64,000 nucleotides of DNA from Macrostomum lignano (Eukaryota), in assembly GCA_002269645.1 (NCBI GenBank), contig NIVC01001115.1, positions 187,403 to 251,402 on the forward strand, read 5' to 3'. The notes beneath the pieces were generated by a model, which saw nothing but the letters and a program-made list of their open reading frames with translations, searched no databases and was not told the origin of the DNA. Shown one piece after another: positions 1-64,000 of the stretch (its first letter is position 1; each line of letters opens with the position of its first letter). A program made the position numbers and the translations under genes.

Positions 1-29
1 GACTTATCTCATTATTTCTTTGTAAATAG

Positions 30-200
30 GAGTCTGAACTTGAGGTCGTGGAGACCCAGAACTAGGAGTCTAGAATAGGGAGAACTTGAGGTCGTGGAGA
101 TCCAGAATTAGGGATCTGGAATAGGGAAATTTGTGTTCGTGAAGACCCAGGATAGAAGCCTAGAGGGGAACTTGAGGTCGTGCAGACCCTAAGAAAGCCG
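30..200. repeat. Degenerate short tandem repeat (gaacttgaggtcgtggagacccagaa-like, 3-4 copies)
   Basis: Motif recurs near 37, 85 and 169, with a diverged copy near 130. Confidence 0.6.
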
Positions 201-464
201 TGCAGGCTAACAATAGACATTAGGCGCTAGAAAATAGGCATTAGGGAAAAAAATTTGCTACCGCTGGACACCCTTGATTCTCGGAAACGCCAGACTTTCG
301 AACTAAATTAGGGAATTAGGCAGTGTCTTACCGCTCGGGCTTTTAAGAAAACCGCGTGAATTAGATATTTCTAAGAAAGAATCGCAGTCTGAGGCAGCCA
401 ACGCTACTGAAAGTAGGCAGCTCAATGACAAATCGGTGAAATTTTAGCTAGGAACTATTAGGAC

Positions 465-633
465 TGTTACAACTTGGTGGCATAGTGGAATAGCTAGAAG
501 AGGAAACCAAACGCCTGTTACAACTTGGTGGCATAGTGGAATAGCTAGAAGAGGAAACCAAACGCCTGTTACAACTTGGTGGAATAGTGGAATAGCTAGA
601 AGAGGAAACCAAACGCCTGTTACAACTTGGTGG
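465..633. repeat. 51-bp tandem triplication
   Basis: tgttacaacttggtggcatagtggaatagctagaagaggaaaccaaacgcc starts at 465, 516 and 567, with a partial fourth copy. Confidence 0.9.
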
Positions 634-719
634 CTTTCAGTGGGATCTTTTAGCGAAGAACGATTAAAACTGTTACATGCTTCAATCAGTTTGCAAAAAT
701 AAGTCTTATGAAATTTATC

Positions 720-2200
720 CTGACTGCTCCAACAAATTCAACAGGTACTTTCTTTTGTTCACAATATTTTCAACAATATATCTATCCATTAGTTAATGGT
801 GATGCAATCTATTTAAAATATATTCTGATGAAATAGAAATTTGCAATCCTATTGGGTCTGCAAAGACTAAACATAAGTTCTATGTAGTTTATTATTCAAT
901 TTTAAACTTTCCAGAACATTTAAATGCTTCATATAACCTGTGTTTTTTGTCGTTAATTGTGTGTGATTAATCAGTTAAGAAGTTGTGATTAGACTTTTGT
1001 ATATCTCCTTTAGTATCTGAACTTAATGACTTGTTATTAAATGAACTAACAATTAATGAAACCATCAATCAAATTACCTGTTATTGCTTGTTTTATGACA
1101 GGTGATAGTTATCTATCTATGCATAGTATGCTAGGTTTGCAAAAGTGCTTTTCTAGTGGTTTTATCTGTAGGTTTTGCTATAAAGAATTCAATGATTTAT
1201 GTTTACTTGATTCTAATAATCTTAAGTAGTTTATTTCAGTTCAATTATAGGAATCATTCATCTTGCATTCTTGATTCTCAAGGTAAAAATTTAATTCAAT
1301 GAAAGGTTTAAACTTATCCCTAATGTATGTTTAGCTAAGTTTACAAAGTATAACGTTCATAATGATGATTTGCCATGTTTTGCAAGTCAAATGATGTCAA
1401 TTTTACAATACTTTGATCTGTTTTTGGTGATGTTTGCATTTGGGCTTTATTTATCAATCACAGGCTATTCATTGATATTATATTCTCACCTTACTATGAT
1501 AAAAATGTAAATCAAGATTATTTAAAGTTTTTAATAGCATCCCAAATTGAGGGCATTTATTGCTTTTCTAATTCAAAGCCTACATACAAATTTAAGCTCC
1601 ATTATATTTTTCATTATGTTGAACATTACCATTTTTATGTTGGCCTTCGTTATCTTAATAATGCTGCATATACCTGTGCTAAAAATAAAAATACAGAAGG
1701 CATTAATAATCTCACATTTCTCCCCCATGGACATTAAAGGTTTTAATGCAAAAGCTATATTGCTAAGTTCAATTATTGTCCAAGATCATGACCAAGCTGA
1801 ATTATGTTAAAAGTTAAAATTGAATGACAATAATTTGAGTAAGTTTTGTTTTTGTACTTCTGAGTTAACATATTTGGGGTTCAAATATAAATCTCCTACA
1901 ACTAATTTTTGTTATTGTATTTAGGTTCAACATCATCAGCAAATTGAATTGCTTCTTATTGAAAATATCTTGCAGATTTACAGTCAGTGGGTATTAGCTA
2001 GCCTGCAAGGAAGTTGTAGCAATTTTTTTTGTCATCTAAATAGTTACGTTTGCAAGGTAGAAAATGATAAAATAAGATTTGTTTTTCCTGGGGAACATAT
2101 TACACACCAGCCAGTACCTTTAATTATAGTAAGGGGTTACTTGTGTGTTGCTTTGAAGCATTGTCCTTTTAACAAATAGCTTTAGTGTATATTACTGTTA
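720..2200 (+). pseudogene. Decayed CACTA/EnSpm (CMC superfamily)-type transposase
   Basis: Manual translation gives YSDEIEICNPIGSAKTKHKFYVVYYSILNFPEHL (from 821) and, in another frame, GDSYLSMHSMLGLQKCFSSGFICRFC (from 1101). These match the animal EnSpm-type motifs LYxDxxEvcNPLG..KHK and GDNLgxH..GF..SF....CRFC. Frameshifts and stops lie between the motifs; boundaries are approximate. Confidence 0.75.
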
Positions 2201-3010
2201 AAATAGATGCGAGAAAAAATATTAATTTTTACATATTTGAAGTCTAAAACTATATTAGCAGTGTGCCTGCATATACAATGCGTGTGCAAAATTTTCAAAT
2301 TTAAAAAGCATTGATTTAACAATGCATCTTATTTAACACATGAAAACACAATTTTGTTATTTTGGCACAATCAAAATAATCGTAAAATTGAGTTACTAAT
2401 TATTTAAAATCTCTTGCAAGTCAATGTCGGTGGGTCATCTAACTTGGATTAAAGTGGGTTTGTCATCTATCTTGCTATGTTTAGTTTTGTTTCTTAAAAA
2501 AAGTAGACTGTTGTAAAATGTTTGAAGCATTGTCAATGATTGTGCAATTAACAAACAAAAGCAAAAAACTAAGGCTTGTGTTTCTATAACATCAGTCAGT
2601 ACAATTGAACTAATTAATAGTGGTCACTTATGTGTAGCTTTGAAGCATTGTCCCTCAACATAATAGCTTTTAATGTACCTTCAATAGCTTAAAATAATTT
2701 ACATAATGTCTCGTTGCTCAGGCTGTCTGCAACATTACTTGCAGCATTGGTATCGGTATTTAGCACTTGTAGGTGCTCTTGTCCTTCATGTTAATTCTGG
2801 CCAATAGGTACTTTGCCTTGTAATGACAGATGGGCTTGCCCCTTCTTGACATGGTTCTGGAATTATCTGAAGTTAGATGCCGGTTTCACCATTTCAGGCT
2901 AAAAATATGCTTTCTCTGTTCCCATTTATCACAATTGTCTTTAAAAATTATAAATGTGTTGGTGTCTTACTCAGAAATGCTGACCTCAAGCTTAACCTCC
3001 TCTTTCAGCT

Positions 3011-4631
3011 TCGAATCTGCAACTACAACCAAGCAAAGAAGGTGCTCATTGTAGCAAATTCACTTGACGACCTGAAAAGTAAAGCATGCACAAAATTCGG
3101 TATCCCTGAAGGTGAGCGCACTCGAGTTGTCACATTAGATGGCTTAGAGGTTGATGACGATAGCTTGATTCCTGAACTGGCAAAGGAAGCTAAGAGCCTG
3201 GTGCTCTTGTGTGCCGGCGAGGCACTTCAAGATCGTCTGGAATCTGGTGCGATTATTCCTGGAACTCCGCCAGTATCGGCTTCGTTTGCTAGTAGTGGCA
3301 CTGCAACCCCAAATCGTTATCATGGCGCTCAAATTGACGAAGGCACTGGGCATGGAGTGGAAGCACCAATAAAGTGGCCGAATGTCTACACTCTGCCAAG
3401 AATGGGCGACGACATCTCTAATGCCCTGCGAGAGGTGCAAGAGCATCCAGAAAGGGGCACTGACTTTAAGCTCAATGCCAAGTTTGTTAACCGCCTTCTG
3501 AAGTATATCTTGGATGACATTTTTAGAAAGTTCAAGCAGATCAATGATCCATAATTGTCTTCCGTGGAGATTTCGGATGTCTGCCGTTCTATCATCACTG
3601 CATATCCAGCGCTTAAAGATGGTTCGAGCGACGGATGCCGCTTTTGGGCAGTCAAAGTTTGCCGTCGTTTAAAAGAATTGCGTTCCAAAATCTTGCCCGA
3701 GCATCAAAGCCCGCTTGTCGTTCAAATGCGAGCCAAACCAAGCAAGCGAAAGTTGACTATCACGACACAGTCGCAAAATCACAGTGTTGGTGCTTCTGAA
3801 GAAGAGAGAGGCTCTGGAGAGAGTGAAAAGGAGAATGATGACGACAAGGACAAGGCAACAAAGCCGAAGCGTCGGAAGTTGATGCACGTAGATGATGAAT
3901 GCGAGTGTTGCGGCTAAGAGCGTTAATTTTTGCGGTGATGATGTGTCTCTAGTGCTCACGAAGAGCGTCGGCTGAGGCTGAATGAGACATCACATTTGAT
4001 TGACACTGAAGACGTGCTTAAGGAGATGAGTTCCCTCTTTCCTGCTCGCATCTTGCGCTGTCAAGAGCTATCGGTGCAAGAAGAGCTTGAACTGCACCGA
4101 CCACTAAAATTGCCTGATGTCATCGCTCAGGAATGTGTGCTAATTATTGACGCCTACAACCAGAAGCAAGTTGTCGACTACATTCCACAGAAGTCGGCCA
4201 AGACGATGATCAACAGCGTAAATAAAGCTGTTTTGAAGGTTTACGAAAAGCGCAATAATTTTAAGAACTTTAAGTTCTGCAAGAACTATTTGTCCTCCAT
4301 GGACTCCGTCTCCGAAAGTGAACAGCTTCAGGCGGCAGTTTGTTTGTTACTTGGTCGGCTACGAATCGATGCAGAAATAATATTCAATGACGATTTGCCT
4401 GTTCGCATAATCAAGGACGGACTAAGTCTCGAGTGGTGCGGCGTCAATGTGAATGGAGCCAACCTCAAATTTGACAATCCTACGAAGACAATTGTCATGT
4501 TTGTGCTTGTCTTCATCGCATTCAATTTGCAACACACATCCATCCTGGAACCTTTCCTTGAAGTAATGGCAAAGCTGCGTCGCCGGGCTACGCGAACGGA
4601 TGCCATTGCTCTGCTGTCTGCCTTCCGTTGA
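3011..4631 (+). pseudogene. Transposon accessory gene with N-terminal CIDE-N-like domain and SAMD3-like C-terminal region; interrupted by an in-frame stop
   Basis: LRICNYNQAKKVLIVANSLDDLKSKACTKFGI..VVTLDGLEVDDDSLIPEL..LVLLCAGE fits the CIDE-N pattern. ORFs 2877-3554 and 3555-3917 are the same frame split by one TAA (DP*LSS..AYPALKDGSSDGCRFW). ORF 3996-4631 (..MFVLVFIAFNLQH..) supplies the C-terminus. There is a possible acceptor ctttcag at about 3010. Confidence 0.65.
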
Positions 4632-5509
4632 CGCTATTGATGTGCAATATTTTTACTGCATTATTATTATATTACTAATATCAATCTCAAAATTATTATT
4701 TTTTATGCATTATTTTTAGTATATTGGATATTAATAGCGCTTTGCGCATTATTTATAATATCCACTGATTCAGTGTTTCCATTTTAAAGGAAATATACGA
4801 GTATATGGTAGAAAATCCGGTAGGGGGCTATGACCGGGGCCTATTTGTTTTGGGGAACATTGGGACATTTACTAAGGGCGTCTTGGTCTGTTAAACGGTT
4901 TTATCAATATAACTTCTCATTTAAACTTTTGTTCAAAAGAAATGGCTATCTTTAATTCAAAGTATATTGGTATTAATATTAATATTGGTATTAATATTGG
5001 TATTGCTCAACATAGTATTTTTGTTGCGTCTAGCGACCATTAGCACTACAAAGCTCAGTACACATTTAAACTTTTTGCACTATATGGTAAGTGCATTCAT
5101 TGTAACACGCGTAGTTCAAAGGAAATGGCCAATCTTTTATTTAAAGTATTAGTTGAAGTATATTATATAATATATAGCATTTTTGTTGCGTTAGTTGCAT
5201 ACTGTTTTGTAGTTTGGCATTGTTTTTTGCATTAAAACCATCAATACATTTCCGAGTCCAACACACAGTCTGACAAGTTTTGGGATGCTAGGCCGATAAG
5301 GGATATGGAATGGATAATGAAAACAGTTGTCATTACCTGATGCCTGACTTCTTTCTTTACACAACTTACTATATGGTTATTGATAAGCCGTGGGTATTTC
5401 ATGCGCAAAGCCTGATGTCTAATTATTGTGCAAAATCTATAATAAAATATTTTGATAGTGGGTTAGTCGTGCTCTTTTGATGTACGCTACGCAGCAAAAA
5501 TACGGATAG

Positions 5510-5697
5510 GGGACCTCAAATTTCGGACATTAAGGTCCATATGTATAAACGTGGACGCTAAATTTGAACCTGCAGTGGACCTCTAGTTTTGGACGTTAAG
5601 GTCCGAATTTTGAGTAAGGTCCGTATATATAGACGCCGCGGACCTCCCATTACGGACCTTCCGTGGACCTTGTTTTGGACCTCTATGAATAACAGTG
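5510..5697 (-). mobile_element. Right terminus of a CACTA-type element (ends ...AACAGTG) with GGAC(C) subterminal repeats
   Basis: About 12 ggac/ggacct/ggtcc motifs in both orientations, ending at cagtg (reverse complement CACTG) at 5697. It lies downstream of the transposase and accessory gene. Confidence 0.65.
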
Positions 5698-7069
5698 CAC
5701 TGTCGAAAAGTACCGCTGAGCAGATTCGACGCCATGGACAAGATTTTGTTGTTTGTTCATACTATTAAGACACTGGTGTCAATGGAATTATTTTGAAGGC
5801 AAACGAGTATTTGCGCTGCTATTACTTTGGCTTGAAGGATGGAGAATTTTATTCTCTAGCTAGTCAGTATGCATCCGAGTAGTTTAAAAGTGCGAATCGT
5901 ATGTTGAGAGATAAGGTTAGAGAATTTTATAACCCTAATGGCTCAATTAAACAGTTTGAGGCTATTGAAGACGGCGATCTTGTGAAGTTTAGGGCCTATT
6001 TGGAACGAAGTGCTGCAGAAGGAAGTTCCGTTCACCTTTTTACATGTTTTTGGTAAGCGCGGCCTACCAAAGTTTTTGGTAAACTTTGGTAAGTTTAATT
6101 CTTTTATGCAGCGCCTGAGCAAGCAATGCAAACTTTCGCGTCAGTACACGAATCACTGAATTAGGGTGACACGGATTGGCGATCTACATGACGCTGTTCA
6201 TGGCATGAGCGAAATCATGTGGATCACAGGGACAAAAAAGCGAGAGAACCGTGCGTTGCTACCTGTCAAGGAAACGAGACCGAGCTGTTTATTGAAGATT
6301 CAATTGCCATCAGCGGTGGCTTGAAGCGCCCGATTTTGAGACGCGCAAGCGGTCAACTGCAGCAGAGACGGTTGTCAAGACGTTCAACTTTTAAGTGGTA
6401 AGTTGTAAATGAACAGTAACTGATCATTTAAATTTTAGAAAATCTAATGAAAGTTCTCGAATTCATTGCTGCTGTCTTTTTTCAGTACGAAAAATAGCCA
6501 AGCGCAAGTGGCTGTCTTTTTGAAAACTGCGCCGGTTTGACAACTGTACCTTTAATTTTGGAACGAAGTGAGTCATCCATTGTTACTGTTTTCTTGCTAC
6601 CTTTTTGCTTTGCGAGAGTCGCATTGCTAACGACTTATTGTAACAAATAAGTATGTAAAAATGGCCGTTTTGACTTGCCATCGTGTCTGGGTGAATTTTT
6701 TTTACAATTTCACAGACTTTTGCTGTTGTAAAGTATGCTGCTTTTTCTGATATTAGTGTCTTAATTGCGACGAATGCAGTCAAGTAATTCATGCTAATCT
6801 TACAATATTTAAACATTCCGCAAGGAGCTGTTATTAACTAAATGATAGACTTAAGGCAAAGTTGTCTTAGAAAGCTGCATAAGAACTGTTCCTTAAAACC
6901 CGTTTGCAGGAAAACGTTTCAGAACGTTGCCAGTTTGTCTAAATTAACGTTTTTTGTAGTAGGACATTCTGAACGTGTTTTTTAAGTTCACAGAAAACGT
7001 TTTGACAACGTTATGAGTCTGAAAACGTTTTCTGAACGCTAATAAATCAGATTTTTTACTTGGGTAGTG
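5698..7069. mobile_element. Second CACTA-like element or fragment (CACTG... start; ...GGGTAGTG end with AACGTT subterminal repeats)
   Basis: Begins cactgtc at 5698. Clustered aacgtt/aacgtttt motifs at 6910-7040 are followed by tttttacttgggtagtg (reverse complement CACTACCCAAGTAAAAA). The two ends do not form a matched long TIR. Confidence 0.45.
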
Positions 7070-7149
7070 TCTCAGGTGTCAATACGAGTAACTGTATTAG
7101 GTTTGTCAATTAGTGTCTCAGGTGTGTCAATTTGAGTGTCTCATAAGTG

Positions 7150-7420
7150 CCAATTAGCGTCTCGGGTGTGCCAATTCGGGTGTCTTATGTGTGCCAATTA
7201 GCGTCGCAGGTGTGCCAATTCGGGTGTCTTATGTGTGCCAATTAGCGTCGCAGGTGTGCCAATTCGGGTGTCTTATGTGTGCCAATTAGCGTCGCAGATG
7301 TGCCAATTCGGGTGTCTTATGTGTGCCAATTAGCGTCGCAGGTGTGCCAATTCGGGTGTCTTATGTGTGCCAATTAGCGTCGCAGGTGTGCCAATTAGGG
7401 TGTCTTATGTGTGCCAAATG
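7150..7420. repeat. 44-bp minisatellite (about 6 copies)
   Basis: caattagcgtcgcaggtgtgccaattcgggtgtcttatgtgtgc with a 44-bp period (7201, 7245...). Confidence 0.9.
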
Positions 7421-7513
7421 CTTTTCTCCTCGCTGGCTGCGGTTCGACTATCGGCTTGACTTAGCGGCACTGTGACAGCTCCCCAGCAAACTAATGCATA
7501 GAAAAAACATAAG

Positions 7514-8421
7514 CTACATCCTACTGCAAGTAGTAGAATTCAACAAACCATTGATGCCAGGCGACGCTACGTTGCTTGCCGCACCGCTAGACTGGCTGTC
7601 GTTAAACTGACTGCTGCCGCCGGTGTCGTCATCTAGATTCAACAAGTTGCCGACTGGCACCTCCGCGGCTGCGACGGACAAAGCCGGGTCGTCGCTGCGA
7701 CGAAGCTCGACGTACTGCGAAGTGGAAACGGGTGGCTGCTGCTGCGGCTGCTGCTGCTCCACCCCGCCAAAGGCGCCCCTATAACGCAACTCGAACGCCT
7801 GGCCAATTGTTGACACGACCTCCGCCGCCAGGCCGTCCGGGCATTCAATCACGTGACAGGCCCGGCCTAGCAACGAGTCCTTAGCAACGTAAGCTACGCA
7901 GTCAACAGTGTCGGAGTCGCCGCCGCTAGCGAAGGAGACGTTAATTAAATTGTGATGCGCGATGGTCTCCTGGGTGTCCGAGGCCAGCACGGCGATTGAC
8001 CGGGTGCTGATGCAGATGCGCGCCGCCCGGCCGCTGAACTGCAGCACGGGCCGCTCGCCAAGGTGAGCAGCGGCCGGGCCGGCTGGGCGGCGAGACCGAG
8101 CGGCGTTGGCGCCGTCCACCTCGCAGCACATGGCGATGGCCGCGCGGGTCACCTGGATTGACGTGAACGGCGAGGCGGCTTTTGGTGATCAAATTTCATT
8201 TCCAAGCAACTGTAATCCAAAATCGCCCAATCCATATCCTAACAGTGTCTTACCTGATTGCGGATCTCCGGACTCAGCGACCTGGTGCTGGCCAGCACAG
8301 GCACGTTGCCCAGGTAGCGCACACCGTAGGTGACGCCAGTGTCCGGCGACAGATTCGTGTCGGCGTGGACGAACCTTGTCGGCGCCGGCGGCCTCTGCTG
8401 ATGCTGCTGCGGCTGCTGCTG
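7514..8421 (-). CDS. SHC: Shc-family adaptor, PTB domain (exons about 8421-8254 and 8152-7514; start codon and SH2 exons not located)
   Basis: Spliced translation ..FVHADTNLSPDTGVTYGVRYLGNVPVLASTRSLSPEIRNQ|VTRAAIAMCCE..SFASGGDSDTVDCVAYVAKDSLLGRACHVIECPDGLAAEVVSTIGQAFELRY matches the Shc PTB domain. The phase-0 GT-AG intron is 8253-8153. Confidence 0.88.
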
Positions 8422-8564
8422 CTGTGGATTCGTGTAGACTTTTATTCATATATTCAGTTTTAGCTGGATATTTTTAGCTGGATAGGCTTGCTACTTACTA
8501 CTATGAGGCTCGAGTCAAGCACCGGCCAGAGTTGTGACAATTATCGATAGTAAGTTATTGGTCA

Positions 8565-9855
8565 CACTGACTGACTGAGACTGAGTGACTGACTGATTGA
8601 GACTGAGTGACTGATTGACTGAGACTGAGTGACTGACTGATTGAGACTGAGTGACTGACTGATTGAGACTGAGTGACTGATTGACTGAGACTGAGTGACT
8701 GACTGGTTGATTGAGACTGAGTGACTGACTGATTGAGACTGAGTGACTGATTGACTGAGACTGAGTGACTGACTGGTTGATTGAGACTGAGTGACTGATT
8801 GACTGAGACTGAGCGACTGACTGATTGATTGACTGAGACTGAGCGACTGACTGATTGATTGACTGAGACTGAGTGACTGATTGACTGAGACTGAGTGACT
8901 GACTGATCGATTGACTGAGTGACTGATTGATTGAGACTGAGTGACTGACTGACTGAGACTGAGTGACTGATTGATTGAGACTGAGTGACTGACTGACTGA
9001 AACTGAGTGACTGATTGATTGAGACTGAGTGACTGACTGATTGAGACTGAGTGACTGATTGATTGAGACTGACTGACTGGTTGAGACTGAGTGACTGATT
9101 GATTGAGACTGACTGACTGGTTGAGACTGAGCGACTGACTGATTGAGAATAACTGACTGACTGATTGAGACTGACTGACTGACTGGTTGAGACTGAGTGA
9201 CTGACTGACTGATTGAGACTGAGTGACTGACTGGTTGATTGAGACTGAGTGACTGACTGACTGATTGAGACTGAGTGACTGACTGGTTGATTGAGACTGA
9301 GTGACTGACTGACTGGTTGAGACTGACTGACTGGTTGAGACTGAGCGACTGACTGATTGAGACTAACTGACTGACTGATTGAGACTGACTGACTGACTGG
9401 TTGAGACTGAGTGACTGACTGACTGATTGAGACTGAGTGACTGACTGGTTGATTGAGACTGAGTGACTGACTGGTTGATTGAGACTGAGTGACTGACTGG
9501 TTGATTGAGACTGAGTGACTGACTGACTGATTGCGACTGAGTGACTGACTGATTGAGACTGAGTGACTGACTGATTGAGACTAACTGACTGGTTGATTGA
9601 GACTGAGTGACTGACTGGTTGATTGAGACTGAGTGACTGACTGACTGATTGAGACTGAGTGACTGACTGATTGAGACTGAGTGACTGACTGATTGAGACT
9701 AACTGACTGGTTGATTGAGACTGAGTGACTGACTGATTGAGACTAACTGACTGGTTGATTGAGACTGAGTGACTGACTGATTGAGACTGAGTGACTGATT
9801 GATTGAGACTGACTGACTGATTGAGACTGAGTGACTGACTGATTGAGACTGAGTA
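8565..9855. repeat. Compound (GACT/GATT/GAGA)n microsatellite
   Basis: Continuous gactgactgattgagactgagt-type units; source of the spurious 475-aa ORF. Confidence 0.95.
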
Positions 9856-10447
9856 ACCTAGGGAAAGGGCGATTGATATATTTCTTAAGAAATCAGTAAA
9901 ATTGATTGAATGAGTGAGTGATGTAGGGACCGATTCAAGCACCCAGTTTAGACCCTAATAGCCCTACAAAATTTCATAAATTAATAGACATCATAATGAC
10001 AAACACGGGACAGTGTGAAAAAATACCAGCAAAGGCAAGCATAATGCGCACTTGAACTTTTTAAGCTGGGAGTTTATTAAATTGAATGCAAAACTGAGCT
10101 GAACTGAATTAAGGACATTTAAATTTGTCAACAATATAAACCGCTGATGAAGGCATTCTTGAACTATTTAAATAATAACATGTAGAAAACCTACTTAGCA
10201 GCCAATGCTGAATTTATTACAGCGCCAATAAAAGGGCATTTGGAACGGGACTAAATATGCTCAACATAGCTGAACATAGTAATGAGTAACTGCAGATACA
10301 AATATGTCATACATTCTACACAATTGAAATTCTAGCACCGCAACAATCAACCTTAATTTTTCGGGTAGCTAATTAAGGCTGTCCTGACTAGCCCAGAGCT
10401 GCTGCTCTCATATGTAGCAATATTAACTGGAAGCTGAGGCAAACAGT

Positions 10448-11524
10448 TCACTCCGATGAAGCCCCCGACGATGCGGATGGCATGTCGGTGGCCGAGTCTG
10501 CATTTGGATGTTGCTGATGTTGCTGCTGCTGCTGGGCCTCCTGCTGAGCTGTCGCAGCAGCGCTTTCATCCAGACGAGGCACTTTTGGCTGTGTGGGGCC
10601 GTCGGCGGACTGCTCAGCTGGCGCGGCCGCGGCGGCAGCAGCTGGGGCGGTTGGGGCGGCCGCAGCGGTGGCAGCAGCTGGGGCGGTTGGGGCGGCCGCA
10701 GCGGTGGCAGCAGCTGGGGCGGTTGGGGCGGCCGCAGCGGTGGCAGCAGCTGGGGCGGTTGGGGCGGCCGCAGCGGTGGCAGCAGTGTCCGAGGAAGAGG
10801 ACGACGTCTGCTTGGGTTTGGTGGAGTCCGCCTGGATGAATACCAAAAAAGAAAAAAACTATAATATAAGGAAGGATAGAAGCTGGCGGCAAACTTCAAA
10901 GACACAAAGGCGGTGAGTAAATAATATAATGGAGGATGGAAGTTGGCGGCAAACTTCAAAGACACAAAGGCGGTGCGTAGATGAGATAAGGGAGGATAGA
11001 ATTTGGCGGAAAACTTTAAAGACAGGGCTGAGGCGTGAGTAGAAAGATAAGGAATTGAGGATAGAAGTTGGGGCAAAATTTTAAAGACAGAGACGGTGAC
11101 TAAGAAAGATCAGGATGACTCACCTGCCGTTGCGACTCCGCATTAAGAAAGTGAACGAGAAGCCCCTGTCGATCGTTTACAATGGCTGCAGTTAAAACAA
11201 TAAAAAGTCCAATTAGGCCATTAAATTTAGATTAAAAGTACAATCGGTATAAAAGATGAAAAAAATTCTTACGAATAACGTTTCGTTCAGGCGATGTGGA
11301 GACGTACACAGAGACTTTTCGAGTGTGTAAAGGAATGGGATTGGGCGCACTTAGCAATCCGCTTTCTGTTGTTGTATAAGTACAGACAGACAGACAGAGC
11401 ATCTTACCGACAGCAGACGGTTCTGAGGCGAATAGTTGCTGAAATTGGAGCTGCAGTAGGACGGCAGGTCCTTGAGCATATCTGAGCAGGCGGGGACGCC
11501 GCGCTGCTGACTGTATTGACTCAT
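10448..11524 (-). CDS. DDA1: DET1- and DDB1-associated protein 1; exons 11524-11408, 11365-11273, 11185-11124, 10831-10448
   Basis: MSQYSQQRGVPACSDMLKDLPSYCSSNFSNYSPQNRLLS / ..RKVSVYVSTSPERNVI / PIVNDRQGLLVHFLNAESQRQ / ADSTKPK..QPKVPRLDES parallels DDA1 (DFLKGLPVYNKSNFSRF..RRPSVYLP..IIVTEKTNILLRYLHQQW..PRKVARTD). All junctions are GT-AG. Exon 2 is 1 nt short of the required phase. Confidence 0.8.
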
Positions 11525-11627
11525 GACTGCCAGATGATGTGCAGATTTATGAGGCCTTCAATGCCGCTGAGCTGATAGATATGCTGAAGATGGCGGCGAA
11601 AACCGAAATTAGGCTTCTCAGTCAGTC

Positions 11628-11704
11628 AGTCAGTCAGTCAGTCAGTCAGTCAGTCAGTCAGTCAGTCAGTCAGTCAGTCAGTCAGTTAGTCAGTCAGTCA
11701 GTCA
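11628..11704. repeat. (CAGT)n microsatellite
   Basis: Near-perfect cagt run just upstream of the DDA1 ATG. Confidence 0.95.
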
Positions 11705-12019
11705 ATCGTGTAAGAAAGCAAGGTCTCCCAGTCAAATGGGAGCAGTAAGACTGAAATATACAACGCAATTTATTTTGTCAATAAACGGAATCATCAAATA
11801 ACTGTAAAACAAATTATCAATAAGGAGGCAACAAGTTTTTATAAACCCGGTCGAGTCAAAAAAACTACAAAAATTTGCTTTAAACTTGTACTGAAGTAGA
11901 ATAGAAAGAGCACAAAGTGCGTGTTGAATAAGGGCGGTGCTATTACGAGTACATGCTCAGCCCTTAACTTTTATTAGTTCATATATTTTCTAAAGCACTG
12001 AGCTTTACAGATGCTGGCC

Positions 12020-12905
12020 TCTCTTCTCAATGCTGACCCATCCTCTCTTCCCCATGCTGACCCGTCCTCTCCTCCCCATGCTGACCCATCCTCTCCTCCC
12101 CATGCTGACCCGTCCTCTCCTCCCCATGCTGACCCATCCTCTCCTCCCCATGCTGACCCATCCTCTCTTCCCCATGCTGACCCATTGTCTCTTCTCCATG
12201 CTGACCCGTCCTCTCCTCCCCATGCTGACCCATCCTCTCCTCCCCATGCTGACCCATTGTCTCTTCTCCATGCTGACCCGTCCTCTCCTCCCCATGCTGA
12301 CCCATCCTCTCCTCCCCATGCTGACCCATTGTCTCTTCTCCATGCTGACCCATTCTCTCTTCCCCATGCTGACCCATCCTCTCCTCCCCATGCTGACCCA
12401 TCCTCTCCTCCCCATGCTGACCCATTGTCTCTTCTCCATTCTGACCCATCCTCTCTTCCCCATGCTGACCCATCCTCTCCTCCCCATGCTGACCCATCCT
12501 CTCTTCCCCATGCTGACCCATCCTCTCTTCTCAATGCGGACCCATCCTCTCCTCCCCATGCTGACCCATCCTCTCTTCCCCATGCTGACCCATCCTCTCT
12601 TCTCAATGCTGACCCATCCTCTCCTCCCCATGCTGACCCATCCTCTCTTCCCCATGCTGACCCATCCTCTCTTCTCAATGCGGACCCATCCTCTCCTCCA
12701 CATGCTGACCCATCCTCTCTTACCCATGCTGACCCATCCTCTCTTACCCATGCTGACCCATCCTCTCTTACCCATGCTGACCCAATCCTCTCTTACCCAT
12801 GCTGACCCATCCTCTCTTCCCCATGCTGACCCATCCTCTCTTACCCATGCTGACCCATCCCCTCTTCCCCATGCTGACCCATCCTCTCTTCCCCATGCTG
12901 ACTCA
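12020..12905. repeat. 24-bp minisatellite
   Basis: ccatgctgacccatcctctcctcc units, about 37 copies; open in several frames because the unit is 3n. Confidence 0.95.
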
Positions 12906-13309
12906 TCCTCGACTCTACAACAGACAATACATCAGGTAGCTAAGCATATAAAAACCTTTAAATGTACTATTTAATATGTAAGTCGAATTATTTACAAACA
13001 TACGACAATTAAAATACTTAAAAATGGTTCTACTTACTTTCTTTGATAGCAAAGCGCTACCATCAATGGGGCATTAGTTAGAAGTAAAATCTCTTCAATA
13101 CAGAATGAATTCTGCATCACGCTAATAAATAAACAGTCAATAGAGACTTAACAACAGTGCCTTCAGCACGGTACACTCACTTGAAAACTTAAAAGAAATA
13201 AACAGTACAATAAATACTTTGTATAACTCAAAGCAAGCAACAACGTTTATCAGTTGCGGCTGAAAGAAGACGGTTAGAAGCCGCTTTAGTTTTACTCGAT
13301 AATATTAGA

Positions 13310-13730
13310 GGGCGATTACCGACATGATCAGAGGGTGATTACCGACATGATTAGAGGGCGATTACCGACATGATCAGACGATTACCGACATGATTCGAGG
13401 GTGATTACCGACATGATTCGAGGACGATTACCGACATGATTCGAGGGTGATTATGATTACCGACATGATTAGAGGGTGATTACCGACATGATCAGAGGGT
13501 GATTACCGACATGATTAGAGGGTGATTACCGACATGCTTAGAGGGTGATTACCGACATGATTAGAGGGTGATTACCGACATGCTTAGAGGGTGATTACCG
13601 ACATGCTTAGAGGGTGATTACCGACATGCTTAGAGGGTGATTACCGACATAGTCAGAGGGTGATTACCGACATATTAGAGGGTGATTACCGACATGAACA
13701 GAGGGCGACTACCGACATGATCTGAAGGTG
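13310..13730. repeat. 23-bp minisatellite (GGG(C/T)GATT family)
   Basis: gattaccgacatgattagagggt with a 23-bp period. Confidence 0.92.
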
Positions 13731-13925
13731 ACCCCTACAGAGCCCCAGTCCAATTTCCAACATTAAATGAATCTTTCAATGGATCGATTTCAACTTGATT
13801 TTGGGTCGAATAAAATATTAATAACAGAAAATGGATGTACAGCTCTTTTTTAGTAAACAATATTTTTTCAACATTTGATAATAAAAGTTACTAAATAGTT
13901 CTTATAGACGCTCCCAAGTCCGCAG

Positions 13926-16900
13926 TCAGTTGTTGCCATAGCGACGAGTGTTTCTTAGAGCTAGGCGAGGACGCTTCCGAATATTTGTCTGCTGCTGTTG
14001 GGACTGGGATGGGGTGCCGTTGCTACCCGTGCTGGCTGCTCGATCTCCGCTCGAGTCCGCCGCTGCCCGCCGTTTTCTCAACTCTCGGCCGCCAGCAGCC
14101 ACGTCGGCCGGGGTGCCAGACGGCGACTCCGCGCAGTCCGAGGGCGAACGTGGCGGCTCTTTATTGGTGGCGGCCCAGCGCTGACGGAGCTCCTCGATTG
14201 ACGGCTTGCTGTTGGACTGGAAGTCCAGCTGGGAATGCAGGAGGTTGACGATTAACAGGGGCTGTCCAGGTGCGAATGAGAGGGTCAAGGTGTGTCAATA
14301 TGAGTCAAGGCGGGTCAAGGTCGGTCAATGTGGGTCAAGGCGGGTCAAGACGGGTCAAGGTCGGTCAAGAAGGGTCAAGGTCGGAAATCTAATCTATCTT
14401 CTATCTATCTTTCTAATCTTCTAATCTTCTATCTATCTAATCTTCTAAATCTAATCTTCTATCTTCTAAATCTAATCTTCTATCTTCTATCTTAATAAAT
14501 ATACTAAATCTCTAATATTTGTTTGTATGCTTGAATGTCCATAACGCTCTAGAGACTGCAATTCTTCACCGATTTTGATCGCGTCTTCGCCAAAAGATTT
14601 TTGATCAGCCCAGGATTGTATGGTTAAAATTTCTTGTATCTGCTTCAATGCTAAAGGGATTAAATATTCGAAAAACATGATTTTTTGCAAAGGTCAAGCA
14701 GCTCTTTCGACTTGAAATGCGCTGTAAGAATGCTAGAGAAAAAACCGACTGACTGAATTCTGATTTTGATAAAGATTGCATCACAACAAGTTGAAAACAC
14801 TGTGCCAAGTTGAAAGACAGAAATTGCGTAACCATATTGCTAACTTTAATTGAGACTGATGCTGACTGCCTGAGTATTTGATTATGTCATAGCTGCTTCG
14901 TGTGACTTTCACTCGAAGAGAATTTGTGTTATTATTTGCATAACGTTCTAGAGATAGAACCATTGACCAATTTTAATCGCGTTTTTACGAAAAGATTTGT
15001 AATTATCTGGAAAGAAGACAGTTAAAATTTCTTTAATTGGCTTTAATGCTAAAGGTATTAAATATTCGAAAAACGAGTTTTCCCAATGCTTTTAATGGTA
15101 GGGCAAACTAGGTTGAATTCTTGACTGGACTGGCTGAATTCCAATTCCAATTATGATTGCGCCATAACTTTTCTCTCTCCACTGTGTAAGCTTCAATACT
15201 GGGGTTGCAGTGTGCAAGGAGAAAAAATGCTCAGTGGCTGCGTGTGTACATTCTGACCCTGGCTCTGACTGGCGGAGAAAATTGCTATTTATAGATTTCA
15301 CTCAATCAACTGTGCATTGGCTCCGCCTGCACGCCTACACACTGAGCAGCCTATCACTGCTATGTATTTTAACTTCAGTTCTGAAGCATATATGGCTGAT
15401 TTTGTTGTCCTCCCATCAATAGGCGGAGTAGCCGCAGTGTAGGCACTTAGGACTAGGTTTAGGCTAGACGTAAGGTCCAAGGTTCGAGTCTGCCTCCCCG
15501 GCGGATAATAAAAATTCAAAAAATTCAATAATTTATAGCTTGTGCCTGGACTAATTGAAACATTTTTTATTTAATTTCAATTGAAACATTTTTTTATTAA
15601 TTAGCAATTCATTTTTTGCTACTCGGCACAAGCCACTAATCAAATTTGATTTGTAAAAACTGCTTCGAGTATAACTGATCCCATCAATGGGTATTGTCTA
15701 GCTCCATAAAAGTACGAAATTACTAAACTGCAGACAATGCTGCTAAATGCTGAGCTTTTCAAGACTGCCGATATGTATGGAAAATTTATTAGTGAGCCGT
15801 AAAATGCTGAGCAAATTGCAGTTTGCAGAGGAGACTGAGGAGCCGGCCGAGAGGAGAACTGCAGCCTGCTGAGAGAATAAATGAAAATCGTTAATGGTAC
15901 AGTTGTAGACTGAAAATGAAATGACTGCAGACTGCTGAGGGGAACTGCAGACTGTCGAAGGGATCATTGCAGATTGCAAAGGGGAAACAACTGCAAACTG
16001 CTGAGGTAGTTCCTCCAGACGTATGAGCGTATAGCTGCAGACTGCTGAGAGGGAAAACTGCGGACTAATTAGAGGATAATGGCAGACTTCTGAGGCTTAT
16101 AACTAACTATTGAGTTTTGAGTGGATATTTACTGTGGAAGATTAAGTACAAGTTGTTTAGGGGATTTCTGCGGCTGCTAAGTGAAATATTTTTGGCTAAG
16201 GGGACAATTCTATGCCGCTGAGGGTATGCATTCTTAATTTTAATAAAAGTTAAAATTTTTAACTTTGCATTTTAGTTGTAGAATGCAAAGTGGATGATAA
16301 ATGCCGGCTGCTAAGAAATAACTGCAGTCTTTTTGCGGGATTAGATGAAGGGATAATTTCAGGTTGTTGTGGGGATAAATGCCGATTTCCGGGGGTTAAC
16401 TTCAAACGGCTGAAGTTGCTAAACTAGATTATTTCGACCACATGTCAATAGGCACAATAGCCGCAGTAGGCAGGCAGTATCAAGCAGAAGCAAACAGAAT
16501 GCTTTGATGTCAGCAGTTCGAGCCTGCATTGAAGCAGCGAATTTATCTTTGTGACCTGTGACAATAATGATTGCATCCTATGCAGATTCATGGAGATGGT
16601 AAACACTTAAATTTAAAGATACTTTTGCTGGGGCTGCGTTAGTCTTCTAGAGCAGTGCTAATCTGCTGTAAGTGCTAATTTGCAAAGGGTCGTACTAATC
16701 TGGGTGAGCAGTGCTAATCTGATGTACAATGAAGTAATAAATATGCAAGAGGATTGCAAATCAATTTTAAACTGCAAGTTGCAAACATTTCAAATGGTTT
16801 CGATTATTGAGAAGCATATGGAGATCAGTGGCCATCTGCTCCCAGATTTTGCGGAACAGTGCCGGTGAACCATTGCTAAACTGCTGGTGAACCATTGCTA

Positions 16901-19900
16901 AATTGCTGGTGAACCATCGCTAAAGTGATGGTAAACCATTGCTAAAGTGATGGTAAACCACTGTAAGTTTTTAAAAAATGCTACTTTAAACAGAAGAAAA
17001 CTCAACACAAGAAAAAGCGACAAAAGAATCATCATGTCAACCATAAAAGAAGCGGTCTGTCGAGAATAAAATACTCAATGTGAATTGCTAAGATGTCAAG
17101 GCTGGTATGGAAAATTTCTGTGATATCAAGACTCATGGGAGAATTTCTAAGATCTCAAGGCTCAGCGGTAATTGCTATAATGATGTGATTCTGGGGAGAA
17201 TTGCTTTGATTTCAAAGCTTAAGTTCAATTGCTGCGATGTCGATCTTAATGAGGGAATTTCTGAGATGTCAAGGCTTACTGGGGAATTATTGAGATTTCA
17301 AGGCTTACTGGGCCATGGGCCAGATATAGGCCCATGAGAGAAATTCTGAGATGTCTTGTCAAGTCTCAGAGGGAAATTCCTATACTGATGTGATTCTGGG
17401 CAGAATTGCTTTGATTTCAAAGTTCATTTGAGAAATTTCTGAGGTATCAAGGCTCATTAAAATTATTTGCTGTCAAGGCTCATGGAAATAATTTCTGGAA
17501 TGCTGTGGCTCTTGAGGGAATTGCCGACATTGTTAGGGTAAGAGTAAGACGTAAACCATATAAATGAATAGGCCTGTCTAACATTAAATACTCATTGGGG
17601 AATTGCTAAGTTGTAAAGGCTCGTGGGGGGATATCCGAATTATAATGTGGCTCAATGCTCAGGGGGATTGTTGTGATTGCAGTACCTGCTCATAATGCCG
17701 AAATTTTGTGGCTCAAATAGGAGTTGCTGAGATATCAAGGCTCATTGGGGAATAGCTGAGATTTCAAAGCTCACGGGGGATCCCTGTAATGCTGTAGGCT
17801 GTGACTCTTGGGTATTGCTGAGATGCTAAGGTTCACGGGGGAATGACTGAGATTTCAAAGGCTCCTAAAGCGAATAGCTGAAATTCACGAAATGTCAAGG
17901 TTCATTGGGTATTTGTTGAAATGCTGTGGTTTACGGTGGGAATTGCTGAAATTCTGTGACTTGGCAGGGTTAGTTTTCAACCATAAGACTCATGTGAAAG
18001 TGCCAAGATATCAAAAGGTTAGTCGCTAAAGTTTCATGCGCATGGGAAAATTGCTAAGATTTCAAAAGCTCATTGGGGAATTGCTGAAATTCTTGGGCTG
18101 AGAGGGGGAGTTGCTGAAATGCTGTGACTCGGCTGCAGGTTAAGGGTTAGGATTTGAGTTTAATTATAGAGCGATCGTCGTGTCAATCATAAATGATTCA
18201 TCAAGGAATTTCAAAGATTAAAGGGGCGAATTAGTTATATGCTTTGGCTCTTCGGGAATTGCTGACAGTTCAAGGCTTTCGGTGAAATTTAGATTTCAAA
18301 GCTTATGAGGAAGTTACTTAAATGCTCAGGCTCAAGGCTCACGGGGGAGATTGCTAACATGCCAAGACTCACTTATGGGTTAGGGTTAGGGGCTTAGGGT
18401 CAGTTTTGGTTCAATCATAGAATAACCACTCTGTTAACCATCAACTAAAGACTTGCTAAGATGGGAGTTGCTAAGATATCAAAGCTCATGAATGGAATCA
18501 CTGAGTTGACAAGGCTTATGAAGAAATTGCAGAGATATCAAGGCTCATAAGGGGATTGCTGAATTCTTGGGGGAGGGGAGTTGGGTTGTTGGGATGTCAA
18601 GGCTTACTCAGCTGAGAGAGCTGCGTAGATGTCAAGGCTCGAGTTTAATTGCTGCGATGTCGATGCTTAATGGGGGAACTGCTGAGATGTCAAGTCTTAC
18701 TGGGAATTGCTAAGATGTCAAGTCTTACTGGGAATTGCTAAAATGTGAAGGCTTTCTGGGGGAATGCTGAGATTTCAAGGCTTACTGGGGAAATGCTTAG
18801 ATTTCAAGGCTTACTGGGGGAATTCCTCAGATGTCAAGGCTTATTGGGGGAATTGCTGAGATGTTAAGGCTTACTGGGGGAATTGCAGCGATTTCAAGGC
18901 TTACTGGGGGAATTGCAGCGATTTCAAGGCTTACTGCGGCAATTGCTAAGATGTGAATTCTTTCTGGGGGAATTGCTAAGATTTCAAGGCTTACTGGGGG
19001 GATTGCTGAGATCTCGAGGCTTCTCAGCAATTCTTAGCAAGTATTAGCAATTGTTAGCTAAGTATTCTTAGCAATTCTTAGCAATTCTTGTCAAGGCTTA
19101 CTTGGGGAATTGCTGAGATTTCAAGGCTTACTGGGGGGAATTGCTAAGATGACAAGGCTCATGGACGATGGCTGAATTGTTAGGGGTGTTAGGTTGTTGG
19201 GCGATTGTCAGATAGTCAGGTAGTACGGCTGAAGTAGCTCATGTAGTTCAGATATTGAAATAGTACACACAAGTGATGCTGATTTCTGCTAATAGGAAAT
19301 ACCAGCGCATTTATTAAAGGTTTCATTCTTTGATTTAGGCTAATTTAAAGAGAGGGTCTAAGGCCGTCAGTGATTTGCATATTTGCTGCGGATAAGAATA
19401 TGCCCCGGCCAGTGACGATATGTACTAAGAGTTTGTGCTTGAAAGGATCAGCACTATTTGCTGATTGGAAAAGGGTTTTGGGCTGATGAAGGAAACTTTT
19501 TTGGCTGATGAAAGTTCTGATTCATGGCAATTTATTTTTGCCAAAATGAGAAAAGGTAATTTTTGATTAATGGAAAATTGATTAATGGAATTGGCTTTTG
19601 GGGCGAATTACTTAAATGCTTTGGCTCTACGAGGAGTTGCTGACAGGTCAAGGCTTTCGGTAAAATTCAGGTTACAAAGCTTATACCTGAGGAGGTTACC
19701 TTAATGCTGAGACTCAAGGCTCATGGTGGAAATTGCTAACATGCCAAGACTTACTTCTGCGTTAGGGTTAGGGGCTTAGGTGAGTTTTGGTTCCATCTTA
19801 GATTAACGGCTGTCAACCATCAATTAAAGACTTGCTAAGATATCAAAGCTCATGGGGGAATCGCTGAGTTACAAGGCTCATAAAGAAACTGCTGAATTAT

Positions 19901-22900
19901 CAAGGCTTATAAGGGGATTGCTGAATTCTTGGAAGAGAAGAGTCGGGTTGTTGGGATGTCAAGGCATACTGCGCTGGAAGACTTGCGTAGATGTCGAGGC
20001 TTAATGAGGGAACTGCTGAGACGCCAAGGCTTTCTGGAGGAATTCTGAGATTTCAAGGCTTACTGGGGGAATTCCTAAGATATCAAGGCTTACTGGGGGA
20101 ATTGCTGAGATATCAAGGCTTACTGAGGGAATTGCTGATATTTCGAGGCTTACGAGGGGAATTGCTGAGGTGTCAAGGCTTACTGGGGGGAATTGCTGAG
20201 ATGTCAAGTCCTACTGGGAATGGCTAAGATTTCAATGCTTACTGGGGGAATTACTGAGATGTCAAAGCTTACACTGGGAATTGCTGAGATCACAGAGCAT
20301 ACTGAGGGAATTTCTGAGATGTCAAGGATTACTGGGGGAGTTACTGAGATGTCAAAGCTTACTGGGGAATTGCTGAGATCTCAGAGCTTACGGGGCTAAT
20401 TGCTGAGATCTCAATGCTTTACTGGGGCAGTTGCTGAGATTTTAAGGCTTACTGGGGGAATTTCTGAGAGCTCAAGGCTTACTGGGGGAATTGCTGAGAT
20501 GTTAAGGCTTACTGGGGGAATGGCTGAGATGTCAAGGCTCATGGACGATGGCTGAATTGTTGGAGGGAGGGGGGGTTAGTTTGTTAGGCGATTGTCAGAT
20601 AGTCACGTTGTACAGCTCAAGTAGCTCATGTGTCATGTAATTCAGATAATGAAATAGTACACACAAGTGATGCTGATTTCTGCTAATAGGATATACCAGT
20701 GCATTCATTAAAGCTTTGATTCTTTGATTTAGGCTAATATAGAGAGAGGGTCTAAGGCCATCCAGGATTTGCATATTGAGCTCCTTCCAGTGACGATATT
20801 CAGTAATAGTTTGTCCTTGAAAGGATAAGAACTATTTGCTGATTTAGAAAGGGTTTTGGGCTGATGAAGGAAACTGTTTTGGCTGATGAAAGTTCTGATT
20901 CATGGATATTTATTTTTGCCGAAATGAGAAAAGGTAATTTTTGATTAATGGAAAACAACATTTTGGATACTTATAGTAAGGTTACTCTTGTGCCAAAATA
21001 AAAACCAATTGGTGTCATTTTCAAGGCTCCCCAGCGGGGGGCTAAATGGCTAGTCCTATATACTAAAAATGAGTTGTCTGTATATGGGTATGCGATTGAT
21101 TTCAGAAAAATTGGCTCAACCGATTTTCTTCAAACTTGCACCATTTGATCAGAAATTTTCCTGGGACGGTACATGCATCTTGGCTAAGAAATTGCTCAAT
21201 GTTAAAGGGATTAAATATTCGAAAAACATGCTTTTTTGCAAAGGTCAAGCCAAATTTTTGACTTGAAATGCATTGCAAGAATGCTAGAGAAAAAACTGAC
21301 TGGCTGAATTACAATTGTGATAAAGATTGCATCACAACAAGATGAAAACAGTGTCGAAAAAATGCACACAAGACTTGATTGTAATTGCATAACCAATATT
21401 GCTAACTTGAATTGAGACTGATACTAGCTGACTGAGAAATTGATTATGTCATAACTTTTTACTCTGACTGACTTGCTATAAGAATTGAATTATAAAGGCC
21501 ACAATTCATGTTCTCCAATTGAAAAGAGATAGCCTAGATGCAAACAGACTGGACTGCTAATGTAGCGACCTGGGTTCGAATCTTAGTAGTGCAAAAATTT
21601 TTTTTAATTAAAACACTTTAAAACACAAAATGCTTAACATAAAAGAAGCGCAATGTTAAATATAAAAGAGCCACCATGCCAAACATAAAAGTGTCACCAT
21701 GTCGAACACAGAAGAGACACCATGTCAAACATAAAAGAGCCACCATGTCAAACATATACGTGGCTCCATGTCAAACATTAAACAGCTACCATGTTAAACA
21801 TTATAGAGACACCATGTTAAACATAAGAGAGCCACCATGTCGAACATTAAGGAGTCACCATGTAAAACATAAAAGAGCCACCATGTCAAACATAAAAGAT
21901 CCACCATGTCAAACATAAGAGAGCCACCATGTCAAACATAGAAGAGCCACCATTTCGAACATTTAAGTGTCACCCTGTCAAACATCGACGTGACTCCATG
22001 TCGAACATTAAAGAGTCACCATGTCAAACATAAAATAGCCACCATGTTAAACATAAAAGAGGCACCATTTCGAACATTAAAGAGCCACCATGTCAAACAT
22101 CTACGTGACTCCATGTCAAACATAAGACAGCCACCGTGTCAAACATTAAAGATCCACCATGTCAATATTAAAGAACCATCAGGTCAAACATATACGTGAC
22201 TCCATGTCAAACATAAGACAGCCACCGTGTCAAACATTAAAGATCCACCATGTCAATATTAAAGAACCATCAGGTCAAACATATACGTGTCTCCATGACA
22301 AACATTAAAGAGTCATTATGTCAAGCATTAAAGGGCTACCATGTCAAACATTAAAGAGCCACCATGTCAAACATAAGAGAGCCACCATGTCGAACTTTAA
22401 AGAGCCACCATGTCAAACGTAAAAGAACCACCATGTCGAACATAAAAGAGCCGACATGTAGAACATAAAAAAGCCACCATGTCAAACATAAAAGAGCTAC
22501 CATGTCTAACATTAAAGAACCACTTTTTCAAACATTAAAGAGCCACCATGTCGAACATTAAGGAGCTACCATGTCAAACATTTAAGAGCTACCATGTCAA
22601 ACATAAAAGAGCCGACATGTAGAACATAAAAAGCCACCACGTCAAACATGAACGAAACACCATGTCAAACATCAAAGAGCCACCATGTCAAACATATACG
22701 TGACTTCATGTCAAACATTAAAGAGCCACCATGTCAAACATAAAAGAGCCACCATTTCGAACATTAAAGAGCCACCATGTCAAACATTGAAGAGCCACCA
22801 TGTCAAACATTAAAGAGCTACCATGTCAAACATAAAAGATCCACCATGTCAAACATAAGAGAGCCACCATGTCAAACATAGAAGAGCCACCATTTCGAAC

Positions 22901-25900
22901 ATTTAAGTGTCACCCTGTCAAACATCGACGTGACTCCATGTCGAACATTAAAGAGTCACCATGTCAAACATAAAACAGCCACCATGTCAAACATAAAAGA
23001 GGCACCATTTCAAACATTAAAGAGCCACCATGTCAAACATCTACGTGACTCCATGTCAAACATAAGACAGCCACCGTGTCAAACAGTAAAGATCCACCAT
23101 GTCAATATTAAAGAACCATCAGGTCAAACATATACGTGACTCCATGTCAAACATAAGACAGCCACCGTGTCAAACATTAAAGATCCACCATGTCAATATT
23201 AAAGAACCATCAGGTCAAACATATACGTGTCTCCATGACAAACATTAAAGAGTCATTATGTCAAGCATTAAAGGGCTACCATGTCAAACATTAAAGAGCC
23301 ACCATGTCAAACATAAGAGAGCCACCATGTCGAACTTTAAAGAGCCACCATGTCAAACGTAAAAGAACCACCATGTCGAACATAAAAGAGCCGACATGTA
23401 GAACATAAAAAAGCCACCATGTCAAACATAAAAGAGCTACCATGTCTAACATTAAAGAACCACTTTTTCAAACATTAAAGAGCCACCATGTCGAACATTA
23501 AGGAGCTACCATGTCAAACATTTACGAGCTACCATGTCAAACATAAAAGAGCTGACATGTAGAACATAAAAAGCCACCACGTCAAACATGAACGAAACAC
23601 CATGTCAAACATCAAAGAGCCACCATGTCAAACATACAAGGACTTCTAGACTAACAGGACGTAAAACTCAAAGATCGTGCAATTTTTTGGAGGCCACGAT
23701 TTCCTGGAAAAAATACACTGCGAAGATAGGAAAAAATCTGTTTTTCGTCACAAAATCTGTGATTGTATTTGATCTGGGGCAGTGAAGACTACCATTCTTT
23801 TAATTTAACATGCACAACATGTTACTCTATTATATTTTCATATAGCTATGTAATGAAGTTTTAATTTTCATATTGTTTTCACTTTATTTCATAAGCCCAA
23901 AGTGTTGCAAACTCACAAGTGGCATTAGCCAAACTTTTTGTGTTGTTCTTTTTAAAATAAAGTATAAAAACATTGCAAGTAGGTACTCTTAGTCTTAAGC
24001 TATTATTGTAGGTTTAGTAACTATACTAATTCCTAGGCCTACTAGAACTAGACCTATCACTACACTATCTAGCCTAATAAGTAATTAAATTTAGACAATG
24101 ATTTTTTTTATTATATATAGATTACCAATACATAGTTTCATATGGTTGGTTACCTAGGCTTGAGAAAGCTGTATTATCAGTTTTTAAGCCAAGCCTATAT
24201 TTAAGACTAAGATTTAAGAAGAATAGACTTAATCACAAAAATAGGCCCTAACCATTTTTACTAGGTATCTATAAGAAAAAACATTGATTAGTCCTTTTAT
24301 AATTTTTATTTTAAAGGCTAAAAATATTGTTATATTACAAATTTGAATAGCTTTTCTTTTCTTGAATTTGATATTTGGCTAATGCCACTTGTGAGTTTGC
24401 AACTTTGGGCTTATGAAATAAAGTGAAAACAATATGAAAATTAAAACTTCATTACATAGCTATATGAAAATATAATAGAGTAACATGTTGTGCATGGTAA
24501 ATTAAAAGAATGGTAGTCTTCACTGCCCCAGATCAAATACAATCACAGATTTTGTGACGAAAAACAGATTTTTTCCTATCTTCGCAGTGTATTTTTTTCA
24601 GGAAATCGTGGCCTCCAAAAAATTGCACGATCTTTGAGTTTTACGTCCTGTTAGTCTAGAAGTCCTTGCAAACATATACGTGACTTCATGTCAAACATTA
24701 AAGAGCCACCATGTCAAACATAAAAGAGCCACCATTTCGAACATTAAAGAGCCACCATGTCAAACATTAAAGAGCCACCATGTCAAACATTAAAGAGCTA
24801 CCATGTCAAACATAAAAGATCCACCATGTCAAACATAAGAGAGCCACCATGTCAAACATAGAAGAGCCACCATTTCGAACATTTAAGTGTCACCCTGTCA
24901 AACATCGACGTGACTCCATGTCGAACATTAAAGAGTCACCATGTCAAACATAAAATAGCCACCATGTTAAACATAAAAGAGGCACCATTTCGAACATTAA
25001 AGAGCCACCATGTCAAACATCTACGTGACTCCATGTCAAACATAAGACAGCCACCGTGTCAAACATTAAAGATCCACCATGTCAATATTAAAGAACCATC
25101 AGGTCAAACATATACGTGACTCCATGTCAAACATAAGACAGCCACCGTGTCAAACATTAAAGATCCACCATGTCAATATTAAAGAACCATCAGGTCAAAC
25201 ATATACGTGACTCCATGTCAAACATAAGACAGCCACCGTGTCAAACATTAAAGATCCACCATGTCAATATTAAAGAACCATCAGGTCAAACATATACGTG
25301 TCTCCATGACAAACATTAAAGAGTCATTATGTCAAGCATTAAAGGGCTACCATGTCAAACATAAGAGAGCCACCATGTCAAACATAAGAGAGCCACCATG
25401 TCAAACATAAAAAAGCCACCATTTCGAACATTAAAGAGCCACCATATCAAACATCTACGCGACTCCATGTCGAACATTAAAGAGTCACCATGTCAAACAT
25501 AAAAGAGCCACCATGTCAAACATAAAGGAGCCACCATGTCAAACATATACGTGACTCCATGTCAAACATTAAAGAGCCACCATGTCGAACATTAAAGAGT
25601 CACCATGTCAAACATAAAAGAGCCACCATGTCAAACATAAAGGAGCCACCATGTCAAACATATACGTGACTTCATGTCAAACATTAAAGAGCCACCATGT
25701 CGAACATTAAAGAGCCACCATGTCAAACATAAGAGAGCCACCATGTCAAACATAAGAGAGCCACCATGTCAAACATAAAAAAGCCACCATTTCGAACATT
25801 AAATAGCTACCATATCAAACATCTACGTGACTCCATGTCAAACATAAGAGAGCCGCCATGTCAAACATTAAAAATCCACCATGTCAATATTAAAGAGCCA

Positions 25901-28900
25901 TCAGGTCAAACATTAAAGAGCCACCATGTCAAACATAAAGGAGCCACTATGTCAAACATTAAAGAGCCACCATGTCGAATATTAAAGAGTCACCATGTCA
26001 AACATAAAAGAGCCACCATGTCAAACATAAAAGAGCCACCATGTCGAACTTTAAAGAGCCACCATGTCAAACATAAAAAAGCCACCATGTTAAACATTAA
26101 AGAGCCAGCATGCCAAACATTAAAGAACCACTTTGTCGAACATTAAAGAGCCACCATGTGGAACATTAAAGAGCTACCATGTCAAACATAAAGGAGCCAC
26201 CATGTCAAACATTAAAGAGCCACCATGTCGAATATTAAAGAGTCACCATGTCAAACATAAAAGAGCCACCATGTCGAACTTTAAAGAGCCACCATGTCAA
26301 ACATAAAAAAGCCACCATTTCGAACATTAAATAGCTACCATATCAAACATCTACGTGACTCCATGTCAAACATAAGAGAGCCGCCATGTCAAACATTAAA
26401 AATCCACCATGTCAATATTAAAGAGCCATCAGGTCAAACATTAAAGAGCCACCATGTCAAACATAAAGGAGCCACTATGTCAAACATTAAAGAGACACCA
26501 TGTCGAATATTAAAGAGTCACCATGTCAAACATAAAAGAGCCACCATGTCAAACATAAAAAAGCCACCATGTTAAACATTAAAGAGCCAGCATGCCAAAC
26601 ATTAAAGAACCACTTTGTCGAACATTAAAGAGCCACCATGTGGAACATTAAAGAGCTACCATGTCAAACATAAAGGAGCCACCATGTCAAACATTAAAGA
26701 GCCACCATGTCGAATATTAAAGAGTCACCATGTCAAACATAAAAGAGCCACCATGTCGAACTTTAAAGAGCCACCATGTCAAACATAAAAATGCCACCAT
26801 GTTAAACATTAAAGAGCCAGCATGCCAAACATTAAAGAACCACTTTGTCGAACATTAAAGAGCCACCATGTGGAACATTAAAGAGCTACCATGTCAAACA
26901 TTAAGGAGCCACCATGTCAAAACATTATTGAGCCACCATGCCAAACATAAAAAGAAGTGTCATACCAAACAAAATGGAACCACTATAAAGCTAAGGAAAT
27001 TGTTGCACTAGCTACTTGTTCTCTTGTGGATGCTTGCTATTTAAGGATGGATACTTGCTATTGGGAGATGCTTGCTCTTCGGGGTAGAGGGAACTTGCTA
27101 TCTGAGAGGGGGTTGCTAGATATCTATAAGGTCTCTTTGTATCCCAGTTTATGCTTGCTATCTGGGGTTGCATGTGGTCTGGGGGATGCTTGCTATCTGG
27201 GGGATGCTTGCAGTCTTGGGGATGCTTGCTATTTGGGGATCGATGCTTGAGTGCTGTCTTGGAATGTTTTTAGAGGGAATGTCTATTGTTTTTTATGAAG
27301 GCTTTTATTTCCCTGTCCATTTATTATTTGTAAAGAAGGATTCTATCCAGATGTCCCCCATCGGGGGGCAAAGATTGCTAGTCCTATATACTAAAAATGG
27401 TCTGTCTGTGTCTATCTATCTATCTATCTATGTGATCGATTAGAGAAAAAATGGCTGGACCGATTTTGTTCGAACTTGCACTGTTCGATCAGAAATTTTC
27501 CCGTGACTGTACATGCATCGTGGCTAAGAAATTGCTCGATGCTAAAGGCATTAAATCCTATATACTAAAAATGAGTTGTCTGTGGGTAGGTAGGTATGCG
27601 ATAGATTTCAGAAAAAATGGCTCAACCGATTTTCTTCAAACTTGTACCATTTGATCAGAAATTTTCCTGGGACGGTACATGCATCTTGGCTAAGAAATTG
27701 CTCTATGATAAAGGGATTAAATATTCGAAAAACATGCTTTTTTGCAAAGGTCAAGCAAAATTTTCGACTTGAAATGCATTGTAAGAATGCTAGAGAAAAA
27801 ACTGACTGGCTGAATTCCGATTGTGATAAAGATTGCATCACAACAAGTTGAAAACAGTGTCGAAGAAATGCACACACGACTTGATTAAAATTGCGTAACC
27901 ATATTGCTAACTTAAATTGAGACTGATACTGGCTGACTGAAAAATTGATTATGTCATAACTTTTTACTTCAATTGACTTGCTGTAAGAATTGAGTTATAA
28001 GGGCCACAATTCACGTTCTCCAATTGAAAAGAGATAGCCAAGATGCGAACAGACTGGAATGCTAATGTAGCGACCTGGGTTCGAATCTTAGTAGTGCAAA
28101 AAGATTTTTTTGTCAAAACACCTTAAAAACACAACAAAACTGCTAAACATAATAGAAGCGCAATGTCAAACATAGAAGAGCCACCATGTCGAACATTAAA
28201 GAGCCACCATGCCAAACATTAAAGAGCCACCATGTCAAACATTAAAGAGCCACCATGTCAAACATAAAAGAGCCACCATGTCGAACATTAAAGAGCCACC
28301 ATATCAAACATACATGTAGAAGAACCACCATGTTAAACATAGAAGAGCCACCATGTCGAACATTAAGGAGCCAACATTTTGAATGTAAAAGAGTTACCAT
28401 GTCAAACAAAAAATAAGCACTATGTCAAACATATACGTGACTCCATGTCAACGATTAAAAAGCCACCATTTCAAACATAGAAGAGCCACCATGTCAAACC
28501 TAAACAAGCCACCACGTCTAACATTTAAGAGCCACCATGTCAAACATTTAAGAGCCGCCGTGTCAAACATAAAAGAGCCACCAGGTTAAACATTAAAGAG
28601 CCACCATGTCAAACATAAAAGAGCCACCATGTCAAACATTAAAAAGCCACCATGTCGAACATAAAAGAGCCACCATGTAGAATATTAAAGAGCCACCATG
28701 AAGAACATTAAAGAGCCACCATGTCAAACATTTAAGAGCCACCATGAAGAACATTTAAGAGCCACCATCTCAAACATATATGTGACTTTATGTCAAACTT
28801 TAAAGAGCCACCATTTCGAACTTTAAATAGCCACTTTGTCAAACACTAGAGAGCCGCCGTGTCAAACATAAAAGAGCCACCAGGTTAAACATTAAAGAGC

Positions 28901-31900
28901 CACCATGTCAAACAATAAAGAGCCACCATGGCGAACATTAAAGAGTTACCATGTCAAACATAAAAGAGCCACCATGTCAGACATTTAAAGCCACCGTATT
29001 GAACATAAAAGAGCCACCATGGCGAACATTAAAGAGCTACCATGTCAAACATTAAAAAGCTATCATGTCAAACACAAAATAGCCACCATGTCAAACATAG
29101 AAGAGACACTATGTCAAACGTATAAGTGACTCCATGTCAAACATTAAAGAGCCACCATGGCGAACATTAAAAAGCCACCATGTCAAACATAAAAGTGCCA
29201 CCATGTCAAAAATTAAAGAGCCACCATGTCGAACATTAAAGAGCCACCATAGCAAACATTAAAGAGCCACCCTGTAAAACATAAAAGAGCCACCATGTCA
29301 AACATTAAAGAGCCACCATTGCGAACATTAAAGGGCCACCATGTCAAACATAAAAGAGCCACCATGTCAAACATAAAAGAGCCACCATGTCAAACATTAA
29401 AGAGCCACCATGGCGAACATTTAAGAGCCACCATGCCAAACATAAAAGAGCCACCATGTCAAACATAAAAAAGCCACCATGTCAAACATTAAAGAGCCAC
29501 CATGGCGAACATTAAAGAGCCACCATGTAAAACATTAAAGAGCCACCATGTCAGACATTAAAGAGCCACCATGCCAAATATAAAAGAGCCACCATGCCAA
29601 ACATTTAAGAGCCACCATGTCAAACATTTAAGAGCCACCATGCCAAACATAAAAGAGCAACGATGTCAAACATAAAAGAGCCACCATGCCAAACATAAAA
29701 GAGCAACAATGTCAAACATAAAAGAGCCACCATGTCAAACATAAAAGTGCCATTATGTCAAAAATATACGTGATTCCATGTCAAACATTAAAGAGCCACC
29801 ATGTCAAACATTAAAGAGCTATCATGTCAAACACAGAATAGCCACCATGTAAAACATAAAAGAGACACTGTCAAACGTATACGTGACTCCATGTCAAACA
29901 CAGAATAGCCATTATGTAAAACATAGAAGAGACACTATGTCAAACGTATACGTGACTCTATGTCAAACACTAAAGAGCCACCATGGCGAACATTAAAGAG
30001 CCACCATGTCAAACATAAAAGTGCCACCATGTCAAACATAAAAGTGCCACCATGTCAAACATTAAAGAGCCACCATGGCAAACATTAAAGAGTTACCATG
30101 TCAAACATAAAAGAGCCACCATGTCAAACATTAAAGAGCCACCATGGCGAACATTAAAGAGCGACCATGTCGAATATTAAAGGGCCACCGTGTCAAACAT
30201 TAAAGAGCCACCATGTCGAATATTAAAGGGCCACCGTGTCAAACATTAAAGAGCCACCATGTCAAACATTAAAGAGCCATCATGTCAAACATAAAAAAAC
30301 TATCATGTCAAACACAAAGGAGCTACCATGTCAAACATAGAAGAGCCACCATGTCAAACATTAAAGAGCCACCATGTCAAACATATATGTGACTTTATGT
30401 CAAACTGTAAAGAGCCACCATTTCGAACATTAAATAGCCACTTTGTCAAACATTAGAGAGCCGCCGTGTCAAACATAAAAGAGCCACCAGGTTAAACATT
30501 AAAGAGCCACCATGTCAAACACAGAATAGCCACCATGTAAAACATAGAAGAGACACTATGTCAAACGTATACATGACTCCATGTCAAACATTACAGAGCA
30601 GCCATGGCGAACATTAAAGAGCCACCATGTCAAAAATAAAAGAGCTACCATGTCAAACACTAAAGAGCCACCATGGCGAACATTAAAAAGCCACCATGTC
30701 AAACATAAAAGTGCCACCATGTCAAACATTAAAGAGCCACCATGGCGAACATTAAAGAGCCACCATGTCAAACATTAAAGAGCCACCATGTAAAATATAA
30801 AAGAGCCACCTTGTCAAACATTAAAGAGCCATCATGTCAAACATAAAAGAGCCATCATGTGAAACATTAAAGAGCTATCATGTCAAACACAAAAGAGCTA
30901 CCATGTCAAACATAGAAGAGCTACCATGTCAAACATTAAAGAGCCACCTTTTTAAACAAAAAAGAGACCCTATTTCAAACATAAAAGAAGTGTCATGCCA
31001 AACAAAATGGAACCATTATAAAGCTAAGGAAATTGTTGCACTAGCAACTTGTTCTCTGGTGGATGCTTGCTTTTTAAGGATGGATACTTGCTTACAGGGG
31101 GATGCTTGCTCTTGTGGGTGGAGGGTACTTGCTATCTGAGAGGGGGTTGCTAGATATCTATAAGGTATCTTTGTATCCAGGTTATGCTTGCTATCAGGGG
31201 TTGCTTGCTGTCTGGGGATGCTTGCGATCTGGGGGATGCTTGCGAACTGGGGATGCTTGCTATATGGGGTCTGAGGGAATGCTTGCTATCTGCGGGATGC
31301 TTGCTATCTGGCGGTGCTTGCTATCGGGGAATGCTTGCTATCTGGGGAATGCTTGCTATCTGGGGAATGCTTGCTATCTGGGGATGCTTGCTATCTGGGG
31401 GATGCTTGGGGGATGCTTGCAGTCTGGGGGATGCTTGCTATTTGGGGATCGATGCTTGAATGCTTTCTGAGGATGCTTGCTGTCTTGGGATGTTTTGTTT
31501 TTAGAGGGAATGTCTGTTGTTGTTTCTTGAAGGTTTTATTTCGCTGTCTATTTGTTATTTGTAAAGAACAAGGATTCTATCCAGATGTCCCCCATCGGGG
31601 GGCGAAGATTGCTAGTCCTATATACTAAAAATGAGTTGTCTGTATGTATGTATGTGGGTAGGTATGCGATAGATTTCAGAAAAATTGGCTCAACCGATTT
31701 TCTTCAAACTTGCACCATTCGATCAGAAATTTTCCTGGGACGGTACATGCATCTTGGCTAAGAAATTGCTCAATTCTAAAGGGATTAAATATTCGAAAAA
31801 CATGCTTTTTTGCAAAGGTCAAGCAAAATTTTCGACTTGAAATGCATTGTAAGAATGCTAGAGAAAAAACTGACTGACTGAATTTCAATTCTGATAAAGA

Positions 31901-34900
31901 TTGCATCACAACAAGTTGAAAACAGTGTCGAAGAAATGCACACACGACCTGATTTAAATTGCGTAACCAATATTGCTAACTTGAACTGAGACTGATACTG
32001 GCTGACTGAGAAATTGATTATGTCATAACTTTTTACTTTAATTGACTTGCTGTAAGAATTGAATTATAAGGGCCACAATTCATGTTCTCCAATTGAAAAA
32101 AGATAGCCCTGATGCGAACAGACTGGAATGCTAATGTAGCGACCTGGGTTCGAATCTTAGTAGTGCAAAAAAGATTTTTTTTATTAAAACACCTTAAAAA
32201 CACGAAACTGCTAAACATAAAAGAAGCGCAATGTCAAACATAGAAGAGCCACCATGTCGAACATTAAAGAGCCAACATGTCAAACATAAAAGAGCCACCA
32301 TGTCAAACCTAAACGAGCCACCATGTCTAATATTTAAGAGGCACCATGTAAAACATATAAGTGACTTTATATCAACATAAAAGAGCCACCATTTCAAACA
32401 TTAAACAGCCACCATTTCGAACATTAAAGAGCCACCATGTCGAACATAAAAGAGCCACTTTTTCGAACATTAAAGAGCCACCATTTCGAACATTAAAGAG
32501 CCACCATGTCGACCATAAAAGAGCCACTATTTCGAACATCAAAGAGCCACTATGTCAAACATAAAAGAGCCAACATGTCAGACATAAAAGAGCCAACATG
32601 TCAAACATTTAGGAGCCACCATGTCAAACATAAATGTGACTTTGTGTCAAACATTAAAGAGCCACCATTTCGAACATTAAAGAGCCACTATTTCGAACAT
32701 TAAAGAGCCACCATGTCAAACATGAAAGAGCTATAACATGAAGAATATTAAAGAGCCACCATGTCGAACATAACAGAGCTACCATGTCAAACATTAAAGA
32801 GAAAAAATGTCAAACATTCAAAAGCCACATTTTCAAACATTAAAGAGCCATTATGTCGTACATTAAAGAGCCACCATTTCGAACATTAAAGAGCCACCAT
32901 GTCGAACATAAAAGAGCCACTATTTTGAACAATAAAAAGCCACCATTTCGAACATTAAAGAGCCACCATGTCGAACATAAAAGAGCCACCATGTCAATCA
33001 TTAAAGAGCCACCATGTCAAACATAAAAGAGCCACCATTTTGAACATTAAAGAGCCACTATGTCAAACATAAAAGAGCCAACATGTCAGACATTAAAAAA
33101 GCCACCGTATCAGATATAAAAGAGTTACCATGTAGAACAAAAAAGAGCCACCATTTCAACAAAAAAGAGCCACCATGTCAAACATGAAAGAGCCACCATG
33201 TCAAACACAAAAGAGCCAACATGTCAAACATAAAGAGCCACCATATCAAACATTTAAGAGCCACCCTGTCGAATATCAAAGAGCAACCATGTCGAACATT
33301 AAAGAGCCACCATGTCTAACATTAAAAGTCACCATGTTAAACATTAGAGAGCCACCATATCAAGCATAAAAGAGCCACCATGTCAAACCAAAAAGAGCCA
33401 CCATGTCGAAAATTTAAGAGCCAAAATGTAGAATATAAAAGAGCCACCATGTCAAACCTAAAAGAGCCACCATGTCGAACACTTAAGAGCCACAATGTAA
33501 AATATTAAAGAGCCACTATTTCGAACATATAAGTGACTTTATGTCAAACATTAAAGAGCCACCATGTAAAACAAAAGAGCCACCATGTTAAACATAAAAG
33601 AGCCACCATGTAGAATATTAAAGAGCCACTATGTTGAACATTAAACAGCCACCATGTCAAACCTAAAAGAGCTACCATGTCAACATAAAAGAGCTACCAT
33701 GTCAAACATTAAACAGCCACCATGTCAAACCTAAAAGAGCTACCATGTCAACATAAAAGAGCTACCATGTCAAACATTAAACAGCCATCATGTCAAACCT
33801 AAAAGATCCACCATTTCGAACACTTAAGAGCCACAATGTAGAATATTAAAGAGCCACCATGTCAAACAAAAGAGCCACCATTTCTAACATTAAAGAGCCA
33901 CCATGTCAAACATTTAAGAGCCACCATGTCGAACATAAAAGAGCTATACCATGAAGAACATTAAGAACACTTTGTCGATCATTAAAGAGCCACTATGTCA
34001 AACAATAAAGAGCCACCATGTCAAACATTTAAGAGCCACCATGTCAATTATATATGTGTCTTTATGTCATACATTAAAGAGCCACCATTTCGAACATTAA
34101 GGAGCCACCATGTCAAACATTTAAAAGCCACCTTGTCAAACATTAAATAGCCACTTTGTCGAACATTAAAGGGCCACTGTGTCAAACATAAAAGAGCCAC
34201 CATGTCAGACATTAAAAAGCCATCGTTTCAAACATAAAAGAGTTGCCATGTAGAACATAAAAGAGCCACCATGTCAAACATAAAATTTACACATTTTCAA
34301 ACGTAAAAGTAAGCGAATTTTAAAGGAGCCACTATAATGCTAAGGAAATTGTCGCACTAGCTACTTATTGTCTGGTGGATGCTTGCTATTTGGGGATGCT
34401 ATCTATGTAGGGGATGCTTGCTATCTGGGGAATGCTTGCTATCTGGGGGATGCTTGCTATCTGGGGGATGCTTGCTATCTGGGGGATGCTTGCTATCTTG
34501 GGGATACTTGCTATCTGGGGGATGCTTGCTATCTGGGGGATGCTTGCTATCTGGGGGATGCTTGTTATCTGGGGGATGCTTGCTATCTGGGGGATGCTTG
34601 CTATCTGAGGGATGCTTGCTATCTGGGGGATGCTTGCTATCTGGGGGATGGTTGCTATCTAGGGGATGCTTGCTATCTGGGGGATGCTTGCTATCTGGGG
34701 GATGCTTGCTATCCGGGGGTTGCTTGCAATCCGGAGGATGCTTGCTATCTGGGGGATGCTTGCTATCTGGGGGATGCTTGCTATCTTGGGGATGCTTGCT
34801 ATCTGGGGATGCTTGCTATCTGGGGGATGCTTGCTATCTGAGGGATGCTTGCTATCTGGGGGATGCTTGCTATCCGGGGGTTGCTTGCAATCTGGAGGAT

Positions 34901-37900
34901 GCTTGCTATCTGGGGGATGCTTGCTATCTGGGGGATGCTTGCTATCTGGGGGATGCTTGCTATCTGGGGGATGCTTGCTATCTGGGGGATGCTTGCTATC
35001 TGGGGGATGCTTGCTATCCGGGGGTTGCTTGCAATCCGGAGGATGCTTGCTATCTGGGGGATGCTTGCTATCTGGGGGATGCTTGCTATCTTGGGGATGC
35101 TTGCTATCTGGGGGATGCTTGCTATCTGGGGGATGCTTGCTATCTGAGGGATGCTTGCTATCTGGGGGATGCTTGCTATCCGGGGGTTGCTTGCAATCTG
35201 GAGGATGCTTGCTATCTGGGGGATGCTTGCTATCTGGGGATGCTTGCTATCTGGGGGATGCTTGCTATCTGGGGGATGCTTGCTATCTGGGGGATGCTTG
35301 CTATCTGGGGGATGCTTGCTATCTGGGGGATGCTTGCTATCCGGGGGTTGCTTGCAATCTGGAGGATGCTTGCTATCTGGGGGATGCTTGCTGTCTTGGA
35401 ATGATTTCTTTTTGCATTGCACTTCCTTTGAGTATTTTGTCTGTTTTCTTTGCGAAGGCTTTTTTTGGCTATATTTTTGTTACTTGTAGAGAACAGAGGT
35501 TCTATACAGATGTCCCCCAACGGGGGGCGAAGATTGCTAGTCCTATATACTAAAAATGGTCTGTCTGTGTCTATCTATCTATCTATCTATGTGATCGATT
35601 AGAGAAAAAATGGCTGGACCGATTTTGTTCGAACTTGCACTGTTCGATCAGAAATTTTCCCGTGACTGTACATGCATCGTGGCTAAGAAATTGCTCGATG
35701 CTAAAGGCATTAAATATTCGAAAAACATGCTTTTTTGCAAAGGTCAAGCAAAGTTTTCGACTTGAAATGCATTGTAAGAATGCTAGAGAAAAAACTGACT
35801 GGTTGAATTCTGATTCTGAAATAGATTGCATCATAACTGAATTGTAACTCCGACTTGAATTGAAAATGCAGTTTGGAAGCGTAGCACCAGACTTGATTTA
35901 AATTGCGTAACCATGCATATTGTTAACTGATACTGACTGACTGAGAAATTGATTATGTCATAACTGCTTCGTGTGATTTACTCTATGCTTGGATTTTAAA
36001 GTGTTGAATTATATAAGTGCAAAATTTGATGTTATCAAAACGATGAGAGCTAGCCTAGAGGTGAACAAACTGAACTGCTAAATGCAGCAACGATGGTTCG
36101 AATTTTCATAGAGTATAATTTTTTTAATAAAAGCTTTTCAACGTCAGGAAAACTAAAAGACTTTTTAAAAAGAAGCGTCATGTAAAAATCATAGAAGCGT
36201 CATGTAAAAAATCATAGAAGCGTCATATAAACAATCATAGAAGCGTCATGTAAAAAATCATAGAAGCGTCATGTAAACAATCATGGAAGCGTCATGTAAA
36301 CAATCATAGAAGCGTCATGTAAAAAATCATAGAAGCGTCATGTAAAAAATCATAGAAGCGTCATGTAAACAATCATAGAAGCGTCATGTAAACAATCATA
36401 GAAGCGTCATGTAAACAATCATAGAAGCGTCATGTAAACAATCATAGAAGCGTCATGTAAACAATCATAGAAGCGTCATGTAAACAATCATAGAAGCGTC
36501 ATGTAAACAATCATAGAAGCGTCATGTAAACAATCATAGAAGCGTCATGTAAAAAATCGTAGAAGCGTCATATAAAAATCATAGAAGCGTCATGTAAACA
36601 ATCATAGAAGCGTCATGTAAAAAATCATAAAAGCGTCAAATAAAAATCATAGAAACGTCATTTAAAAAATCATAGAAGCGTCAATATGTAAACAATCATA
36701 GAAGCGTCATGTAAAAAATCGTAGAAGCGTCATATAAAAATCATAGAAGCGCCATTTAAAAAATCATAGAAGCGTCATGTAAAAAATCATAAGAAGCGTC
36801 ATGTAAACAATCATAGAAGCGTCATATAAAAATCATAGAAGCGTCATATAAAATATCATAGAAGCGTCATGTAAACAATCATAGAAGCGTCATGTAAACA
36901 ATCATAGAAGCGTCATGTAAAAAATCATAGAAGCGTCATGTAAACAATCATGGAAGCGTCATGTAAACAATCATAGAAGCGTCATGTAAACAATCATAGA
37001 AGCGTCATGTAAAAAATCGTAGAAGCGTCATATAAAAATCATAGAAGCGTCATTTTAAAAATCATAGAAGTGTCATGTAAAAAATCATAAAAGCGTCAAA
37101 TAAAAATTATAGAAGCGTCATTTAAAAAATCATAGAAGCGTCAATATGTAAACAATCATAGAAGCGTCATGTAAAAAATCGTAGAAGCGTCATATAAAAA
37201 TCATAGAAGCGCCATTTAAAAAATCATAGAAGCGTCATGTAAAAAATCATAAGAAGCGTCATGTAAACAATCATAGAAGCGTCATATAAAAATATCATAG
37301 AAGCGTCATGTAAACAATCATAGAAGCGTCATTTAAAAAATCATAGAAGCGTCATGTAAAAAATCATAGAAGCGTCAAATAAAAATCATAGAAGCGTCAT
37401 TTAAAAAATCATAGAAGCGTCAATATGTAAACAATCATAGAAGCGTCATGTAAACAATCATAGAAGCGTCATGTAAACAATCATAGAAGCGTCATGTAAA
37501 CAATCATAGAAGCGTCATGTAAACAATCATAGAAGCGTCATGTAAACAATCATAGAAGCGTCATGTAAACAATCATAGAAGCGTCATATAAAATATCATA
37601 GAAGCGTCATGTAAACAATCATAGAAGCGTCATGTAAACAATCATAGAAGCGTCATTTAAACAATCATAGAAGCGTCATGTAAAAAATCGTAGCAGCGTC
37701 ATGAAAAAATCATAGAAGCGTCATTTAAAAAATCATAGAAGCGTCATGTAAACAATCATAGAAGCGCCATGTAAACAATCATAGAAGCGTCATGAAAAAA
37801 TCATAGAAGCGTCATGTAAACAATCATAGAAGCGTCATGTAAAAAATCATAGAAGCGTCATGTAAACAATCATAGAAGCGTCATGTAAACAATCATAGAA

Positions 37901-40900
37901 GCGTCATGTAAACAATCATAGAAGCGTCATGTAAAAATCATAGAAGCGTCATGTAAACAATCATAGAAGCGCCATGTAAACAATCATAGAAGCGTCATTT
38001 AAAAAATCATAGAAGCGTCATGTAAACAATCATAGAAGCGTCATGTAAACAATCATAGAAGCGTCATGCAAACAATCATAGAAGCGTCATGTAAACAATC
38101 ATAGAAGCGCCATGTAAACAATCATAGAAGCGTCATGTAAACAATCATAAAAGCGTTATTTAAAAAAAATCATAGAAGCGTCATATTAAAATCATAGAAG
38201 CGTCATTTAAAAAGTCATAGAAGCGTCATATAAAAATCATAGAAGCGTCATATAAAATATCATAGAAGCGTCATGTAAACAATCATAGAAGCGTAATTTA
38301 AAAAATCATAGAAGCGTCATGTAAAAAATCATAGAAGCGCTATGTAAACAATCATAGAAGCGTCATGTAAACAATCATAGAAGCGTCATGTAAAAATCAT
38401 AGAAGCGTCATGTAAACAATCATAGAAGCGTCATTTAAAAAATCATAGAAGCGTCATGAAAAAATCATAGAAGCGTCATGTAAACAATCATAGAAGCGTC
38501 AGGTGAAAAATCATCGAAGCGTCATCTTAAAAATCGTAGAAGCGTCATGTAAGAAATCATAGAAGCGTCATGTAAAAATCATAGAAGCGTCATGAAAAAA
38601 TCATAGAAGCCTCATTTAAAAAGTAATGAAAGTGTCATTTAAAATATTAAGAAGCATCATGGTAGAATAAAAGAAGCGTCATGTCAGACATGAAGGGTGT
38701 CATGTAAAAATTAAATGAAGCTATAATGCTGTGCTGGGGAGAATTACTGAGATGTCAAGGCTCTCAGAGAATAACTTAGATTACGGGGGGGGGGGGTTTC
38801 TGAGATGTCAAAGCAATAGTCAGAGGCTATTTCAAAGTTCATGTACTTTACTCAATTTTTTATTGCATTCTTTGTTGGCTCGCCACGGGGGGGGCGCTGA
38901 TAAAAAAGCGTAATGTAAAAAATAAAAGAAGCTTCATGTCGAAGTTAAGAGATTCATTTGGGAATCCCTACGATGTCGAGGCTTGCAGGGAATCGCTATA
39001 ATGCTGTAGTAGTGCTATAATGACTCTCAGAGAGAATTACCGAAATTTCAATGCTTTAGGGTTAGGTTAGGGTTAGGGTTAGGCTAGGGTTAGGGTTAGG
39101 CTAGGGTTAGGGTTAGAAGGTTGACAGATATTTTTAGATTTCCAAGGCTTATTGGGGGCATTGCTGAGATGTCAATGGGGGAAGTTGATATGTTAAAGCT
39201 TGTGGGGGGGAGTTATTGACATGTCAAGGCTTACAAGGTTTGACAGGAGATTTTTTAAGATTTCAAGGAAATATGTAGCTTATTAAAAAACGTGTATTGC
39301 ATTTCTTTGGCTCCCCAACGGGGGGCGTAGATTGCTAGTCCTATATACTAAAAATGAGTTGTTTGTTTGTACGCAATCGATTAGAGAAAAAATGGCTGGA
39401 CCGATTTTCATGAGACTTGCACTGTTCGATCAGAAATTTTCCTGGGACGGTACATGCATCTTGGCTAAGAAATTGCTCCATGTTAAAGCGATTAAATATT
39501 CGAAAAACATGCTTTTTTGCAAAGGTCAAGCAAACTTTTCGACTTGAAATGCATTGTAAGAATGCTAGAGAAAAAACTGACTGGTTGAATTCTGATTCTG
39601 AAATAGATTGCATCATTACTGAATTGTAACTCCGACTTGAATTGAAAATGTAGTGTGGAAGCGTAGCACCAGACTTGATTTAAATTGCGTAACCATATTG
39701 TTAACTGATACTGACTGACTGAGAAACTGATTATGTCATAACTGCTTCGTGTGATTTACTCTATGCTTGGATTTTAAAGTGTTGAATTATATAAGTGCAA
39801 AATTTGATGTTATCAAAACGATGAGAGCTAGCCTAGAGGTGAACAAGCTGAACTGCCAAATGCAGCGACGATGGTTCGAATTTTCATAGAGTATAATTTT
39901 TTTAATTAAAGCTTTTCAACTTCAGGAAAACTAAAAGACTTTTTAAAAAGAAGCGTCATGTAAAAAATCATAGAAGTGTCATGTAAACAATCATAGAAGC
40001 GCCATGTAAAAAATCGTAAAAGCGTTATATAAAAATCATAGAAGCGTAATGTAAAAATTCATAGAAGCGTCATGTAAACAATCATAGAAGCGTCATGAAA
40101 AAATCATAGAAGCGTCATGTAAAAAATCATAGAAGCGTCATGTAAACAATCATAGAATCGCCATGTAAAAATCGTAAAAGCGTTATATAAAAATCATGGA
40201 AGTGTAATGTAAAAAATCATAGAAGCGTCATGTAAACAATCATAGAAGCGCCATGTAAACAATCATAGAAGCGCCATGTAAAAAATCGTAAAAGCGTTAT
40301 ATAAAAATCATAGAAGCGTCATAAAAAATCATCGAAGTGACATGAAAAAATCATAGAAGCGTCATGTAAACAATCATAGAAGCGTCATGAAAAAATCATA
40401 GAAGCGTCATGTAAAAAATCATAGAAGCGTCATGTAAACAATCATAGAAGCGTCATGTAAAAAATCATAGAAGCGTCATGAAAAAATCATAGAAGCGTCA
40501 TGTAAAAAATCATAGAAGCGTCATGTAAACAATCATAGAATCGCCATGTAAAAATCGTAAAAGCGTTATATAAAAATCATGGAAGTGTAATGTAAAAAAT
40601 CATAGAAGCGTCATGTAAACAATCATAGAAGCGTCATGTAAAAAATCATAGAAGCGTCATGAAAAAATCATAGAAGCGTCATGTAAAAAATCATAGAAGC
40701 GTCATGTAAACAATCATAGAATCGCCATGTAAAAATCGTAAAAGCGTTATATAAAAATCATGGAAGTGTAATGTAAAAAATCATAGAAGCGTCATGTAAA
40801 CAATCATAGAAGCGTCATGTAAAAAATCATAGAAGTGTCATGTAAACAATCATAGAAGCGCCATGTAAAAAATCGTAAAAGCGTTATATAAAAATCATAG

Positions 40901-43900
40901 AAGCGTAATGTAAAAAATCATAGAAGCGTCATGTAAACAATCATAGAAGCGTCATGTAAAAAATCATAGAAGCGTCATGAAAAAATAATAGAAGCGTCAT
41001 GTAAAAAATCATAGAAGCGTCATGTAAACAATCATAGAAGCGTCATGTAAAAAATCATAGAAGCGTCATGAAAAAATCATAGAAGCGTCATGTAAAAAAT
41101 CATAGAAGCGTCATGTAAACAATCGTAGAATCGCCATGTAAAAATCGTAAAAGCGTTATATAAAAATCATGGAAGTGTAATGTAAAAAATCATAGAAGCG
41201 TCATGTAAACAATCATAGAAGCGTCATGTAAAAAATCATAGAAGCGTCATGCAAACAATCATAGAAGCGTCATGTAAAAATCATAGAAGCGTCATGAAAA
41301 AATCATAGAAGCGTCATGTAAACAATCATAGAAGCGTCATGCAAACAATCATAGAAGCGTCATGTAAACAATCATAGAAGCGTCATGTAAAAGTCAAAAT
41401 AGCGTCATAAAAATCATAGAAGCGTCATAAAAAATCATCGAAGTGACATGAAAAAATCATAGAAGCGTAATGTAAAAAATCATAGAAGCGTCATGAAAAA
41501 ATCATAGAAGTGACATGAAAAAACCATTAATGCGTCATGTAAAAAATCATGGAAGCGTCATGCAAAAATCATAGAAGCGTCATAAAAAACCATAGAAGCG
41601 TCATGTAAACAAGCATAGAAGCGTCATGTAAAAATCATAGAAGCGTCATGCAAAATTCATAGAAGCGTCATGAAAAAATCATAGAAGCGTCATGTAAACA
41701 ATCATAGAAGCGTCATGTAAAAATCATAGAAGCGTCATGTAAAAAATCATAGAAGCGTCATGTAAACAATCATAGAAGCGTCATGTAAACAATCATAGAA
41801 GCGTCATGAAAAAATCATAGAAGCGTCATGTAAAAAAGCATAAAAGCGTCATTAAAAATCATAGAAGCGTCATGCAAACAATCATAGTAGCGTCATGTAA
41901 AAATCATAGAAGCGTCATGCAGACAATCATAGTAGCGTCATTTAAAAAATCATAGAAGCGTCATGTAAACAATCATAGAAGCGTCATGTAAAAGTCAAAA
42001 TAGCGTCATAAAAAATCATAGAAGCGTCATAAAAAATCATCGAAGTGACATGAAAAAATCATAGAAGCGTAATGTAAAAAATCATAGAAGCGTCATGAAA
42101 AAATCATAGAAGTGACATGAAAAAACCATTAATGCGTCATGTAAAAAATCATGGAAGCGTCATGCAAAAATCATAGAAGCGTCATGAAAAAATCATAGAA
42201 GCGTCATGTAAAAATCATAGAAGCGTCATGTAAAAATCATAGAAGCGTCATGTAAAAAATCATAGAAGCGTCATGTAAACAATCATAGAAGCGTCATGTA
42301 AACAATCATAGAAGCGTCATGAAAAAATCATAGAAGCGTCATGTAAAAAAAGCATAAAAGCGTCATGTAAGAAATCATAGAAGCGTCATGTAAACAATCA
42401 TAGAAGCGTCATAAAAAACCATAGAAGCGTCATGTAAACAAGCATAGAAGCGTCATGTAAAAATCATAGAAGCGTCATGCAAAATTCATAGAAGCGTCAT
42501 GAAAAAATCATAGAAGCGTCATGTAAAAATCATAGAAGCGTCATGTAAAAATCATAGAAGCGTCATGTAAAAAATCATAGAAGCGTCATGTAAACAATCA
42601 TAGAAGCGTCATGTAAACAATCATAGAAGCGTCATGAAAAAATCATAGAAGCGTCATGTAAAAAAAGCATAAAAGCGTCATGTAAACAATCATAGAAGCG
42701 TCATGTAAACAATCATAGAAGCGTCATAAAAAAACCATAGAAGCGTCATGTAAACAAGCATAGAAGCGTCATGTAAAAATCATAGAAGCGTCATGTAAAC
42801 AAGCATAGAAGCGTCATGTAAACAATCATAGAAGCGTCATGTAAACAATCATAGAAGCGTCATGTAAAAATCATAGAAGCGTCATGTAAAAAAATCATAG
42901 AAGCGTCATGTAAACAAGCATAGAAGCGTCATGTAAAAATCAAAGAAGCGTCATGTAAACAATCATAGAAGCGTCATGTAAACAATCATAGAAGCGTCAT
43001 AAAAAAACCATAGAAGCGTCATGTAAACAAGCATAGAAGCGTCATGTAAACAATCATAGAAGCGTCATGTAAACAATCATAGAAGCGTCATGTAAAAAAT
43101 CATAGAAGCGTCATGTAAACAATCATAGAAGCGTCATGTAAACAATCATAGAAGCGTCATGTAAACAATCATAAAAGAGTCATGTAAACAATCATAGAAG
43201 CGTCATGTAAACAATCATAGAAGCGTCATGTAAACAATCATTGAAGCGTCATAAAAGAACCATAGAAGCGTCATGTAAACAAGCATAGAAGCGTCATGTA
43301 AAAATCATAGAAGCGTCATGTAAACAATCATAGAAGCGTCATGTAAACAATCATAGAAGCGTCATGTAAACAATCATAGAAGCGTCATGTAAAAATCATA
43401 GAAGCGTCATTTAAAAAATCATAGAAGCGTCATGTAAACAAGCATAGAAGCGTAATGTAAAAATCAAAGAAGCGTCATGTAAACAATCATAGAAGCGTCA
43501 TGTAAACAATCATAGAAGCGTCATAAAAAAACCATAGAAGCGTCATGTAAACAATCATAGAAGCGTCATAAAAAAAACCATAGAAGCGTCATGTAAACAA
43601 GCATAGAAGCGTCATGTAAACAATCATAGAAGCGTCATGTAAACAATCATAGAAGCGTCATGAAAAAATCATAGAAGCGTCATGTAAAAAAAGCATAAAA
43701 GCGTCATGTAAGAAATCATAGAAGCGTCATGTAAACAATCATTGAAGCGTCATAAAAGAACCATAGAAGCGTCATGTAAACAAGCATAGAAGCGTCATGT
43801 AAAAATCATAGAAGCGTCATGTAAACAATCATAGAAGCGTCATGTAAACAATCATAGAAGCGTCATGTAAACAATCATAGAAGCGTCATGTAAAAATCAT

Positions 43901-46900
43901 AGAAGCGTCATGTAAAAAAATCATAGAAGCGTCATGTAAACAAGCATAGAAGCGTAATGTAAAAATCAAAGAAGCGTCATGTAAACAATCATAGAAGCGT
44001 CATGTAAACAATCATAGAAGCGTCATAAAAAAACCATAGAAGCGTCATGTAAACAATCATAGAAGCGTCATAAAAAAACCATAGAAGCGTCATGTAAACA
44101 AGCATAGAAGCGTCATGTAAACAATCATAGAAGCGTCATGTAAACAATCATAGAAGCGTCGTGAAAAAATCATAGAAGCGTCATGTAAAAAAAGCATAAA
44201 AGCGTCATGTAAGAAATCATAGAAGCGTCATGTAAACAATCATAGAAGCGTCATAAAAAACCATAGAAGCGTCATGTAAACAAGCATAGAAGCGTCATGT
44301 AAAAATCATAGAAGCGTCATGCAAAATTCATAGAAGCGTCATGAAAAAATCATAGAAGCGTCATGTAAAAATCATAGAAGCGTCATGTAAAAATCATAGA
44401 AGCGTCATGTAAAAAATCATAGAAGCGTCATGTAAACAATCATAGAAGCGTCATGTAAACAATCATAGAAGCGTCATGAAAAAATCATAGAAGCGTCATG
44501 TAAAAAAGCATAAAAGCGTCATGTAAAAAATCATAGAAGCGTCATGTAAACAATCATAGAAGCGTCATAAAAAAACCATAGAAGCGTCATGTAAACAAGC
44601 ATAGAAGCGTCATGTAAAAATCATAGAAGCGTCATGTAAACAAGCATAGAAGCGTCATGTAAACAATCATAGAAGCGTCATGTAAACAATCATAGAAGCG
44701 TCATGTAAAAATCATAGAAGCGTCATGTAAAAAAATCATAGAAGCGTCATGTAAACAAGCATAGAAGCGTCATGTAAAAATCAAAGAAGCGTCATGTAAA
44801 CAATCATAGAAGCGTCATGTAAACAATCATAGAAGCGTCATAAAAAACCATAGAAGCGTCATGTAAACAAGCATAGAAGCGTCATGTAAACAATCATAGA
44901 AGCGTCATGTAAACAATCATAGAAGCGTCATGTAAAAAATCATAGAAGCGTCATGTAAACAATCATAGAAGCGTCATGTAAACAATCATAGAAGCGTCAT
45001 GTAAACAATCATAAAAGAGTCATGTAAACAATCATAGAAGCGTCATGTAAACAATCATAGAAGCGTCATGTAAACAATCATTGAAGCGTCATAAAAGAAC
45101 CATAGAAGCGTCATGTAAACAAGCATAGAAGCGTCATGTAAAAATCATAGAAGCGTCATGTAAACAATCATAGAAGCGTCATGTAAACAATCATAGAAGC
45201 GTCATGTAAACAATCATAGAAGCGTCATGTAAACAATCATAGAAGCGTCATGTAAACAATCATAGAAGCGTCATGTAAAAATCATAGAAGCGTCATGTAA
45301 AAATCAAAGAAGCGTCATGTAAACAATCATAGAAGCGTCATGTAAACAATCATAGAAGCGTCATAAAAAAACCATAGAAGCGTCATGTAAACAATCATAG
45401 AAGCGTCATAAAAAAACCATAGAAGCGTCATGTAAACAAGCATAGAAGCGTCATGTAAACAATCATAGAAGCGTCATGTAAACAATCATAGAAGCGTCAT
45501 GTAAAAAATCATAGAAGCGTCATGTAAACAATCATAGAAGCGTCATGTAAACAATCATAGAAGCGTCATGTAAAAAATCATAGAAGCGTTATGTAAACAA
45601 TCATAGAAGCGTCATGTAAACAATCATAGAAGCGTCATGTAAACAATCATAGAAGAGTCATGTAAACAATCATAGAATCGTCATGTAAACAAGCATAGAA
45701 GCGTCATGTAAACAAGCATAGAAGCGTCATGTAAAAAATCATAAAAGCGTCATGTAAAAAATCATAAAAGCGTCATTTAAAAAATCATAGTTGCGTCATG
45801 TAAAAATCATAGAAGCGTCATGCAAACAATAATAGAAGCGTCATGGTAAAATCATAGAAGCGTCATGCAAACAATCATAGAAGCCTCATATAAAAACTAA
45901 TGAAAGTGTCATTTAAAAAATTAAGAAGAATAATGGAAGAATAAAAGAAGCGTCATGTAAAAATCAAAAGAAGCGCCATGTCAGACATGAAAGGTGTCAT
46001 ATAAAAATTAAATGAAGCTATAGTACAGTGCTGTGCTGGGGAGAATTACTGAGACGTCAAGGCTCACAGAGAATAACTGAGATTACAGGTGGGGGGGGTT
46101 TCTGAGATGTCAAAGCAAAAGTCAGAAGCTACTTCAAAGTTCATGTACTTTACTCAATTTTTATTACATTCATTGTTGGCTCGCCACAGGGGGGGCGCTG
46201 ATAGAAGCAGAGTCATGTAAAAAATAAAAGTAGCACTATGTATACATATAAGAAAAGTCATGTCGAAGTTAAAAGATTCATTTGGGAATTGCTACAATGT
46301 CAAAGCTTGGTGGAAATCGTTATAGTGCTGTGATTCTTAAAGAAGGAAACACTAAAATGCCAAGGCTTAGGGGAGAAGAATTGCTGAGATTTCAAGGCTT
46401 TAGGTTGGGTTAAAGTTAGGTTTAGGTCAGGTGTGGGTTGAGGGTTATATTTTATCGGGTTTCAAGGTTAACAGGGGATTTTTTTAGATTTCAAGATTTA
46501 TGGGGGGCATCGCTGACATGTCAAGGCTTACGGGGGGAATAGCTGAGATGTCAAGGCTCACGGGGGTATAAATGAGATTTCAAGGCTAAAGTCAGAAGCT
46601 ACATGTAGTTTAATGAAAACTTTTTATTACATTTTTTGTTGGCTCCTCAGGGCTCACTGATAGAAAAAGCATAATGTAAAAAATAAAAGAAGCTTCATGT
46701 CGAAGCGAAGAGATTCATTTGGGAATCCCTACGAGGGAATCGCTATAACGCTGTAGTAGTGCTATAATGACTCAGAATTACTGAAATTTCAATGCTTTAG
46801 GGTTAGGTTAGGGTTAGGGTTAGGGTTAGGCTAGGGTTAGGGTTAGGCTAGGGTTAGGGTTAGAAGGTTGACAGATTTTTTTAGACTTCAAGGCTTATTT

Positions 46901-48597
46901 GGGGCATCGCTGAGATGTCAAGGGGGGAGTTGATTTGTTAAAGCTTGTGGGGGGAATTACTGACATTTCAAGGCTTACAAGGGACTTCTGAGGTATATTG
47001 CAAAGAGATGTTACATGTAGTTTATTACAAAACTTGTACTGTATTTTTGGCTCCCTAACGCTAAGATACTAAGCTAAAAAATACTACTAGCTCTTCACAA
47101 ACTTATGCAGATGTCAGGCTGTAGGGTTAGTGTTAGGGTTGGTATTAGGGTTTAGGTTTAGGGTTAGGTTCAGGGTTATTGCGTTAAGATTCGGGTTAGG
47201 GTTAGGGTTAGGGTAGCTTATAACTTGGCTCATTTAGCTTATTAAAAATGTTTATCATGGAAGCATCATGCAAAAATAATGGAAGCGTCATGCAAAAACA
47301 ATGGAAGCGTCATGCCAAAAATCATAGAAGCATCGATCATGCAAAAACTCATGGACAAAATATTGAATTTAGGGTTTTGGTTAGGGTTAGAATTTTGACA
47401 GGAGATTTTTTAAGATTTCAAGGCTACATGTAGCTTATTAAAAATACGTGTATTGCATTTCTTTGGCTCCCCAACGGGGGGCGTAGATTGCTAGTTATTT
47501 TTAAAAATCAACGACCGACATTGTTTTAATGTCGGACAATGTCGGTCAAGGAGGGTCAATGTGGGTCAATGTCAGTCAGTGTGGGTCAAGGTCGGTCAGT
47601 GTGGGTCAAGGTTGGTCAGTGTGGGTCAAGGTCGGTCAGTGTAGGTCAAGGTCGGTCAGTGTGGTTCAAGGTCGGTCAGTGTGGGTCAAGGTCGGTCAAG
47701 AAGGGTCAAGGTCGGAAATTATTTTTAAAAATCAACGACCGACATTGTTTTAATGTCGGACAATGTCGGTCAAGGAGGGTCAATGTGGGTCAATGTCAGT
47801 CAGTGTGGGTCAAGGTCGGTCAGTGTGGGTCAAGGTTGGTCAGTGTGGGTCAAGGTCGGTCAGTGTAGGTCAAGGTCGGTCAGTGTGGTTCAAGGTCGGT
47901 CAGTGTGGGTCAAGGTCGGTCAGTGTGGGTCAAGGTCGGTCAGTGTGGGTCAAGGTCGGTTAGTGTGGGTCAAGGTCGGTCAGTGTGGGTCAAGGTCGGT
48001 TAGTGTGGGTCAAGGTCGGTCAGTGTGGGTCAATGTCAGTCAGTGTGGGTCAAGGTCGGTCAGTGTGGGTCAAGGTCGGTCAGTGTGGGTCAAGGTCGGT
48101 CAGTGTGGGTCAAGGTCGGTCAAGGTGAGCATGGCGGGCCAAATTGAGTCAGGGTTCGAGGTGAGTCATGGTGGTCCAGGCAGCATAAAACTAGGTCCAT
48201 CCCCAAGTCTTACCAGTTTATCCCACTTTTTAGCCTGTGCAATTAGAACGACATTTTTGTCCGAATAGCCGTTCACAAGGGCTGTAGAGAATAAGTATTT
48301 TGCAACAAAAAGTAGCTAATAATTATCGCTAATTTGGCTAAATAAAAAGTACATCACAAAAGTTCAAGCCAGACTTACGCATGGCTGGCTTCAAATCTTC
48401 AGAGTATTGCTGTTGAGTGCAGGACGACTGTAAAAGGAAAATAATTTGGCATACAGATGAAATTTTCCGCTTTAATATATGCATCAAATTTGAAATCAGA
48501 AGCTCACTCGATTGACTTTTGCATGCCGAGCGAAACTGTCGGGCGAGAATGACGGTAAATCCGTCAGTAGGGGGCTGGGATGACCGGATGGGGCAGC
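13926..48597 (-). CDS. Divergent DDA1-like paralog; exons 48597-48508, 48427-48379, 48281-48214 and terminal exon from 14261/14228/14216 to 13926; ATG exon not found
   Basis: AAPSGHPSPLLTDLPSFSPDSFARHAKVNR|SSCTQQQYSEDLKPAM|PLVNGYSDKNVVLIAQAKKWDKL|..RKRPRLALRNTRRYGNN*. Canonical splice sites join in phase (0,1,0), matching the neighbouring DDA1 gene. It retains LxDLPS..F, P(L/I)VN and WDK motifs. Linking the terminal exon across 34 kb is inferred. Confidence 0.6.
14285..14387. repeat. GGTCAA-type repeat, left half of the Helitron target region
   Basis: Ends tcggtcaagaagggtcaaggtcggaaa, identical to 47692-47718. Confidence 0.85.
14388..21053 (+). mobile_element. Non-autonomous Helitron unit 1 (divergent subfamily)
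   Basis: Starts TC after A. 5' module ..atactaaatctctaatatttgtttgtatg..caccgatttt resembles the other units. Ends with hairpin ctccccagcggggggc plus CTAG (21050-21053). Contains ggaattgctgagatgtcaaggcttact arrays and an internal duplication of about 1.4 kb. Confidence 0.8.
21054..27381 (+). mobile_element. Non-autonomous Helitron unit 2
   Basis: 5' TCCTATATACTAAAAATG; 3' tcccccatcggggggcaaagattgCTAG. Internal agagccaccatgtcaaacattaa array and short gatgcttgctatctgggg array. Confidence 0.9.
23637..24668. mobile_element. hAT-like MITE with about 295-bp terminal inverted repeats and 8-bp TSD
   Basis: TSD CAAACATA on both sides. Ends CAAGGACTTCTAGAC...GTCTAGAAGTCCTTG; inverted match 23637-23933 vs 24374-24668. 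The empty site is seen at about 22685. Confidence 0.92.
27382..27555 (+). mobile_element. 174-bp truncated Helitron 5' stub
   Basis: Matches the start of unit 5 (35541 onward) and breaks at ggcattaaa, where the intact copy continues with t. Confidence 0.85.
27556..31615 (+). mobile_element. Non-autonomous Helitron unit 3
   Basis: A|TCCTATATACTAAAAATG start; hairpin cccccatcggggggc plus CTAG at 31612-31615. Confidence 0.9.
31616..35540 (+). mobile_element. Non-autonomous Helitron unit 4 with expanded 19-20-bp gatgcttgctatctggggg array (34370-35400)
   Basis: Same termini; CTAG at 35537-35540. Confidence 0.9.
35541..39338 (+). mobile_element. Non-autonomous Helitron unit 5 with 22-23-bp tagaagcgtcatgtaaacaatca array (36170-38700)
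   Basis: Same 5' module; hairpin ctccccaacggggggc plus CTAG at 39335-39338. Confidence 0.9.
39339..47494 (+). mobile_element. Non-autonomous Helitron unit 6 with about 6-kb tagaagcgtcatgtaaacaatca array (39950-45990)
   Basis: 5' TCCTATATACTAAAAATG; terminal hairpin plus CTAG at 47491-47494, followed by the host T. Confidence 0.9.
47495..48125. repeat. 20-bp cagtgtgggtcaaggtcggt minisatellite within a 224-bp higher-order duplication
   Basis: Blocks start ttatttttaaaaatcaacgacc at 47495 and 47719. Confidence 0.92.
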
Positions 48598-49429
48598 CTG
48601 CAATGAGAATTGGCTGGGTAAATTCAAGTTAACAGCCGCTGCCAGATAGAGCCACAGATTATAGAATCTGTGGATAGAGCTAACTATGCGCTTGATTGGC
48701 TTTTATTGTCTATGGGGATTCTCGGCTTGATTATTAACTTGATTGAGGAGCAGCCGAAATCCTACAGAATAGACTGGTTTGGGCCATAGACATCTGTCGG
48801 CATATATTTGACAACAAATCTCTCTATGGCCATCAGTAGCAAGTTTTTGATGTTGAAGTCGGAAATTCCTGTGTTGTCTATGGTCCAACCTACCCTTATT
48901 CTGTTTTAGCACGATAAAACTCAAAGGACTACTCAAGTAGGATGGGGAAGTATATTTCTTAACCACCGGCCCTACTTCAGCCTGGCAGGATACAAAAACT
49001 TTAACCGCCGCTTATTATTCTTGCTACTATTAGTAGAATAAAACAGAAACAAGACTAAAGACACTTTGAAACAAAGAAAACTAAAAAGTGATGACGATTA
49101 CTAGATGAAACAGTCCCAATATTATATTTTTTGTAAACAAAAAATGAACCAAACAAACATCAGAGAAAAACTTAAAGTTTAAAATTTGCAAAGGAGTGCG
49201 TATGCATATCAGCAAGCGGTTGTACTAATGGAGAAAACTTATAATATGCAAACAGCATATGGATGAACAAAATGTAAAAAAAACAAGGATATGACATGTA
49301 AAAAGGTAGGTACGGCTCATATTCACGTAAAACATGTACCGTATAAGTGAGAATAAACGCAACGAATGGTTACGCATTTTAGAGACATTTGAATGTTAGA
49401 GTTGCACTCTAATAAACTGTATCAAGACC

Positions 49430-51790
49430 GATTATCACCAGGGCGATTCTCACGGTAGATTAAGGGCGATTCTCATGGTTTATTAATGACGATTCTCACG
49501 GTAGATTAAGGGCGATTCTCATGGTTTATTAATGACGATTCTCAAGGTAGATTAAGGGCGATTCTCATGGTTGATTAATGACGATTCTCATGGTTGATTA
49601 AGGACGATTCTCATGGTTTATTAATGACGATTCTCATGGTATATTAATGACGATTCTCATGGTTAATTAATGACGATTCTCATGGTTGATTAATGACGAT
49701 TCTCAAGGTAGATTAAGGGCGATTCTCATGGTTTATTAATGACGATTCTCATGGTTGATTAAGGACGATTCTCATGGTTTATTAATGACGATTCTCATGG
49801 TTTATTAATGACGATTCTCATGGTTTATTAATGACGATTCTCAAGGTAGATTAAGGGCGATTCTCATGGTTTATTAATGACTATTCTCACGGTAGATTAA
49901 GGGCGATTCTCATGGTTTATTAATGACGATTCTCAAGGTAGATTAAGGGCGATTCTCATGGTTTATTAATGACGATTCTCAAAGTAGATTAAGGGCGATT
50001 CTCATGGTTTATTAATGACGATTCTCATGGTTGATTAATGACTATTCTCACGGTAGATTAAGGGCGATTCTCTTGGTTTATTAATGACGATTCTCAAGGT
50101 AGATTAAGGACGATTCTCATGGCAGATTAATGACGATTCTCATGGTTGATTAAGGGCGATTCTAATGGTTGATTAATGACGATTCTCATGGTTGATTAAT
50201 GACGATTCTCATGGTTTATTAATGACGATTCTCATGGTTTATTAATGACGATTCTCATGGTTGATTAAGGGCGATTCTCATGGTTGATTAATGACGATTC
50301 TCATGGTTTATTAATGACGATTCTCATGGTTGATTAATGACTATTCTCACGGTAGATTAAGGGCGATTCTCTTGGTTTATTAATGACGATTCTCATGGTT
50401 GATTAATGACGATTCTCATGGTTGATTAATGACGATTCTCATGGTTTATTAAGGACGATTCTCATGGTTTATTAATGACGATTCTCATGGTTTATTAATG
50501 ACGATTCTCATGGTTTATTAATGACGATTCTCATGGTTGATTAATGACTATTCTCACGGTAGATTAAGGGCGATTCTCATGGTTTATTAATGACGATTCT
50601 CACGGTAGATTAAGGGCGATTCTCATGGTTGATTAATGACGATTCTCATGGTTTATTAATGACGATTCTCATGGTTGATTAATGACGATTCTCATGGTTG
50701 ATTAATGACTATTCTCAAGGTAGATTAAGGGCGATTCTCATGGTTTATTAATGACGATTCTCAAGGTAGATTAAGGGCGATTCTCATGGTTTATTAATGA
50801 CGATTCTCATGGTTGATTAATGACGATTCTCATGGTTTATTAATGACGATTCTCATGGTTGATTAATGACTATTCTCACGGTAGATTAAGGGCGATTCTC
50901 TTGGTTTATTAATGACGATTCTCAAGGTAGATTAAGGGCGATTCTCATGGTTTATTAATGACGATTCTCAAGATAGATTAAGGGCGATTCTCATGGTTTA
51001 TTAATGACGATTCTCAAGGTAGATTAAGGGCGATTCTCATGGTTTATTAATGACGATTCTCAAGGTAGATTAAGGGCGATTCTCATGGTTTATTAATGAC
51101 GATTCTCAAGGTAGATTAAGGGCGATTCTCATGGTTTATTAATGACGATTCTCATGGTTTATTAATGACGATTCTCATGGCTGATTAATGACTATTCTCA
51201 CGGTAGATTAAGGGCGATTCTCATGGTTTATTAATGACGATTCTCAAGGTAGATTAAGGGCGATTCTCATGGTTTATTAATGACGATTCTCAAGGTAGAT
51301 TAAGGGCGATTCTCATGGCAGATTAATGACGATTCTCATGGTTGATTAAGGACGATTCTCATGGTTGATTAATGACGATTCTCATGGTTTATTAATGACG
51401 ATTCTCATGGTTTATTAATGACGATTCTCATGGTTGATTAATGACTATTCTCACGGTAGATTAAGGGCGATTCTCATGGTTTATTAATGACGATTCTCAA
51501 GGTAGATTAAGGGCGATTCTCATGGCAGATTAATGACGATTCTCATGGTTGATTAAGGGCGATTCTCATGGCAGATTAATGACGATTCTCAAGGTAGATT
51601 AAGGGCGATTCTCATGGTTTATTAATGACGATTCTCAAGGTAGATTAAGGGCGATTCTCATGGCAGATTAAGGGCGATTTTCACGGCAGATTAAAGGCGA
51701 TTTTCACGGCAGATTACGGGCGATTCTCACGGTATATTAAGGGCGATTCTTACGGTAAATCAAGGGCGATTCTCATGGTAGGTCAAGAGT
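49430..51790. repeat. 23-bp minisatellite with two alternating variants (gacgattctcatggtttattaat / gggcgattctcacggtagattaa)
   Basis: 23-bp period, about 100 copies. Confidence 0.95.
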
Positions 51791-51903
51791 CAATTACAAG
51801 GGTAGATTAAGGACAACACAGTCCTAAGACAAGAACATAAAATATAGTGTTTATTAGAAACATTTATCCACAAATGTTCAACAAAAAATCCAACTAAATT
51901 TGT

Positions 51904-54900
51904 TCAGTAGGCTCGACCGCCGCCTCCATGACCATAACCGTATCCTGAACCTCTTCCTCTGCCGCCGCCGCCGCTGCCGCCGCGCCAGCCGCCACCGCCG
52001 CTGCCGCCGCGCCAGCCGCCACCGCCGCCTCGCCGTTCCTGCTTATACTGCTGCTGCTGGTGGTGCGGCCTGTTGTCAGAATAATTAGAATACGGCCTCG
52101 CGTGTTGCCGCTGATCGGTGCCTTGATGCCGCTGATGGAAACCGCCAGCGAAGCCGCCGCCGCCGCGGCCACCTCCTCGGCCGCCTCCACCGGCGGCGCC
52201 AGCGGCCTCTCTGTTGTAGCGAGCGACCAGCTGTTCGGCCTCACGACGCGGCAACTCGGTGAACACCACCTCGTCAAATAGTCCGTCATGATCGCTTGGG
52301 ATTGAGAAATTGGCTGAAAAGGAGGCACTTTCTGATCAGTTAGGCTGCTGAGAGCTAAATGCAAGCCAACCCCTAAGGCACAGGGAGTGTACCGCTAGAA
52401 AGTCAAGATTCCCATGAACATCTCAGAAAATCTCCAATGGCCCATAGCATCTCAGCCATTCCCAGGCTATGAGACCTAGCATCTCAGCGATTCCCAGGCT
52501 ATGAGCCCTGGCGTCTCAGCGATTCCCAGGCTATGAGACCTAGCATCTCAGCGATTCCCAGGCTATGAGACCTAGCATCTCAGCAATTCCCAAGCTATGA
52601 GACCTAGTATCTCAGCGATTCCCAGGCTATGAGACCTAGCATCTCAGCCATTCCCAGGCTATGAGACCTAGCATCTCAGCCATTCCCAGGCTATGAGACC
52701 TAGCATCTCAGCCATTCCCAGGCTATGAGACCTAGCATCTCAGCGATTCCCAGGCTATGAGACCTAGCATCTCAGCAATTCCCAAGCTATGAGACCTAGT
52801 ATCTCAGCGATTCCCAGGCTATGAGACCTAGCATCTCAGCCATTCCCAGGCTATGAGACCTAGCATCTCAGCCATTCCCAGGCTATGAGACCTAGCATCT
52901 CAGCCATTCCCAGGCTATGAGACCTAGCATCTCAGCCATTCCCAGGCTATGAGACCTAGCATCTCAGCCATTCCCAGGCTATGAGACCTAGCATCTCAGC
53001 CATTCCCAGGCTATGAGACCTAGCATCTCAGCGATTCCCAGGCTATGAGACCTAGCATCTCAGCCATTCCCAGGCTATGAGACCTGGCATCTCAGCGATT
53101 CCCAGGCTATGAGACCTAGCATCTCAGCGATTCCCAGGCTATGAGACCTAGCATCTCAGCGATTCCCAGGCTATGAGACCTAGCATCTCAGCGATTCCCA
53201 GGCTATGAGACCTGGCATCTCAGCGATTCCCAGGCTATGAGACCTAGCATCTCAGCGATTCCCAGGCTATGAGACCTAGCATCTCAGCGATTCCCAGGCT
53301 ATGAGACCTAGCAAGCATCTCAGCGATTCCCAGGCTATGAGACCTAGCAAGCATCTCAGCGATTCCCAGGCTGTGAGACCTAGCAAACATCTCAGCGATT
53401 CCCAGGCTATGAGACCTAGCATCTCAGCGATTCCCAGGCTATGAGACCTAGCATCTCAGCGATTTCCAGGCTATGAGCCCTGGCTTCTAAGTGATTCCCA
53501 GGCTATGAGCCCTGGCTTCTAAGTGATTCCCAGGCTATGAGCCCTGGCATCTCAGAGATTCCAAGGCTATGACCTATGGCATCTCAGTTATTCCCTATGA
53601 GCCTTGGGATCTCAGCGATTCCCTATGACCCATGGAATCTCAGCGATTCTATATGACCCATGGAATCTTAGCAATTCCCTATGACGAATGGCATCTTAGC
53701 AATTCCCTATAACCCATGGCATCTCAGCAATTCCCCTATGACCTATGGCATCTCAATAAATTCTCTATGACCCATGGCATCTCAGCAATTCCCTATGACC
53801 CATGGAATCTCAGCGATTCCATATGACCCATGGAACCTTAGCAATTCCCTATGACGAATGGCATCACAACAATTCCCTATGACCCATGGCATATCAGCAA
53901 TTCCCTATGACCCATGGCATATCAGCAATTCCCTATGACCCATGGCATCTCAGCAATTCCCTATGACCCATGGCATCTCAGCAATTCCCTTTGACCCATG
54001 GCATCACAACAATTCCGTATGAGCCCTGGCATCTCAACAACTTTCCCATTGCGTCAGTTATAGTACCCCCTGTCCAATCGGAGATCAACACCTGAATTAT
54101 GATGAAACTTTTATGTTTGAAAATAATATTCACAGTTTTTCATACAGCACTCACCCTTCATAGACGCGATAGCCTGGTCAGGCACCTCCTTGCCTTCAAC
54201 TTTGCGCTGCCTATCAAGCCTGCGCTGGTACTCATCGTGCTCAGGCACCACAACAACAGCCAATCGCCTGTAGCCATCGAACGGCGCCATTTTCCTGCGC
54301 TGGGCGCTGGCGTACACGTTAGTCTGGTCCAGAATGTAGTTCCGCTTGCGCCGGCAGGCCACTTCAAACAGATCGTTTAAGCATTTCGTAGCCCGCTCGA
54401 TCAGCAACTCCCAGCGGCCGTGGTAGTTTCTCTGCCTTGGCAGGCCCATCACTTTCAGCCTGTCAATTATGCTGTTGGTGCCCAGTACACAGTAGCGCTT
54501 GTCGGCATTCTCTGAGCAGTGCTTCTCAGCCCACACAGATTTCCCAGCAGCTGGCAGGCCGCACATCATCAGCATAGTGCAGTCCTCGCGCTTGTCAGGC
54601 GGCAAATAGTTTCTTTGGCGATCGCGATGGGTCAGCTGGCCGATCTGAGTCCAGCCGCCTGCTGCCTCATCTTTTGACGGCGGGAACCAGGGCCTGAGGA
54701 TGGGTTAGGGAGATTTTGAAACTGCAACTACTGAGATCTTGGGGATTTTGAAACTGCAACTACTGAGATCTTGGAGATTTTGAAACTGCAACTACTGAGA
54801 TCTTGGAGATTTTGAAACTGCAACTACTGAGATCTTGGAGATTTTGAAACTGCAACTACTGAGATCTTGGGGATTTTGAAACTGCAACTACTGAGATCTT

Positions 54901-57395
54901 GGAGATTATGAAACTGCAACTACTGAGATCTTGGGGATTTTGAAACTGCAACTACTGAGATCTTGGAGATTTTGAAACTGCAACTACTGAGATCTTGGGG
55001 ATTTTGAAACTGCAACTACTGAGATCTTGGAGATTTTGAAACTGCAACTACTGAGATCTTGGAGATTTTGAAACTGCAACTACTGAGATCTTGGAGATTT
55101 TGAAACTGCAACTACTGAGATCTTGGAGATTTTGAAACTGCAACTACTCAAATCTTGGGGATTTTGAAACTGCAACTACTGAGATCTTGGGGATTTTGAA
55201 ACTGCAACTACTGAGATCTTGGAGATTTTGAAACTGCAACTACTCAAATCTTGGGGATTTTGAAACTGCAACTACTGAGATCTTGGGGATTTTGAAACTG
55301 CAAGTTAATATTAATATTAAAACCTACAGAACCAGAAAGTCTTCAGACTGAGATAAAAGACTCACTTGCGCTGACCAAAGTTGACTTCGAACTGCACATT
55401 TTTAGTCAGCAAGTGCGGAAACAGCGGCTTATTGCGGGCCTCATTGGCCGTGTAGCAGACGCCGAGGCTGCGCCCGTTCAGAGCGTACGAGATGATCGGC
55501 ACGCCGTCATCGCGGTACTCCTGCGTGAGAAGTTGAGCATTGGTAATGAACATAGAGCGATTGTCAAGATAGATTGAGGGCGATTCTCAAGTTAGATAAA
55601 GGGCGATTCTCAGGATAGATTGAGGGCGATTCTCAGAGTACATTGAAAGCGATTCTCAGGGTAGATTGAAGGCGATTCTCAGGGTAGATTGAGGGCAATT
55701 CTCAGGGTAGATTGAGGGCAATTCTCAGGGTAGATTGAGGGCAATTCTCAGGGTAGATTGAGAGCGATTCTCAGGGTAGATTAAGAGCGATTCTAAGGGT
55801 AGATCAAGAGCGATTCTTAGGGTAGATATTAGATGATTCTCAGTATCAGGGTGCATTAAAGATGGTATTTGAAGGCAGATTAAGGACAATTCAATTCAAT
55901 TCAAAAGCAATTCTTAACAAAACTGCTTAAAAATGCGCGAATCTTTGTTAATAAAGTGCAATTATCAAAGTTGATGCAGTGAAATTTCAAATACACACTT
56001 CCATAACATTCCAAGCTTTTTCAAGTTCGTTTTAAAAAACTATAATAAGCAAATTACCAGAAAACAGCCGACAACATCGCCAGAGTCAAAGGGACCGCCG
56101 TAGTCCTTGAACTGCGAATCAGTGCTGGCTTTGCCGGAGCCGCCGTAGCCGTAAGACAGCGGCTCCTCGCCCAGCACCATGCCGGCGCCTAATGGCGACC
56201 AGCCGCAGCGCAGCAGAAACATCAGCCGCTCCTCCGGCGGTGCCGAGACGTCGCGATTGTGCTGCCCGATCCGCACCTGGGATTCGAGGGGTGAGTGGCC
56301 CTGTGATGCCGCGTGTGCAGTTTCACTCCACTGACACCAACCTCACTCCACTGACACCCACCTCACTCCACTGACACCAACCTCACTCCACTAAAACCCA
56401 CCTCACTCCACTGACACCAACCTCACTCCACTGACACCCACCTCACTCCACTGACACCAACCTCACTCCACTAACACCCACCCCACTCCACTGACACCAA
56501 CCTCACTCCACTGACACCCACCTCACTCCACTGGCACCAATCTGCTGTAACCCCCTTAATCAATGAAAAACTCAATAATCCAAGCCAGAATCAGCAAGCC
56601 TTACGCACCTCGTAAAACACGCGGCCCCGCCTAGCGGCATAGGTAGCCTGAGCGCCAGCCCACATGTTAGCAAAGCCGCCGTGACTAAATGGCTTGGCAT
56701 TGACACCGTCAGTATCAATCATTAGCCAGAGATCGCTGTTGTATAGATCTAGCCGCACGGATTCGTCCTGCTCCCAGCCCCGCGGCTCCTCTGTGATGCG
56801 CGAACGAATCGAATTGCCACCTCCTATGGGTGCAATTGTAGACAGATTGGTCAGATCAGAACGGTTTTTAAGCAAACACACAGGGTGTACAGCAGCATTG
56901 ATCCCTTAAACTTCTTATCATGAGTCAGTGAGACAAGCGCGGCCCTCTCATGTGCCAGCGGTCTAGGCTCGATTCCTAAGTGCAGTCACATTCGATCATT
57001 TGGGGCTAAATTGGAATCTCGGATTCATTCAATCCGAATGTCGGCGGAATGGGCAACAATGCCTCTCGCCAGTTGTGTGACAATGTCGCTTGAAGTGCGC
57101 CAGGGTGCACACAGCTCCTTGCTTCTAACTAAAAGAAGCCCCAGAAACCAATATTTCATGTACAAGCCCCGGATTGTCGCGTGTTTCGAACGGTTCCTAA
57201 GAGCTTTCCACTTACCCTCGCGAACTCTGCTAGAGCCATCGCCCACATCACCACAACCACCACCAGGTCGAATTGGAGACCTGTCGCGATCCAGACGCTG
57301 CTGCTGCTGACGATGCTCGAACCCAGCAGCTGGAGGTGGCGGCTGATAGTCGTACGAACTGCGACACCCGCCAGCAGCGAAGCCAAAGCCGCTGT
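51904..57395 (-). CDS. HNRNPUL1: hnRNP U / hnRNP U-like 1 (SPRY, P-loop AAA_33-type, RGG tail); exons 57395-57216, 56823-56609, 56276-56058, 55520-55366, 54693-54155, 52313-51904; 5' exon(s) not located
   Basis: VRLDLYNSDL..NMWAGAQATY; LGEEPLSYGYGG; LFPHLLTKNVQFEVNFGQ; LMMCGLPAAGKSVWA; RNYHGRWELLIERATKCLN..RNYILDQTNVYASAQRRKMAPF; ANFSIP..FDEVVFTEL. All six exons join in phase through GT-AG introns. Confidence 0.93.
52440..54040. repeat. Intronic 32-bp array grading into a 28-bp array
   Basis: gcatctcagcgattcccaggctatgagaccta (32 bp) to about 53580, then catctcagcaattccctatgacccatgg (28 bp). Confidence 0.95.
54710..55303. repeat. Intronic 32-bp minisatellite
   Basis: gagattttgaaactgcaactactgagatcttg, about 18 copies. 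Confidence 0.95.
55565..55845. repeat. Intronic 23-bp minisatellite (GGGCGATT family)
   Basis: gagggcgattctcagggtagatt units. Confidence 0.9.
56322..56540. repeat. Intronic 20-bp minisatellite
   Basis: cctcactccactgacaccca/caa with a 20-bp period. Confidence 0.92.
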
Positions 57396-58783
57396 CTGAT
57401 TTTGTTATTGTTGTTTTTTGCGTTTGTGCTCAAGCAATTTGTTATCAAAGTCTGCATTGAGCGCTTTTGAATTTAGATTGTATGAATGTGGAATGTGAAA
57501 TATGTGAAGCATTCCCGATGCTCTCAGTAGTTACACAGACAGATATATATGAACTTTTCTCACAAGATTCTTCAATAAGTAAAAATAAGATTAAAAGTTT
57601 TAAGTGTACTTATTTACTAAATTATCAGCTTGGATTCTTTGAACCTTCCCTTTTGCCCCCACCACATCGACTAAACAAAATACACATGCTGTAGGAAATC
57701 TTTGCTGCTTCTTGAAACTGGCAAAAAAGTAGATATAAGAACTAGATATAGGAAATGTGCATTCCTATAACTATATCCATAATTTTCTGTAACCATATTA
57801 ATAGCTACATTGCAACACTGAAAAAAATGAAGATTTTTTCCAATAAGCCACAAATCAAACTGAAGTTTATCCAATTTGTTTAGCAGCAGCAATATAACAA
57901 ACGCTATCTCATCAATCTGAAATCCCTAAGAACTTAAGGGCTGTTTAAAAATGGTTAAAGTATGAAACTTATTTTCTAATTAGAATCATTATATTTCTTC
58001 TAAATAAAATTTTACTTACTGTGACTCATGAATGCCAGCAGAAGGTCGTATAATTTTTAAAAAGAAAACTGTGCAATTTAAAGTTTCCTGTTGTCAACAA
58101 TACTTGACTTCTGAAAAAGCAAAAATATATGCAATTAGTATTTGGAAAGTTAAATTATAATTGGACAGACCAAATTATTTTTTTATTTTATAATGTCCTT
58201 TATATACTATAAATTGATCAATAGAATCTATAATATATATATTTATATTTGCTTTATAATTCTAATAGGTCTTAGTCTTAAACAACTTGAAAACAAAATT
58301 AAAAAAAAAGAAAGTTGTTTTAGCAATTATACTTTTTATGCAAGTTTTTTTACAATGAATTTCCTTTGCTTAATGGGATTATAGCCTAGTGGTGGAGTAT
58401 TATATTTACAACTTGAACATTAGGGGTTTGATTCCTGATCTCCACTGAAACAATTGTCTAGATATCCCATTATTTTTCTTTATCTAGAATCCGCTTAGTT
58501 TAGACTTTGTGCCCAAAAACTATTTGTACACCAACTTTTTTAAAACATATTCTTTAAAAAAATACAAGAGTTTTACTTAACTTTAAATATGAAACCATAC
58601 TAAAAAAGAATTTACTCCATTTCAAAAAAAATTCCTTAACATCTGATTTTTGGTCAAGCCCTTGGCCTTTTTTCTTTGATTTCTAGGCCATTGTCCCATA
58701 CAAGTAGTTCCAAATATTTAGAAAATCTAGGAAAATGAATTTCCATATGTTTGACACATTATGTTAAAGTCTCAAAACCATAG

Positions 58784-59569
58784 GGCTCATTCCATATAAG
58801 ATGGACATATTTGGAAAATAGAAAAAAGTCAATATTTTTGCTTGCCATTGCCTAATTAGCCTATTTTTTTACCAAATGTTTATACTGTGCAATATATACA
58901 ATCTAAGAATAAAGGAATGGTAAAATGTTGGATTAGTATGTTATCAATTGGCAAAAAGTCATTTTTGTAAAAATTTGGACATTTTTCGAAGCAAAAGACA
59001 TCATTAAGATTTTGTACCTTTTAAAAACAAATAGAAAGCTTTTGAAGGTTGAAACAAACTATAGATAAAAGTATAGTACTTGCATCATCAGATAAAAGCA
59101 TTGGTGACCAAATAATCTATTATATTTTTAATGTATTAGTACCTCAAAGTTACTGAATTGATAGAAAAAAATATGTTACGACCATAATGTTACGACCATA
59201 AGGCTGCCTTTTCTTTTGTATCTTTGTTGCCTTTTGAGTTTATATATTCTAATAAAAGAGTATGATTTCTAAAGATGTTCTTAGTCAAATTTTAAAAATG
59301 TATTGCAAAATATCAAAAAAGAAAAATGTTATAAGACTTTTACCTTTTAGTTTCTATATGTCAAAAATCCTGTCGTTACGACCATAAGTGTCATTTAAGG
59401 TTTAATAGCATCTATACTAATGATGATATCTATATGAAACTCTATAAATATATTCTAGACAAAATAATCTTTCATTTAAAATATTGGTTTAGTATATTCT
59501 ATTATTAGATTTAATTTTATAAGTAAAAATAACCTGTCATGTTACGACCATGCTTATATGGAATGAGCC
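58784..59569. mobile_element. Unclassified MITE, 17-bp TIR, 4-bp TSD
   Basis: ATAG|GGCTCATTCCATATAAG...CTTATATGGAATGAGCC|ATAG, with internal gttacgaccat repeats. Confidence 0.8.
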
Positions 59570-60374
59570 ATAGCATAAAACACTTTCTTAACTTTGGGGT
59601 CTACTTTTTAAAAATATGATGCAGTTTTTGAAAAATGTCATTTTATGTACTTTTTGGCACTTGGGCAAGTTATTAATGGCCCAATTAGCTGGATCTTGGT
59701 GTTTTCAAATATAGGACATCTAGTTGAATGATTTGGTATATAAAAAAAAACAAAAATAAAGTTTTACATCTCAACAAGATAGGCCTCTAATTCTAAAAAG
59801 TCCACTAAAATTTTTGTACTTTTAGAGTGCAGATAGGCAACCATGTGAAAAGTACATTTTAGCCTTAAAAATGCATCAAACAACCCTAGATCTACCACCT
59901 TTTTGTACGCTATAGACGAAGCAACTTTTCTAGCAGATGAATTAGATATGGGTCCTAGAATTTATAGGTACCCATTAGATTACTTATTAAAGCCCTTTTA
60001 AGCACAAGAAAGACATGTCATAACAGTAGACAACATGCTAAGCACCTAATCTAATCAAGACAAAAGTGTAGGCCTACCTTTTTATAGGATTAAAAGCATA
60101 ACAATTGGATGATTTTTGTGGTCTACGTTAAACCAACTTTTATGAGTTGAAACAAACATACATAATTTACTTATTTGAATAGAAATTGTTTGAATAGAAA
60201 TTGCAAAACTATGGCTTATTCCAATTTTCTGTATTCTGTAGCCATAGGGATCCCAATATTAGCATATTCCCATAGTTCTTATAGTCATAGCCATAGTTTT
60301 AACAAAAAGTCTAGAAAACAAAATATTTTGAATCAAGAAGATAACCTAGTGCTTAAACAACTGTGAATTAAGTT

Positions 60375-61637
60375 CCCTATTAGAATAAGTTGACAAAACG
60401 TGGACAACCATCCGTCGCATTTTTCGGATTCTCCTGGTATTGCGTCGCGCGACAGTGGTGTCAAGTGGTGTGTTGCGTCACGTGACACTGTGGAAACCTG
60501 GTGTCGTCATGCGTCGCATTGTAGCCTAGATCTGCAGCCAAAACCTTGCAAACTGTGTTTCATTCATTCATTGTAATATGTTCACAGCCATAGTCTGGAT
60601 CATGGCCTATATGCCAAATTAATTTGGCGTAGTCACCCCTTGCTAACCCTATTGGTGTACATTGGCGTACAACCAAAAAATTGGGCTCTACCTATTGGCG
60701 TGTGGCATACACACTGTTGCTGTTGCAACTTGCAATGTAATGTACATAAACATCATTTTTTTAGGAATTTGCACAATAATTTAAAAAATGGAATTTTTGT
60801 TACAAATACATTCACTTTAACAAAATATATTCCCATCTATTGTTCTATTGAATAATTTTAATATTCTAATAAACCTGCTGCTAGAGGCATAATATATATT
60901 TTACTTGCTTGCAGTATAACAGGGATATATATAACATAGGTGTAACTGTATTTAAATTGCAATATGCTCCATTTTTCGTTAACTTATATTTTTCGTTTCG
61001 TTAATTTTTCATTGAATAGTTTTGAAGTAGGAAATTTGTACCTGTAAAAGTGGCGTACAGTTAGGGAAGGCAGAAAAAATTTGGCGTACATTGGCGTACA
61101 AACTGTGGATCCATCAAGTTTTAGTTTGGTATACACCCTGCCATGATCCGGACTATGGGTTCACAGTTGTTTCTCAGTATTTAAATGTTTCAAACATGTT
61201 TGATAATAATTAGTTCTTGAATTGTTCTTTTTTATTTTGACAGTAAAATAACTAATACTTCAAATATAATTTTTAGAAATGTTACTTGTTAGTTACAATG
61301 CATGGGCTATTTTTCTAAGTGTTGTAACCTTTATTGTTTTACTGTTTATTCTTTTTAAATTTCATTTCTTTTTCTGCGAAGTTGAAAGGAATACTCTTGT
61401 CTGTTACCCCATGGTCTTGGTGTCGGGAGTAAACAGCAAAATGGAAATTGTCAATTGCAATGTGGCTGCTGTGGTGTCCTCCCCCCCCCCTAGTCATTCA
61501 GTCAATAGACATCGGTGTTGCATCACGCATCGCCACCCCCCAGTCAACAAAATTTGGTGTCGCGTCGCACTTTTAAGGGCACAATTTTGGCACCCGTGTC
61601 GCGCATCCGCGGGTTTTTGAAACTTATTCCAATAGGG
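60375..61637. mobile_element. Probable TIR element (17-bp imperfect TIR) hosting a nested MITE
   Basis: CCCTATTAGAATAAGTT...AACTTATTCCAATAGGG, with gcgtcgc/tgtcgc subterminal motifs at both ends. No clean TSD. Confidence 0.55.
60588..61158. mobile_element. MITE with 19-bp TIR and 8-bp TSD (hAT-like by TSD length)
   Basis: GTTCACAG|CCATAGTCTGGATCATGGC...GCCATGATCCGGACTATGG|GTTCACAG, with internal ttggcgta repeats. Confidence 0.88.
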
Positions 61638-64000
61638 ATTAAAAGTTAGAAAATAAAAGAAACACTCGATTGCCTTTGTAAGATTATATTTCATCTTTTT
61701 AAAAAGCAACAGTACTTAATTGCTGTTAAACACTAAACTCTACTGTCTAAACTAGGGCCTAAAATATATAAAAACTTATAATAATTTATATCATATATGA
61801 TTCTAAAATAAATATAACTGAATAATGTCTAATGACTAATGGTTACATTAAAACATGATATCATAGGCCTAGGCCCTAATTTTATTTAATTCAATACAAT
61901 TGAATTGGGGGCCTAAGCATTCTGATAAGTAGGGGCCTAGGCCTAGCCTAGGCCTATGCCTACTATCTAATCTAATATCTAGGCCTATAGTTAGGCCCTA
62001 TTAGTTTATCCAAAACTGATTTATATTTTATATAGGCCTATTCCAATATAATCAATATTACTAATACTAGGCACATTGATCATGCCAAAAAATAGGCCTA
62101 TGCCACATCCCATAGGTCCTATCCAAATCTATTATTAGGGGCCACCGGGCTCCGCGCGCCTCCGCCTAGGACGACTAGGCCTAATCTACTAGGCCTAGGC
62201 CAATGCCCTACTCAAAAAAACTTTAAAAGGTAAAAAAATCGGTCCGGGGTCCTAGCTACATAAACTTGAGATGAGAACAACAACAAAACTTATGAGGCTA
62301 AAGGAGAAATGCCACAACAATTCTAAACTTCGGAGTAAGTCAGAAATGGAAAATTCGGAAAACTAGTCGTGCCCTCGATATTTGTTTTCGTTTAAATTTG
62401 TATTCGTTGCATTAAATTTAACTTTTTTAAACAAAGATATATATATATATATAGGATGCAAAGTCTGCAAATTATTTACATACAGAAAGCTGCAGTCACA
62501 GGAGTTTTTAATAGAAAGTTTTCATATTTGTATAGATACCACTTTATCTAAGTCTTAACAGTTAAAGATTTTTGCACTTAAAATCGCTGATCTTACATGG
62601 ATTGAAGTGCAAGTATTGCTGATATAGATATATGTAAATTATGCATGCAAATATAACATTAGATAGATAATAATCCAGGTACGGCTACTGCTTAACTTTA
62701 TTTTTTCAACTGTCAAATATTCCATGGTCGTAAGTTTCAGTTAATACAGCGTGATAAACTGACGTGGGTTACTTCTTGCTATTGTTTTATTTAAAATGCA
62801 TGTTTACACACTTATGTAACATGTATGACGAATAAGCGAAAAGACGTGGTGTAGCGGTGAATCAGATTAAGTTAAAGTCTATAATTCTAAACAGCAGCCG
62901 ACTTCACACTAAGGCCGGTCGGGACATTACATGTAATTTTATGTTTATTTATTGGCAACTAAAAGTCGGCAAGAGCCGAGCTGTAGATAGGCGGTGGTAG
63001 GCAGAGGCCAAGGAGGCCAGACGGCTAAGGGTCCGAGAGTAGAGAAGGTCGAGAAAGGGGGAGCACGCGCAAGAGTGCGAAGGCGGCCGCGCTGACTGCA
63101 AGCGTTATATTTAAGGTAAACAAGGATAACAATTGGAGACAAGCCTAATCCGATAATGAGACGAAAATCAATCGATAAAAATATCGTGCCAGAATACTGT
63201 AAGTCAATGGACATAGATGGAAACTATACTTTACGGAAAGTACATGTAATACACACATGTAGCTTTCGTATGAAATTAAAATATAGAATAACTATACTTA
63301 CATCAAGGTGACAAATAACAACAAATACAAAAGTAAACATTTAGCGCTTAATTAATACGAATAGAATTGTTAAAATGGAACGAAGGAATATGTACAATAT
63401 ACAAGTATAGTACGGTATGCGTGCGAAATAAGGATATAGCATATACATAACCACACTGTCACACACATGTATTTTCGCTTGTGATGGGTTTCGGCCTTTT
63501 CGGTCCCTTTCGGGAAGCCTTCGGGCCTCTGTCTCAGAAATAAATCAATTAAAGCCCTGCCCCCCACTCCTGTCAGATGGTCAGCCCCATGGTAGCTTGA
63601 TCTGTGGCGAGCAGTCTAGGTCCTATAGCTAAGAGAGGGACAGCGAGAGACAAGCAGTGAGAATTTTGAAGGTAGAGATCAGCTAATCCGCAGATTAACT
63701 AACCCGCTGCCACCAGCTCGTGCGTCCTGGCTCACCAAACCGGAACTTTCGAAATCGGGCTTCCGACTAGAGGGGGCTTAGCACTTACCTTCCAACTAGT
63801 GTCTTTTTGCTGTCTATCTCGAAGTCATAGCCGATGATAAGGGACACTGCTAACACTTGATCGCATTGGCCATGCAGGTACAGAGGGGACTTGTGCAGGG
63901 GATTCTTGCAGTGGCGAGTCTATGGGGTAGCTACATGTACTATTACATTGCTAAATACGAAGATATGTACTTTTGGCCTTCAACGCGCCAACTAGCCTCT

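Follow-up and report, generated by a model that had tools for sequence, protein, structure and literature searches.

In the flatworm Macrostomum lignano, a four-exon gene under selection is best explained as a diverged duplicate of DDA1, whose last intron would have been swollen by an array of Helitrons and whose start codon may be provided by a spliced leader (SL); this explanation, taken as a whole, is given a probability of about 0.7. DDA1 (DET1- and DDB1-associated protein 1, Pfam PF10172) is a small protein that forms the fourth core subunit of CRL4 ligases, and is usually treated as single and highly conserved. The gene, referred to below as the paralog, sits on the same strand as DDA1, 2.1-2.4 kb upstream, in the window (the whole stretch of 64,000 nucleotides that was analyzed), and its features are listed in Table 1.

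Table 1. Positions in the window of the paralog, the elements of its last intron and the neighbouring DDA1 gene
Feature	Position	Strand	Details
Acceptor CAG before exon 1	48598..48600	-	Proposed SL trans-splice acceptor (TTGCAG/G)
Paralog exon 1	48508..48597	-	90 nt, AAPSGHPSPLLTDLPSFSPDSFARHAKVNR; DDA1-type N-terminal motif; donor GTGAGC, phase 0
Paralog exon 2	48379..48427	-	49 nt, SSCTQQQYSEDLKPAM + c; phase-1 end within Pro codon
Paralog exon 3	48214..48281	-	68 nt, (P)LVNGYSDKNVVLIAQAKKWDKL; predicted helix; donor GTAAGA, phase 0
Paralog last intron	14229..48213	-	33,985 nt (L001, a syntenic contig: 644 nt)
Proximal part of original intron	47495..48122	.	20-bp minisatellite (CCTTGACCCACACTGACCGA type) and 224-bp tandem duplication
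Helitron array	14388..47494	+	33,107 bp, six head-to-tail non-autonomous units, antisense to the gene
Distal part of original intron	14270..14387	.	Same minisatellite as 47495..48122
Paralog terminal coding exon	13926..14228	-	303 nt including stop; acceptor is the one used by A0A1I8J365
DDA1 exon-2 acceptor	11325..11327	-	CAC in the window, CAG in L001
Bona fide DDA1	10448..11524	-	Exons 11524-11408, 11324-11273, 11185-11124, 10831-10448; phases 0/1/0

The original prediction had placed three micro-exons of 90, 49 and 68 nt in this region, and these proved to be exact in coordinates and lengths, with GT/AG borders. Donors are GT and acceptors are AG throughout exons 1-3, no splice site of the paralog is damaged, and the reading frame in the window is open across 170 codons, which encode a mostly disordered protein of 170 aa. 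The terminal exon has two alternative phase-0 acceptors, at 14261 and 14216, and from either of them, as from 14228, the TGA at 13928-13926 is reached in frame, as had been claimed. The same four exons are joined in the same order, through the 14228-type acceptor (WDKL/LDFQSNSKP), in the M. lignano protein A0A1I8J365 of UniProt (P0001; 178 aa), which shows 95% identity to the paralog with 100% coverage. The gene had been described as unannotated. It is indeed absent from the NCBI annotation of L001, a syntenic M. lignano contig that carries the same gene, but the description is not fully right, because A0A1I8J365 models a sister copy under another name ('Myb-like domain-containing protein' in UniProt and UniRef).

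Between the window and L001, the differences in the paralog ORF are synonymous in 11 cases and non-synonymous in 5 (dN/dS 0.14, binomial p 2.7e-4), a pattern of substitution which indicates that purifying selection is acting on it. V29, M47, N92, T137 and A160 are variants that distinguish the window copy. In the comparison with L001, introns 1 and 2 show the same conservation as the CDS (97%), and therefore the low divergence may be partly regional. The joining of the exons in the database model, together with the dN/dS ratio, confirms at the level of sequence that the four exons form one real, selected gene.

The two copies differ at the start of the reading frame. A genomic ATG occupies in L001 the exact position of the CAG of the window (48600-48598), and no in-frame ATG is found in the window between the upstream stop and exon 1 of the paralog. 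A study by Cheng et al. from 2006 in J Biol Chem 281:733 reportedly deals with flatworm mRNAs whose initiator AUG comes from the spliced leader. The SL of M. lignano ends in ATG and its trans-acceptor motif is [T/C]TNCAG (PMC8629364), and a further paper, citing Cheng 2006, presents AUG initiation from the SL as an established process of flatworms, with the term slORFs for mRNAs of this kind (PMC9851317). The window copy resembles such mRNAs in that an acceptor fitting this motif (TTGCAG/GCTGCC) lies directly before an in-frame ORF that lacks a genomic ATG, in a species whose SL ends in AUG; it differs from them in that the sister copy encodes a genomic ATG exactly at the acceptor CAG. Given the CAG in the window and the ATG in L001, it is probably the SL that donates the AUG to the window copy, a proposal made with some reserve. 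Trans-splicing at TTGCAG would yield the same MAAPSG... protein as the copy with the genomic ATG, so that two start modes for the same protein, the SL mode being the proposed one, would coexist. The copy behind A0A1I8J365 also has CAG at this position, and the model shows Q there and no Met in all its 178 aa; since its start is encoded by genomic sequence that precedes the CAG, this model is not an SL-spliced transcript. Its cluster includes no Logan-derived protein.

The introns of the paralog measure 80, 97 and 33,985 nt in the window and 80, 97 and 644 nt in L001, and the alignment of both sequences (88-92% identity) skips 14385-47871. The inflation of the last intron by a Helitron block, already proposed in the original prediction, is borne out by this difference in size and by an exact empty site in L001: the joined flanks of the window (...AAAAATAA/TTTCCGACC...), compared with those of L001 (...TCTAATAA/TTTCCGACC...), match the uninterrupted L001 site AATAA/TTTCC. 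The 224-bp tandem duplication in the proximal part of the original intron copies the segment that bears the Helitron target site.

The termini of the inserted units are those of Helitrons (5'-TC, 3'-CTRR and a GC-rich hairpin near the 3' end). The six 3' ends, each with a GC hairpin and CTAG, are located at 21053, 27381, 31615, 35540, 39338 and 47494, and consist of (G)TCCCC.A.CGGGGGGC, 8-10 nt and CTAG. The 5' ends are TCCTATATAC or TCTAATCTATC, units 2-6 start with TCCTATATACTAAAAATG, and five internal CTAG/TCCTATATAC junctions are present, while the interior of the array is mainly made up of 23-, 30- and 18-bp satellite arrays. The block is similar to known head-to-tail arrays of non-autonomous Helitrons with internal repeats in its 5'-TC, in the GC hairpin located ~10 nt before the 3'-CTAG, in the insertion between A and T without target duplication, in the abutting of units as CTAG/TC, and in the satellites held within the units. 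In contrast, the first unit here has a degenerate 5' end after a (TCTAATC)n microsatellite, and no Rep/helicase ORF of an autonomous partner was found in the window. Regarding Rep/helicase capacity within the block, no coding-looking ORF of at least 70 aa appears in 14388-21700, and all ORFs of at least 100 aa in the rest fall, judged by their position, inside mapped tandem-repeat arrays. It is proposed that a Helitron landed between the A and the T of the last-intron minisatellite in the window copy, and that the insert would then have become six satellite-carrying non-autonomous units (33.1 kb), enlarging the intron from ~0.64 to 34 kb and leaving the splice sites untouched.

The absence of the ATG (CAG in the window, ATG in L001) would also be expected if the window copy were a dying homeologue or allele of the paralog, no longer expressed as protein, with the function kept by the compact L001-type copy. 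This decay would be in line with a repeat-filled intron of 33,985 nt, compared with a mean of about 1.1 kb (PMC10468722; third data column of the annotation table, taken as M. lignano), and with the redundancy of gene copies in M. lignano, a recent polyploid (PMC10468722). The adjacent gene points in the same direction, as the window copy of DDA1 has probably lost its exon-2 splice site, the acceptor being CAC instead of CAG with no in-frame alternative in the window. However, the ORF of the paralog is intact over its 170 codons, every one of its splice sites is intact, and synonymous differences are in clear excess over non-synonymous ones. Moreover, A0A1I8J365 is otherwise L001-like, and the existence of this second copy with CAG and no Met suggests that the SL-AUG start works, and speaks against decay. 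A dying window copy is thus regarded as rather unlikely, and a functional gene with an SL-supplied start is preferred.

The gene is likely to derive from an old tandem duplication of DDA1 followed by strong divergence, an ancestry proposed on the basis of weak sequence signals, tandem position and gene structure. As had been predicted, the intron phases are 0/1/0 in both the paralog and DDA1, those of the window DDA1 assuming that exon 2 is placed as in its annotated protein (P0002), and in both genes intron 2 splits a Pro codon (c/cc) that is followed by (I/L)VN. The first three exons of the paralog measure 90/49/68 nt in the window and 93/49/68 nt in L001, where exon 1 is counted from the genomic ATG; those of DDA1 measure 117/52/62 nt.

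Membership of the DDA1 family, favoured by position and gene structure, is only weakly reflected in profile scores, and the check with the family profile yielded a sub-threshold match restricted to the N-terminal part. The 69-aa N-terminal part of the paralog scores 12.6 bits on Pfam DDA1 (library-wide E 0.16), below the cut-off of 24 bits, whereas P0002 reaches 34.1 bits. DDA1 is the sole Pfam match of this part, and the full-length protein has no match to Pfam DDA1. An independent profile built from 48 diverse DDA1s, leaving out the M. lignano sequences, gives 11.0 bits, which is significant as a single test (E 2e-5, Z=1); among 50,000 shuffles, 1 attained this score, and the paralog exon ranks second for the DDA1 profile among 3,449 six-frame fragments of the window. 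Using hhalign, residues 9-71 of the paralog align with residues 5-70 of DDA1 in 61 collinear columns that cover the whole domain (E 2.7e-4, probability 41.6%), and BLASTP of the paralog against M. lignano DDA1 returns no alignment. With respect to the DDA1-like motifs that had been attributed to the micro-exons, the N-terminal one rises above chance, but the middle and C-terminal parts do not.

The N-terminal peptide of human DDA1 (residues 4-19) docks into the BPA groove of DDB1, and its residues in contact with DDB1 are F4, L5, L8, P9, N15, F16 and F19 (PMC6288126). In the hhalign register, four of these seven are identical in the paralog (L5, L8, P9 and F16), and the other three have changed to L (F4), S (N15) and H (F19). 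Asn15 is a strictly conserved residue of DDA1, occupied by Ser in the paralog.

Like DDA1, the paralog is a small disordered protein with an N-terminal hydrophobic L-x-x-L-P ... F peptide followed by a predicted helix with a W-D-K end, its intron phases match those of M. lignano DDA1, and its C-terminus holds a basic K-R-P-R-L element similar to PRKVARTD / PKVPRLD. Unlike DDA1, it remains below the family threshold, has Ser and His in place of Asn15 and Phe19, and possesses an additional Trp helix along with a long basic tail. It also lacks the central PSVYLPT motif: M. lignano DDA1 retains VSVYVST at this position, and the paralog has instead SSCTQQQYSEDLKPAM in exon 2, with a sub-profile score at chance. 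The counterpart of the C-terminal amphipathic helix of DDA1 (NILLRYLHQQWDKK) in the paralog, NVVLIAQAKKWDKL, is predicted to be helical with low confidence, and the C-terminal sub-profile matches KWDK alone (p about 0.02-0.03). According to the proposed course of divergence, the paralog would have kept the peptide that in DDA1 docks into the BPA propeller of DDB1 (LLTDLPSFSPDSF) and the helix ending in WDK, would have lost the central PSVYLPT and would have gained a basic NLS-like tail.

These signals are faint enough to consider that the gene, although real, has no relation to DDA1 and is a lineage-restricted orphan in which the LxDLPSF..F motif, the WDK and the intron phases would be alike by chance. 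Such an origin would agree with the absence of BLASTP similarity to DDA1, with a Pfam score that is half of the gathering cut-off, with the hhalign probability of 41.6% and with a signal confined to about 15 residues. It would also agree with the lack of relatives elsewhere: no relative of the paralog outside M. lignano was found in a protein-cluster search, and there is therefore no intermediate sequence. Nevertheless, the only family that scores is precisely that of the same-strand gene located 2.1-2.4 kb downstream, the phases and the split Pro codon followed by (I/L)VN are common to both genes, the single-test p is about 2e-5, and the hhalign match is collinear across the whole domain, so that an orphan is considered unlikely and descent from DDA1 is retained. 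It is highly improbable that the protein is a Myb/SANT-like DNA-binding protein with its Trp helices (KKWDKL ... LRQRWAAT, 21 residues apart) forming part of a Myb repeat, since, in spite of the UniRef name of A0A1I8J365 and of two predicted helices with Trp at Myb-like spacing, neither the full protein nor the 61-aa region matches Pfam Myb/SANT at E up to 10, and the AlphaFold2 model (pLDDT 48.5) shows isolated helices and no three-helix bundle.

The swelling of the paralog intron by Helitrons is a tidy yet fairly ordinary piece of genome evolution. The locus provides a dated case of ~50-fold intron inflation by a Helitron array, with the empty site kept in the sister copy. It also illustrates how gene callers in this genome are led astray by micro-exons, Met-less ORFs and satellite ORFs, and the pair of copies with an ATG or a proposed SL acceptor on the same three bases offers a compact system for testing whether the SL donates start codons. 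As the docking peptide would be retained and the rest replaced, the paralog could occupy the DDA1 groove on DDB1, and binding to DDB1, judged from the sequence, is given slightly less than even odds. A more doubtful proposal is that Macrostomum keeps a second, fast-evolving DDA1-derived subunit in which only the DDB1-docking peptide has been retained and the rest has turned into a basic nuclear-type tail, which would form a variant or competing CRL4 core and whose start codon would be interchangeable, between homeologous copies, from a genomic ATG to an SL AUG. If true, a selected and diverged second DDA1 would represent a natural experiment on the role of DDA1 beyond its docking peptide, and the paralog would be a candidate for modulating CRL4 in an animal that serves as a regeneration model.

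The four-exon gene on the minus strand at 13926-48597, a candidate diverged tandem copy of DDA1 (the DDB1-associated CRL4 subunit, Pfam PF10172), is a real gene. The exon coordinates, lengths and phases given in the original prediction were exact when the sequence was re-read, and the gene itself was borne out both by a protein that joins its exons and by the signs of selection on its frame. A search of protein collections with the conceptual product yielded a single match, UniProt A0A1I8J365 from Macrostomum lignano (178 aa; 95% identity, 100% query coverage), by which the DNA is assigned to this species or a very close relative. This sister copy links all four exons, in the order foreseen, and enters the last one at the 14228-type acceptor (..KKWDKL/LDFQSNSKP.., where the slash marks the junction). 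Its automatic UniProt name, 'Myb-like domain-containing protein', is unsupported, as there are zero Pfam Myb or SANT matches; the single-sequence AlphaFold2 model of this protein, whose pLDDT of 48.5 is too low to support a fold search, consists of isolated helices only.

A syntenic M. lignano contig (NIVC01002740.1 from the Mlig_3_7 assembly, hereafter L001), which encodes the annotated protein of the neighbouring DDA1 (P0002, BOX15_Mlig027972g3), is collinear with the minus strand of the window at 88-92% identity. This contig holds a compact copy of the paralog at 6552-7885, with exons of 93/49/68/303 nt and introns of 80/97/644 nt, against introns of 80/97/33,985 nt in the window, and its NCBI annotation lacks any gene at this locus. 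The coding sequences of the two copies differ at 16 sites, 11 of them synonymous and 5 non-synonymous. With dN/dS at 0.14 and a binomial probability of 2.7e-4 for a non-synonymous count this low, the reading frame is, as judged from this comparison, under purifying selection, with the caveat that the two short introns (97%) are conserved as much as the coding sequence, against 84-86% for the flanks. The variants V29, M47, N92, T137 and A160 distinguish between copies. The 160-aa gene that NCBI places between the two genes of L001 (8841-9376, equivalent to window 12018-12910; no Pfam match) does not qualify as the paralog: it is entirely contained in a 24-bp satellite, and it is probably spurious.

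Coordinates of the exons of the probable paralog, the Helitron array and repeats in the window
Feature	Position	Strand	Remarks
Paralog exon 1	48597-48508, 90 nt	minus	starts at acceptor TTGCAG/GCT; good GT donor
Paralog exon 2	48427-48379, 49 nt	minus	good GT donor and AG acceptor
Paralog exon 3	48281-48214, 68 nt	minus	good GT donor and AG acceptor
Paralog terminal exon	nested acceptors 14261, 14228, 14216 to TGA 13928-13926	minus	3/3 acceptors in phase 0
Helitron insert	14388-47494, 33,107 bp	+	
Internal Helitron 3' ends	21053, 27381, 31615, 35540, 39338		five, alike in design
Telomere-like TTAGGG-type runs	47120-47215, 47370-47390, about 18380, about 19770		inside Helitron units
Large minisatellites	8566-9854, 13304-13721, 49444-51779, 52445-54040, 54709-55303		periods 22-46 bp

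The inflation of the last intron by Helitrons is demonstrated. A 'Helitron block' and a growth from about 0.8 kb to 34 kb had been predicted, and the measured lengths are 644 nt in L001 and 33,985 nt in the window; the mean annotated intron is ~1.1 kb (annotation table of PMC10468722, third column of data, taken as M. lignano). The alignment of L001 to the window stops at 47872 and restarts at 14384. In gene orientation, the near junction of the insert reads ...TTTTTAAAAATAA / CTAGCAATCTACGCCCCCCGTTGGGGAGCC... and the far one ...GATAGATTAGA / TTTCCGACC..., and L001 preserves the uninterrupted empty site ...TTTTCTAATAA/TTTCCGACC.... Read on the + strand, the insert bears the hallmarks of a Helitron, since it starts with TC, ends with GGCTCCCCAACGGGGGGC-GTAGATTG-CTAG and sits between A and T without target duplication. 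As each of the five internal 3' ends is abutted directly by TCCTATATACTAAAAATG, the insert is a head-to-tail array of six units of 3.8-8.2 kb each, all six antisense to the paralog. The units are composed mostly of 23-, 30- and 18-bp satellites, no credible ORFs were found within the insert, and a 20-bp minisatellite lies on both flanks of the array. Neither splice site of this intron has been altered. This is an ordinary transposon event, though unusually clean.

Other features were observed in and around the array. An extra 5' end (TCCTATATACTAAAAATG) at 27556, 174 bp into unit 3 and without CTAG before it, may correspond to a truncated or nested unit, and telomere-like repeats run inside several stretches of the units. 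The intron segment holding the target site forms a 224-bp tandem duplication (about 47500-47800), in which the copy near 47751 is intact and that near 47527 is interrupted by the array.

In the window paralog, the stretch from the preceding in-frame stop to exon 1 contains no in-frame ATG. The sequence CATTG-ATG-GCTGCC of L001 (6552-6554) is replaced in the window by CATTG-CAG-GCTGCC (48598-48600), and the sister protein, which elsewhere carries all five L001-type residues, shows Q at the start position and zero Met in 178 residues. The CAG at the position of the L001 ATG, together with this Met-less protein, suggests that the start codon is somewhat more probably than otherwise donated by the spliced leader (SL). 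The M. lignano SL is CGGTCTCTTACTGCGAAGACTCAATTTATTGCATG, and trans-splicing affects ~30% of the genes of this species, with [T/C]TNCAG as its acceptor motif (PMC8629364); the terminal AUG of a flatworm SL is a documented initiator according to the statement in PMC9851317 that cites Cheng et al. 2006. Trans-splicing after TTGCAG would set the SL AUG in frame ahead of GCT GCC, and the product would be an MAAPSG... protein identical to that of the genomic-ATG copy. Against an SL start stands the fact that the sister protein opens with residues encoded in the genome ahead of the CAG, and for this reason its model does not represent an SL-spliced transcript. A cis-spliced upstream coding exon is a weak alternative source of the start, for which the only candidate has an ATG at 49377 and a phase 0 donor, GTGAAT, at 49326. 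Retro-copying of an SL as the origin of the L001 ATG was discarded on two grounds: L001 reads TCATTGATG versus TTATTGCATG in the SL, and the introns are retained.

The gene downstream of the paralog, at 10448-11524, is a true DDA1. The score of P0002 is 34.1 bits against Pfam DDA1 and 41.8 bits against our own DDA1 profile, built from 48 diverse DDA1s, M. lignano sequences being left out; these came from a representative search, as a word-index search with human DDA1 returned vertebrates only. In the window, the exon-2 acceptor of this gene (11327-11325, minus) is CAC, versus CAG in L001 (about 10196-10198). The 83-nt intron contains no in-frame alternative AG, and use of the next AG leads to a frameshift and then a stop in exon 3; an AAAAG acceptor was overruled by the annotated P0002 and L001. 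Otherwise the domain matches that of L001 residue for residue, all 3 nucleotide differences being synonymous and 0 non-synonymous. The window DDA1 is probably a null allele or homeologue, or else an assembly error. Given the recent, hidden polyploidy of M. lignano (PMC10468722), the window may show a more degenerate copy among several that are redundant, which touches whether this copy works and not the identity of the gene.

With regard to the surroundings, the last DDA1 intron of L001 (10690-11660) includes ~1 kb of non-repetitive sequence missing from the window copy. Large minisatellites occupy most of the intergenic space round both genes, also in L001 at other copy numbers. Ahead of the DDA1 ATG, CTGGCAG/TC (11527-11533) is a possible trans-splice acceptor, so that a single transcription unit might, by processing, give rise to both the paralog and DDA1 transcripts.

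The derivation of the paralog from DDA1 is likely (probability about 0.75) from the combination of weak sequence signals, position and gene structure. BLASTP gives no alignment between the paralog and P0002, and on Pfam DDA1 the paralog fails the cut-off for formal family membership (12.6 bits versus 24, over the first 69 residues only), DDA1 being the sole Pfam family matched by these residues. On our own profile it scores 11.0 bits (E 2e-5 as one single test), a value matched by 1 of 50,000 composition-preserving shuffles. In a six-frame scan of the window (3,449 fragments), exon 1 of the paralog comes second with 7.9 bits, between DDA1 exon 1 (20.2) and DDA1 exon 3 (7.0), with the next chance match at 4.6. 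With hhalign, residues 9-71 are collinear with DDA1 5-70 (E 2.7e-4, probability 41.6%). When the parts are scored separately, the N-terminal motif alone is significant; the PSVYLPT region is unrecognisable by sub-region scoring on our own profile, and the helices of the two proteins have little in common past KWDK. The two genes are same-strand neighbours in tandem, with 2.1-2.4 kb between them, and share the intron phases 0/1/0 and similar exon sizes (93/49/68 nt in the L001 paralog, counting exon 1 from the genomic ATG, or 90/49/68 in the window, versus 117/52/62 nt in DDA1). In both, intron 2 divides a Pro codon (c/cc) that is followed by (I/L)VN. The original proposal of a DDA1 paralog is supported in part, by the tandem arrangement, the phases and the profile score, but not by BLASTP or the Pfam cut-off.

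Human DDA1 requires residues 1-28 to bind DDB1, and these residues suffice for it, via F4, L5, L8, P9, N15, F16 and F19 (PMC6288126). The paralog keeps L5, L8, P9 and F16; it has L in place of F4, Ser in place of the invariant N15 and His in place of F19. Binding of the paralog to DDB1 is no more than plausible, and its participation in a variant CRL4 complex is speculation. The paralog is likely a new, divergent member of the known DDA1 family, in a lineage-specific tandem duplication.
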